Below, piece after piece: positions 1 to 39,805 of a DNA stretch of 39,805 nucleotides. Under the pieces are notes generated by a model. That model did no database searches. It worked only from the letters and a program-made list of their open reading frames with translations, and was not told the origin of the DNA. Source of the DNA: a virus; IMG/VR virus record IMGVR_UViG_3300039449_000008, one strand, 5' to 3'. The position numbers and the translations under genes are program-made. Each line of letters starts with the position of its first letter. Position 1 is the first letter of the stretch.

Positions 1-127
1 ATTCCTGAATATTTTAAAAAAATTCCGTATGTGGAAGGTGGCCGCGATTTTGGCGGCGCGGACTGTTACGGCGTTTTGAGGTTGTGGTTGCAATACAGGC
101 AGATTGTCGATTTGCCCGCCTGGGGGA
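1..127. repeat. Terminal direct repeat, copy 1, identical to 39679-39805. It is an assembly overlap showing that the window is a circularly closed 39,678-bp unit.
   Basis: Base-by-base comparison: attcctgaatatttt...tttgcccgcctggggga occurs at both window ends with a constant offset of 39,678. Confidence 0.95.
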
Positions 128-408
128 ATGTTATTTCCAAGCGCCGCGCGGCGTGTGCAGAGGCCTATGCAAAAAGCGCTTCTGGTTTTGTCTCGGTAAA
201 TGAGGCCCGCCAAGACGACGTAATAACGTGTCATAACCGCGCGGGTGATTTAGAACATATCGGCGCGATTATTGAAACCAGTACCGGATTGAGTGTTTAT
301 CATTCTACAGCCACATCCCGCCGCCCGGTCGTCACGCCGCTTAATGCGTTTAAGCGGCATTACAAAAATACAGAGCTGATTCGTTATGCAAATTCTGAAA
401 GTATTTAA
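1..408 (+). CDS. Tail-associated NlpC/P60 (C40) cell-wall peptidase, lambda gpK-like. The 5' end is cut by the linearisation point: the frame is open from base 1, and the likely GTG start is at 39673 in the terminal copy.
   Basis: GGADCYGV (Cys nucleophile context) and DLEHIGAII (His) motifs. It lies between the DUF1833-like and gpJ-like tail genes. The GTG at 39673 overlaps the upstream stop (ATGTGA). Confidence 0.7.
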   Translation: MPEYFKKIPYVEGGRDFGGADCYGVLRLWLQYRQIVDLPAWGNVISKRRAACAEAYAKSASGFVSVNEARQDDVITCHNRAGDLEHIGAIIETSTGLSVYHSTATSRRPVVTPLNAFKRHYKNTELIRYANSESI

Positions 409-2938
409 TCGTAATATTCACAACGACATCGATCCAGCCCCCGCCGAAATTTGCCACATTCCAGACCGTTACAGTTTTCACCAGTACCTAACCGAATTTG
501 TGCCCGCATATACCAGCGAATGTGATTTTTTATTTTCATTGCATGTTAACGGTGAACACTGGGAGCCAATACGCTGGCGCGAAATTTTGCCGCAAGATGC
601 AATATGTGAAGCTGTTCGCGCGCCGCAAGGTGCCGAGGTTATTATCCCGCTCGTTATCGCCACGCTGTCAGCCGCTTGGTCGTTTTATCAAATGAGCAAG
701 CTGGAGGTTCCAGATAACTACAACAGCACCGCGCCCACGTCGTCGAGCATTTACGGCGCGAACGCGCAAGCGAACACAGTGCGTTTAATGTCGCCCACGA
801 CAGAGCTTTTTGGCCGTCATTCGATTGTTCCTGATTACCTATCAGCGCCTCACCGTGAGTACATTGCCCAAGAAGAGTGGCTTCACTTGTTTTTACGGGT
901 GACGGCGGGTGAGTGTGTGCTAAATAATTCTGATATTTTTATTGGTGATACTCAATTAAGCACATTGGGCGCGGATGCCAGTTTTTCAGTCTTTGCGCCC
1001 GGTGCGTCAGTTGTTGGCGAACGCGCGTCAGAGCATTGGTATTCAGTCGATGAAGTAGCAGGCCAAGGCGTCGAGCTAAAAGGCGCGCTACCTGTTTTTT
1101 CATATCAACCGCCGTACACGGAAGGCGATTACACGTATTTATGGGTAGTTCAGCCAGATACAAAACAGTTAAAAATGGGACAGTACATAGTACAGGAAAG
1201 CTCTTTACAGTATGCAGGCACGGTAGACTGGAAATCATTTTTTAATGATGCGGGATACAGCAAAACGAGTTTGATTGGTGTGGTTCTGGCAATTTGGACC
1301 GGGAGCCAATACGAGTATTTTAGATGCGTAGATGATGCGTATACCGCAACATTTGCGCGTGTCGATTCCACAACGTGGGAAATTGATCAAGGCTGGTCAG
1401 GCTTTGGCACTGACGGCGCTATATTTACCGGGTTTTACAGTATTGTTCAATCTGCCGATGATTGGGGCGATTGGGCGGGCTGGTTTAATTGCACACCACC
1501 TGGCAAGACTACGGATAATTTGCGTTTTAACTTTCATTTCCCACAAGGCTTGTGCGAACTAGATAATAAAAATATTCCGCAAACCCGCTCGGTAACAGTA
1601 ACGCTTGAATATCGCGACGGCCCAAGCGGAACGGTATTGACGCGCGATTATGCGTTTAGTGAGGGCACACTCAACGCGCGCGGCTATACCCGTGAATTTT
1701 CGGTATCGAATGGCGCATGGCAGGCCCGCGTTAAATTTAAAACGATCACACACAACGCAAGCACGACAAAAGAATTGCTGTACTGGAATGGCATGGCGTC
1801 TGAATTGCCAACGCGATCCAGTTACCCAGAATTTACGACACTGGCAGTCAGCATTAAAGGCACTCACCGATTAAGCCAGTCAGCCTCTGATAAAGTGCGC
1901 GTTATTCCAACGCGAAAACTGCCAGAACTACAATATACGGGCGGTGAATATTCAATGACGGCACCTGTGGCCACCCGCAACCCAGTCGCCGCCGCGTTGC
2001 ATATATTGAGCGAGTCAGGTAACCCAGATACGCGCATTGATTTAGCCGAGTTTTATCGGTTACAGGTGCTATTTGATAGCCGTAATGATTATTTTGACGG
2101 TGCGTTTGATCAGTCAACAACGTCGTGGCCAGCGCTAAAGCGCGTATTGGCGGTGGGGCGCACGCATCCAATTACCGAAGGCGGCAAAGTGGTTCCCGTT
2201 CGTGACGAATGGCGCGATGATCCGGCTTGGTTTTTCACTGAAGACAACGTGCTAAGTGATTTTGAGTTTAATGCAGAATTGCCCACCAGCGGGGGAACGG
2301 ATATTTTTGACGGCGCTGAAGTCGAATACATGAACCCGGACACATGGAAGCCAGACACGATTCTATGTACATTACCCGGTGAAAGCGGCCAGAACCCTAG
2401 CCGTTTGCGCGCCTACGGCGTTACTGACAGAAACAAGGCCTATCAGTATGGCATGGGCAATTTGGCGCGTGACCGGTACAGAGATTTGATTATAGGTTTT
2501 CAAGCCAGCCTTGAAGGCACCCGAGTATCGTATTTAGACGCCGCTGAAATCGGCTGGACGATACCAGGACAAAGTCAGACAGGTATTGTGCTGGGTAAAG
2601 ATGGGCTCACTCTGCAGCTTTCAGAGCCGCTAAACTGGAAAGAGGGCGAAACGCACGTTATCAAGATCCGCACCCGAGAAGGTAAAGTGAGTGATGCCAT
2701 CGAAGTGACGCAAGGCCAAACCGATCAGTCAGTGATATTAGCGTCAGACGTGTCGTTTGAAATGACACTGACAGGCCGTGAAGAACCGCCGCTGTTTATG
2801 TTCGGAGTGGCTGAAGAAGTGAGCTTAAGAATGTTAATCAAAAAAAGCGCGCTCAGTGGGACCGAACGCGCGAAAGTAACAACAATGCTTGATGATGTGC
2901 GGGCTTATCAGTATGACGACGCGATAGCGCCATCATAA
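386..2938 (+). CDS. Tail tip / host-specificity protein (gpJ-like central fibre).
   Basis: 850-aa ORF overlapping the peptidase gene by 23 nt. It is the last and largest gene of the tail module, in the lambda K-(I)-J position. No diagnostic motif was recognised. Confidence 0.55.
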   Translation: MQILKVFNRNIHNDIDPAPAEICHIPDRYSFHQYLTEFVPAYTSECDFLFSLHVNGEHWEPIRWREILPQDAICEAVRAPQGAEVIIPLVIATLSAAWSFYQMSKLEVPDNYNSTAPTSSSIYGANAQANTVRLMSPTTELFGRHSIVPDYLSAPHREYIAQEEWLHLFLRVTAGECVLNNSDIFIGDTQLSTLGADASFSVFAPGASVVGERASEHWYSVDEVAGQGVELKGALPVFSYQPPYTEGDYTYLWVVQPDTKQLKMGQYIVQESSLQYAGTVDWKSFFNDAGYSKTSLIGVVLAIWTGSQYEYFRCVDDAYTATFARVDSTTWEIDQGWSGFGTDGAIFTGFYSIVQSADDWGDWAGWFNCTPPGKTTDNLRFNFHFPQGLCELDNKNIPQTRSVTVTLEYRDGPSGTVLTRDYAFSEGTLNARGYTREFSVSNGAWQARVKFKTITHNASTTKELLYWNGMASELPTRSSYPEFTTLAVSIKGTHRLSQSASDKVRVIPTRKLPELQYTGGEYSMTAPVATRNPVAAALHILSESGNPDTRIDLAEFYRLQVLFDSRNDYFDGAFDQSTTSWPALKRVLAVGRTHPITEGGKVVPVRDEWRDDPAWFFTEDNVLSDFEFNAELPTSGGTDIFDGAEVEYMNPDTWKPDTILCTLPGESGQNPSRLRAYGVTDRNKAYQYGMGNLARDRYRDLIIGFQASLEGTRVSYLDAAEIGWTIPGQSQTGIVLGKDGLTLQLSEPLNWKEGETHVIKIRTREGKVSDAIEVTQGQTDQSVILASDVSFEMTLTGREEPPLFMFGVAEEVSLRMLIKKSALSGTERAKVTTMLDDVRAYQYDDAIAPS

Positions 2939-3157
2939 CGGCTCGGCTTGAGGCGGCGCGGCATAGATAGTGCCGCTCGCTACTTTTTCTGCGAAGTCGT
3001 TAGTTTTCCACGCTAAATCCTTCGATCCTTCCCAGCCTTCCGGCTCACCTTCAACAGTACCCCGAACAAACTCCGTGGTTTTGTGCGTGACTTGTACTGT
3101 TACTTCCCCCACCGTGGTGTTGTAAAAAACGACAATACGGTCATCGATATCAAACAT
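2933..3157 (-). CDS. Hypothetical 74-aa protein, third gene of the partition operon.
   Basis: AAGGGGG Shine-Dalgarno 4 nt before the ATG and only 9 nt downstream of the ParB-like stop. Convergent with the tail-tip gene. Confidence 0.5.
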   Translation of the reverse strand: MFDIDDRIVVFYNTTVGEVTVQVTHKTTEFVRGTVEGEPEGWEGSKDLAWKTNDFAEKVASGTIYAAPPQAEPL

Positions 3158-3166
3158 AAAGCCCCC

Positions 3167-3538
3167 TTAATATCTTCCTTTAAAGTGCAGATCATCGACC
3201 ATCGAATACAGGCCTTTATCGTCCTGATATTTTCTGAAAAGATCCGTAAGCGCTTCAACGATTAAACGATTCGCTGTGTTTCGAGAGTTCACAGATTTAG
3301 TGTCTACACACTCCAACAACTCGTTTAAATCGCGTTTTATGGTCAGCGGGATTGTGGTATCCAGCCGCGCCATTTTATCTTCAAAGAATTCCTCAACGAC
3401 GTGAGTTTTAAGCATTGCCTTCGCTTTGTCTAAGTGAGGCCGCGCTCGCTCAGGTGCTGCATTAACAGACAGGCCCGAGTGCTTTCGCTTGCCTTCCGTG
3501 TTTCCAGTCACTGGCTTTTTAGGCTTACCGATATCCAT
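3167..3538 (-). CDS. Small centromere-binding protein of the partition operon, ribbon-helix-helix type (ParG/omega-like).
   Basis: 123 aa. It has a basic, disordered-looking N-terminus (KPKKPVTGNTEGKRKH), then a beta-alpha-alpha pattern: TTIPLTIKRDL / NELLECV / SRNTANRLIVEALTDLF. Its start overlaps the parA stop (ATTATTT... 3538). Confidence 0.6.
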   Translation of the reverse strand: MDIGKPKKPVTGNTEGKRKHSGLSVNAAPERARPHLDKAKAMLKTHVVEEFFEDKMARLDTTIPLTIKRDLNELLECVDTKSVNSRNTANRLIVEALTDLFRKYQDDKGLYSMVDDLHFKGRY

Positions 3539-4212
3539 TATTTCAAACCCTCAGAAATAGCGATTAATTCTTTCGCGAGCATCTTAATTTCATGCCGCGC
3601 TTGATTTTGTTCGTCAAGATCAACAACAGAGCCGCCACCTTCAAAAATCCGCTGATAATCCAGCCGCCGCGTTGTTCTTGATTTTAATGTTGGCAGTTCG
3701 TACCCCTTCTGAATCATTCCCGCAAACGTTCCAGACTCCTTAGATGTCTTCAGCACCTGAGAAACCATAAAGTACGTTTCAGGCCGCTTAGCGTCGCGAA
3801 TTTCGTGTATCTCTTTAATGATGTCGACAATAGTGTCAGTAGCCCATACGTCAGCTTGTGTCGGCTGCACTGGTATCACGACAATGTCGGCTGACTTAAT
3901 CGCTTGCACTGTCAGCGCTTGCACCTGGGGCGCACCATCGACTACTACAAAATCACACCCCCGTTTAACGGCTCCAATTTCGCGGCTAATGTTTGTGCCC
4001 ATCGATGAAACTCTAAAAAAGCTTTCTTCTTCGCCGCTCACATTAGCCCGCGTTGCGGCCCAATCTAAAGCCGTGCCCTGTGGATCCATGTTCACCAGTT
4101 CGACCGTGTAGCCCATTGAGTCCAGCATAGCGGCCAGATTAATACTGGCCGTGGTTTTGCCGCACCCGCCTTTTTGATTTAAGAACGAAATCACCGTGCC
4201 TTTCATACACAC
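3538..4212 (-). CDS. parA: Partition ATPase ParA, a small type Ib-like enzyme with a deviant Walker A.
   Basis: NQKGGCGKTTASINLA deviant Walker A (KGGxGKT). 224 aa with no N-terminal DNA-binding extension. Internal VVVDGAPQ and VIPVQP motifs. Confidence 0.9.
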   Translation of the reverse strand: MCMKGTVISFLNQKGGCGKTTASINLAAMLDSMGYTVELVNMDPQGTALDWAATRANVSGEEESFFRVSSMGTNISREIGAVKRGCDFVVVDGAPQVQALTVQAIKSADIVVIPVQPTQADVWATDTIVDIIKEIHEIRDAKRPETYFMVSQVLKTSKESGTFAGMIQKGYELPTLKSRTTRRLDYQRIFEGGGSVVDLDEQNQARHEIKMLAKELIAISEGLK

Positions 4213-4246
4213 CCCCTTGGTTAATTGTTTTTACTTTATAACACGC

Positions 4247-4274
4247 TTTCCGGTTTTCCGGAAATACGTAAGAC
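4247..4274. promoter_or_regulatory. Iteron array P (tttccgg ttttccgg) plus the AAATACGTAAGAC box, upstream of parA.
   Basis: Sequence tttccggttttccggaaatacgtaagac, 35 bp from the parA start. Member of the seven-locus family. Confidence 0.7.
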
Positions 4275-4296
4275 GAAAAAATATATCTTTTTTAGC

Positions 4297-4313
4297 GGTT
4301 TCCGGTTGGTTTC
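4297..4313. promoter_or_regulatory. Degenerate iteron copy (ggtttccggttggtttc).
   Basis: Partial match to the TTTCCGG unit, 23 bp from array P. Confidence 0.35.
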
Positions 4314-4538
4314 TTCCTAACTCACTGAAAAATAAAAGAAAAATAAAATAGATAAATTATCGACGGGATAGCTTCCGCTTTCTATTCATGCCGCTAGCAA
4401 GCTGAAGTGCTGGCGAATCCACCTTTAAAAAGAATATCAACCAACAACGGGCAAGCCTAAAAAAGTATACGAGATTAATCGTATAGTATGTATATTTTAG
4501 GCACACACAAATATATATATATGCACAAAATATACATA

Positions 4539-4632
4539 CATACCTACACCCCAAATATACATGTACATTTAGCTCCATTATATACGTATATAATGGAGCT
4601 AAATGTACATGTATATTTGGGGTGTAGGTATG
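4539..4632. repeat. 94-bp perfect palindrome, candidate telomere resolution site telRL.
   Basis: 4539-4585 is the exact reverse complement of 4586-4632. The dyad lies at TATAC|GTATA and the core reads CCATTATATACGTATATAATGG. It sits between parA and the protelomerase gene. Confidence 0.85.
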
Positions 4633-4724
4633 CTTTTGTGTGTGTTTTAAATATACATGCTTGCGTTGTGTGTCTTTATAGTGTACTTTTGTGCATGCTG
4701 GTTAATTAATAAGAGGGAATAGGC

Positions 4725-6308
4725 ATGGAAAATCAGAAAAAACGCGCAAGCCAAGGCACTGTCGACCTTGCCGCTGTTATCAGTGACACGATTGACCGTA
4801 TTAAAAAAATAGATGGCCACGCTGATTGGGATCAGTCAGAAAAGACACGTAGGCATAAGGTTTTAGCGGAATCAGTTAAAAACAAACTGCACGAAGATGG
4901 CCGCCGAAGCGATGAAAACAAGGTTTCGCTGGCAACCTATCGCCGTTATTTGACTGACGTTAGAAAAGCGATTACCGCCGAAAACATGCACCACCATAAC
5001 CTAGAAAAAAAGTTGGATGTATTGGCGCGGCGGTATCCAAAACACAACGCTGAATTGCTGGCTATAAAGCGCGACAACATTAGTGACACGCGACTGGCAC
5101 ACAAGGCGGCGCTTGAGTCTCTAATCGACGAATCAGAGGCTTACAGCGACTTGAAAGCGATCATCATTGATCATGAAATCATGCGTCATTTGTCAATGGC
5201 GTCCGCGCAAAAAACGAAACTATCAAACCAGCAGCAAGCGGCCCTTGAAGAAAAGAAACATAACGCTGTCGAAATTGACAAAGACTGGCTACTGGTTACG
5301 ACAGAAAGCCTTTTAAAGCCTGATACAGACAGCCAGATAAGCTTTGCGCGCTTAGCGCTTGGTATCGCGTTTGCTACTGGTCGCCGGGCGATTGAAGTGC
5401 TTTATCAAGGCAACTTTGAAGCGGCTGGAAAATATGAGCTCACATTTTCAGGCTTTGCGAAAAAGCGCGGCGGTGCTGATTACAGCAACAAAGCGCGAAT
5501 TTATACCATCGTACCCGCCTCTGACGTGTTAGCGGCGGTTGAACTGCTACGCCAACAGCCAGAAATTGAAGCCATGCGTAATGACTTTGGAAGCCTCCCA
5601 GAAGGCGAACGAAACCGCGCGGTTAACCATCGCGCGGCGGCAAACCTAAACAACACCGCCAAACGCGTTTTTGGTGATGAAACCCGCGTATTTCGTGACA
5701 GCCGCGCCGTATGGGCAAGGTTCGTTTTTGAAGAACATTTTCGCAAAGACCCGCGCTGGAAAAAATTAGACGAAGACGTATTCTGGCACCAGCAACTAGG
5801 GCACGAAGACCTAGACACCCAGCAAGCGTACAAGCAATTTAAACTAATCGATGTCGAGCGCGGAGGCGATCAAGACCGCCTTTCTGCAGTCAAAGCACTG
5901 GCCAGAAACCCAGAAGTTATGAAGCGTGGTGCATTACAAAAAATAAACGCCTGGGCGGTTTCAGTGCTTGAAAACGACCCTACTGACAAAATCACACAGC
6001 ATCGAATTATCAGCGAGCTTGGATCTGGCCGGGGCGTGATTAAAGACTGGCTAACACTTGCTGAAGATGCGTTAAACCTTGATCCGGTGGCAAATCGCAC
6101 CCAAAAACACGAAGAAAAGCCGCAAAGAAAAGAAGAAAGCAAACCAGCGGCCCAAATGGATAAACCGCGCATCCGCGCTACTAAAGACGGCGGCTGGTGG
6201 TTGGTGTCTATCGAGATTGACGGCGCTGAATATGAATACACATACCACGCCGACGAATATGGCCGTGGTGATGCTATGGCCGCCGCATGGGCTGAACACG
6301 CTGAATAA
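4725..6308 (+). CDS. telN: Protelomerase (telomere resolvase, TelN/TelK family).
   Basis: 527 aa with tyrosine-recombinase-like boxes ATGRRAIEVL, FAKKRGG, RDSRAVWARFVF, HQQLGHEDL and QQAYKQF. It is adjacent to the palindrome. Synteny par-tel-telN matches N15. Confidence 0.9.
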   Translation: MENQKKRASQGTVDLAAVISDTIDRIKKIDGHADWDQSEKTRRHKVLAESVKNKLHEDGRRSDENKVSLATYRRYLTDVRKAITAENMHHHNLEKKLDVLARRYPKHNAELLAIKRDNISDTRLAHKAALESLIDESEAYSDLKAIIIDHEIMRHLSMASAQKTKLSNQQQAALEEKKHNAVEIDKDWLLVTTESLLKPDTDSQISFARLALGIAFATGRRAIEVLYQGNFEAAGKYELTFSGFAKKRGGADYSNKARIYTIVPASDVLAAVELLRQQPEIEAMRNDFGSLPEGERNRAVNHRAAANLNNTAKRVFGDETRVFRDSRAVWARFVFEEHFRKDPRWKKLDEDVFWHQQLGHEDLDTQQAYKQFKLIDVERGGDQDRLSAVKALARNPEVMKRGALQKINAWAVSVLENDPTDKITQHRIISELGSGRGVIKDWLTLAEDALNLDPVANRTQKHEEKPQRKEESKPAAQMDKPRIRATKDGGWWLVSIEIDGAEYEYTYHADEYGRGDAMAAAWAEHAE

Positions 6309-6495
6309 GCGGGCAATGACTCACCCGCCTGACCATTTCGAGCACATGCTCGGAGTGGTCACGCGCAACCCCTAAAACAATAGCCTCCGACTGGCCCTGC
6401 AGGGCTTGCGACATCGAAACCACATCAAGAATGGCTTGTATTTGAGAAACTGAGCGCTGAAGTTCATCGATCAAACCTTGATAATCCGTATGCAT
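6274..6495 (-). CDS. Hypothetical 73-aa protein, divergent from the HTH gene.
   Basis: AAGGA Shine-Dalgarno 7 nt before the ATG. Helical-looking N-terminal half. Its 3' end overlaps the telN 3' end by 35 nt. Confidence 0.4.
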   Translation of the reverse strand: MHTDYQGLIDELQRSVSQIQAILDVVSMSQALQGQSEAIVLGVARDHSEHVLEMVRRVSHCPLIQRVQPMRRP

Positions 6496-6504
6496 AAATC
6501 AATC

Positions 6505-6525
6505 CTTGTGACAGTTTGTTACAAG
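6505..6525. promoter_or_regulatory. Imperfect palindrome CTTGTGACA-N3-TGTTACAAG, candidate operator.
   Basis: Read directly. It overlaps the SD of the 6274-6495 ORF. A second dyad, GTACA-C-TGTAC, lies at 6550-6560. Confidence 0.35.
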
Positions 6526-6664
6526 ATAATTGCGCAAAATTTAACATTCGTACACTGTACAAAACATACACAATGGCAATATATTAACCACCAACACCAA
6601 AAAGGCGCGTTTTGGCCACTTGGTGGCAATAATAAAACCACAATAATTACAGAGACTGACAACA

Positions 6665-7105
6665 ATGACACGAAGCGCCCTATGGGCGGCGTTCGGTTAT
6701 CGACTGAAATGGGCCAGGGAAGCGCGGAAAATCAGCAAGACCGAAGCCGCAGAAAAGTTAACAAACAAACTCAACAGCATAAAACCGGCTATAAGTCGCC
6801 GACATATTGCGTACTGGGAGACAATCGACACCCCAGAAGAGAGCACAACTAAAACAAAGATGAGACCACCCCGCCCGCGCGAAATAATTCACCTGGTCGA
6901 GATATATGGCATAAATGGATTGTGGCTGTTTTTATATGAGCGTGAACCCACGCTATCACCAGAGCCGCCCACACGATCTGCGCTATACGGGCGGCCAGAG
7001 GCCCGCAACGCCTCAGAAATCTGGCTGACGGAGCGCATACAGCGGCTAAATGAATCAGATATAGCCCTATTAGTTGACGCCATTGGCGTTGTCCGTAGGA
7101 TCTGA
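6665..7105 (+). CDS. XRE-family helix-turn-helix regulator (second repressor-like protein).
   Basis: KISKTEAAEKL...ISRRHIAYWE HTH pattern followed by IIHLVEIYGINGLWLF. Heads an operon with two lipoprotein genes. Confidence 0.65.
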   Translation: MTRSALWAAFGYRLKWAREARKISKTEAAEKLTNKLNSIKPAISRRHIAYWETIDTPEESTTKTKMRPPRPREIIHLVEIYGINGLWLFLYEREPTLSPEPPTRSALYGRPEARNASEIWLTERIQRLNESDIALLVDAIGVVRRI

Positions 7106-7138
7106 CACAATCGCGATAAATCGACGCAAAGGCACACC

Positions 7139-7417
7139 ATGAAATTTATCGCATTAATCATAAGCGCAGCACTGGCAACGGGCTGCGCTAACATGCTCGA
7201 ATCGCCAGAAGGCACCACCGACGTGGGAAAAATGATAACCGGCGGAGGAACGATCAAACTGATACGAGTGCAGCGACCAACGGGCTACACTGGCGCGATG
7301 TATATCAGCGACCAATACGGAATAAATACCAACTATATATCCATGCCGCCAAGCAAATTAAGAGAACTAAAAAGCCTGATAGAACAAACTCTGGTGAGCA
7401 TTGAGGCAAAAAATTGA
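7139..7417 (+). CDS. Small lipoprotein.
   Basis: Signal peptide with lipobox MKFIALIISAALATGC. Confidence 0.7.
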   Translation: MKFIALIISAALATGCANMLESPEGTTDVGKMITGGGTIKLIRVQRPTGYTGAMYISDQYGINTNYISMPPSKLRELKSLIEQTLVSIEAKN

Positions 7418-7746
7418 AACCTGTATTACTGGCAATAATCAGCCTAATTGTAACAGCCTGCACACCAACAGAACCGCCTTTAGCAGGTGAAATGACAGAG
7501 CGCCAAATATGCCAAACATCGGGTTATCTGATAAGACAAAAACTAGGAAATGAAATAAAAACGCATGGCATAGAATGCACTGTAACCGCCATTAGTAGCC
7601 AAACTGTAGAAATATCAGCAGGCTACAAAACACCGCTCAACACCACCCATTACTACACAGCCAAGGCGCGAGTGAGTGGCGACCGGCTAACAATAAACAC
7701 GATCCGAGACGCTGAAGGCGATACACTCTTTCGGAATTGGCCTTAG
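7414..7746 (+). CDS. Small lipoprotein with a TTG start.
   Basis: Signal peptide with lipobox (M)KPVLLAIISLIVTAC. GAGG 7 nt upstream. The start overlaps the previous stop (TTGA). Confidence 0.65.
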   Translation: MKPVLLAIISLIVTACTPTEPPLAGEMTERQICQTSGYLIRQKLGNEIKTHGIECTVTAISSQTVEISAGYKTPLNTTHYYTAKARVSGDRLTINTIRDAEGDTLFRNWP

Positions 7747-7776
7747 AAAAACAGGCAAGGCTTTTCAGCCCTGCTG
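7745..7776 (-). terminator. Rho-independent terminator for the 7803-8141 gene, lying between convergent genes.
   Basis: The minus-strand RNA reads gcagggc-ugaaaa-gccuugc (7 bp, one G-U) followed by cuguuuuu. Confidence 0.55.
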
Positions 7777-7802
7777 CTTTGCACTGTTCGCTTGATGTAA
7801 TT

Positions 7803-8141
7803 TTATAGACCTAACGATTCTGCAAGCTTAGTTATCATTTTACCGTCCCAATCCTTGATTGGTCGAGCGGTATCATAACCGTTTACAACTGCATCAAAAA
7901 CGCTTGTAAATTCATTCCAATCTTTATCTAAATCCGCGAATGTGTCACTTGTGCACAACTTGACTACCATTCCGTGCTGAAACCTAACAGCGCCACCCTG
8001 CATGCCATTTTCGCCACCATAGCCATCACGAATGAGTAATCTTCCGTGTTTTTCATGGTCAATGATTGCATCAGTACCCAAAAAACCAAAATCACGCTCA
8101 ACTTTTCTTTTTTCGATAATCGTGGTCATATTTTTCACCAT
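7803..8141 (-). CDS. Hypothetical 108-112-aa protein forming a stand-alone transcription unit (moron).
   Basis: It has its own sigma70-like promoter (8186-8213) and terminator (7745-7776). Alternative ATG at 8129. Confidence 0.6.
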   Translation of the reverse strand: MVKNMTTIIEKRKVERDFGFLGTDAIIDHEKHGRLLIRDGYGGENGMQGGAVRFQHGMVVKLCTSDTFADLDKDWNEFTSVFDAVVNGYDTARPIKDWDGKMITKLAESLGL

Positions 8142-8185
8142 TCTTGGTTTTGGCCTCGGAGTCCATCCCCTCAGTCCATAATCTA

Positions 8186-8213
8186 AATATAAGCTTATTT
8201 TGATTTATTGCAA
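8186..8213 (-). promoter_or_regulatory. Sigma70-type promoter P2: TTGCAA-16 nt-TATATT.
   Basis: The minus strand reads aaataatttaatttaatggTTGCAAtaaatcaaaataagctTATATT. It is near-identical to the promoter at 10304-10331. Confidence 0.6.
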
Positions 8214-8226
8214 CCATTAAATTAAA

Positions 8227-8403
8227 TTATTTAACAAAACAATCTGTGCATAAAAACTTTCGTTCAGAAATACTACGCGGATCATCTGTAGATGGGCCGC
8301 AATTCATATTGCAAACTTTAGATCTAGGATCAAATTTATCTAAATCATTTTTATCGGCCCGTGGGAAATCAGATTTTTTATCAATATTTTTAACTAATGA
8401 CAT
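8227..8403 (-). CDS. Unannotated 58-aa zinc-ribbon-like protein, below the 60-aa ORF-track cutoff.
   Basis: My own translation: MSLVKNIDKKSDFPRADKNDLDKFDPRSKVCNMNCGPSTDDPRSISERKFLCTDCFVK, with CxxxC...CxxC. The ATG overlaps the upstream gene end by 14 nt. Confidence 0.45.
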   Translation of the reverse strand: MSLVKNIDKKSDFPRADKNDLDKFDPRSKVCNMNCGPSTDDPRSISERKFLCTDCFVK

Positions 8404-8746
8404 CACGAAAACCCTCTAAAACGTCAGGCAGGTCAGACACGCTGGCAATTAAATGCTCGATTAACTGCGCTTGAGAAACGCCGCTAGTGTCTGCCAACTC
8501 CTTTAAGCGATCCTTTGCCGCATCCACTATTTTTACGTTTAGTGGCACCAGTGTTAACGCGTTTTCTGATTTTGGACGACCCTGACCAGGTCGACGACCA
8601 CCCGAACCCGGCTTGCGGATATTGATCACACCCGTCAGCGCATGGCCACACGGCGGAACGCCTTCAGGGCATGACGTAGGTCGCTTGGCGCTTTGAATCG
8701 TCACAGAGCCGTGTACCGGGCAATTAGCTGTATATTTTGATGTCAT
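8390..8746 (-). CDS. DNA-binding protein with an N-terminal Cys/His cluster and a C-terminal ribbon-helix-helix.
   Basis: CPVHG...CPEGVPPCGH, then a basic linker RKPGSGGRRPGQGRPK, then LVPLNVKIVDAAKDRLKELADTSGVSQAQLIEHLI (beta-alpha-alpha). Confidence 0.55.
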   Translation of the reverse strand: MTSKYTANCPVHGSVTIQSAKRPTSCPEGVPPCGHALTGVINIRKPGSGGRRPGQGRPKSENALTLVPLNVKIVDAAKDRLKELADTSGVSQAQLIEHLIASVSDLPDVLEGFRDVIS

Positions 8747-8821
8747 GTATCACCTATTTAATTTTTCAAATATAACACCCAAAAGCGTGGGACCTTCGGC
8801 CCACGTTTAAGAATGTTATTG

Positions 8822-9046
8822 CTACTCTTCAAACAGCAGGCAATAGCCAAAGCCGTCAACCCCATCAATCGTAAGGATTTCAGTGACTTCGGAGGAGTCT
8901 GGTTCAAATACTATTTTCACAGAACCACCTTTCACTTTACCCACAACGTATTCAAATCCATCGCAATCCGCTTCCTCCATTGATTTAAATCCGTCTTTTA
9001 CTACTTCAATAAATTCAGGTTTTGGAACTTGTTTTAAACCGATCAT
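8822..9046 (-). CDS. Hypothetical acidic 74-aa protein.
   Basis: The ATG at 9046 is preceded by GGAGG. The track start at 9082 is a TTG with no SD. About 16 D/E against 7 K/R by eye. Confidence 0.5.
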   Translation of the reverse strand: MIGLKQVPKPEFIEVVKDGFKSMEEADCDGFEYVVGKVKGGSVKIVFEPDSSEVTEILTIDGVDGFGYCLLFEE

Positions 9047-9120
9047 AATCTTTGCCCTCCCGAGCAATAACAAATAATTCAAAGCGGACAGCGCTTAGGC
9101 GCTGCCCTTTAACCGTGGGG

Positions 9121-9366
9121 TTATGTGTTTCGAACACCGGTATAAACTAGATTGTGAGCAGCATCACCCCAACAAAAATGCCAAGAGTCATCTGAAAATT
9201 TAGGCTTCTCACCAATACTTAAATCGAACTCAAGAACATTCCATCTGTGGTAATCGTCCTTATCAAGTGTTGCGTACTCATCGGCCTTCTTTTTAGCTTC
9301 ATCAAGGTCGCTACCAATCCAAAAAACGCCATGTCCATAAACGCCGATTTTTTCAATAAAATACAT
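9121..9366 (-). CDS. Hypothetical 81-aa protein.
   Basis: ORF in the co-oriented early-left operon. No motif recognised. Confidence 0.5.
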   Translation of the reverse strand: MYFIEKIGVYGHGVFWIGSDLDEAKKKADEYATLDKDDYHRWNVLEFDLSIGEKPKFSDDSWHFCWGDAAHNLVYTGVRNT

Positions 9367-9451
9367 AATTCACCTTTTAAATTCTGTTTTATTCAAATCA
9401 CATAACAGGGTAGGCAATCTGCCCTCGCAGGCTCGGCAGTAGCTGCGGTGG

Positions 9452-9691
9452 TTATTGACCTTCATCGTCTTCCAATTCATCCAGAGCATTCATTACGTCA
9501 GTTTGAGTCATTAGCTCCTGAATTAAACATGCAGCAGACCAGCATTGGCGCTCATGAGGATGGCGATTTATTGTTTCCGTGTGAAACTCCGTCCCTTCTG
9601 GCGTTGAATAGCCTCGGCTTTCATAGATAATACGAGCGATTTCGTTAGTCTGATCAACTATCTGTTTTGCTGTTATCATAATATCACCCAC
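9452..9691 (-). CDS. Hypothetical 75-79-aa protein with an acidic C-terminus.
   Basis: ORF whose GTG start abuts the upstream stop. Alternative ATG at 9679. Confidence 0.5.
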   Translation of the reverse strand: MGDIMITAKQIVDQTNEIARIIYESRGYSTPEGTEFHTETINRHPHERQCWSAACLIQELMTQTDVMNALDELEDDEGQ

Positions 9692-9951
9692 TAAGATAAA
9701 CCGAATTCACTGGCAAAGTTTTTGAACTCTTGAATTGTGTCAGTGCTGATTAAGCGTTCGATTTCTGATTTAGATAGCGTTTTCACCGGGAAATTTTTGT
9801 ATCTTTCCAGAGTGTGGGCACTTTCAACATAAACAGAAAAAGAACCATCGCTCATTTCATCATAAGCAAAACGAACTTGTTTAACATTTCCGCCAATCGT
9901 CGCGCGGAATCCAACTGTAGAATTACATTTAACTCGTTTTAAATTTTGCAT
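9691..9951 (-). CDS. Hypothetical 86-aa protein.
   Basis: ORF in the co-oriented operon, with stop/start abutment to the next gene. Confidence 0.5.
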   Translation of the reverse strand: MQNLKRVKCNSTVGFRATIGGNVKQVRFAYDEMSDGSFSVYVESAHTLERYKNFPVKTLSKSEIERLISTDTIQEFKNFASEFGLS

Positions 9952-10002
9952 AGTTAGACACCCTGTTAAAGCAGCCCCGCCAACCGACAGGGCTTTTATG
10001 TA

Positions 10003-10248
10003 TTAGTAAACTACTTTGTCGTTTTCAACAGCGCGGAAAGTCCAAACATCACCAACCTTGCTGACTGGCTGCGCATACTGCGCTTTTTCAAGATTCTTTT
10101 TAGATCTTGAAATTTTGTAACTTTTTACATTTACAGGTTCACCATTAACAGTAAATGAACCGGCGATATCTAAAGAGTTTCCTTTCTCGGGCGCGTCAAA
10201 TACTTCGCCGATAACTTTATCGTTAATGTCTAATAATGCTGCTTTCAT
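10003..10248 (-). CDS. Hypothetical 81-aa protein, first gene behind promoter P1.
   Basis: ORF with a GGAAGGA SD, 50 nt downstream of the predicted promoter. Confidence 0.55.
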   Translation of the reverse strand: MKAALLDINDKVIGEVFDAPEKGNSLDIAGSFTVNGEPVNVKSYKISRSKKNLEKAQYAQPVSKVGDVWTFRAVENDKVVY

Positions 10249-10303
10249 AGTGAGTCCTTCCCTTTTGATTTAACCAAGACCCCACGCCTTGGTTATGTTT
10301 CTA

Positions 10304-10331
10304 ACTATACACCCTTTTTAATTACTTGCAA
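10304..10331 (-). promoter_or_regulatory. Sigma70-type promoter P1: TTGCAA-16 nt-TATAGT.
   Basis: The minus strand reads aaaataatttgttttaatggTTGCAAgtaattaaaaagggtgTATAGT. An 8-bp 5' stem-loop (10271-10295) follows. Confidence 0.6.
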
Positions 10332-10357
10332 CCATTAAAACAAATTATTTTAGTTAT

Positions 10358-10500
10358 TTACCAAGATAACTTTTTAGCGCGCTCTAATATTCGTGCTTGG
10401 GCTTCGGCCATTGCAGCCTCTAAAGCCGCTTGGCGTCTGACTTCGTTCCATTCCATCCACTCTGGCGAACCTGGTACCGGAAATTTAATCACGTCAGCCA
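10358..10500 (-). CDS. Hypothetical 47-aa protein, translationally coupled to repA.
   Basis: The ATG immediately follows the repA TAA (gcgTAAATGgct). The longer track ORF (to 10564) would overlap repA. Confidence 0.4.
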
Positions 10501-13500
10501 TTACGCCAGCCCCAATGTCATTAAGTTGGCCGGAATGATCTTGCCAAATCGCTGATCTTTGCATTCGGGATCGAACCAGCCACGCGCTAAGCGCATCAAG
10601 TTCGGAATAGTCAGCGCCCCAAGTCGGTCGAGTCTGTCCAACGGTCGTTCAGCGGGTATAAACTGGTCACCTGTCGGCTTTTTTAACCATTCGATTACTG
10701 ATAATAAAATATCTTTTTGAGGGGGGGAGATTTTACTATTGGTTCTTATATTGTGTTCAATAATTTCTCCCCCCTCGCTGTAACCCGCATGGTTACTGGT
10801 TTCGATGCGTGATATTGGTAGTATTGAGCTGCTATCTGGCTGGCTATTTGGTAGGTCTTGCGTGGCTAAAAACTCGCTAACGGCGACGCTGTCGTCGTGT
10901 AAATCGGCGGTGGTGTCTTGCTGTAGTGCGTTTTCACCAATCGCGGCGCGCGCTGCGCAATAATCGTTTAATTCAGCGAATTTTTCAGGGTGAAGGCGGT
11001 AGAATTGAACGCCGTTTAATTTTTTCGCGTTAATGATAGGTACAAATCGTTCTAACAGGCCTTTGACGAATCGTGTGGCGCATGTTGGTACCGCATTAAC
11101 TTGCGGTCCAATGCGTAGCGCGTTGTATTCGTCGATGGCGGCTTGCGAGCTTGTGAGCATTGCGACAACGTCGCGCGCTTGCATAACGCTGTACTCACCC
11201 TCTCCTGTTAACGTATCCAGCCCCAGTGTCTCGAAAACCCGGTTTAGGATCTGCCAGCGCGCCATAATTAACCGGCGCTGTGTTAATACGACGCCCTTTT
11301 CGTTTTCCCAGTTTTCGACCTTGCTGACTTGCTCAGCAGTGCCGCGCAGCGTTTCAAGTCGTCTAATTTTTGTTAGTCCGCGACTGTCTAAAAATTCGAT
11401 AGTGTCGTCAGTGACATCGACGCCTAAATGTTTTTCGATTTCATAGCGCGCAAGCTGCGCAATTTGAACTGGCGTTAATAGCTCCTCTTTTTTGAGTTGC
11501 TTGTATTCGTCTTCAGTGGGGGTTGTCGCTGCGTGGATACGATCATGACGCGCGTTTTTAACGATGTCGCGGTCGTTGTTCATTTGCTCCGCGCCCATTT
11601 CTGCGGTGAGGTCGTCAGTCGCGACGGCGTTAATTTTCCAGCCGTCTGCGGCCATTAGCATTAAAGTGTGACTTATGTATTCGCTACGAGAGCGCGCTTG
11701 TGCTGTTACCACGTCAAGATACATATCATCAAAATTCGTGGTACGAATTGTCACGCCGTCGTCAGTGGCCTGCCAGTTTAATGTCTGACGGCTTGATTCA
11801 TACGCCGCTAATAAACCGCGTAACAGAGCATCACGATCGGTCTGGTGTGTGTCGTGGCTTGGTTGCATACCTAACAAAAAAGATTTAGCGCCCCGGTCGC
11901 GTCGTATCATTTGCATGATGTCGGAGGGCACAACAACGCCGTGGAAAAGCGCAAAATGGCAGTCAAACGATGCCGCCGCCGCGCGTATACTCACACCCGA
12001 TGAAATCACCGGGCTATAAATCAACACGTCGACATCAGCCGCAATGCGGTTAGGATCGTCAGAAAATTCGATGGAGGCTTTATCGCCTTTGGTTTCAGCC
12101 GTGATGCACAAAACGCGCGCTGCTGGCCAAGCGGCTTGCACACCTTCGGCAACCATGTGCGCTTTTTTGATTGAGTCAGTAGCTACTAAAATACGGTCAG
12201 TTTTCTTTTTTGCTGTATCGACAATTTGTTGATAAACAAACGCGACGTTATCACAGTAATTAACCGTCAAATCTGGGGCCGGTGAGTCAATTTCGATAAC
12301 GTGTATTGGCTCACCTGGTCGCGCCTGATTTAAAAACGTGATTAAAGAATCGTTGGCGTCCGCGTCAGCCAGTAACACTTTTTCAGCCGCCCGCGCCGCT
12401 GCCACCAGTTTGTTATAGGCTTTTACGGGGGCATGGATAGCGTCTTGCCCTGCCATAACGTGCCGTAACACTTGCGTTGCTTCGTCTACACATAGCAACT
12501 CGGCTTGTTTCCAGTACCAGTCAAATTCCTGCCTAACCACGGAGTTTACGCACGTCACCATGCGCGTATTCCATGACACGTTCACGGCGTCTAACTCACG
12601 ATAATGCTTTAGGTCCAGCTCGTTGGACATTTGATTAGCCAACGAAACCCGGTGAACAATCATACCCGCGCCGCCGTGCGCTTCGCGCATAAGTGGGCCC
12701 ATTACGCGTTCTGTTTTGCCGGTACCGTGTTTGGCTTTTAAAATGATCGATCCTTTTAAGCTGCGGACTAGGTCTAGCACAGTACCCGGAATAACGGCGT
12801 AACCTTCATCTGTGATTTCTGCATTAACTTTAATGTGTTGCACGTTATCACCCGCTAGGGCTTCATCACTAAAATTCTTAGTCGCGGCGGCCATCGCAAA
12901 ACGCTGCTTCACGCACCAGCTCAAAAAGCCCTTGATCGTCGCTAACTGTTTCGCGTTGGCGCTGGCTTGTTTTGGTATTGATTTCAATATCTCACGCGCC
13001 ACGGCTTGGCGGTTGTATTCGTGCGGTACCAAAGCGGCCCCAGCCGAAGCCGCGCGCTTGGCGGCTTTCATAAAGCCGTTTTCGCCGGTCAGTTTTAATA
13101 GCTGCAACTTGTTTAAAAACATGTTTTTTTCAGGCGCAAGGCGCAAGTCACGCGCGGTTAGCTGCTTAGCAACGACGCGCAAACCGCCCAACATTTCAAG
13201 ATCGTTATAATCGGTTGGGTGGTCGTTAATGCTGAATTGATCGAAGCTCGGAGCAGAGGCTTTAACTTTTTTGGCGGTTAATAAGCCTGCCAGTTCAAGC
13301 GCTGCAATAACGCCCGCATTGCCCTTACCTTCCAGAAATTTAAAATGGTCGTTATCCGCGCGAATGACGTGCTTTTTACTGTCGTATAAATACGCGTAAT
13401 GTTTAACGCCACGGGTAAGCCCGTTTTTATCAAAACACACCACCACGGCGATATTGTTGCGGCCCGCTAATACGTGGGCTTTATACACACTCGACCCAGT

Positions 13501-14343
13501 CGCGAAACCTTCAACATAATCAAGCTGGTCAGCGCTGTGAATGTCACCGATAACGATATGCGCTTGCGACATATCAGAGCCGCGCGCGTGGGCTTTACTG
13601 CCGTCCGGGTAGATACGTTGCTGGCCACAATACGCACCCGAAAAATTAATCATCGGAATAGCTAACCAACCGCGCCAGCGTTTACGAAACTTGGTTTCGC
13701 CGCCTTTATAAAATTCTTTACCGGCAACCAAACGCGGCCCCATGTCGCCACACGCCGCGATCACATCCGGCGTAATGCCCTTTTTATTAGCGTAGGAGTA
13801 TTTTGCAACCTGGGCGGCGTTAGTAATGCCGTGTTCGTATCGAATTTGGTAGATTTTGCGTCGTTGCGAGGTGTGCTTTTTTAACCTGCGTTCTTCACGC
13901 GCATTTTTTTCGGCTTGAAGTTCACGTACTTTCTCTTTGCGTAAACGAGCCACACGTATTTTGTCGCGCTCGACATCGTTTAACAGCCGCCCGCCTTCGC
14001 GCTCGAATAATTCCGTAAGGGCTTCATAGCCGTGCCAAAACACAGTAGAACCGCCGTTGGCGTGGGTCGTAAATTGGATGATTGGGTAACGTATGCCGTT
14101 ACGAGCTTCACGCCAGTTTAATTCCATTAAGTGGCGTTGCTTGCGATCCGTTACCGCGATGTCTTTGTTTTTAAGCAAACGACCTGGGGATAATTTAGCC
14201 GTGTTCGACTTATACCAGTCGATATCAACTTCAGCCGCCGTGGCGTTAATGTCGCTTGAAAACTCGTTTAACCAGTCTTCGTGGTGTTCGTTGTCACCGA
14301 AACGATCTTGCCAAAACGTCTTGAGTCCAGTGTTTGTATTCAT
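10501..14343 (-). CDS. repA: Replication protein RepA, a primase-helicase fusion as in N15 RepA / P4 alpha.
   Basis: 1280 aa. Toprim-like VVVCFDKNG and IRADNDHF in the N-terminal third. Walker A KAKHGTGKTE and Walker B LLCVDEATQ in the middle. Confidence 0.9.
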   Translation of the reverse strand: MNTNTGLKTFWQDRFGDNEHHEDWLNEFSSDINATAAEVDIDWYKSNTAKLSPGRLLKNKDIAVTDRKQRHLMELNWREARNGIRYPIIQFTTHANGGSTVFWHGYEALTELFEREGGRLLNDVERDKIRVARLRKEKVRELQAEKNAREERRLKKHTSQRRKIYQIRYEHGITNAAQVAKYSYANKKGITPDVIAACGDMGPRLVAGKEFYKGGETKFRKRWRGWLAIPMINFSGAYCGQQRIYPDGSKAHARGSDMSQAHIVIGDIHSADQLDYVEGFATGSSVYKAHVLAGRNNIAVVVCFDKNGLTRGVKHYAYLYDSKKHVIRADNDHFKFLEGKGNAGVIAALELAGLLTAKKVKASAPSFDQFSINDHPTDYNDLEMLGGLRVVAKQLTARDLRLAPEKNMFLNKLQLLKLTGENGFMKAAKRAASAGAALVPHEYNRQAVAREILKSIPKQASANAKQLATIKGFLSWCVKQRFAMAAATKNFSDEALAGDNVQHIKVNAEITDEGYAVIPGTVLDLVRSLKGSIILKAKHGTGKTERVMGPLMREAHGGAGMIVHRVSLANQMSNELDLKHYRELDAVNVSWNTRMVTCVNSVVRQEFDWYWKQAELLCVDEATQVLRHVMAGQDAIHAPVKAYNKLVAAARAAEKVLLADADANDSLITFLNQARPGEPIHVIEIDSPAPDLTVNYCDNVAFVYQQIVDTAKKKTDRILVATDSIKKAHMVAEGVQAAWPAARVLCITAETKGDKASIEFSDDPNRIAADVDVLIYSPVISSGVSIRAAAASFDCHFALFHGVVVPSDIMQMIRRDRGAKSFLLGMQPSHDTHQTDRDALLRGLLAAYESSRQTLNWQATDDGVTIRTTNFDDMYLDVVTAQARSRSEYISHTLMLMAADGWKINAVATDDLTAEMGAEQMNNDRDIVKNARHDRIHAATTPTEDEYKQLKKEELLTPVQIAQLARYEIEKHLGVDVTDDTIEFLDSRGLTKIRRLETLRGTAEQVSKVENWENEKGVVLTQRRLIMARWQILNRVFETLGLDTLTGEGEYSVMQARDVVAMLTSSQAAIDEYNALRIGPQVNAVPTCATRFVKGLLERFVPIINAKKLNGVQFYRLHPEKFAELNDYCAARAAIGENALQQDTTADLHDDSVAVSEFLATQDLPNSQPDSSSILPISRIETSNHAGYSEGGEIIEHNIRTNSKISPPQKDILLSVIEWLKKPTGDQFIPAERPLDRLDRLGALTIPNLMRLARGWFDPECKDQRFGKIIPANLMTLGLA
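10722..10774. repeat. Inverted repeat GGGGGGAGA / TCTCCCCCC clamping a 35-bp AT-rich spacer inside the repA 3' region, candidate internal ori.
   Basis: Read directly: 9-bp arms at 10722-10730 and 10766-10774, with spacer ttttactattggttcttatattgtgttcaataatt. Confidence 0.3.
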
Positions 14344-14355
14344 GCTGTATCCGCG

Positions 14356-14400
14356 TTATACGTAAAACCGGAAAACCGGAAAACCGGAAAACCGTATAAT
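14356..14400. promoter_or_regulatory. Iteron array R, 13 bp upstream of the repA start, overlapping a perfect TATAAT on the + strand.
   Basis: ttatacgtaaaaccggaaaaccggaaaaccggaaaaccgtataat. Read on the minus strand it gives three TTTTCCGG units followed by TTTTACGTATAAC. Confidence 0.75.
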
Positions 14401-14406
14401 ACTTGA

Positions 14407-14505
14407 ATTAATAACAGGGATGGTTACACTGGTGTTCTTAGTGTAGGCCTCTGTCCAGTGTGCCCACCCCGAAAAACTCGCAGCGCCAACTGCGGGTTTT
14501 TTTTT
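14407..14505 (+). ncRNA. Candidate ~100-nt small RNA between repA and the cI-like gene.
   Basis: Perfect -10 TATAAT at 14395-14400. Internal 7-bp hairpin acactgg/ccagtgt (14426-14461). Strong terminator at 14477-14505. No ORF longer than 8 codons. Confidence 0.3.
14477..14505 (+). terminator. Rho-independent terminator; its complement could also act on the minus strand after cI.
   Basis: Stem ctcgcag/ctgcggg (7 bp, one G-U), loop cgccaa, then T9. Confidence 0.7.
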
Positions 14506-14625
14506 GCCAGCGCGAAACGTATCACATCCGGCACTGGTGAGCTATTCAGCTAGATAAAAGCCAAAAAAAAACGGTAAAAATGCGAAAACCGCCCTGATTG
14601 CTCAAAGCAGTGTACAACAAGATTC

Positions 14626-14634
14626 AACTATAGT
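14626..14634. promoter_or_regulatory. Copy of the AACTATAG(T) operator-like motif between cI and repA.
   Basis: caACTATAGTg read directly. The same motif occurs at 15335-15342 and 15358-15367. Confidence 0.3.
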
Positions 14635-14643
14635 GTTTAAAAT

Positions 14644-15297
14644 TTATAAGCTATCGTCAGAAAGCCAGATAAATCCTGTAACTAAACCAAGAATCTGATC
14701 TTTACTATTGAGAGCTTCGGGTGGGTACATTCGATTTAGATAAGTAATCCAGTGGTGACGGCCATCAAATTCATAACGTCCTAAAATCATGATTCCATCA
14801 ACATTAAACAAACAATCGTCACCGGGTTTTGCATCTTTAACGGGGCTAATAATAGCCACGCCGTTTCTGTAGTAGCTATAACCGCCCCGATCACTCTCCA
14901 TTGTTATCATATCAATATGATAGCCATACGACCCAGCAGCACACCGCGCCGGTATGGTTACTGATTTGCCGGTTTTCTGGTTGTTCATATCGACAACATC
15001 AACAGATCTATTTTGAGGTGCAGCAATATAATCTTTGCCACTTTCCCTTACGCCAGTCTGAAGTTCAGCCAGATCCCCGGATTTCGCTTCTTTTATTACG
15101 TCAGAGGCTTCAACAGATAAGACGTCGCATATTTCTTCAAAAATCGCCCACGAAAAATTAACCGGAACTCTTTCGAGTTTCGATAAATAAGCGGCTGAAA
15201 GCCTGTAATCAGTGGCCGCGCATAGGTCTTCTTGAGTCATTCGCAAAGACAGCCGCAAACGCCTAATGACCTTTCCTACAAATGGAGTGTTTTTCAT
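14644..15297 (-). CDS. cI/LexA-like repressor with an XRE HTH and an S24-like C-terminal domain.
   Basis: N-terminal IRRLRLSLRMTQEDLCAATDYRLSAAYLSKLER. Linker RCAAGSYG (compare LexA RVAAGEP). C-terminal PGDDCLFNVDGIMILGRYEF...ILGLVTGFIW, matching the lambda CI / LexA fold pattern. Confidence 0.8.
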   Translation of the reverse strand: MKNTPFVGKVIRRLRLSLRMTQEDLCAATDYRLSAAYLSKLERVPVNFSWAIFEEICDVLSVEASDVIKEAKSGDLAELQTGVRESGKDYIAAPQNRSVDVVDMNNQKTGKSVTIPARCAAGSYGYHIDMITMESDRGGYSYYRNGVAIISPVKDAKPGDDCLFNVDGIMILGRYEFDGRHHWITYLNRMYPPEALNSKDQILGLVTGFIWLSDDSL

Positions 15298-15357
15298 ATA
15301 GATGATCTTACAGGCTCAAAATGCAATATTTATTAACTATGGCTTTACAAGAAACTA

Positions 15358-15367
15358 AACTATAGTT
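15358..15367. promoter_or_regulatory. Perfect 10-bp palindrome AACTATAGTT in the divergent cI/rightward-operon region, candidate operator.
   Basis: Read directly. It contains TATAGT in both orientations. A half-copy AACTATGG lies at 15335-15342. Confidence 0.4.
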
Positions 15368-15442
15368 AGATTTGTAGGTGTGAAAACAACCACGTTGCCA
15401 TTATTGGGTTTTGGTAACAGGTAATCCACGATAGGGGAATAT

Positions 15443-16030
15443 ATGATGGACCACTCTCATAGTCTGTCGCTCGATAGTATCTTGCTGTCAGCAACAAAAG
15501 ATTACTTGGCGAATTCCGCAGACACGCAGCGGACTTTTGCCGAAAAACGCTTATTGCCACAAATTCAGGCGCACGGCGTACCGGGTCCAAGGCCGCCGGG
15601 TGATTCCACGACCGTCGACGAATACACCGCCCGCATTAACAACATGCAAAACACGTACAGCCGAATCATGAACGGAACCAGCTTAATCCCGTTGGCTTGG
15701 CTATGGCCGTGGGTGTACGCCCTGCCAATCTCCTATCGATCACGCGTTGTTAATCAGATCCGCGCCCAATTACCCGACACCGTACCATCGTTAGCCACTG
15801 GTGCCAGTACCCACGCGAATATAGGCCGTTTAGCGACTGAAGCCGGCGAAGCCATTACATCATTAGCAGGCATCGCCGCTGACGGCGTTTACAACGACGA
15901 AGATGATCCGAAAGAAGTTAAAGCCGCGCTGAATGAACTTTACGACCTACGCGACCAAGCACAAGCCGAAGCCGAAGCCGAAGCGCTTGAGTCCGGTACC
16001 GGCTTAAACGTATCACGCACTAACCGCTAA
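15443..16030 (+). CDS. Hypothetical 195-aa protein in the cro/cII position, a possible lysis-lysogeny regulator.
   Basis: First rightward gene opposite cI. Acidic (EA)n C-terminus. Only a vague resemblance to P2/186 CII-type regulators. Confidence 0.4.
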   Translation: MMDHSHSLSLDSILLSATKDYLANSADTQRTFAEKRLLPQIQAHGVPGPRPPGDSTTVDEYTARINNMQNTYSRIMNGTSLIPLAWLWPWVYALPISYRSRVVNQIRAQLPDTVPSLATGASTHANIGRLATEAGEAITSLAGIAADGVYNDEDDPKEVKAALNELYDLRDQAQAEAEAEALESGTGLNVSRTNR

Positions 16031-16043
16031 TTTAGGGGGCAAT

Positions 16044-16664
16044 ATGTTGACAGACGCCGGTAAAAACAATCTGAGAAGTTTTATATTTTCAGTGTTTTCA
16101 GTGCATGCGCCGTCTCGTAGCTTTGACTATGCCGCGATACGAGTGCAGTCGTCCGCGCCTGTGTCTGCCCCTATGCCTGTGACCATGTCACAACTCGAAA
16201 ACAGGTCATACGTTGCCGCCATTCGCCAGCTATCAACACCCGCCGCCGCGTGGGTACGTTGGGCGTATGCGAGCCGACACTCAGACGCCGCCAACCACGA
16301 TATGGAAATCGTCGCGCGGAATCTATGGGATGACTACAGCAGCACCCTGCACAGCACCACCGAAGAACAACGCGAACGAATTATGCGACTTGTACAGCCA
16401 GCAATGGAGCAAGTCGCATTCGTTCAGCGTTTAGGAAAAAAACGATATAGCCGCGCCGATTTGTACGATCTAACGTGCTGTCCTGAAAGTTCATGGCAAC
16501 GCGATATGCAACCGCATTGGAAAGCACTCCAAGACAATCTTAAAAACCAAGACAACGCCGCCCTACGCCGCCTAAGCCTGATTTTTGACATTGTCGATCA
16601 ACGTAAAGCGCTTGGGAGCGCTAACGAAATTGCCGCAGATGCACAAATGAGCATTGCGGTTTAA
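16044..16664 (+). CDS. Hypothetical 206-aa protein, a possible Q-like late antiterminator.
   Basis: Position matches Q in the N15/lambdoid immunity regions. The STPAAAWVRWAYA segment is reminiscent of Q-family proteins. This is a weak call. Confidence 0.3.
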   Translation: MLTDAGKNNLRSFIFSVFSVHAPSRSFDYAAIRVQSSAPVSAPMPVTMSQLENRSYVAAIRQLSTPAAAWVRWAYASRHSDAANHDMEIVARNLWDDYSSTLHSTTEEQRERIMRLVQPAMEQVAFVQRLGKKRYSRADLYDLTCCPESSWQRDMQPHWKALQDNLKNQDNAALRRLSLIFDIVDQRKALGSANEIAADAQMSIAV

Positions 16665-16704
16665 CGGTTTTCCGGTTTTCCGGTTTTCCGGAATTACGTA
16701 AAAC
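16665..16704. promoter_or_regulatory. Iteron array C (three TTTTCCGG units) plus AATTACGTAAAAC, upstream of the rdgC-like gene.
   Basis: cggttttccggttttccggttttccggaattacgtaaaac. It starts 1 nt after the upstream stop and ends 26 nt before the ATG at 16731. Confidence 0.8.
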
Positions 16705-16730
16705 AGGAATGACGGGTAAGGGAAGAAAAA

Positions 16731-18140
16731 ATGCTTTTAAAACAACTCACAACGTATCAGATCGAAATGCCTACCACGGCCACTGACCAGCCAATCGCGC
16801 TGGTGCCAACGGAATGGCGCGATCATATCGAGCAAAGTGCTCAATCCATGCGCATACGCCCGCTAACGGCGCTACAGCAAACAGGCTCAGGATTTGAGCC
16901 GCCCTTGCATAAAATAAACAGTGAATACGTTGTGGCCGCCGATTCGTGCGGGTTGTTGTTGCTGTGTTACCGGATTGATACCAAGGCGATCAACGCTGCA
17001 GGCATTAAAGAATCGGTAGAAGCAAAAGCCAAAATCATTGAACACGAAGAGGGCCGTCGCGTTCGTAAATTAGAGCGCGAAGCAATCCACGACGATTTTG
17101 TGACAAAAGCACTTCCGCACATCCAACCCACACCAAAGCGCATTTTAATATTGCTGGACCTACGCCGGTACCGCGTTTTGATTGGCACAAAGTCAGAAGA
17201 CTTGGCGACGACATTACGCCGATTATTAGCAGAACACATCGTGCCAGGTTACGAAGTTGAAACCGCTGACGAAAAAGAAGTACGCCGCCCGCGCTTCATC
17301 GTCGATAGCAACTGCAAAGGCGACCCGCGCGAACATTACCGCCAGTGGATGATTCAAGGCGTTCAAGGGCTGCAACTGCATGACGGCGCATACCTCGAAA
17401 AAGAAGCCTCAAAAAACATCATCGTTACCGGGCAGGCGAATGACGCCCAGGTTATCACCGATGCATTAGATGACGGTTACCAGCCGTTTCAGGTGTCTGT
17501 CAGTGTGATGAATACCGAAGCCGACAGCGTTATCGCTGACGTTGTGCTTGATCGTTTCGGCCAATACACGGCAATACGTATCCCCGGCCATCTTGAAATC
17601 ATCAAAAGCACCCACGAAGACGAAAAAGAAGCCGCGATGGCAGACCTACACGCGAACATGGTGCTCACAGCAGGTACAGCACACGACGTAGAACACGCAG
17701 TAAAAGTGGCATTTGGTGACCAGCTTGAAATCCAAGATATATTAAAAAAAGCACTTGATATGCAGCGAACCGCAACTATTGGAACCTCTCTAATTTCTAA
17801 AGTGATGGCTACCGCGTGTTTAAATATGCCAACTGATTCAACCCAGACCATGACATACAAAGTCGGTCAAGGATCAGAGCCAATCGCCGCCCATCCTGAG
17901 GTGATTACAGTTAATGCGCCCGCGATAGAAAGTGAAGCTGATTACAGTATTTATCCCGCCGCTCGTAGTTTCGTCATGGAAAACCAGAAATGCTCGATAT
18001 CAACACTTCAGCGACATCTACGCATTGGCTACAACTATGCCGCGCGAATAGTTGAGAAGCTCGAATTTGAAGGCGTAGTAAGTAAGCCAAGCAACAACGG
18101 CACTCGTAAAGTTTTAATAAGTGAACTAAGCAGTAATTAA
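16731..18140 (+). CDS. rdgC: RdgC-like recombination-associated protein fused to an FtsK-gamma winged-helix domain.
   Basis: The N-terminus MLLKQLTTYQI...LCYRIDTKAINAAGIKESVEAKAKIIEHEEGRRVRKLEREAIHDDF parallels E. coli RdgC. The C-terminus CSISTLQRHLRIGYNYAARIVEKLEFEGVVSKPSNNGTRKVL parallels FtsK gamma. Confidence 0.75.
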   Translation: MLLKQLTTYQIEMPTTATDQPIALVPTEWRDHIEQSAQSMRIRPLTALQQTGSGFEPPLHKINSEYVVAADSCGLLLLCYRIDTKAINAAGIKESVEAKAKIIEHEEGRRVRKLEREAIHDDFVTKALPHIQPTPKRILILLDLRRYRVLIGTKSEDLATTLRRLLAEHIVPGYEVETADEKEVRRPRFIVDSNCKGDPREHYRQWMIQGVQGLQLHDGAYLEKEASKNIIVTGQANDAQVITDALDDGYQPFQVSVSVMNTEADSVIADVVLDRFGQYTAIRIPGHLEIIKSTHEDEKEAAMADLHANMVLTAGTAHDVEHAVKVAFGDQLEIQDILKKALDMQRTATIGTSLISKVMATACLNMPTDSTQTMTYKVGQGSEPIAAHPEVITVNAPAIESEADYSIYPAARSFVMENQKCSISTLQRHLRIGYNYAARIVEKLEFEGVVSKPSNNGTRKVLISELSSN

Positions 18141-18144
18141 TAAA

Positions 18145-18196
18145 ATTCCGGTTTTCCGGTTTTCCGGTTTTCCGGTTTTCCGGAATTACGTAAAAC
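18145..18196. promoter_or_regulatory. Iteron array S (four to five TTTTCCGG units) plus AATTACGTAAAAC, upstream of ssb.
   Basis: attccggttttccggttttccggttttccggttttccggaattacgtaaaac, ending 18 nt before the ssb ATG. Confidence 0.8.
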
Positions 18197-18214
18197 AATA
18201 TAAAGGGGCATACC

Positions 18215-18808
18215 ATGGCACGTAAAAACAGAATTACTTTAATCGGTCACGTTGGCGCGGACCCAGATATTCAAACGTTTGCGTCAGGCGATAAAGCCGC
18301 GCGCATTAGTATAGCAACCGATGAAAGCTATACAGACAAGCAAAGCAATCAGAAAGTCGATGTAACCGAGTGGCACCCAATCGAGTTTCAAGCCGCACTC
18401 GCTGACCGTGTGCAACAGTACGTAAAGAAGGGCGATCAGCTATACATTGAGGGCAAGTTGCGAACGTATAAAATCGTCATTGGCGATAAAAACGTCACGC
18501 AACATAAAATCATCGCCACCGATATCCAGTTTTTATCAAAACGCCGTGATTCAGACCCAGCACATGGCCAACATAATAACGGCGGCTATCAGCCAGCGCC
18601 GGGTAGTCGCGGACAGGGCAATCCCCCGCAAAATCCAAACCAGCCGCAACAGGCCCAACAACAAAACCAGCAATATGGCTACTGGCACAGTAACGGTGCG
18701 CCGTTTAATCAGCAGCAGGCCGCCATGGCTAATGCTCAGCAATTACAAACATGGCCGCGCGGTACAACACCACCACAGCAGGCGTATGCGATACAGGGAG
18801 TTTACTAA
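18215..18808 (+). CDS. ssb: Single-stranded DNA-binding protein.
   Basis: OB-fold N-terminus NRITLIGHVGADPDIQTF...TEWHPIEF...LYIEGKLRTYK, followed by a Q/P/G-rich tail. Confidence 0.9.
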   Translation: MARKNRITLIGHVGADPDIQTFASGDKAARISIATDESYTDKQSNQKVDVTEWHPIEFQAALADRVQQYVKKGDQLYIEGKLRTYKIVIGDKNVTQHKIIATDIQFLSKRRDSDPAHGQHNNGGYQPAPGSRGQGNPPQNPNQPQQAQQQNQQYGYWHSNGAPFNQQQAAMANAQQLQTWPRGTTPPQQAYAIQGVY

Positions 18809-19152
18809 TGGATATCCAAGCGATTTATACCGTATTGATTTTGGTTTTATTAGTAACTCTCTATTTTTTGGGTGTTGTGTTATCAAAAAACCAATATGAC
18901 CCGATCACGATTGAAATAGAGCCGGTCGAAGATGAAAGCGAGATACTGCGCGAAACAGTTAAAGCGCTGCAGAATTGCCGCAATGACTTTAACGCCGCCT
19001 GTCGTGAATATTGCGTACCGCGCGAAGTAATGGCAAAGCGTCTTGATGCGCGCGGGATCGTCAAAGAATACAACCGCGCGCGAAATATACTCTCTCAAAG
19101 TTTTGGCATAGAAGTGCCCGAGCTGGTGAAAGAAATCGACGTGAGGGCGTGA
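18808..19152 (+). CDS. Hypothetical membrane-anchored 114-aa protein.
   Basis: The ATG overlaps the ssb stop (TAATG). N-terminal TM segment IYTVLILVLLVTLYFLGVVL. Confidence 0.5.
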   Translation: MDIQAIYTVLILVLLVTLYFLGVVLSKNQYDPITIEIEPVEDESEILRETVKALQNCRNDFNAACREYCVPREVMAKRLDARGIVKEYNRARNILSQSFGIEVPELVKEIDVRA

Positions 19153-19154
19153 TA

Positions 19155-19661
19155 ATGACCGATACAAACAACGCCATGACAATTAAAGAAATGGCATTAA
19201 AACAACTGCTAAAGCTGCAGCCTTGTACAAGCGCTGATTTACGAGAGGCTTGCAACTGGCCAGACCGTCAGCCCGCCAACGTTCTAAGCGTGTTGCGACG
19301 TGAAGGCCTAGCTGTATTTATCGACGGTGAAAACTTCCTAACTGACGACGGCGTAAAAGCGGCAAATGGGGAAACCCCACTAACGCGCCCCGCGCCGCCG
19401 GTAGAACTAACCCAACGTCCAATCAGCAAAAAAGCTCAGACAGTGAAGGCCGATATTCAAAAAGCAAAGACGGCCTTAGAAAATATTAAATCCAACGAAA
19501 ACCGTAAAACCGGAAAACCGGAAAACCGTAAGACTGAGAATTACGCAAACGATTACGACTTACTCGACCGATTAATCGAAACATTTGTTAGCGCCGCCGA
19601 TGATATAAAGCGAATTAAAACCCGACTTAAAACACTCGATTTAACAACAGGGCAGGGCTAA
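19155..19661 (+). CDS. Hypothetical winged-helix-like DNA-binding protein.
   Basis: The N-terminus ALKQLLKLQPCTSADLREACNWPDRQPANVLSVLRREGLAV looks MarR/wHTH-like. GAGGG SD before the ATG at 19155. Contains iteron array W. Confidence 0.5.
   Translation: MTDTNNAMTIKEMALKQLLKLQPCTSADLREACNWPDRQPANVLSVLRREGLAVFIDGENFLTDDGVKAANGETPLTRPAPPVELTQRPISKKAQTVKADIQKAKTALENIKSNENRKTGKPENRKTENYANDYDLLDRLIETFVSAADDIKRIKTRLKTLDLTTGQG
19496..19550. promoter_or_regulatory. Iteron array W (four AAAACCGK units) plus GAATTACGCAAAC, inside the wHTH gene.
   Basis: cgaaaaccgtaaaaccggaaaaccggaaaaccgtaagactgagaattacgcaaac, translated as NENRKTGKPENRKTENYAN. Confidence 0.7.
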
Positions 19662-19663
19662 CT

Positions 19664-19897
19664 ATGGAATCAATTATTATATTTTCGGCAATAATTGGTG
19701 TGATTATTATTGCCGCGATTTTGGGCTTAGCCGTAGGAATTAAAATCGTGGCGATATGTATGGTCGAGGCAACAGGTTACTGGTTGCTACCAAAAAACCA
19801 CTGCACATACCCAGCCTGTAACTGCCCATTTGACGCCCCAGCAGATCCGAACTGGTGCGCCCGTGGATATCCCCACAAAAAGGCTGAATCAAAATGA
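19664..19897 (+). CDS. Small membrane protein with a Cys-rich C-terminus.
   Basis: TM segment IIIFSAIIGVIIIAAILGLAVGIKIVAICMV, then CTYPACNCPF...WCARG. Confidence 0.5.
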   Translation: MESIIIFSAIIGVIIIAAILGLAVGIKIVAICMVEATGYWLLPKNHCTYPACNCPFDAPADPNWCARGYPHKKAESK

Positions 19898-20280
19898 ACA
19901 TCGCCATGGCTAGGCTTGCCGAAAAATTAGGCATTGATCACGCAAAAATGACGCGCGAAAAAATGGCTGAAGTAGTCAGCGAAAAAGCACTGTTGCACAT
20001 TATTGAATTAGAGCGTGTGAACCATATACCCGCCGCTGGAGAGGTGTTTGGTGTGATAGCGGGAAAATATGAAGGTAATGAAATAAATTGCAAATATAGC
20101 GCCGAATTCCCAACTCTAGATGAAGCAATAGAATCCTATGATCAAGTAATAAGCTGTCCTTGGGCTTATATTTTGTACAAAGGCCGCATACTTGGTTTAT
20201 TTTCAAAAACATTCTATCCATTAGATTTTCCCGCCGCTGGTGATATGGTTCGCGAGGTTCGTCATGAATCCGGTTGTTAA
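19894..20280 (+). CDS. Hypothetical 128-aa protein.
   Basis: ORF with 4-nt start/stop overlap to the upstream gene. No motif recognised. Confidence 0.45.
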   Translation: MNIAMARLAEKLGIDHAKMTREKMAEVVSEKALLHIIELERVNHIPAAGEVFGVIAGKYEGNEINCKYSAEFPTLDEAIESYDQVISCPWAYILYKGRILGLFSKTFYPLDFPAAGDMVREVRHESGC

Positions 20281-21136
20281 CACCTATTTTTCCGGCATAG
20301 GCATGTTAGATATAGGCCTGCAAAACGCGGGTATGACGATAGGGCAGGCGTTTGAATTAGACGCTGATGCTTGCAAGACATACCGCGCAAATCATAGCCA
20401 CAAACTGATAGAAGGCGATTTATCTAAACAATTAGTTTTAGACCAAGACGCTTGCGACATGATGGCCTTCACATACCCTTGCACTAAATACAGCCGTATT
20501 GCAGACATTCACGGTACCCGAACCGGCGACGAATTGTTTTTGCATGCCTTGCGTCATTTAGCCATTGCCCGCCCAGAGGCTTACAGCGTCGAGAATGTGC
20601 CAGGTATGCGCGCCTTTCCCGTGGTAATGGAGGCGATGACAAAAATGCCTGATTATTACATACAAGTATTTTGCCCAGTGAAAGCCACAACGTGGTTACC
20701 CCAACGCCGTGACCGTTTGATCATTCTTGGCACAAAACGCCGGTTTAATGTTCGCCCGCCTGCACACACAAAACCAATGACACTGGCTGAAGTGATAGAG
20801 ACTGACCCGCGCGTAACGGTACCAAAAGCAGTATTTGAGCGAATGAAGGGATCGTACCGAGATTTGCCTATTATTTCAGATCCAGAAAAAGGCGATATCG
20901 CGCCCACATGCGTGGCCCACTATGCAAAAGATAAAAGCACACGGTTAGTGGTTGATAAACGTTTTAAATTAGGTGTTCGCCCTTACAGTGTCCGTGAATA
21001 TGCGCGCCTTCAAGGCCTACCTGATTCGTTTGTATTCCCAGTGTCCGACACGTCCGCATATCGCCAAATAGGTAATGGCGTACCGCCTCAAATGGGCGAA
21101 TGGTTGGGTGATGAAATGATGCGGTATTTTAATTAA
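20264..21136 (+). CDS. dcm: DNA (cytosine-5)-methyltransferase with no adjacent endonuclease.
   Basis: Motifs I YFSGIGMLDIG, IV TYPCTKYS, VI VENVPGM, VIII LPQRRDRLIILG and X QIGNGVPPQM. The start was chosen at MNPVVN; the track ORF begins at 20240. Confidence 0.9.
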   Translation: MNPVVNTYFSGIGMLDIGLQNAGMTIGQAFELDADACKTYRANHSHKLIEGDLSKQLVLDQDACDMMAFTYPCTKYSRIADIHGTRTGDELFLHALRHLAIARPEAYSVENVPGMRAFPVVMEAMTKMPDYYIQVFCPVKATTWLPQRRDRLIILGTKRRFNVRPPAHTKPMTLAEVIETDPRVTVPKAVFERMKGSYRDLPIISDPEKGDIAPTCVAHYAKDKSTRLVVDKRFKLGVRPYSVREYARLQGLPDSFVFPVSDTSAYRQIGNGVPPQMGEWLGDEMMRYFN

Positions 21137-21203
21137 CCCAGAACACAGCCGCGAGAGTAACGAGTCGGATGGTGTGTGTTTTTAGCTGTTTAAGGAGTGA
21201 GAA

Positions 21204-21371
21204 ATGAAAAGACTATTAGGAATAGTTCTAGCAACCGTTGTGGTGCAAGCTATATGCGGTGAGTTGACGATCATAAACGGCGCAGAACATGGTGATTTTA
21301 CATGGTGGCAAGTGACGCTTATCAGCGGTCTAATTTTCTCGACTGGATTGAACCTAATAATAGACAGTTAA
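21204..21371 (+). CDS. Unannotated 55-aa membrane protein, below the ORF-track cutoff.
   Basis: AAGGAG SD 6 nt before the ATG. Own translation: MKRLLGIVLATVVVQAICGELTIINGAEHGDFTWWQVTLISGLIFSTGLNLIIDS. A terminator follows. Confidence 0.45.
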   Translation: MKRLLGIVLATVVVQAICGELTIINGAEHGDFTWWQVTLISGLIFSTGLNLIIDS

Positions 21372-21395
21372 CCCTAGTTTTAATTGGGCAACGAA

Positions 21396-21425
21396 GGAGC
21401 GCCAGCGAGTGAGGCGCTCCATTTT
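21396..21425 (+). terminator. Rho-independent terminator-like hairpin.
   Basis: Perfect 8-bp stem ggagcgcc/ggcgctcc, 9-nt loop, then atttt. Confidence 0.55.
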
Positions 21426-21451
21426 GAAATGTTTGTTATGAGGTTGATACC

Positions 21452-21760
21452 GTGACTGAAGATCAAAATGCACTATTAGTTTTTTCAGAAGAACTGGCAG
21501 AAGTTGCGACAGAATTGCTTCTACTTCAAAACCAAGTTTCTAAAGCAATTCGTTTTGGAATAGATGAACAGAGAGACTTACCAACAAGCAACCGTGAGCG
21601 TATTACAGCTGAATGGAACGACTTGCTAGGCACAGTCGAAGTGTTGGCAAAACGTGGAATTAATCTAAAGCCTGATATTGATGCTATCAAAGCGAAAGTT
21701 GCGAAGGTTGAAAGGTACACAAATTACAGCAAAGAGCTTGGGCAGGTATCTGCCTCATAA
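21452..21760 (+). CDS. MazG-like all-alpha NTP pyrophosphohydrolase (GTG start).
   Basis: The spacing of EELAEVATE ... ERITAEWNDLLGTVEVLA resembles the EExxE / ExxD metal-binding helices of the MazG/HisE superfamily. Confidence 0.45.
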   Translation: MTEDQNALLVFSEELAEVATELLLLQNQVSKAIRFGIDEQRDLPTSNRERITAEWNDLLGTVEVLAKRGINLKPDIDAIKAKVAKVERYTNYSKELGQVSAS

Positions 21761-21820
21761 CCCGGAGCTTGCTTTTGAGCGAAGCGAAATAAGACAACAG
21801 TGAATTGTTATAGGTGACAC

Positions 21821-21991
21821 ATGACTGAGATTGATAAGAAAATCGAAATAGCTAAAAAAATAATCGAACTACTCAAGAACTACGATGATGTTGAGCTTCA
21901 TAAGTTTGATGACGGCGGCGTGATTGATTTTCCCGGAGTAAGCATAAGCTTTGAATTTGACAAGGTGACTGATACCGAAGTGTCGCTATAA
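21821..21991 (+). CDS. Unannotated hypothetical 56-aa acidic protein.
   Basis: Own translation: MTEIDKKIEIAKKIIELLKNYDDVELHKFDDGGVIDFPGVSISFEFDKVTDTEVSL. It lies between two copies of the repeated intergenic element. Confidence 0.4.
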   Translation: MTEIDKKIEIAKKIIELLKNYDDVELHKFDDGGVIDFPGVSISFEFDKVTDTEVSL

Positions 21992-22067
21992 CCAAGAGCT
22001 TTGCTGTGTGAGCCACAGCGAACATCTGACAAAAGTGAATTGTTATTTCACGAACTGGGGTTTTAAA

Positions 22068-22769
22068 ATGAAAGTAATCAGCTACGGAGCGGGAACAAAT
22101 AGCGCTGCTATGTTGGTAGGATTTAAGCAGCGCGGAATAAAGCCTGACGTAATTTTATTTGCTGACACAGGCGGCGAGAAGCCGGAAACATACGAGCATT
22201 TGAAAATAATGCAGCGTTGGTGTCTAGATAACGGATTTCCGGAAATATCTATATGTAGAGAAAAGCAAACATTAGAATCTGACTGCTTAAATCGTAAGGC
22301 ATTGCCGGGGTTGGCATACGGTTTCAAAAGTTGCAGCGAGCACTACAAAATCAGACCACAAAAGCGCTGGCTTAAAGCCAACGGCATTAAAGCAGAATTG
22401 TTTTACGTTGGCATAGATGCTGGCGAATCACACAGAATTAAAGACGATCCAAGCACTGAGTATCCATTGATAAGCTGGGGATGGGGCCGTAAAGAATGTA
22501 TTGATGCAATTGAAAAAGAAGGATTGCCGTTGCCGGGGAAAAGCAGTTGTTTTTTTTGCCCTGCAATGAAAGCCGGAGAAATTCGCGCTCTCAGCGTGCA
22601 GCATCCAGAATTAATGGATCGTGCTTTAAAAATAGAAAAAAATGCAAATTTAACAGTGGCGGCGGGGCTTGGGAGGTCATTTAGCTGGAGTAGCGTTATC
22701 GCAACAGAAGATATGTTCCCTGAGCTTTACAACAGTACGGAGATTGCTTGCGGCTGCTATGACGGCTAA
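22068..22769 (+). CDS. PAPS-reductase-like / PP-loop (adenine nucleotide alpha-hydrolase) family protein with a Cys cluster.
   Basis: The N-terminus KVISYGAGTNSAAMLVGF...DVILFADTGGEKPETY resembles the SGGxDS PP-loop region. Cysteines occur at CSEHY, SSCFFCP and ACGCY. The ATG at 22068 is preferred over the GTG at 22008. Confidence 0.55.
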   Translation: MKVISYGAGTNSAAMLVGFKQRGIKPDVILFADTGGEKPETYEHLKIMQRWCLDNGFPEISICREKQTLESDCLNRKALPGLAYGFKSCSEHYKIRPQKRWLKANGIKAELFYVGIDAGESHRIKDDPSTEYPLISWGWGRKECIDAIEKEGLPLPGKSSCFFCPAMKAGEIRALSVQHPELMDRALKIEKNANLTVAAGLGRSFSWSSVIATEDMFPELYNSTEIACGCYDG

Positions 22770-22841
22770 CGAGTGAAATAACAAAGAGTACGCGTGCGAG
22801 GCACGAGTCGCGCGCTACGAGGTGTTATTTAAGGGGGTTAA

Positions 22842-23114
22842 ATGTCAAAAGATCTTCATCTAAATCTAAAGGGCTGCTATTTCGATGATATAGCAGCGAA
22901 CAAAAAGCCCTTTGAATATCGCTTAAAAAATGAATATTGGCGTCGTCGATTAGAAGGCCGACATTACGACAATATACATATTAAAAAAGGATATCCGAAG
23001 GCAACAGACACAAGCCGAATAATCACAAAGCCATACCGTGGTTATGAAGAGCAAACAATCACACACCCGCACTTTGGGCCTTTGCCGGTTGAGGTTTATG
23101 CAATCCATGTCTAA
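22842..23114 (+). CDS. ASCH-domain-like small protein.
   Basis: LNLKGCYFDDIAANKKPFEYRLKNEYWRRRL matches the ASCH N-terminal pattern (F..I..G.K..E.R). Confidence 0.45.
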   Translation: MSKDLHLNLKGCYFDDIAANKKPFEYRLKNEYWRRRLEGRHYDNIHIKKGYPKATDTSRIITKPYRGYEEQTITHPHFGPLPVEVYAIHV

Positions 23115-23310
23115 TTCAACCAAAGAAACAAATTTATCGGAAAATTTAGCAAAAAGAATTAGAGCGGCGTTAGGTGATTTTAATGATGACAATGAACCAG
23201 TTACGGCATTGGTTAAGTCAGTCGCCCGCCGATTATCTGCAATCGAGGCCGCCAAGAACTTAGGTTCTGATATTGATCGAATGCGCGAAAAACACTGTAA
23301 AACAAGCTAA
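23107..23310 (+). CDS. Hypothetical 67-aa protein.
   Basis: The ATG overlaps the ASCH stop (ATGTCTAA). Last gene before the late-operon leader. Confidence 0.4.
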   Translation: MSNSTKETNLSENLAKRIRAALGDFNDDNEPVTALVKSVARRLSAIEAAKNLGSDIDRMREKHCKTS

Positions 23311-23446
23311 TTACTACTTAATTAAATTATTTTGCTACTTAAGTATTTACATGTCATATAAAAAACGGCATTTTTTCTATACTGCGAAAAATTCTGTATA
23401 GAGGTCTATCACATCGAGAGAGGCCCACATGTAAAACAATCTTTAA

Positions 23447-23469
23447 ACCGGCCTTGCGCCGGTTTTTTT
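23447..23469 (+). terminator. Rho-independent terminator in the leader of the lysis/late operon.
   Basis: Stem accggc/gccggt (6 bp), loop cttgc, then a T7 run, 48 nt upstream of the holin start. Confidence 0.7.
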
Positions 23470-23516
23470 ATGTCGCGCATTCGCGCTGGGTAGTCACCCA
23501 ATAACGAGATGGTCAG

Positions 23517-23831
23517 ATGCCTGAGAAAGAAACAATAGACACGACAGTCGGTTTTTGGGCTGACAATCATTTGTATATTTCCATGGCGGTTTTTATGTCT
23601 GTAGTAGTTGCTTATAGATTAGTAGGCACGGAGCCAATCAATATTCGCCGCTTAGCTGGCGAATTGATTCTGGCTTTAGTTGGCGCGGGTGTATTTCACG
23701 CGCTAGGCCTTCTTAAGGGGCTTTCTGGTCCTGAGTATTGGCTAATGATATTTCTTGCTGCCATGGGCGGTTTACGCTCGATTGAGTGGTCTTTAAAAGT
23801 GTTTATTGCGTTAAAAAAGGTGTCTATCTAA
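23517..23831 (+). CDS. Holin candidate.
   Basis: 104 aa with three hydrophobic segments (ISMAVFMSVVVAYRLV, LILALVGAGVFHALGLL, YWLMIFLAAMGGL). Immediately upstream of the endolysin, overlapping it by TAATG. Confidence 0.6.
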   Translation: MPEKETIDTTVGFWADNHLYISMAVFMSVVVAYRLVGTEPINIRRLAGELILALVGAGVFHALGLLKGLSGPEYWLMIFLAAMGGLRSIEWSLKVFIALKKVSI

Positions 23832-24262
23832 TGTCAGGTTTAAAGTTTGGTAAACGTTCTGAATCAAACTTACAGACCTGTGATGACCGCCTTCAGCGAA
23901 TAGCACGCCGCGTGTTGTCTTATGGTGTGACTGATTTTTCAGTAATTGAAGGCCATCGCACATTAGAACGCCAGCTATCCATTTATCACGCCGGTAAGAG
24001 TCAGATCGACGGCGTAAACAAAAAGGGTAAGCATAACGAATATCCAAGCCAAGCCATCGATGTATTGCCATATCCTGCCGTCGTTAACGGTGTCGACGTA
24101 TGGGCCGATAAACAGCGCTTTTGTGTACTAGCTGGTTTATTTATGGCCGCCGCCGCTGAAGAGGGCGTATCTATCCGGTGGGGCGGCGATTGGGATAACG
24201 ACGGCAATAACGCTGACAGCAACTTTAACGATTTACCACACATCGAATTAATAGAGGCCTAA
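23831..24262 (+). CDS. Endolysin, peptidase M15 (VanY / L-Ala-D-Glu peptidase-like).
   Basis: EGHRTLERQ, KHNEYPSQAIDV and NDLPHIEL correspond to the H...D...H zinc-ligand pattern of the M15 family. Confidence 0.8.
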   Translation: MSGLKFGKRSESNLQTCDDRLQRIARRVLSYGVTDFSVIEGHRTLERQLSIYHAGKSQIDGVNKKGKHNEYPSQAIDVLPYPAVVNGVDVWADKQRFCVLAGLFMAAAAEEGVSIRWGGDWDNDGNNADSNFNDLPHIELIEA

Positions 24263-24263
24263 A

Positions 24264-24815
24264 ATGAAATCAATAATCACCGTCATGATTACCATGGCAT
24301 TGTTTGCCTGTGCATCATCCCCAGCACTGGCCGCCAACGGCGAAAAGACAGCGTTTATGTTTGGCCTACTGGATAGCCTAGTCATTAATAAAGCCACTGA
24401 TTCGACAGTAGCAAATGACAAAGAAACAGAGAAAGAGACCACGGTAAATGATGCCGTATTAGCAGCACCTAAACCAGTTACTGACAGTAATCATAACGCT
24501 GATGGTGCTTTAGTTGCCGCTGCACTGGTTGGATTGATCGTTAATAAATATCCGGTTGGTTCGACAGTGGTGGCCTTACTCATTGCGCTGATGCCTCTGC
24601 TGCAGTTATTAGCTAACAGTACACCAAACCCAAAAGACAACGCGTTATTAATATTTATTAATAAGGTGCTGCAATCGTTAACACTGACCAGCTCAAAGAA
24701 TCAAATTAACACAGCGTCATGGTCGACATTATTAACGACCCGGCCAAAGTATTGGCCCGATGCGATCCGGACAGAGGATGTGTTGAAGGTGCACAAGAAA
24801 GTAACAGACAACTGA
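24264..24815 (+). CDS. Lipoprotein with an internal hydrophobic hairpin, in the third lysis-cassette position (possible spanin-like function).
   Basis: Lipobox MKSIITVMITMALFAC. Hydrophobic stretch GALVAAALVGLIVNKYPVGSTVVALLIALMPLLQLL. Confidence 0.45.
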   Translation: MKSIITVMITMALFACASSPALAANGEKTAFMFGLLDSLVINKATDSTVANDKETEKETTVNDAVLAAPKPVTDSNHNADGALVAAALVGLIVNKYPVGSTVVALLIALMPLLQLLANSTPNPKDNALLIFINKVLQSLTLTSSKNQINTASWSTLLTTRPKYWPDAIRTEDVLKVHKKVTDN

Positions 24816-25087
24816 CTTCCCCAGCGCGGCCACCCACCGCGCAATCTCTAACCACTTCGGTGGTTTCCCCCGCCGTCTAAGTCAGGCTACCCACTTGGCT
24901 TAGGCGGCTCCCTTACTAAAAGTTAAGGTAAGAATATTTTTTAATAATGGTTATTATTGATTAAGAAATACCTTTAAAATCAATGGGTTATACACGATAC
25001 CCCCCTAGTCTAGGTTCTCCCCAGAACCCCCCACGTCGTGGGCTAGATGGGCACGGAAAGTGTGTAGCTAAGGGTAAAAAAAATTAA
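24816..25087. other. Probable cos/packaging-recognition region.
   Basis: Non-coding 272 bp directly upstream of terS. It holds three GC-rich hairpins (24824-24842, 24850-24865, 24870-24907), an AT-rich block and C6 tracts flanking the ggttct-cccc-agaacc hairpin (24999-25032). Confidence 0.35.
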
Positions 25088-25138
25088 AGCGTTTCCGTTT
25101 CCGTTTTACGGAAAACCGGAAAACCGGAATTACGTAAA
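25088..25138. promoter_or_regulatory. Iteron array T, with units in inverted orientation, plus AATTACGTAAA abutting the terS ATG.
   Basis: gcgtttccgtttccgttttacggaaaaccggaaaaccggaattacgtaaaATG. Confidence 0.75.
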
Positions 25139-25699
25139 ATGGCAACTCAAACCGAAGTCGCAAAACATCTTTTTATCAGCGACCGCCAAGTTCGTAATTT
25201 GATTACAGACGGCGTATTTGCTGGCACGAAGGGCAAAGGCGGTTTAGATATCGACGACTGTAGAAAGCGTTATATCGGCTATTTGCGCAGCATTAAAACT
25301 GGGCAAACAAATCCCGACTCAGAAAGCGGAAGTGATACCGCACCGGGTGACATCGTCGGCGGCATTAATATTCCGCTTCAAGATGCACGAAAAAAGAAGG
25401 CTGATGCAGATATTCGCGAGCACCGGCTCGCTGTTATGCGTCAAGAATACGCGCCGGTCATGCTGCTATCTGATGCCGTTATACGACTATCAGAAATGAT
25501 GGTTGCGCAGCTTCAAGCGCTGCCGATGAAATTAAAAGTGGCTGACCCGTCAATGACGGCGCGGTCAGTCGATGCGGCGAAAAAACAAATCGCTGATTTA
25601 TGCAACGGGCTGGCTGACATTGAACTCGACCTATCTGACTACACTCCAGTCGATCCGGACGGCAGTCAGGAAGGGGCTGAACCCGCTACGGATATCTAA
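25139..25699 (+). CDS. terS: Terminase small subunit (lambda Nu1-like).
   Basis: N-terminal HTH TQTEVAKHLFISDRQVRNLITDGVF..GTKGKGG, similar to Nu1 (KKQLADIFGASIRTIQNWQEQGMPV..GGGKG). Directly upstream of terL. Confidence 0.75.
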   Translation: MATQTEVAKHLFISDRQVRNLITDGVFAGTKGKGGLDIDDCRKRYIGYLRSIKTGQTNPDSESGSDTAPGDIVGGINIPLQDARKKKADADIREHRLAVMRQEYAPVMLLSDAVIRLSEMMVAQLQALPMKLKVADPSMTARSVDAAKKQIADLCNGLADIELDLSDYTPVDPDGSQEGAEPATDI

Positions 25700-27584
25700 G
25701 CCGTTAACGGCGGTTGAGTGGTCAGACAAGCATTTTTATTTATCGCCAGAATCGTCTTATGTTGAAGGTCCGTGGACCACGCAGCCGGTTCAAATCGTCC
25801 CCTTAAATCTGATGGGGAATGACGATGTAACAGAATTCTCTATGCGCAAATCAGCGCGAATCGGTTACACGAAAATGCTCACCGCTGCAGTGCTTTACCT
25901 CGGTGAACATAAAAAACGAAATTTAGGTATCTGGCGCGAAGACGATGGCGCGGCGGCTGAATATGTAAACCTCGAACTTGATCCAGCGATTCGAGACTGT
26001 AAGCCAGTCGCAAAAATATTCCCTGATATTCACAAGAAATCAGAAAAAAATAAGGTCGATGAAAAGCACTTAACCGGCTTTTCTATCCACATACGTGGCG
26101 GTCAGGCTGCAGGTGGTTACCGAGCACTATCAAAAGACGTAATCGTAGGCGATGAAATCGACGGTTTTGTCGCCCAGGTACGTGGGAAATCTTCAAACGA
26201 AGGTAACCCAATATTGCTGATGAAAAAACGCTTAGTTGGTTCGAGTTTTCCGAAAGGAATTTTCGGTACCACTCCGACTACTAGCGGAAATTCACACATT
26301 GAAAAGCTCGAAAAAAACGCTGACGTTCGCTTGCGTTGTGAGATCCCTTGCCCGCATTGCGATACGTACCAAGTTTTAAAATTTGGTGATGGTCGCCAGC
26401 CGTATGGTTTCCGCTGGATCGATGACAATCCTGAAACAGTGCAGTACCAGTGCGAACATTGCGCCGCGTTATTCAAGTACACCGATTACCTCGACATCCA
26501 GCCACGATGTGTTTGGCGCGACCGTGAAAACGACATAGAAACCCGCGACGGTTTGTTTTTTTACTCGATCAGCACAGGTCACGAACGCCCAACACCAAAA
26601 CGCGTCTGCGTGATTGTATGGGCCGCGTATAGCCCAACGTCGCCGTGGTCCCAGATCGTACAAGAATGGCTCGACAGCAAAGATAACCGCAGCACATTAC
26701 AGGTATTTAGAAACACCACGCTTGGCGAATACTGGCACGAAGGCGTCAGTAAAAAGATGAGCGCGGATTCACTATTTCGCCGCCGCGAATATTACCCCCG
26801 CGTAGACGGTGAGTTACGCATACCCAACGGCGTGCAATACATAACGGCTGGCGTAGATACCCAAGACAATCGTTTTGCTTATGAAATTGTCGGATGGGGC
26901 GCAGACAAAGAAAATTGGTCGCTCGAATATAAAGAAATTTTGGGCCGCCCTGACGACTTAGCAATACAAGATTTGATCGTCGAAAAAATGCGTCGGAATT
27001 TTTACCGTGAAGATGGTCTGGCCTTGCCGGTTAGTGTTGTATTTCACGATGCCGGCGGCTCGTTTTATGACGAAGTGCTGGCCATGGCCGCGCGTGTTGA
27101 TCCGGAGTGGTGGATACCCTGCAAGGGTGACTACGCCGTAGGTACCTCATACATAAAAATGAGTGACACCAAGCGCCCGAAAGAAGCTGGCTGTTATTTG
27201 TTTATGGTGGGCACCACGACCGTTGGTGACATGGTTTATCGTCAAACGAAAATCCATGATCCAGAACCAATTTGCCACTGGCCCGTGACCTCAGAAGAAA
27301 GCGGCGATTTCAGCGGCCACGACCAGCGTTATTTTGAAATGTTTGCCTCAGAAGCGCGAACACTAAAAAACGTAAAAGGCCGTGATGTATGGCTATGGGA
27401 ATGCCCGAAGGGCACCAGAAACGAAGCGTGGGATTGTCGACGATACGCCACCGCCGCTGTGATATTTGCCGAGCAATACAGCGGCGTCGATTTACGCACC
27501 TACAAGCCGAAGCACGTAATTAAAAAACCAAATAAACCCGCGCCTCGCGCACGTAAAAAATCAGATTACTGGAACCGAAATTAA
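25572..27584 (+). CDS. terL: Terminase large subunit (lambda gpA family).
   Basis: TAVEWSDKHFYLSPESSYVEGPWTT parallels gpA TAVEWADANYYLPKESAYQEGRW. Walker B VIVGDEIDGF. CPHCDTYQ...CEHCAALF zinc motif. The start is uncertain: the ATG at 25572 gives a 128-nt overlap with terS. Confidence 0.9.
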   Translation: MRRKNKSLIYATGWLTLNSTYLTTLQSIRTAVRKGLNPLRISKPLTAVEWSDKHFYLSPESSYVEGPWTTQPVQIVPLNLMGNDDVTEFSMRKSARIGYTKMLTAAVLYLGEHKKRNLGIWREDDGAAAEYVNLELDPAIRDCKPVAKIFPDIHKKSEKNKVDEKHLTGFSIHIRGGQAAGGYRALSKDVIVGDEIDGFVAQVRGKSSNEGNPILLMKKRLVGSSFPKGIFGTTPTTSGNSHIEKLEKNADVRLRCEIPCPHCDTYQVLKFGDGRQPYGFRWIDDNPETVQYQCEHCAALFKYTDYLDIQPRCVWRDRENDIETRDGLFFYSISTGHERPTPKRVCVIVWAAYSPTSPWSQIVQEWLDSKDNRSTLQVFRNTTLGEYWHEGVSKKMSADSLFRRREYYPRVDGELRIPNGVQYITAGVDTQDNRFAYEIVGWGADKENWSLEYKEILGRPDDLAIQDLIVEKMRRNFYREDGLALPVSVVFHDAGGSFYDEVLAMAARVDPEWWIPCKGDYAVGTSYIKMSDTKRPKEAGCYLFMVGTTTVGDMVYRQTKIHDPEPICHWPVTSEESGDFSGHDQRYFEMFASEARTLKNVKGRDVWLWECPKGTRNEAWDCRRYATAAVIFAEQYSGVDLRTYKPKHVIKKPNKPAPRARKKSDYWNRN

Positions 27585-27793
27585 TGGCAGACAAAGCAGC
27601 ACAATTAGACGCCATAAATAATGCAATCGCGTCCGGCTTAACTGAATTCACGTTCGATGGCCAGATATCTAAATACCGCTCACTGTCAGAAATGCGCGAT
27701 ATCCGCGACGAATTACGCCGCGAACTAGGTCAGATTACTAGCTCACGTACCAGCCGAGCTCGCACGTTTTCCAGTTACGACAAAGGCTATTAA
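27584..27793 (+). CDS. Head-tail joining protein (gpW-like).
   Basis: 69 aa in the position between terL and the portal. Helical pattern AAQLDAINNAI...YRSLSEMRDIRDELRREL, as in gpW. Confidence 0.65.
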   Translation: MADKAAQLDAINNAIASGLTEFTFDGQISKYRSLSEMRDIRDELRRELGQITSSRTSRARTFSSYDKGY

Positions 27794-27795
27794 AA

Positions 27796-29319
27796 ATGAA
27801 CCCTATTGATAGCCTAGTCTCATTTTTTAACCCGGTAGCCGGTGCCAAGCGGATGGCCGCCCGCACGTCATTAAAATCATTAAAGCGCATGAGCGCCAAA
27901 ATGAACTACGACGCCGCAGGCCGTGGCCGCCGTGGAATGAAAAACAAAGGCGATCCGTCCGCTAAAACAGTGGGCCGTAATAACCTAATAATTTTGCGGC
28001 GCAATATGCGCGAACTAGGCAGAAACAACAGTATTATTAAATCAGCGGTATCTGCCAAAACTGCGCACACAATCGGCACCGGAATTCGCCCAAACATTAC
28101 GCCCATCGCAAAAACAAAAGCGGCAAAGAAAAAGTCCGATGACCTGCAATCAAAAATAAACGCATGGTGCAGTTCAACCGGCTCCGACCTTTACGGTCGA
28201 AATGATTTCTATGGTTACCAGCACCTAGCATTTCAAACCATGATCAGCAGCGGCGAATGTCTAATCATTCGTCAGCAAACCCAAGAGCCAACAACCGGCA
28301 TTCCGCTGCAATTAAAAATACTCGACGGCGACCACCTCGACCACACAAAAAACGGCAAAAATGCCGACACTGGAAACGACGTAATTGACGGCGTAGAGCT
28401 AAACAGCGATGAAAAAGCTGTAGCGTACTGGATATTTGACGAACACCCCGGCGACATTGGCTTGTACCGTGGCCACAACTTAAAATCAAATCGTATACTC
28501 GCTGACGATGTCATACACCTATACGAAACCCTACGCCCCGGCCAGATCCGTGGTTTGCCGCGCGGCCTAGCGTCAGCGCAAAAAGCAAAAAGTTTAGACG
28601 AATTTCAAGACGCCCGCCTTGAACAAATGAAAGTCGCCGCCTGCATGGTTGGCGTTGTAACAGATAACAGCATTGGTCCAAACGCTGAAGGTAGTACGCC
28701 AGAAGCATTGCCCGAACAATTAACACCCGGCCTATTACTTGAACTTGGTCGCGGCCAAGGTTTCGCATTTAACCAACCGCCTAGCGTATCCGGGCAACAT
28801 GATTTTGTGACAGAGCAACTGCACGACATTGCGGCAGATTGGGATATCACCTACCAAGCATTAACCCAAGATTTAAAACAGGTGAACTTTACCAGCGGTC
28901 GAATGGGCTGGCTCGACATGTATCGCAAAGTCGATACCGATCGAAGCCGAATTATCATACCGATTTTATTAAATCGCGTATGGCAATGGTTATCTGAAGC
29001 GCTCGAACTCACAGGCCAACCGGCGCGCAACATGCGCTGTCAGTGGATACCGCCACGCCGTGAAATGTTTGACCCAACAAAAGAAATCCCGCCGCTGATT
29101 AAAGCAGTACGCGCGGGATTAAAACCAATGCAGCGCGCATTGATCGAGCAGGGCGACGACCCTGACGAAATCATTAATCAATTTGCGTCGTGGAATGAAA
29201 TGGTTGATCGATTAAACCTGATTTTTGACACCGATCCGCGTCGCGTATCAGGTGCAGGAAACACCATTCCAGCGACCGAAGCCGAATCCGGAAAAGAGAA
29301 CATCGACGATGAAGAATAA
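27796..29319 (+). CDS. Portal protein (lambda gpB family).
   Basis: 507-aa ORF after gpW. N-terminal NPVAGAKRMAARTSL...NYDAAGRGRR is typical of lambda-type portals. Confidence 0.85.
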   Translation: MNPIDSLVSFFNPVAGAKRMAARTSLKSLKRMSAKMNYDAAGRGRRGMKNKGDPSAKTVGRNNLIILRRNMRELGRNNSIIKSAVSAKTAHTIGTGIRPNITPIAKTKAAKKKSDDLQSKINAWCSSTGSDLYGRNDFYGYQHLAFQTMISSGECLIIRQQTQEPTTGIPLQLKILDGDHLDHTKNGKNADTGNDVIDGVELNSDEKAVAYWIFDEHPGDIGLYRGHNLKSNRILADDVIHLYETLRPGQIRGLPRGLASAQKAKSLDEFQDARLEQMKVAACMVGVVTDNSIGPNAEGSTPEALPEQLTPGLLLELGRGQGFAFNQPPSVSGQHDFVTEQLHDIAADWDITYQALTQDLKQVNFTSGRMGWLDMYRKVDTDRSRIIIPILLNRVWQWLSEALELTGQPARNMRCQWIPPRREMFDPTKEIPPLIKAVRAGLKPMQRALIEQGDDPDEIINQFASWNEMVDRLNLIFDTDPRRVSGAGNTIPATEAESGKENIDDEE

Positions 29320-31447
29320 ACTCAGTACAGCAATGGCCCTAGCGAGCATGAATGCGGCGCAAGCATCCACCGCGCGCAATTATATCAACAGCCAAGGTGA
29401 GCTATTGCTTTACGGGATTATCGGCGACTGGTGGGACGGCCTCGACGCGTTCAGCGTAGTGCTCGAACTTGAACGCATGAACCCGACCGGCGACCTACAC
29501 GTTCGCATACAGAGCGACGGCGGTAACTATCTTGAAGGCTTGGCAATTTACAACGCGCTAAAACGCAGCGAACGCCGCGTAATCGTCACAATCGATGGCT
29601 GGGCCGCAAGCATGGCCACGATTGTTGCCCTCGCTGGTGATGTCGTGCGTATGCCGCAAAACGCATGGCAGTTTTTCCACTTTGCCGGTGGCGATGTATA
29701 CGGAAACCACGAAGACCTACGCAGCGCCGCCGATCAGCTCGAAGCATTTAGTCAGCAAGCCGCTGATATTTACGCCGATAAATCAGATTTAACCGCCGAT
29801 GAATGGCTTGCATTAATGCGCGGGAATACATGGTTTAACGCCACAAAATGCCTAGAAATTGGGCTGATTGACGAAATCATGGACCCCATCGCCGCCGTGG
29901 CGCGAAAAATGAATTTTGCCGGTGACATGTTAGTACCCGTCGCCGTCATGGAATTAATGAAAGACCCCGAAACGCCGCAGCCTGTGGCCGATCACACCCC
30001 CGAAGAAACAGAGGAAGAAGACGTGAAAACAGCCAAAATGACCGCAGGCGCTCAAGTTCCTGCAACACCAGCGACCCCCGCCGCACCAGCAACCCCGGCA
30101 CCCGCTGCCGCTGACATGCAAACCCCAACAGCGGAAATGCAAGCCGCAACAGCAGCCGCAACAGCAGCCGCAGCAACAGCCGAGCGTACCCGACAAGCTG
30201 AATTACGTACCATCGCTGGCCAAGCACCGAGCGTCGTAACCGCTGAAATGCTTGCAGAATGGTGCGATGGTGACATGACACCAGATGCAGCCCGCACCGC
30301 CGTTATGAAGCTGGTTGGTGAGCAATCACGCGAGCAAATGCCTAACGGCAGTAATTCCGGCGGCAACGCGGCGAGTGCAAATCTACGCGCTGACATTACC
30401 GCCGCTGTATTAAATCGCGTTGCGCCAGGTGCAAACCGCTTGGAAGGCCCGAACGAATTCGCGCACATGTCACTGATGGACGTATGCCGCAGCGTATTGA
30501 ACATTAACGGCGTTCGCACCAACGGCATGACGCCGATGCAAATCGCTGGTGCCGCTCTGCAATCGACCAGCGATTTACCCGCCGTCTTTGCTGACGTAGC
30601 AAACAACGAGCTCGCCCGTGGTTATGCTGCCCGCCAACGCACGTTCACGCGTTTTGCAAACCGCCGCAACATGACAAACTTTAAGCCGCAAAATATCACG
30701 CGCTTAAGCGATGCACCTCAGTTGCTACCAAAAACAGAGCTAGGCGCGTATCAGATTGGCCAGCTTACCGACAGCAAAGAAACCCTCACGCTACAAACGA
30801 AAGGCCGCATGGTTAATTTGTCGCGTGAAATGATCATCAACGACGACATGGACGCACTATCACGCTTGCCGATGATGATGGGTGCGCAAGCCTCGCTTGC
30901 TGAAATTCGCATGGTATTTGGTTTATTGGCCAGCAACCCGACCATGGGCGAAACCGGAAAAGCACTTTTCCATGCCGACCATAAAAACCTCGCTGCCGCT
31001 GCAGCGTTGTCGGTTGATTCGTTAGGTGCATTGCGTGCGCTACTACGCAAACAAACATCAAAAGCGGCGAAGGGTGAAACAGGTTACTCCCTAAATACAC
31101 CACTCGATTTCTTGATCGTACCGGCGGCGCTTGAAACCGAAGCCCAAAAGATAATCAGCCAAATTTCACCAACGAAGGCCGATGACGTTAACCCATTTGC
31201 CAATTTAGAGTTGATAGCCGAAGCGGTACTTGATGAAACCAGCGAAACGGCGTATTTCGGCATTGGTTCAGCGTCACTGATTGACACCATCGAATACGGT
31301 TACCTTGATGGCCAAGAAGGTGCCTTCATCGATTCCGAAGTCGATTTCGACACCGATGGTATTAAGATGAAAGTTCGCCACGACTTCGCCGCTGGCGTAG
31401 CTGATTATCGCGGTATGACTAAAAACGCGGGCGTCGCTCCTGGCTAA
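29309..31447 (+). CDS. Prohead protease (ClpP/S14-like), scaffold-like linker and major capsid protein as a single fusion protein.
   Basis: The N-terminus LLLYGIIGDWWDG...RIQSDGGNYLEGLAIYNAL...IDGWAASMATIVALAGD is ClpP-like, with the Ser in GWAASM. An A/P/T-rich linker follows, then a 370-aa capsid-like C-terminus. The ATG at 29309 overlaps the portal stop. Confidence 0.75.
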   Translation: MKNKLSTAMALASMNAAQASTARNYINSQGELLLYGIIGDWWDGLDAFSVVLELERMNPTGDLHVRIQSDGGNYLEGLAIYNALKRSERRVIVTIDGWAASMATIVALAGDVVRMPQNAWQFFHFAGGDVYGNHEDLRSAADQLEAFSQQAADIYADKSDLTADEWLALMRGNTWFNATKCLEIGLIDEIMDPIAAVARKMNFAGDMLVPVAVMELMKDPETPQPVADHTPEETEEEDVKTAKMTAGAQVPATPATPAAPATPAPAAADMQTPTAEMQAATAAATAAAATAERTRQAELRTIAGQAPSVVTAEMLAEWCDGDMTPDAARTAVMKLVGEQSREQMPNGSNSGGNAASANLRADITAAVLNRVAPGANRLEGPNEFAHMSLMDVCRSVLNINGVRTNGMTPMQIAGAALQSTSDLPAVFADVANNELARGYAARQRTFTRFANRRNMTNFKPQNITRLSDAPQLLPKTELGAYQIGQLTDSKETLTLQTKGRMVNLSREMIINDDMDALSRLPMMMGAQASLAEIRMVFGLLASNPTMGETGKALFHADHKNLAAAAALSVDSLGALRALLRKQTSKAAKGETGYSLNTPLDFLIVPAALETEAQKIISQISPTKADDVNPFANLELIAEAVLDETSETAYFGIGSASLIDTIEYGYLDGQEGAFIDSEVDFDTDGIKMKVRHDFAAGVADYRGMTKNAGVAPG

Positions 31448-31482
31448 GCCAACCCCGGCAAAGCTAAACAAAACCTAAAAAA

Positions 31483-31507
31483 GCCGGATTAAATTCCGGT
31501 TTTTTTA
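31483..31507 (+). terminator. Weak terminator-like hairpin after the capsid gene.
   Basis: gccgga-ttaaat-tccggt, flanked by an A run and a T7 run. Confidence 0.45.
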
Positions 31508-31546
31508 TCTGAAAAAAAAATTCAAAATTATTTAGGAGAAGCCACC

Positions 31547-31879
31547 ATGGCGACTACAAAATTCGCACCCGGTAACCCGCTCGATATCGTGTTGGCGTCA
31601 GCCGCAACATCCAGCGATTTAATTGTTTCAGGACAGATCGTAGGTATTGCACAAACCAGCGGCGAAACCGGCGACACTATCGCGCTTGATACCGAAGGCT
31701 GTCACGAGCTACCAAAAACCGACGATACGCAAACGTTTGCGGTTGGTGCTAAAGCGTATGCAACGTCAGCCGGCGCGATTACCAGCACGGCGTCAGGCAA
31801 CAAGCTATGCGGTTATGCCGTAGAAGCGAGCGCCAACGGTGACGCAACAGTTAAAGTCCGCTTAATTCCGGCGGCATAA
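31547..31879 (+). CDS. Head decoration / DUF2190-like protein.
   Basis: 110 aa rich in A/G/T/S. Pattern GDTIALDTEGCHELPK...GAKAYA...GYAVEASA..VKVRL is typical of DUF2190. Strong AGGAG SD. Confidence 0.65.
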   Translation: MATTKFAPGNPLDIVLASAATSSDLIVSGQIVGIAQTSGETGDTIALDTEGCHELPKTDDTQTFAVGAKAYATSAGAITSTASGNKLCGYAVEASANGDATVKVRLIPAA

Positions 31880-31881
31880 AC

Positions 31882-32205
31882 ATGAGCCTTGCTGATATCG
31901 GAGCGTATAACGCTATGGCGCTGCAAGGAACGCGCGCCCGAGTCATATTGGCGGATGACCCAAGCAATCCAGTATTAACCACTGTGATTATGCGTTACGG
32001 CCTCGGTGAGGCTCATTCTCCCAACTCTTTGGCGCGCGAACAGTGCCGAATCACTACACACAAAGAATTCGATTTAACCGCCGACGACAAAATCGAATTG
32101 TTAAACGACGATGACGAAATAATAGAAACCCTATTAATAACCACCCCCGGCCAGATAAATGCCGCGCTCAGAACTCACTTGGCGGTGATAAATGGCGAAG
32201 ATTGA
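31882..32205 (+). CDS. Head-tail connector candidate (FII position).
   Basis: Call rests on position in the lambda gene order only. Confidence 0.4.
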   Translation: MSLADIGAYNAMALQGTRARVILADDPSNPVLTTVIMRYGLGEAHSPNSLAREQCRITTHKEFDLTADDKIELLNDDDEIIETLLITTPGQINAALRTHLAVINGED

Positions 32206-32803
32206 TCATCTACAAATTGACCAAGCAGACTTCAAACGTCAAATGCGCGAGCTTGGAATTAAATTTGATATTTTAACAGGCACGGACGTAAACCGGGCCC
32301 AAGCGTCAGCACTCAACAAAGGTGCCGAGCGAACCAAAACCGCCGGGATACAAAAAACATCCCGCGCGCTGAAAATTCAGCAAAAATTGATACGGCCCCG
32401 CGTAAAAATACGCCGCGCCAATGCTAAAAAACAATCCGCGACGATATGGGCTAACACCTCAAAAGGTGTGCCATTGATAAAATTAAAAGCGCGCGAAGTG
32501 GGCGGCGGTGTTACCGCTGGCCAATACGTAGTACCCGACGGCTTTATCAGTACAGCGACCGCAACACCCAAGCAAAGCCGCTCAGGGCGAACCAATCCAA
32601 GTGCGCAGCTAATAGGCAAAACTCAAGTATTCAAACGAAAGGGAAAGGGCGCATATCCCCTCGAAGCCCAAACCGTGAACATACGGCCAGAAATGGAAGC
32701 CGCTATTCGTTCACGCGCCGCGTCATACATGCGCAACGAATACCGAAAAATATTATTAAACGAATACAAGTTTCGAGTGCTGAAAAAAGCGGGCATTAAA
32801 TGA
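32192..32803 (+). CDS. Tail completion protein (gpZ-like).
   Basis: Position immediately before gpU. The basic middle region ALKIQQKLIRPRVKIRRANAKKQ resembles the gpZ family. Confidence 0.55.
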   Translation: MAKIDHLQIDQADFKRQMRELGIKFDILTGTDVNRAQASALNKGAERTKTAGIQKTSRALKIQQKLIRPRVKIRRANAKKQSATIWANTSKGVPLIKLKAREVGGGVTAGQYVVPDGFISTATATPKQSRSGRTNPSAQLIGKTQVFKRKGKGAYPLEAQTVNIRPEMEAAIRSRAASYMRNEYRKILLNEYKFRVLKKAGIK

Positions 32804-33186
32804 GTTTAAAAAACGATATACGCACGGCCACCGCCGACATTATTGCCCCAGTATTCAAAAAAACATTTCCATATCGGCCCGCTGCAGTGAAGCCAAGCTG
32901 GTTGCCTGCCGCGTTTGTTTATATCGAAGCGGGCGACCCTGAAACAGTCGGCAATCGTTACGATTATACGGCCACCATGACCATTGAAATCATGATAGCT
33001 GGATCAGGTAATCTCGACGAAAAGATTGACGCGCTCGAAGACGAAATGAACGAAATACTTGATCAAAACTTTACCCTAAACGGCACCGCCACAGGCTTGG
33101 TCCGTGGCGGTTTCGCATACGATCCAAACCCAGACACAGCCAGTCTGACACTGGCGCTAAATTACCTGATTACATACGAGGACTAA
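32800..33186 (+). CDS. Tail terminator protein (gpU-like).
   Basis: Collinear with lambda gpU: LPAAFVYIEAGDPE / FPAVAVYLTGAEY; DEKIDALEDEMNEIL / DSELDAWMESRIYPVM; C-terminus LNYLITYED / DLTYVITYEM. Confidence 0.8.
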   Translation: MSLKNDIRTATADIIAPVFKKTFPYRPAAVKPSWLPAAFVYIEAGDPETVGNRYDYTATMTIEIMIAGSGNLDEKIDALEDEMNEILDQNFTLNGTATGLVRGGFAYDPNPDTASLTLALNYLITYED

Positions 33187-33190
33187 CGTC

Positions 33191-33613
33191 ATGTCTCACG
33201 GCCACAAAATACAATTTTCGATTGATCGAGGAACCGATGAAACGCCAGATTTTCAAGTTTTAGGCGATGTCGTTGGTGGTGCCCCCCCGAAAAAATCCGC
33301 GCGCTTAGTCGACGGAAAACGCTGGTCAGCCGATGCCCCAGAAAACGACGTTTTTGAAGTTGAAAACATTAGCGATGGTGAATTTCCAATCACGATTCGT
33401 TACAGCAATAACGCGGCTAACAATACGCTCAGTAAATCAATACAGGTGGGCAACACAGAAACCATCAAAATTGAATTGCCCGCGCCGTATTCTAAAACCA
33501 TTACGCGTGACGTAATTGTTCAGGATCGTGATTTTAGCGCCGAATCGGGTAAGTTGATCGACGTTACCTATACGTTAATGCCGACCGGAGACGCCACCGA
33601 GGTAGACGCATAA
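33191..33613 (+). CDS. Major tail tube protein (gpV position).
   Basis: 140-aa ORF between the gpU-like and gpG-like genes. Call rests on position. Confidence 0.55.
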   Translation: MSHGHKIQFSIDRGTDETPDFQVLGDVVGGAPPKKSARLVDGKRWSADAPENDVFEVENISDGEFPITIRYSNNAANNTLSKSIQVGNTETIKIELPAPYSKTITRDVIVQDRDFSAESGKLIDVTYTLMPTGDATEVDA

Positions 33614-34041
33614 TGTTTCTAACTCGATTAATTAACCTATTGCCAATGCTGCTACGCATTGGCACATTACTTGGCAAAGATCCAACGTTTAACGCCCGAA
33701 AAACTCGCGACATTGGGCCGTTCGTTGTTGCTGAATTATCCGCTGGTGACCGGCAAACGTTGCGCAATATGGCAATGAGTTACAGCGCTGCCAACGAGTT
33801 AAGCAATCAAGAAAAAGAAAATAAATTCTTTGATTTACGCTTGCAAGCCATCGCCGCCACGGCTCGTAATAAAAACGGTTATTTTTTGTTTAATCCGATG
33901 TCTGTAAAAGACATGCAAAAAATTGCGGGCTACCCAAGCACGGTGCTAGAAAACGCACTGGACGCCATCGCTGAAATTTCAAGCGAACCGTTTTTACGCG
34001 CAACGCCACACCCAGAGGCAGACACAGAAAACCCCTCCTAA
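33613..34041 (+). CDS. Tail assembly chaperone (gpG-like).
   Basis: Position before the tape measure gene. Slippery heptamer two codons before its stop. Confidence 0.65.
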   Translation: MFLTRLINLLPMLLRIGTLLGKDPTFNARKTRDIGPFVVAELSAGDRQTLRNMAMSYSAANELSNQEKENKFFDLRLQAIAATARNKNGYFLFNPMSVKDMQKIAGYPSTVLENALDAIAEISSEPFLRATPHPEADTENPS

Positions 34042-34394
34042 GCCAGCCACATCGCCGCGCGGCTTTGCGGCTGGCTTTTGCAATGGGCACATGGGATGTC
34101 GATGCCATGCTGGCTGAAATGCCAGCGTCATTAATGGCCGAGTGGGAACACTTTTTTGAACTAGAACCCCACGGCTCAGAAATCGACGCACTACGCGCCG
34201 CACAAACCACCTGGGCATTGGCAAGCATTCACCGCCAAGCCGGGAAAAAACAACCTGAACTAACAGACTTTGCCATCGGTTACCGCAAGCCGCGCGCAGT
34301 CGAACAGCCCTTGCATACGCTGGCTGAAAACCTAATGGAGGCCTTCGGTGTCGGCAAAAGTATACGACCTGACGGTCAGACTAAAGGGCGATAA
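33613..34394 (+). CDS. Tail assembly chaperone G-T fusion, made by a -1 frameshift at 34029-34035.
   Basis: The downstream frame encodes WDVDAMLAEMPASLMAEWEHFFELEPHGSEIDALRAAQTTWALASIH, matching the lambda gpT pattern. That frame has no independent ATG or SD. Confidence 0.6.
34029..34035 (+). promoter_or_regulatory. Candidate -1 programmed frameshift site A_AAC_CCC.
   Basis: An XXXYYYZ heptamer in the correct phase of the gpG-like frame. The -1 frame is open from here to 34394. Confidence 0.5.
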
Positions 34395-36360
34395 CGCCAG
34401 CTATACAAAGTCAATCAAGCAGGCTAACACCCAAAATAAAGGCTTTACTAATTCAGTGCAGGGCATGTCTCGTGGTTTAACTGCGATACAAGGCCCACTG
34501 AATGGCGTTGCTGGCCGTTTTACCGCGTTATCAGGTATCGTTAGTGGCTCAGCGGTTGGAATTACAGCAACAGGCGCAGCGTTCGCCGGACTAACGCTAC
34601 TAATGGGCAAAGCCATTGCCACCGCGTCAGCGTATGAAGTCGAAGCGCTTAAACAACAGCAGATATTAGAATCGACGGGTTATGCCGCTGGTTTATCTGC
34701 TAAAAGCCTAGAAACGCAAGCGAACGCCGTCGCGCGTAATACTCTGGCCAGCGTTACCGGAATCAAAGAAGCACAGAACGTACTACTCACGTTTAAAACA
34801 GTTCAGGGCGAAACCTTTAACGAAGCGATCCGACTATCTCAAGACATGGCCGCCGTTTTCGGTGGCAGTGCAAAAGACAAAGCAACGCAGTTGGGCAAAG
34901 CCCTTGAAGATCCAATACAAGGCATTAACGCGCTGAAACGCTCTGGTGTATCGTTCACCGTCGAGCAAAAAGAAATGATAAAAACGCTCGACGAAACCGG
35001 CAGAAAAGCCGAAGCGCAGCGTTTTATATTAAAAGCCCTGCAAGAACAAATCGGCGGCGCGGCAGGCGCTCAGGCCGGTGGTGTGGCGGGTAGTGTTGAC
35101 AGCCTGACTCAAAGCTGGGATGAATTCAAACTCGCGCTGGTATCCACTACTGATGCCGACAGCAAAACAAAAGCATTCCTCGACGGCCTAACCAAGCGCC
35201 TCGATAAATTAAATAAAATACTTAACCCAGACAAGCAAGATCAATTCGACGACCTCATACGTCAGCGCATAAAAATAATCGAAAAATTAAAAGGCCTGAC
35301 CAACGACGACGGAGAGTTTACCGGCTTTTTTGCAAAAGACCGCTGGTACAACCTGCAGCGCGACCTAACTGAAGTTAACAAATTATTGGCAGACATGCAG
35401 GAAGCCAAAAAAGTCGAAATCATCGAAGAGGGCAAAGCTCAGGCCGGTGGTGAAGTACAGAAAACATTAAACGAAACCGTTAAACCAGTCGATCCAGACG
35501 CACCCGATAGCTTTTTTGGTATCAAGCCGTCACAAATTGCAGCCGAATTAGCCGCGATAGAATTGTCGTGGGCGTCACGCATTGACAAAGAATACGCCGC
35601 GCATCAAAAGCATCAAGACATGATCGATGCAGCGTTGGCAATGGAGCAAATCAACGCCAACAAATGGCAAGAGCTAAGCCTAAATAACTGGCAAGCCTAC
35701 GAAACCAAGCGCACAGAAATAGCGCAAAAAGAAGCCGAAAAACGACTAAGAAAAGAAGAAGAAGAACGCAAAGAAAGCGAAGAAGGGCGTCGCCAAAACA
35801 TAGCGAACCTGACCGGCTTTAACGGCATGATCGTTAACAATCTACGCGAAGCCGGAAAAGAACAAAGCGCTATTTATAAAATCGCGTTCGCGGCCCAAAA
35901 AGCCGCTGCTATACCGTCGATGATCGTCAGCACCGAAGAAGCCAGCACCAGCGCCCTTGCATTAGCACCCGGCCCCGCTGGTATGGCGATGTCAGCCATT
36001 ATCAAAGGCCTTGGTTATGCATCAATAGGTATGGTGGCAGGGCAAACCATTGCCGGTATCGCACACGGTGGCCTCGGATACGTCCCAGAAGAAGCGACTT
36101 ATTTGCTGCAAAAAGGCGAAGGCGTTTTATCACCAAAACAGAACGTCGCACTAAGCAACGCCGCTGAACGAATCAACAACGGAAGCGCCAGCCAAATCAT
36201 CGTCAACATGTACGAAGACAGCAGCAAGGCGGGCAGTGTAGAACGCGAAACCGGCCCAAATAGTGAAGAAATATTGAACGTATTTGTTGAATCAATTCGC
36301 CACGGCGGCCCCGCCGCCGACGAAATAGAACGCCGCTACGGTGTGAGCAGACAAGCATGA
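34348..36360 (+). CDS. Tail tape measure protein (lambda gpH family).
   Basis: 670 aa. GTG start with a GGAGG SD. Hydrophobic glycine-rich segments near both ends (GVAGRFTALSGIVSGSAVGITATGAAFAGL; AIIKGLGYASIGMVAGQTIAGIAHGG) and a coiled-coil middle. Confidence 0.85.
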   Translation: MSAKVYDLTVRLKGDNASYTKSIKQANTQNKGFTNSVQGMSRGLTAIQGPLNGVAGRFTALSGIVSGSAVGITATGAAFAGLTLLMGKAIATASAYEVEALKQQQILESTGYAAGLSAKSLETQANAVARNTLASVTGIKEAQNVLLTFKTVQGETFNEAIRLSQDMAAVFGGSAKDKATQLGKALEDPIQGINALKRSGVSFTVEQKEMIKTLDETGRKAEAQRFILKALQEQIGGAAGAQAGGVAGSVDSLTQSWDEFKLALVSTTDADSKTKAFLDGLTKRLDKLNKILNPDKQDQFDDLIRQRIKIIEKLKGLTNDDGEFTGFFAKDRWYNLQRDLTEVNKLLADMQEAKKVEIIEEGKAQAGGEVQKTLNETVKPVDPDAPDSFFGIKPSQIAAELAAIELSWASRIDKEYAAHQKHQDMIDAALAMEQINANKWQELSLNNWQAYETKRTEIAQKEAEKRLRKEEEERKESEEGRRQNIANLTGFNGMIVNNLREAGKEQSAIYKIAFAAQKAAAIPSMIVSTEEASTSALALAPGPAGMAMSAIIKGLGYASIGMVAGQTIAGIAHGGLGYVPEEATYLLQKGEGVLSPKQNVALSNAAERINNGSASQIIVNMYEDSSKAGSVERETGPNSEEILNVFVESIRHGGPAADEIERRYGVSRQA

Positions 36361-36821
36361 CAATCGACCTATACAAATGGCCGCCCGGTCTACCAATGCC
36401 GCTACTCAATGGCCAGAACATCGACCACGAAGACGGCGTAAAACGAGAGCCAGCCGCGTCCGGAAGAGTTCGCCCCATACCGCAATTTAGACGGCCACCG
36501 GCTTTTTTACCGATAAAATTACGATTCACATCAGCCGAACGTAAAACGTTTATGGGTTGGTATATCAGTATTTTAAAAGGCGGTACCGCTTTCTTTACTA
36601 TGCCGGTTCAGGTTGGTGATGAATTAATGGATCACACTTGCCAATTTGTTCAAAAAATAGGCGAGACGCGATCAGGTAATAAGCACGTACTGACCACAAA
36701 AATACAGATATTTAATTATTACGTTATGTCGGAAGAACACATAACCGCGCTATTAACCCCTGAATTATCACCAGACCTATTAAATCAGTTGGCCCAAGCG
36801 ACTGAAGCCGCGATCAATTAA
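36357..36821 (+). CDS. Minor/distal tail protein (gpM position).
   Basis: 4-nt overlap with the tape measure stop. No motif recognised. Confidence 0.45.
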   Translation: MTIDLYKWPPGLPMPLLNGQNIDHEDGVKREPAASGRVRPIPQFRRPPAFLPIKLRFTSAERKTFMGWYISILKGGTAFFTMPVQVGDELMDHTCQFVQKIGETRSGNKHVLTTKIQIFNYYVMSEEHITALLTPELSPDLLNQLAQATEAAIN

Positions 36822-36833
36822 GCGAGAAATAAA

Positions 36834-38861
36834 ATGACAGCCACACCAACGCTTACAGACCTTCAAAATTTTAAACGCGATATTGACGACGCTGCCGAAA
36901 TTGTAGCGAGTATTGAAAACACCGACGTACAAACCCGCCTCGGCAAAGTACACAAAAGCCTGACTGGTCGCATGGAAGAGCTGCAAACGAAGCTCGACAC
37001 CAAAGACGCCGAAGGCCAAGCCGCGCTCGCCACGGCAAAAGACAAACTCACTCGCTACGCCGCAATTAACTACACCGGCGATTTTGTCGCCAGCACCTCC
37101 TACGAAGCGAACGACGTATGGAAAAACACTGCCGATGGCTCGCTCTGGATCGTGCCCGCTGATTATACAAGTGGCGCGACAGCACAGGCAGACATTGACG
37201 CTAAAACCGTGCGCCCGCATCAAGATCGGGATCGTGTGGAATCAGTCGATACCATTGCCGATTTGCGTTTAGTTGGGAATCGTTACGCCGGTAAAAAAGT
37301 GTCGGTGGGCGGGCACACGGTTGTTGGTGTTGGTGGTGGTGAGTACGCTTGGAAGGTGGGAGATTTTACGGCGGAAATTTTAAGTGACGACGACGGGGTT
37401 ATTATTGCTGCGGAAGATGATGCAACTGGGACACAGGGTGCTTGGTTTTTAAAATTAAATGGCTATGTGACGCCGGAGACTTTCGGCGGTGGTGAGTTAG
37501 GATTTAAAGCCGCATTATCTAGCGGTTACAACGTAAAAGACGGCGAAAGCGAATACACAATTACAAGCTTGGCAACATTACCAAACGATAAAGTGGTCGC
37601 TCTAGTCGCCGTGACTGGCGCAAACGCTGAAAACGTACGATATGCGCCGGATGGCTCAGATACAACGCTTATTGCTGTAGATATTGACTGCACGTCAGGT
37701 ATTGCTTTGCATCAAAATCAGCCCAACAGCATGGATCAGATAACAGCGTTGTCAAAAATTAAAAGCGCTGGCTATGCGTTTTTAAGCAACGATAACAGCG
37801 ATGGCTCAGACGGCTATATTTTTGCTCTGAATTACGCGTTTTCAGAAAACGCGGACGCTGTTGAAATTAATCATCCGGATGAAAACAGTAGTCATTTTTC
37901 TACCATTGGTAACATTCTCGACGCTGGCCTGTCTGGATCAAGCACAAGCTCAGGCTTCGGTGTTGGCGTAGCGGGCACTCAGGGTCATATTACCGCACTC
38001 AACCACGTTAGATCATCACGCCGTGAAGCATATCACGTTGAAGATGGCCAGCGACGCGGTGTCGTGATCGGAAATACTGGATTAACAAATCTGCACGGGG
38101 TTTTAGTCCTCCCCCCTAAAGTTTCCGACGGTGAAGCGCACGGGCCTGTTGTGGTTGGCAATCACTTGGAAGAGGCGACGGGTACAAAAACAGGCAAGTA
38201 TGGGCTTTACAGTGTTAATAATGCAGCAGGCTCTATCGAATGGCCGGTCTATGCCGCTAATCACCTCGACGGTTTTGAGTACGGAGCTTGGGCGGGAGCT
38301 GGTTACTCGATAGTAAATGATAATGTTTTTAAAGACGTTGATTACCCTGTGTCAGTCGCGAAAGATGGTCACGCAATCGGAATAAACGGTGTGCGTGGGC
38401 AGTGTCTGTCATTAGCCAGAATGCACAACAGATGTAGTGTCGGTAAACTAGTTAGCGAAACTCAGCCAACAAATTCAATAATTGAATTTACAGGATCAGC
38501 TACAGAGGCGGGTTCGATAATGTCGGGTTTCAACATAATCGCAACAGGAGAGCACACAGGTAGCGGCTCTATTGAAACTGTGGCAACTACTACTGTAGAG
38601 CTAAATTCAAACATTCTCATGTCGGGAAAAATATCAATAATTCCGACAAACAGTAACTACAGTGTTTTGATATGTGATGTTGTGTGGGATGGCAGCACAC
38701 TGACAACGTCCAATGTTGTTCGCAAAGGGCGCGGGAGCGCATCGTCAACCGCTGTTATCGAATCGGGCGGAGTAATGTGTGTTGAGATGTTTGCAGGTGT
38801 CGCTGTTCCAAATTTAAAACTAAATATAGATTTCAACGGTTTTTATTATAAGGAGTCGTAA
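36834..38861 (+). CDS. Tailspike / tail fibre with a probable beta-helix (pectate-lyase-like) receptor-binding or depolymerase domain.
   Basis: 675 aa. Coiled N-terminal anchor, then GYVTPETFGGGELGFKAALSSG, resembling the start of Pectate_lyase_3-type tailspikes, followed by repetitive G/N/S-rich beta segments. Confidence 0.6.
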   Translation: MTATPTLTDLQNFKRDIDDAAEIVASIENTDVQTRLGKVHKSLTGRMEELQTKLDTKDAEGQAALATAKDKLTRYAAINYTGDFVASTSYEANDVWKNTADGSLWIVPADYTSGATAQADIDAKTVRPHQDRDRVESVDTIADLRLVGNRYAGKKVSVGGHTVVGVGGGEYAWKVGDFTAEILSDDDGVIIAAEDDATGTQGAWFLKLNGYVTPETFGGGELGFKAALSSGYNVKDGESEYTITSLATLPNDKVVALVAVTGANAENVRYAPDGSDTTLIAVDIDCTSGIALHQNQPNSMDQITALSKIKSAGYAFLSNDNSDGSDGYIFALNYAFSENADAVEINHPDENSSHFSTIGNILDAGLSGSSTSSGFGVGVAGTQGHITALNHVRSSRREAYHVEDGQRRGVVIGNTGLTNLHGVLVLPPKVSDGEAHGPVVVGNHLEEATGTKTGKYGLYSVNNAAGSIEWPVYAANHLDGFEYGAWAGAGYSIVNDNVFKDVDYPVSVAKDGHAIGINGVRGQCLSLARMHNRCSVGKLVSETQPTNSIIEFTGSATEAGSIMSGFNIIATGEHTGSGSIETVATTTVELNSNILMSGKISIIPTNSNYSVLICDVVWDGSTLTTSNVVRKGRGSASSTAVIESGGVMCVEMFAGVAVPNLKLNIDFNGFYYKES

Positions 38862-38862
38862 A

Positions 38863-39102
38863 ATGGTAAAACACAACGGTATTGAGTACCCAGACGATTT
38901 TTCTAAAGAACAGTTTGAAAATTTCACCGATGTTCCGCAGGAGGTTATTGATCGTCATTTTAAAGATTTGGACGCTAAAAACAAAAGGCTTGCGGCGTAT
39001 CCCGGAATAGGAGAACAGTTAGATTATATTTATCACCACGGCGTAGAAAAATGGAAGTCTGATATTATTGATCCGATAAAACAAAAATATACTGTTGATT
39101 AG
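38863..39102 (+). CDS. Hypothetical 79-aa protein downstream of the tailspike.
   Basis: ORF 1 nt after the tailspike stop. The AYPGIGEQLDYIYHHGVEKWK motif is familiar from small phage fibre-adjacent proteins. Confidence 0.45.
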   Translation: MVKHNGIEYPDDFSKEQFENFTDVPQEVIDRHFKDLDAKNKRLAAYPGIGEQLDYIYHHGVEKWKSDIIDPIKQKYTVD

Positions 39103-39187
39103 TATTGAGATTATAAATCGATGTCCCTCGTCCTCTACCGAGTCTACGATTAATTTTTAAAATAAAAATACCGAGATTTGTAAAACG

Positions 39188-39676
39188 ATGTCCACCCACC
39201 TAAACCGCATTTGCGCGTCACGCCCCGGCGACGATGGCCGCTTGTACGTACTCGAACTGACATGCGCGGCATGGTCAGAGCCGGTACGTCTTGCGGCCAG
39301 TCCTGAAGACGAAACCGTAACTCACGAAAATGGCGACGTGGTGACGTACCAATGGAGCAATGTTGTTTTAACATTACCGTCGCGGGATGTGTCTGGTACC
39401 GAAACATTTTCGTTTCAGATTAACGGTGTGACGGATATAGTTTTGCCGCTTATTCGTCAGGCTCAGGCCACGCGTGAAATCGTTACCGCGACAATCCGAA
39501 CGTATGCCTACAGCGATTTAACAACGGTACAAGAGCGCTTCGATTACGAATCTAAAGCCACGGCGGGAACGACGTTTGAAACGTCTATCGCGGCGACATT
39601 TCCCGAAATCATTAACAAGCCTTTTCCGAAGTATCGCAACACGCCGGAAAACTCACCCGGCACGGTTCACATGTGA
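39188..39676 (+). CDS. Tail tip protein, DUF1833-like.
   Basis: LYVLELTCAAWSEPVRLAASPEDETVTHENGDVVTYQWSNVVLTLPSRD follows the DUF1833 pattern as I remember it. Directly precedes the NlpC/P60 gene. Confidence 0.5.
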   Translation: MSTHLNRICASRPGDDGRLYVLELTCAAWSEPVRLAASPEDETVTHENGDVVTYQWSNVVLTLPSRDVSGTETFSFQINGVTDIVLPLIRQAQATREIVTATIRTYAYSDLTTVQERFDYESKATAGTTFETSIAATFPEIINKPFPKYRNTPENSPGTVHM

Positions 39677-39805
39677 TTATTCCTGAATATTTTAAAAAAA
39701 TTCCGTATGTGGAAGGTGGCCGCGATTTTGGCGGCGCGGACTGTTACGGCGTTTTGAGGTTGTGGTTGCAATACAGGCAGATTGTCGATTTGCCCGCCTG
39801 GGGGA
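39673..39805 (+). CDS. 5' part of the NlpC/P60 peptidase gene; the same gene as 1-408, seen in the terminal repeat copy.
   Basis: The GTG at 39673 is in frame with IIPEYFKKIPYVEGGRDF. An upstream in-frame stop lies at 39613. Confidence 0.6.
   Translation, partial: MIIPEYFKKIPYVEGGRDFGGADCYGVLRLWLQYRQIVDLPAWG
39679..39805. repeat. Terminal direct repeat, copy 2, identical to 1-127.
   Basis: Same comparison as copy 1. Confidence 0.95.

Follow-up and report, generated by a model that had tools for sequence, protein, structure and literature searches.

Genes of the telomere phage and its parA operon

The window, that is, the whole stretch of 39,805 nt that was analysed, is a complete telomere phage (linear-plasmid prophage) of ~39.7 kb. 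The first-pass annotation had named it as such, and the presence of a protelomerase, the telRL palindrome, an N15-type RepA, a CI-like repressor, Q, and a lambda-type terminase bears this out. The phage also encodes a C5 cytosine methylase. The CI-type operators are distinct palindromes with the core ACTATAGT, and the terS start at the ATG at 25139 is backed by an alignment to PHROG 57 from residue 1. The features considered here are listed in Table 1.

Table 1. Position and make-up of the parA operon and the repeat arrays.
Feature	Position	Strand	Content or basis
123-aa ParA partner, proposed centromere-binding protein	3167..3538	(-)	start overlaps the parA stop; homology to VP882 gp52
Small Walker-type ParA	3538..4206	(-)	Pfam AAA_31 3e-24, CbiA 1e-11; PHROG 164 ParA-like 2e-42
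Probable extended -10 of the parA promoter	4235..4243	(-)	TGTTATAAA, read from the sequence
parA-proximal array	4247-4274 (boxes 4250-4273)		CCGG CCGG ACGT; CCGG-TTTT-CCGG-AAAT-ACGT-AAGA
Degenerate distal repeat near parA	4290-4313 (core 4297-4313)		GCGGTTTCCGGTTGG, ~7-bp spacing
repA-proximal array	14360-14399		5 boxes: ACGT CCGG CCGG CCGG CCGT
Post-Q / rdgC array	16656-16703		6 boxes: GCGG ACGG CCGG CCGG CCGG ACGT
ssb array	18148-18195		6 boxes: CCGG x5 then ACGT
Intragenic array	19502-19533		4 boxes: CCGT CCGG CCGG CCGT; within ORF 19149-19661
terS array	25108-25139		4 boxes: ACGG CCGG CCGG ACGT

Counted from its ATG at 4206, ParA has 222 aa (the ORF list reaches a GTG at 4212, giving 224 aa), and it has no N-terminal HTH. 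As had been proposed, it is paired with a 123-aa partner, and the stop codon of parA overlaps the start codon of the partner gene as TAATG, which couples the two translationally. The 123-aa protein comprises a basic N-terminal tail, a putative beta-strand (RLDTTIP), and two helices; the window protein had no Pfam match above threshold and belongs to PHROG 15913, of unknown function. Only six close and three distant representatives were present in large protein libraries. It is similar to VP882 gp52 (32% over 81 aa) and linked to phiHAP-1 ORF32 via Pseudomonas members; all belong to a small family, of which the 123-aa protein is the founding member here. As to the putative RHH fold supposed in the first-pass annotation, Pfam Antitox_RHH gave a weak, sub-threshold match in four of the seven family members (E 0.01-0.03, second helix only), two AlphaFold monomer models were of low confidence (pLDDT 46 and 55) and lacked the beta-strand, and profile searches of PDB sequences returned no match. 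A small ParA without HTH, coupled to a small basic-tailed protein, makes a type-Ib-like pair.

The putative -10 of parA sits directly downstream of the parA-proximal array, which spans the spacer and the -35 position. The consensus promoter scan did not flag this element; it is kept as TGCTATAAA (a TGnTATAAA element) in L005, L006, and L021, whose parA/parB genes are ~70-78% identical.

Six arrays in an 8-bp register

The octamer TTTTCCGG was found 19 times on both strands, compared with 2.5 +/- 1.5 expected and a maximum of 7 in dinucleotide shuffles. The octamer arrays claimed earlier are thus real. Six in-register arrays hold 14 of the 19 copies, and the other five (20288, 29288, 30954, 35852, and 39644) are isolated and at chance level, as had been supposed. 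CCGG alone was neither enriched nor depleted genome-wide (158 observed vs ~149 expected); CCGG-to-CCGG pairs at exactly 8 bp numbered 11, and each other short spacing was represented once. TRF reported period-8 arrays at 14364-14394, 16657-16691, 18146-18183, 19497-19528, and 25109-25129.

Five of the six arrays are free of coding sequence, against a non-coding share of 12% for the genome (P ~1.5e-4), in agreement with the non-random placement claimed before; the sole coding array is the one at 19502-19533. The arrays end before the start codon by 43 bp at parA (ATG 4206), 16 bp at repA (ATG 14343, minus strand), 27 bp at the rdgC-like gene, 19 bp at ssb, and 0 bp at terS, and most arrays stop 10-30 nt short of the start codon, abutting the Shine-Dalgarno sequence. 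The statement that an array heads every major operon was not supported: none was found at the cI/cro switch or in the probable late promoter/terminator region at ~23.4 kb. A terminator-like hairpin (14479-14494) lies between the repA-proximal array and cI.

A conserved TACGTA box had been described beside six arrays. TACGTA by itself is not enriched genome-wide (12 observed vs 8.1 expected). Five copies do lie at arrays, with the ACGT core exactly on the 8-bp register (CCGG-AATT-ACGT-AAAA), so that TACGTA is a terminal variant unit of the array and not a separate box or second signal. The supposed sixth copy (AATTACGCAAAC, ~19540) falls 1 bp off the register and is not conserved in a 97%-identical sister phage. 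With the ACGT core on the shared register, each whole array can be read as three to six repeats of a 4-bp palindromic box followed by a 4-bp A/T spacer. The ACGT-AAA(A/C) unit is gene-proximal in most arrays; at parA, the ACGT unit is gene-distal. Spacer polarity (A4 or T4) flips between arrays, being A-type at terS and T-type at repA, rdgC, and ssb in the window, and between orthologous sites, the rdgC array being T-type in the window and A-type in L021. These flips and the palindromic boxes fit a symmetric dimer reading duplex DNA.

The individual arrays differ in their surroundings. The parA-proximal array lies ~310 bp from the telRL centre, and its orthologue in L005, L006, and L021 reads ACGT-AATT-CCGG-AAAA-CCGG-AAAA. 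The neighbouring repeat is degenerate, as noted before, and with its 7-bp spacing falls outside the in-register arrays; its L021 orthologue is in register (CCGG-CAAA-CCGG-AAAC-CCGT-AAAA). A TATTAT -10-like hexamer adjoins the distal end of the repA-proximal array, and a TAAAAT hexamer (18141-18146) adjoins the upstream end of the ssb array. The post-Q array begins in the final codons of the Q antiterminator gene and ends before the rdgC-FtsK-gamma gene. Unit numbers differ between the sister phage and the window: 2 vs 3 perfect units in the post-Q array, 6 vs 5 CCGG units at ssb, and 4 vs 2 in the intragenic array. The L021 homologue of ORF 19149-19661 has no array inside. The terS array lies in the cos-containing intergenic region, and its last spacer runs into the terS ATG. 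An array had been assigned to 25088-25138; its 8-bp part stands, and the TTTCCGTTTCCG stretch at 25092-25103 is a different, cos-proximal element of 6-bp period, common to VHML, MAR, and L025.

Arrays and box classes in related phages

Arrays are retained at parA, at repA, after Q, at ssb, and at terS in relatives whose RepA is 49-79% identical, and array positions are conserved across genomes with proteins only 34-60% identical, with divergence of the unit sequence. In L021, L022, L025, and L026, repA and ssb each have an upstream array, and arrays also follow Q or precede rdgC. Arrays with other boxes precede repA in pPcorr (overlapping the repA ATG), phiHAP-1, L027, L030, L032, L034, L035, and L042, and arrays abut terS in L025, pPcorr, and phiHAP-1. 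The sister phage, which lacks the C5 methylase, has kept all arrays.

The suspected tie between the arrays and the 123-aa protein family was strengthened by this comparison. Every recovered homologue of the protein (>30 loci, from siphovirus-type and myovirus-type telomere phages of 41-61% GC) has a period-8 array of boxes and A/T spacers directly upstream of parA. VHML and MAR carry a family member and only short arrays. No such arrays were found in N15 (type Ia, SopAB) and Valp1 (type Ia, large ParA and ParB), the only two firm array-negative genomes, which share RepA, TelN, Q, and CI-type genes with the array-bearing phages. The co-occurrence of arrays and protein family is confounded by shared ancestry, because the array-bearing phages share other genes too.

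Within a genome, parA and the dispersed sites (repA, terS, and others) share one box class, which differs between lineages. CCGG makes up about 60% of the boxes in the window and L021; L022, L025, and L026 use ACGC/CCGC, with CCGG at 0-6%; pPcorr, phiHAP-1, VP882, and L027 use GTAC/GGAC/GAAC; and L030/L077 use GTAC/AAAC/GCAC. The more distant phages with a homologue have GTAC-type boxes, among them phiHAP-1, VP882, and a Pseudomonas phage-plasmid. When a strict detector was applied, each class had 3-6 arrays of 4 or more units per genome, compared with ~0 in shuffles, and the NCGN and GNNC classes were mutually exclusive. Residues in and around the putative beta-strand of the 123-aa family vary in parallel with the box class. 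A lineage-specific change of box with the geometry retained is what a co-evolving protein predicts. The first-pass annotation did not recognise this architecture among described telomere phages; its GTAC-box version is nevertheless present in the published phiHAP-1 and VP882 genomes. We found no paper describing the arrays in these two genomes, and the recurrence of the design in related phages, with different repeat sequences, is apparently unreported.

Candidate role of the arrays in partition

Given the sequence evidence, we consider it likely that the small ParA partner binds the arrays, that these form a dispersed centromere, and that at least the one at parA is an operator. The arrays would be multi-dimer duplex-DNA sites for the 123-aa product of the gene that follows parA, a putative small centromere-binding protein belonging to a type-Ib-like partition system. 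One dimer would occupy each 4-bp palindromic box (CCGG, with ACGT, ACGG, and CCGT as weaker variants), and the 4-bp A/T spacers would set the 8-bp pitch, so that 3-6 dimers could coat an array cooperatively, in the manner of ParG on TP228 OF/parH. By overlapping the putative parA promoter, the parA-proximal array may autoregulate parAB. The longer arrays (repA, after Q, ssb, inside ORF 19149, and terS) would provide extra ParA-activating partition complexes along the linear prophage, probably the strongest ones. They probably also damp the expression of repA and lytic genes in the lysogen, because they occupy the short leaders that separate the ribosome-binding site from a promoter or upstream gene. 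The operator half of this reading is weaker than the binding-site half, as the consensus promoter scan predicted no sigma-70 promoter at any array, the dispersed ones included. That the parA-proximal array is the shortest of the six would be unusual in a type Ib centromere and counts against the reading.

It seems unlikely that the arrays are operator or activator sites of some other phage or host regulator that also controls parAB, with the 123-aa protein binding elsewhere or not at all. Such a regulator would account for the regulon-like placement before many early genes, and the candidacy of the 123-aa protein comes from position and co-occurrence, its fold being putative. However, the shared candidates (CI-like repressor, Q, RepA, and TelN) also occur in array-free N15 and Valp1, the CI-type operators are different palindromes, and the box class follows the lineage of the 123-aa protein. 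The product of ORF 19149-19661, which had been offered as an alternative binder, has no HTH match and no homologue in three array-bearing lineages, the ORF being absent from L022, L025, and L026, and the array-bearing pPcorr lacks an annotated RdgC-FtsK-gamma or SSB. Improbable, in turn, are protein-independent cis elements, whether a promoter/UP-element class with the in-register ACGTAAAAC as a -10-like sequence or a phased A-tract structure. The gene-proximal ACGT-AAA(A/C) unit and the regular phasing of the A/T tracts would suit them, but no consensus promoter coincides with an array, the terS array meets the ATG and that of pPcorr repA overlaps it, one array lies inside an ORF, and the ACGT unit is gene-distal at parA. 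Moreover, a phase of 8 bp does not match the helical repeat and gives no net bend, ParG parH of the same geometry is not curved (PMC3130281), and the boxes change by lineage within a constant geometry.

Two further explanations have very little probability. Neutral slippage-prone intergenic microsatellites, or clustered CCGG targets of the phage C5 methylase, would explain the unit numbers that differ between 97%-identical genomes, and the phage does encode the enzyme; against them stand positions kept while the units diverged, the retention of all arrays in the methylase-free sister phage, the unremarkable genome-wide frequency of CCGG, and the same design in GTAC-class phages. Least probable is an action in RNA, as repeated 5' leader motifs bound by a translational regulator. 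The proximity of most arrays to the Shine-Dalgarno sequence speaks for it, whereas the varying strand polarity (at rdgC between the window and L021, and at terS vs repA, rdgC, and ssb), the parA array upstream of the -10, and the palindromic boxes speak against it.

The likeness to N15 and to omega of pSM19035 drawn in the first-pass annotation was judged apt. N15 has four dispersed centromere sites (PMC7205306), which the dispersal of the window arrays resembles, as it does that of omega. Omega binds arrays of 7-10 heptads at three promoters, including that of a copy-control gene, and ParA activation requires at least 4 contiguous repeats (PMC5016525, PMC9499535). In geometry, the arrays of the window match the operator/centromere of TP228, where 4-bp boxes with regular 4-bp AT-rich spacers, in either orientation, each take one ParG dimer and serve as both operator and centromere (PMC3130281).

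The phage genome and its period-8 arrays

The first 127 bp of the window are repeated as its last 127 bp, indicating that the sequence is a circular assembly and a complete genome of ~39.68 kb, with the cos region and telRL both internal. The core of a 162-bp palindrome, CCATTATATACGTATATAATGG, resembles N15 telO, and we take this palindrome to be the telomere-resolution site. Together with the gene content listed in the table, it identifies the element as a telomere phage. A megablast search of 25 kb against deposited phages and plasmids returned no match, hence the phage has no close DNA relative among them. Among cultured phages, phiHAP-1 and VP882 come nearest, with TelN proteins 42-46% and RepA proteins 32-34% identical. 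The RdgC-FtsK-gamma fusion is kept within the clade of the window. The C5 methylase is missing from a 97%-identical sister phage and is thus variable cargo; a related phage, L022, carries a different, larger C5 methylase at another genome position. The strongest plus-strand intrinsic-terminator-like hairpin lies just before the lysis cassette and is likely the tR' of a Q-dependent late operon distant from the Q gene.

Features of the phage genome (window coordinates; protein-coding genes, DNA elements and one array)
Feature	Position	Strand	Remarks
Terminal direct overlap	1-127 = 39679-39805		127 bp
123-aa ORF	3167-3538	minus	
Small ParA	3538-4206	minus	
parA array	4247-4274		adjoins TGTTATAAA
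Palindrome	4505-4666		162 bp; 81-nt arms, 81% complementary; centre 4585/4586
Protelomerase	4725-6308		
RepA	10501-14343	minus	N15-type primase-helicase, 1280 aa
CI-type operator core	14627-14634		ACTATAGT inside AAACTATAGTTAG
CI-type operator core	15359-15366		ACTATAGT inside AAACTATAGTTAG
CI-like repressor			HTH/S24
CII-like protein			
Q antiterminator	16044-16664		
RdgC domain fused to C-terminal FtsK-gamma winged helix	16731-18140		Pfam 3e-19, 4e-21
SSB			
C5 cytosine methylase	20240-21136		
Terminator-like hairpin	23445-23465	plus	
Lysis genes	23517-24815		cassette
cos region	24815-25139		
Terminase			lambda-type
Tail-tip protein			J-like

The repeated octamer reported in the first-pass annotation is truly enriched: in a scan with shuffled controls, TTTTCCGG was observed 19 times against 2.5 expected. 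CCGG follows CCGG at exactly 8 bp in 11 cases and at each other short spacing only once, and Tandem Repeats Finder (TRF) recovered period-8 arrays at five of the sites. Each array consists of 3-6 units, and each unit of a CG-centred 4-bp box (CCGG, with the variants ACGT, ACGG and CCGT) and a 4-bp A/T spacer. The TACGTA box, which had been described as a separate element abutting the octamers, falls instead on the octamer register (CCGG-TTTT-CCGG-AATT-ACGT-AAAA). TACGTA alone is not enriched in the window (12 observed, 8.1 expected), and the copy at the centre of the palindrome has no relation to the arrays.

The placement of the arrays at gene heads was borne out, as they end 0-43 bp ahead of the starts of parA, repA, the rdgC-like gene, ssb and terS. 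The terS start is backed by a PHROG alignment, so the terS array runs into the ATG. Coding sequence is absent from five of the six arrays, against a non-coding share of 12% for the whole genome (P ~1.5e-4). On the 39.7-kb linear prophage the six arrays are 9.8, 12.1, 13.6, 14.9, 20.5 and 39.4 kb away from the telN end. The last locus had been counted as an array over its whole length; an 8-bp array is present there, but the left part, TTTCCGTTTCCG (25092-25103), has a 6-bp period and is a different element. Elements of this type, in which an A/T run precedes TTTCCG(G)TTTCCG(G) of 6-7-bp period upstream of terS, also occur in the related contig L025 (~1255-1275), VHML (15560-15585) and MAR (60-85). 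They are thus common to telomere phages with differing array box classes, and a role as a cos element or a TerS-binding site is probable. Part of the VHML/MAR element recurs exactly in the window, as the 13-mer GGTTTCCGGTTGG at 4297-4309.

The arrays of the window are far more uniform than those of diverged relatives. Between the window and its near-identical sister (arrays at 4786-4802, 7080-7088, 8549-8589 and 9911-9935 of L004), the numbers of perfect CCGG units differ (2 vs 3, 6 vs 5 and 4 vs 2). These differences and the uniformity suggest recent slippage or homogenisation.

Conservation of the arrays and of the 123-aa protein

An exact 20-mer scan of IMG/VR gave the sister phage (IMGVR_UViG_3300039456_000011) as the only relevant match, the three other contigs being unrelated. 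The sister has arrays at the same places with other copy numbers, and no methylase. Long contigs with RepA homologues yielded three more phages of the same gene order (L021, L022 and L023), and a RepA alignment scan of IMG/VR added L025, of the L023 phage type, and L026, which brings these phages to four. RepA of the window shares 74% identity with that of L021, 58% with L022, 51% with L023 and L025, and 49% with L026. The first-pass annotation had suggested a search of related telomere phages, and arrays in 8-bp register were found in all of these RepA-found relatives. They lie upstream of repA, after Q or before rdgC, and upstream of ssb and other early genes, and also upstream of terS and parA wherever the contig covers the region. 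The 23 array sites tabulated show a regular order of array, Shine-Dalgarno sequence and ATG. When at least four NCGN boxes (the CCGG/ACGT-like class) were required, the genomes of the window's clade had 3-6 arrays each, compared with ~0 in shuffles.

The box mix is lineage-specific. CCGG makes up ~60% of the boxes in the window and L021 and 0-6% in the other three lineages, where ACGC/GCGT and CCGC/GCGG dominate. Spacer polarity (A4 or T4) differs between orthologous sites. The palindromic boxes and the unconserved spacer polarity argue for a symmetric protein that reads duplex DNA, and the lack of conserved polarity led us to reject an RNA-level signal.

The parA operon has the layout of a type Ib partition locus. 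ParA (222-224 aa; PHROG 164, ParA-like) has its AAA_31/CbiA match from residue 6 and fits a Walker-type ParA of ~200-230 aa that has no N-terminal DNA-binding domain. The gene for the 123-aa partner comes next in the operon, with the parA stop and its own start overlapping in TAATG, and this adjacency is present in every relative. A short-repeat array upstream of parA overlaps the probable parA promoter; the arrangement is kept in L005, L006 and L021, and analogous arrays are found in all loci of the family.

Relatives of the 123-aa protein are few. Six were found in a collection of 5.8 billion sequences, and an exhaustive profile search gave three further, more distant cluster representatives. 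Scans with the family alignment added a Pseudomonas group, IMG/VR contigs and the deposited plasmid pPcorr-B21-055. phiHAP-1 ORF32 enters the family via the Pseudomonas members; VP882 gp52 is 32% identical to the window protein over 81 aa and 46% identical to ORF32, and further members occur in vB_VpaM_MAR, VP585 and VHML (ORF56). Every family gene follows a small parA, with a period-8 array of boxes and A/T spacers just upstream of that parA. VHML and MAR, expected as strong array positives, were only weak ones. A beta-alpha-alpha pattern can be read from the protein sequence, and a sub-threshold Antitox_RHH match (Pfam) was obtained for four of seven family members. PDB sequence and profile searches gave no match, and no ParG or other partition-RHH Pfam family matched even to E 10. 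The strand was unformed in two low-confidence AlphaFold monomer models (pLDDT 46 and 55). A ribbon-helix-helix (RHH) fold is therefore a weakly supported prediction.

Box classes at parA (L numbers denote related contigs and phages)
Genomes	parA box
Window, L005, L006, L021	CCGG/ACGT
L017, L018	ACGT/ACGG
L008	GTGT/ACGT
L011, L020	GCGT/ACGCGT
Pseudomonas group	GTAC/GSCC
L074, L076	GTTC
L070, L072	GCAC/ACAC
L077	AAAC/GTAC/GTTT

The box changes are paralleled by residues in and around the putative DNA-reading strand of the 123-aa family. Moreover, in genomes with a different parA-proximal box, the parA box class reappears at dispersed sites. In pPcorr-B21-055 (NZ_CP102178.1, Pseudomonas corrugata), GTAC/GGAC/TCAC arrays lie directly against the start codons of repA and terS. 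phiHAP-1 has five arrays of the GTAC class: two at the starts of parA and repA, one before ORF28, one downstream of Q, and one beside cos/terS. Those at 26517-26617 and 32953-32992 lie within parA and repA as annotated, at their 5' ends, which indicates that the annotated starts are probably too far upstream. VP882 has three GTAC-class arrays and a 3-unit array 39 bp upstream of parA, L027 has one GTAC-class array directly upstream of repA, and the phage of contigs L077 and L030 has its own box class at parA and repA alike. The NCGN and GNNC (GTAC-like) classes were mutually exclusive per genome among the genomes scanned. The box-class detectors used here gave clean results but missed AT-rich box classes; arrays are present in at least L030, L032, L034, L035 and L042, about half of the set L029-L044, that they did not detect. 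An identity-based period detector proved too stringent where arrays are degenerate, and a composition-phase detector was too noisy.

The pPcorr-B21-055 deposit, described as a circular plasmid of 75.5 kb, in fact consists of two head-to-head copies of a ~37.7-kb telomere phage-plasmid of the myovirus type (61% GC), and mirrored copies of the telomere resolvase and RepA join at ~37.28 kb. L019 is likewise a palindromic contig, arising from read-through of a hairpin telomere.

Candidate binders and proposed roles

The company that the arrays keep was used to weigh the candidate binders. N15 (SopAB) and Valp1 (large ParA and ParB) have RepA, TelN, Q and CI-type genes in common with the window and yet carry no period-8 arrays, which disfavours RepA, Q, TelN and CI as binders. 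pPcorr-B21-055 has arrays but no annotated RdgC-FtsK-gamma protein, which led us to reject that fusion; SSB, likewise unannotated there, is disfavoured. The ORF at 19149-19661, named in the first-pass annotation as the alternative reader of the arrays, had to be dropped: it gave no HTH match, and a homologue is missing from three lineages that bear arrays. A link to the C5 methylase is contradicted by the sister phage, which keeps its arrays without the enzyme. It should be noted that the co-occurrence of the arrays with the 123-aa protein is itself partly confounded by common descent.

Other identities of the element were considered as well. Iterons of theta plasmids are repeats of ~17-22 bp bound by the Rep initiator at the origin, and the N15 replication origin lies inside repA; the arrays resemble them as short direct repeats in tandem ahead of a rep gene. 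Nevertheless, such arrays also precede parA, ssb and terS and one lies within an ORF, and phages with a homologous RepA but type Ia ParAB carry none, so Rep iterons were rejected. The array after Q might be read as a Q-dependent late promoter or qut site, for which one sigma-70 promoter with a Q-binding element and a pause site, and a terminator behind it, would be expected downstream of Q. This reading was rejected: there are six similar arrays, promoter prediction at 16656-16703 found no promoter-like site, and the strongest plus-strand terminator is the one at 23445-23465. Operators of CI were ruled out because the CI-type operators are other palindromes. Their cores, one in the cI-cro intergenic region and another between the cI end and repA, recall the CB operators flanking cB in N15.

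We infer that the 123-aa protein binds the arrays, stimulates ParA, and confers centromere activity and repression. At parA, a TGnTATAAA element is conserved and the array covers its -35 and spacer region, a layout that is classical for type Ib autoregulation. The repA array is separated from cI by a terminator-like hairpin, and in several lineages a -10-like hexamer abuts the array or sits upstream of it. The repA array therefore probably belongs to the transcribed leader, and protein coating it could impede transcription initiation or escape. No consensus promoter was predicted at the rdgC, ssb and terS arrays; these may be internal to longer transcription units, with a main role as partition complexes or roadblocks.

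As a tentative overall reading, which we regard as possible but somewhat doubtful, an unrecognised small centromere-binding family (window 3167-3538, VP882 gp52, phiHAP-1 ORF32 and VHML ORF56) would be a genome-wide regulator in most non-enterobacterial telomere phages. It would coat 8-bp-pitch arrays in the repA, early recombination/replication and terS/cos leaders and so tie linear-prophage segregation to the control of copy number and the silencing of lytic and packaging genes, with box specificity diversifying rapidly between lineages, perhaps for incompatibility or anti-interference.

A small partition protein on short-repeat operator arrays is already known, as are dispersed centromeres in a telomere phage. 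New are the protein family without detectable similarity to ParG or omega, the unit of palindromic box and spacer, the spread of 3-6-unit arrays over the leaders of replication, recombination and packaging genes, and the persistence of this design, with changing boxes, across several telomere-phage genera that include well-studied ones. The design had seemed unfamiliar from described telomere phages; no description was found in the accessible literature, but the arrays are present in the phiHAP-1 and VP882 genomes. The partition mode and centromere positions of non-enterobacterial telomere phages were likewise not found in that literature, which does not include the original VP882 and N15 partition papers or the original phiHAP-1 paper.

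The group concerned includes VP882, phiHAP-1 and VHML, and VP882 is a model for phage eavesdropping on quorum sensing. For these phages the analysis gives a map of candidate centromere/operator sites and a candidate binding protein. The box/protein variants (CCGG, ACGC, GTAC, GTTC and GCAC) form a natural panel for specificity evolution, and the arrays are a simple sequence signature for spotting such phage-plasmids in metagenomes. If the arrays also repress repA, early genes and terS, lysogeny would have a second layer of control in the partition protein, a phage parallel to pSM19035 omega and RK2 KorB.

Comparison with known partition and operator systems

KorB of the IncP plasmid RK2 is a partition protein and global repressor whose OB sites are scattered before replication, maintenance and transfer operons, one of them being the centromere. 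This large ParB of the HTH type recognises single 13-bp palindromes and, together with co-repressors, exerts its effect at a distance. The candidate sites of the window are similarly spread over the replicon, whereas RK2 has no tandem short-repeat arrays.

N15, like phiKO2 and PY54, is the same kind of replicon as the phage studied here, and its centromere is split into four dispersed inverted-repeat sites on the linear prophage (PMC7205306). In the phiKO2 record, a 'putative plasmid partitioning site' is placed inside repA. However, the N15 system is type Ia, with a ParA of 388 aa and an HTH ParB of 343 aa, whereas the window encodes a small ParA and no ParB/SopB-like protein. The N15 sites are single inverted repeats rather than tandem arrays, so that only the dispersal is common to both.

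In pSM19035, omega is an RHH ParB that works as a global regulator. Its arrays at several promoters, including that of a copy-number/replication control gene, serve as centromeres and operators, and at least four contiguous repeats are needed for ParA activation (PMC5016525, PMC9499535). The window resembles this system in its short-repeat arrays of mixed orientation at several sites, including a replication gene, and 3-6 units are in the required range. The differences are that the pSM19035 repeats are 7-bp non-palindromic heptads rather than 8-bp units of box and spacer, and that pSM19035 is a circular Firmicute plasmid rather than a linear phage-plasmid of Proteobacteria. No sequence similarity to the delta-omega system was detected, and omega-like repression at the dispersed arrays of the window would be by analogy.

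ParG, of the type Ib system of plasmid TP228, binds direct or inverted 4-bp boxes separated by regular 4-bp AT-rich spacers, one RHH dimer per box, and its array upstream of the operon is both operator and centromere (PMC3130281). As in ParF-ParG, the gene pair encodes a small ParA-family ATPase and then a small protein whose N-terminus is flexible and basic, and as in parH/OF, 4-bp boxes and AT-rich spacers recur with an 8-bp period in either orientation. The 123-aa protein differs from ParG in having no detectable sequence similarity to it. The boxes are palindromic here (CCGG/ACGT, and GTAC in relatives) and ACTC in TP228, and the single contiguous 20-box region of TP228 contrasts with six separate arrays of 3-6 boxes along the 40-kb linear prophage.

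Follow-up and report, generated by a model that had tools for sequence, protein, structure and literature searches.

A predicted telRL site and its protelomerase gene in a previously undescribed, uncultivated tailed phage

Described telomere phages and the new genome

Protelomerases act by staggered cuts and fold-back of the cut strands (PMC10612081). The closest described systems are those of phiHAP-1, VP882, N15, and phiKO2. Restriction analysis showed that HMP1, which is closely related to phiHAP-1, is a linear plasmid; an inverted repeat of 120 bp separates its parA and telN genes (PMC9170930). Among isolated telomere phages, the marine ones are of the myovirus type and the enterobacterial ones of the siphovirus type (PMC9170930, PMC10612081), and the genome layout of telomere phages has been described as “~50% permuted” (PMC10612081).

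In phiHAP-1, a palindrome separates parA from the divergent tel gene, which is followed by a RepA gene. The same layout is found in the window analyzed here, which is the whole stretch of 39,805 nucleotides (JGI contig Ga0310818_00299, sample 3300040958). Positions 1-127 are an exact duplicate of 39679-39805, which indicates that the window is a circularized assembly of 39,678 bp; the 39.7-kb unit spoken of in an earlier note on this DNA is therefore real. The features of the genome that bear on the analysis are as follows:

386-2938: J-like tip protein
3167-3538, minus strand: 123-aa gene directly downstream of parA (phrog_15913), with synteny kept in relatives
3538-4206, minus strand: parA-type partition ATPase, 222 aa, divergent from tel
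4539-4632, no strand: telRL, predicted telomere-resolution site, a perfect 94-bp palindrome (exact reverse complement, conserved in relatives)
4725-6308, plus strand: tel, protelomerase (telomere resolvase), 527 aa (Pfam PF16684, TelK structure 2v6e, fold)
10501-14343, minus strand: repA-type primase-helicase, 1280 aa (phrog_4913, 3.6e-203)
14644-16664: cI-like, CII-like, and Q-like regulators
23786-24262: endolysin
25139-31879: lambda-type TerS and TerL, portal, protease-capsid fusion, and decoration protein
34348-36360: tape measure

The parA gene lies on the minus strand and diverges from the palindrome and tel, as the earlier note had described. Judging by its position, the 123-aa gene next to parA may encode a centromere-binding partner. 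The closest phage relatives of RepA are found in phiHAP-1 (34% identical), VP882, PY54, and phiKO2. No integrase was found when every ORF of at least 180 aa was compared with PHROGs or Pfam; all of these ORFs were given other functions except 24264-24815 (183 aa), which had no match. This agrees with the earlier note, in which no integrase had been recognized anywhere in the unit. By these gene predictions, the genome combines a RepA-type replicase and ParA with the absence of an integrase, the gene set of a telomere phage. If packaging is assumed to start near terS, whose start at 25139 sets the inferred position of cos, telRL would lie ~19.2 kb into the 39.7-kb genome (48%), which agrees with the “~50% permuted” layout.

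The virion module is lambda-like and includes a J-like tip protein. In the interval from the capsid to the tape-measure gene, no ORF exceeds 203 aa, and hence there is no tail sheath, which suggests a non-contractile virion type. In contrast, phiHAP-1 and VP882 are contractile-tailed (PMC12042878, PMC9170930), and the tail module of VP882 is unlike the one found here. N15 and phiKO2 have a lambda-like siphovirus virion module too, together with the same proposed mechanism and genome logic. Membership in the genus Hapunavirus was considered and rejected, because the genome lacks a sheath-sized ORF, encodes a J-like tip, shows no megablast similarity, and encodes a Tel that is 42 to 46% identical to those of the genus. 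A megablast search with window positions 1-25000 against 50,697 phage records returned no match, and phiHAP-1 has no nucleotide-level similarity to the window. The Tel/RepA module thus appears to be hapunavirus-like and the phage itself appears to stand outside the genus. Isolates had divided into marine myoviruses and enterobacterial siphoviruses, and a “marine” Tel/RepA module joined to a lambda-like, non-contractile virion module would blur that split.

The system is a known one, that of N15, phiHAP-1, and VP882, and this is a new example of it with no new mechanism; the understanding of telomere resolution is unchanged by 4539-4632 and its Tel. The phage is previously undescribed and uncultivated, with no nucleotide-similar phage record and no close relative among isolate genomes.

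The palindrome and the adjacent protelomerase

The stretches 4539-4585 and 4586-4632 are exact reverse complements of each other. This gives 47-nt arms around a dyad at 4585/4586 with the center TATAC/GTATA (a slash marks the dyad throughout), just as the earlier note had it, and the first mismatch falls at arm position 48. No other perfect zero-spacer palindrome in the 39,805 bases reaches an arm length of 8 nt. By our own calculation, a palindrome with 47-nt arms would be expected by chance at ~4e4 x 0.25^47, or ~1e-24. When folded as a single strand, 4505-4666 has an energy of -54.6 kcal/mol (z = -13 versus shuffles). The site has the following parts, listed from the outside in:

4505-4666, no strand: zone of imperfect symmetry, 81-nt arms that are 81% complementary, inside the strongest purine-pyrimidine alternation of the window
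4575-4596, no strand: 22-bp core, CCATTATA-TACGTA-TATAATGG, with outer octamers identical to those of N15 and phiKO2
4583-4588, no strand: central hexamer TACGTA, with TAC/GTA invariant in 29 sites

The half-sites, GTATATAATGG(A), match the consensus of the clade, GTATA[G/T][A/T]ATGG, over arm positions 1-11. By analogy with TelK and TelN, TACGTA at 4583-4588 would be the stretch between the two staggered cuts and the future hairpin turn. A search of IMG/VR with the 22-bp core found just two contigs, both already known. Exact scans of the JGI metagenome collection with 38 nt of the right arm and with the 22-bp core gave 0 matches, which carries no information because this collection evidently lacks even the contig of the window. 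Known cores and arm lengths were taken from the phage sequence records and compare with the window as follows:

This window: CCATTATA-TAC/GTA-TATAATGG, perfect arms of 47 nt
N15: CCATTATA-CGC/GCG-TATAATGG, perfect arms of 11 nt
phiKO2: core identical to that of N15, perfect arms of 14 nt
PY54: GCATACTA-CGC/GCG-TAGTATGC, perfect arms of 21 nt
phiHAP-1: CCATACTA-TAC/GTA-TAGTATGG, perfect arms of 46 nt
VP882: core identical to that of phiHAP-1, perfect arms of 12 nt

The N15 core given in the earlier note was correct when compared with the N15 record, and the comparison drawn from it holds as well: the outer half-sites are the same and the centers differ (TACGTA here versus CGCGCG). The core of the new site combines N15-type outer octamers with the central hexamer of phiHAP-1 and VP882, the nearest relatives by Tel. 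N15 and phiKO2 share the octamers CCATTATA and TATAATGG with the window, whereas their perfect arms extend only 11 to 14 nt against 47 here. The site of phiHAP-1 has the identical central decamer TATAC/GTATA and perfect arms only one nucleotide shorter, whereas its half-site reads GTATAGTATGGG instead of GTATATAATGGA and its distal boxes read GTGCATACA and GCCC instead of AAATGTACATGTATATTT and GGGG. VP882 shares both the center TATAC/GTATA and the position of the site, but its perfect palindrome is just 24 bp long (12-nt arms) and is flanked by direct repeats.

The tel gene begins 92 bp beyond the palindrome, and the tyrosine-recombinase-like motifs quoted for its product in the earlier note (FATGRRAIEVL, RDSRAVWARF, HQQLGHEDL, and QQAYKQF) are all present. 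Tel matches the Pfam family PF16684 (ResT-TelK_cat) at 2.1e-24 and 86.5 bits (cutoff 27) and the structure of TelK (PDB 2v6e) at an E value of 1.6e-58 over residues 13-451. The N-terminal part also aligns with TelK (Tel residues 13-113 with TelK residues 24-125, independent E value of 7.7e-6), and against PF22853, the TelK-type N-terminal domain with a cutoff of 28 bits, it scores 19.4 bits. An AF2 model of Tel, built on an alignment of 28 homologs, has a mean pLDDT of 85.8, and a Foldseek search of the PDB with this model returned TelK, TelA, and ResT as the sole matches at E values of ≤1e-3. TelN and TelK (631 to 640 aa) are ~100 aa longer than Tel, and they differ from it in the C-terminal region.

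The catalytic residues of TelK were reportedly listed by Aihara et al. in 2007. In our alignment, TelK residues R275, K300, H416, and Y425 correspond to R221, K246, H360, and Y369 of Tel, and the arginine of the DSR box is R327. All five Tel residues are invariant across 28 aligned homologs, and we predict that R221, K246, R327, H360, and the nucleophile Y369 form the active site. In TelN, a Y425F mutant is reported to be inactive (PMC12624138).

Among isolated phages, the Tel of VP882 is the closest (45.7% identical), followed by those of phiHAP-1 (42%) and of N15, phiKO2, and PY54 (~30%). No Tel from an isolate was more than 46% identical, and the best match in contigs of isolate genomes and MAGs was on a Halomonas contig (43%). 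With its hybrid core, long perfect arms, and compact 527-aa enzyme, the locus adds a new enzyme/site pair to a small set of protelomerases. Orthogonal protelomerase/site pairs are useful wherever closed linear DNA is to be produced or linear replicons engineered, and TelN/tos tools have been published.

Conservation of the site and resolution at the dyad

Related loci were collected by a profile search of IMG/VR (72 loci), from isolate genomes and MAGs (17 loci), and by exact-protein look-ups, giving ~90 in total. At every locus with an intact tel upstream region, a palindrome is the best-scoring position there, and in loci with a Tel ~38 to 58% identical it lies 140 to 360 nt upstream of tel. 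The center TATAC/GTATA is invariant over this same range of Tel identity and is shared by 29 distinct sites. The exception is one lineage with a 57%-identical Tel, which has the center ATGC/GCAT (central hexamer TGCGCA in L108), and in a Vibrio group with a Tel of ~30% identity the center is TTTAC/GTAAA.

The arms of the 29 sites with the TATAC/GTATA center were analyzed position by position. Left and right arms are symmetric in 100% of cases at arm positions 1-12 (1.0 to 2.0 bits) and in 66 to 93% at positions 13-37; past approximately position 40 the symmetry falls to 14 to 52%, mostly 0.2 to 0.4, which is near the identity between phages. At positions 13-35, the identity between phages is mostly 25 to 50%. 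This combination of low identity between phages and high symmetry between arms indicates that the arms diverge among phages and are mirrored within each. Three boxes are conserved, at positions 1-12 (GTATAGWATGGG), 19-29 (GTGYATRCAC-like), and 34-37 (GCCC). The 29 sites, with mirror covariation to ~40 nt and these three boxes, provide a testable recognition map for hapunavirus-type Tel proteins. The earlier note had singled out the arms as very long. They do stand at the top of the range of the clade, where 47 nt is the longest natural case by one nucleotide, but they are no outlier, since perfect arms of 28 to 46 nt are common there (46 nt in phiHAP-1 and 28 to 40 nt in many relatives).

A sister strain from a second sample (L012/L017, sample 3300039456) encodes a Tel that is 99% identical. 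Its site differs from the window by mirrored, complementary substitution pairs at 4573/4598, 4571/4600, and 4566/4605, and three such pairs would be expected by chance at ~7e-6. Farther out, 4552 and 4619 are both altered, to T/T and so without mirroring, and 4541, 4626, and 4627 are altered without a change at the mirror position. This leaves the sister strain with perfect arms of 33 nt and with unmirrored differences at positions 34-47, which suggests that the outer third of the palindrome is under no strict symmetry constraint. The mirror covariation seen across the 29 sites and in the sister strain points to selection as what keeps the site symmetric.

We therefore regard it as very probable that 4539-4632 is the telRL of a temperate tailed phage that persists as a linear plasmid-prophage, with hairpin ends made by its own Tel. 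The earlier note had proposed a telRL-type site beside a protelomerase and a linear-plasmid lysogen, and this proposal now has the support of homology, active-site residues, fold, gene context, and the ~90 related loci. By analogy with the described systems, we infer where Tel cuts, that it forms hairpins here, and that the prophage is linear. After entering the cell, the phage DNA would circularize, and a protelomerase dimer would bind the two identical half-sites. Staggered cuts on both sides of the dyad, around TACGTA, would allow each top strand to be sealed to its own bottom strand, producing covalently closed hairpins. The products would be two telomeres, telL toward parA, with 4585 as its last base, and telR toward tel, with 4586 as its first. 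In the resulting linear plasmid, 139 nt would separate tel from its tip and 379 nt would separate parA from the opposite tip; RepA would replicate the plasmid, ParA would partition it, and Tel would resolve the duplicated telomere junctions after replication.

The ends of assembled contigs are informative about this process in some relatives. Approximately 28 contigs of relatives in IMG/VR (Tel 39 to 49% identical), many of them genome length (36 to 39 kb), terminate 50 to 435 nt upstream of tel. In seven of these, the first base lies between -5 and +3 nt relative to the dyad, in two of them (L040 and L060) exactly at it, and seven more contigs extend 8 to 35 nt past it. The contig L021 continues for 20 nt beyond the dyad, and these nucleotides are a fold-back of its own right arm (20/20) that matches the left arm of L020 at only 14/20, although the right flanks of L020 and L021 are 100% identical over 200 nt. 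Graph ambiguity is excluded as the source of this end, since the perfect palindrome there is just 28 bp, and the end appears to mark a telR hairpin or a telRR junction. Five perfect fold-back assemblies, extending 2.2 to 2.8 kb from the dyad in both directions, were found in L037/L058, L088, L098, and L108/L109. They include a 77.5-kb Vibrio sinus record labeled “plasmid ... complete sequence” and an 81-kb UViG, and two of the fold-back scaffolds belong to the relative with the 57%-identical Tel.

For the phage of the window, contig ends have to be read differently. In sample 3300039448, the same phage was assembled as a linear contig of 39,677 bp with both ends inside the palindrome, one at window position 4594 and the other 13 nt past the dyad, and several Logan contigs stop within 15 nt of the dyad. 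With perfect arms of 47 nt, such ends look alike whether they come from a hairpin or from an intact telRL: in De Bruijn assembly with k <94, the graph is identical for telRL, telL, and telR, and a technical break is possible. We therefore rejected the Logan and JGI contig ends as hairpin evidence for this phage; discrimination is possible only in relatives with short perfect palindromes, such as L020/L021. The contig breaks of this phage are compatible with hairpin ends and are not evidence for them. Fold-back junctions of this phage (a flank, any 94 nt, and then that flank again in reverse complement, as in telRR' or telLL') were not found in IMG/VR (0 cases).

An intact junction with differing flanks is present in two samples (the window and L012/L017), so uncut molecules exist. 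Such junctions are expected of virion or replicative DNA and equally of a circular plasmid. This, together with the absence of direct end evidence for this phage, gives some room to an explanation in which Tel and its site are functional and the phage is nevertheless mainly circular or integrated, with resolution only transient, for example in replication intermediates. We consider this explanation improbable, because the genome has no integrase and encodes the full maintenance set of a telomere phage (Tel, RepA, and ParA), all relatives that have been studied are linear plasmids (PMC9170930, PMC10612081), and the full-length linear contig from one sample breaks inside the palindrome.

The palindrome could also be an uncut regulatory or maintenance element of the parA/tel intergenic region, such as an operator for a dimeric regulator, a partition centromere, or a cruciform-forming origin. 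It sits between divergent promoters, and a scan reported terminator-like hairpins there, but a terminator would serve no purpose where two genes diverge. The partition sites of N15-type phages are likewise inverted repeats, which fits a role of this kind. However, the core half-site is common to sites known to be cut by protelomerases (N15 and phiKO2), the site accompanies tel in every relative with a center that tracks the Tel lineage (TACGTA, CGCGCG, or TGCGCA), and the dyad is precisely where contigs of relatives stop or fold back. On this evidence, a purely regulatory role for the telRL candidate is very improbable. Almost no weight can be given to the idea that the palindrome is a chimeric fold-back artifact of assembly, even though the window is a circularized metagenome contig closed by a 127-bp k-mer overlap and fold-back misassemblies are seen in relatives, because the flanks beyond the 47-nt arms differ (parA side versus tel side) and the palindrome is thus no fold-back, the junction recurs in a second, independent sample, there with mirrored strain variation, and isolated phages carry a homologous palindrome.

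Repeats in and around the arms

The earlier note had also drawn attention to a small inverted repeat to the left of the palindrome. The sequence is present, but it does not stand out as a feature: a match with at most 2 mismatches was obtained in 12 of 100 shuffles, and the repeat is disrupted by an uncompensated C>T change at 4480 in L017 and L015. We rejected it as a second Tel site or centromere, since it is single copy, at chance level, and not conserved, and it is probably no functional element. Overlapping it at 4481-4491 is the sequence GTATAGTATGT, which resembles a Tel half-site and is weak evidence at best. The flanking feature of significance is instead an 11-mer box, CATGTATATTT. 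The repeats in this region are as follows:

4466-4485, no strand: small inverted repeat TATACGA-N6-TCGTATA, single copy
4487-4497, plus strand: box repeat TATGTATATTT, outer left copy
4528-4538, minus strand: box repeat in the left flank, abutting the palindrome
4553-4570: two overlapping head-to-head boxes in the left arm (4553-4563 minus, 4560-4570 plus)
4601-4618: mirror box pair in the right arm (4601-4611 minus, 4608-4618 plus)
4649-4659, minus strand: box repeat, outer right copy

With at most 1 mismatch allowed, CATGTATATTT has seven copies in the window, all within 4487-4659: four in the arms, plus two in the left flank and one in the right flank. The expected number is 0.94, and seven copies were reached in 0 of 100 shuffles. 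A looser pattern of the distal box, TGTRYATRYA, is not enriched, unlike the exact CATGTATATTT. The pair at 4553-4570 corresponds to the conserved distal box of the clade at arm positions ~19-29, and CATGTATATTT is found too in the closer relatives L008, L010, and L106. The tos region of N15 is similar in that its flanks contain degenerate copies of an arm-distal box, L1/L2 and R1/R2 being degenerate copies of the L3/R3 motif (PMC12624138). The repeats L1-L3/R1-R3 of N15 have been proposed to recruit additional Tel and to protect the ends (PMC12624138). By analogy, the CATGTATATTT boxes in and beside the arms probably recruit extra Tel molecules or domains, and they may serve in end protection.

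A more speculative proposal, which we think unlikely but worth stating, is that the tel site of this clade is an ~80-bp symmetric nucleoprotein element with flanking boxes, much larger than the ~44- to 56-bp substrates with which TelK and TelN have been studied, and that its arms are perhaps actively homogenized. Symmetry at positions that are not conserved between phages might reflect such homogenization and not just selection for binding of a Tel dimer. Homogenization could proceed by gene conversion via cruciform or hairpin intermediates or by recombination between replicated telLL and telRR junctions. If it occurs, the 47-nt perfect arms would represent a recently homogenized state, and if the element is indeed larger, the extended site would cap the telomere (for example, against SbcCD/Mre11-Rad50) besides serving in resolution.

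Purine-pyrimidine alternation peaks in the window over the 200 bases at 4480-4679 (z = 4.6), and the same enrichment is found at 27 of 28 related sites as well as at the sites of N15, phiKO2, and PY54.

Inverted duplications in records of related phages

Several records of related tel loci turned out to be perfect inverted duplications centered on the tel-site dyad. These are L098, L088, L037/L058, and L108/L109, in which symmetry about the dyad is 100% over 2.2 to 2.8 kb per side. Probably, all are head-to-head dimer assemblies of hairpin-ended phage-plasmids of ∼38 to 40 kb. One of them bears the label "plasmid ... complete sequence," and the database descriptions of this set may be wrong. 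The two records with listed lengths are as follows.

Inverted-duplication records with database length
L098: NZ_CP194023.1, Vibrio sinus S4M6 "plasmid unnamed2," 77,518 bp
L088: IMGVR_UViG_2740892469_000001, 80,970 bp

The window carries an exact 127-bp direct repeat at its termini (1-127 is identical to 39679-39805) and represents a 39,678-bp genome, assembled in the k=127 style and circularized. A gene starting near 39673 therefore runs on into 31-408.

A further relative was found in a cyanobacterial culture assembly, that of "Spirulina subsalsa FACHB-351" (L089, NZ_JAIHOM010000047.1, NODE_168, 36,257 bp). This is a whole contig of telomere-phage size that ends 6 nt beyond the tel dyad, and its flank is 96% identical to an IMG/VR locus, L031. 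Its source is probably an associated heterotroph, not the cyanobacterium.

Sequence character and center of the tel sites

Purine-pyrimidine alternation (TA, CA, and TG runs) was strongly enriched at tel sites in all telomere-phage lineages, with a mean of 0.63 around the sites versus 0.51 elsewhere. The enrichment was seen at 4480-4679 in the window and within ±100 nt of 27 of 28 related tel sites and of the N15, phiKO2, and PY54 sites. This alternation may be tied to DNA flexibility or to bending by the enzyme.

In L108/L109, a relative whose Tel protein is 57% identical to that of the window, the center of the site (dyad at 2359) reads ATATGC|GCATAT instead of TATAC|GTATA. The central hexamer thus varies by protelomerase lineage (TACGTA, TGCGCA, or CGCGCG), while the C|G dyad is constant across lineages despite these switches.

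Two related contigs from a single sequencing run (ERR2497731), with Tel proteins 68% identical, differ in the palindrome itself. The inner part is present in L010 (a Logan contig) and absent from L009 (a MEGAHIT contig). Their point of divergence is AAATATACATGTATATTT, a nested palindrome of 18 bp that is found in both arms. The shorter form in L009 reflects either a shortcut taken in assembly or a genuine deletion variant.

GTATAGTATGT (4481-4491), some 95 nt to the left of the window's dyad, overlaps the small inverted repeat pointed out in the earlier note; it fits the phiHAP-1/VP882-type half-site consensus at 10 of 11 positions. The number of its occurrences is within chance for the window.

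The Tel C terminus and other genes

The structural model of Tel confidently predicts a small C-terminal domain, with three beta-strands plus one helix, that is preceded by a linker predicted to be disordered.

457-478 of Tel: disordered linker (model)
482-526 of Tel (window 6168-6305): C-terminal domain (model)

K480, P481, and A517 are conserved clade-wide. Sequence alignment of Tel to TelK (2v6e) stops at residue 451, and the C-terminal region of TelK and TelN is longer than, and unlike, that of the window's Tel. No PDB chain other than TelK, TelA, and ResT matched the Tel model at an E value of ≤1e−3.

Three other genes of the window were annotated, the last two in the early/late region.

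16731-18140: recombination-type exonuclease
20240-21136: DNA methyltransferase
22008-22769: PAPS-reductase-like gene

The C-terminal stretch of the exonuclease (residues ∼398 to 465) matches FtsK/SpoIIIE-like phage proteins.
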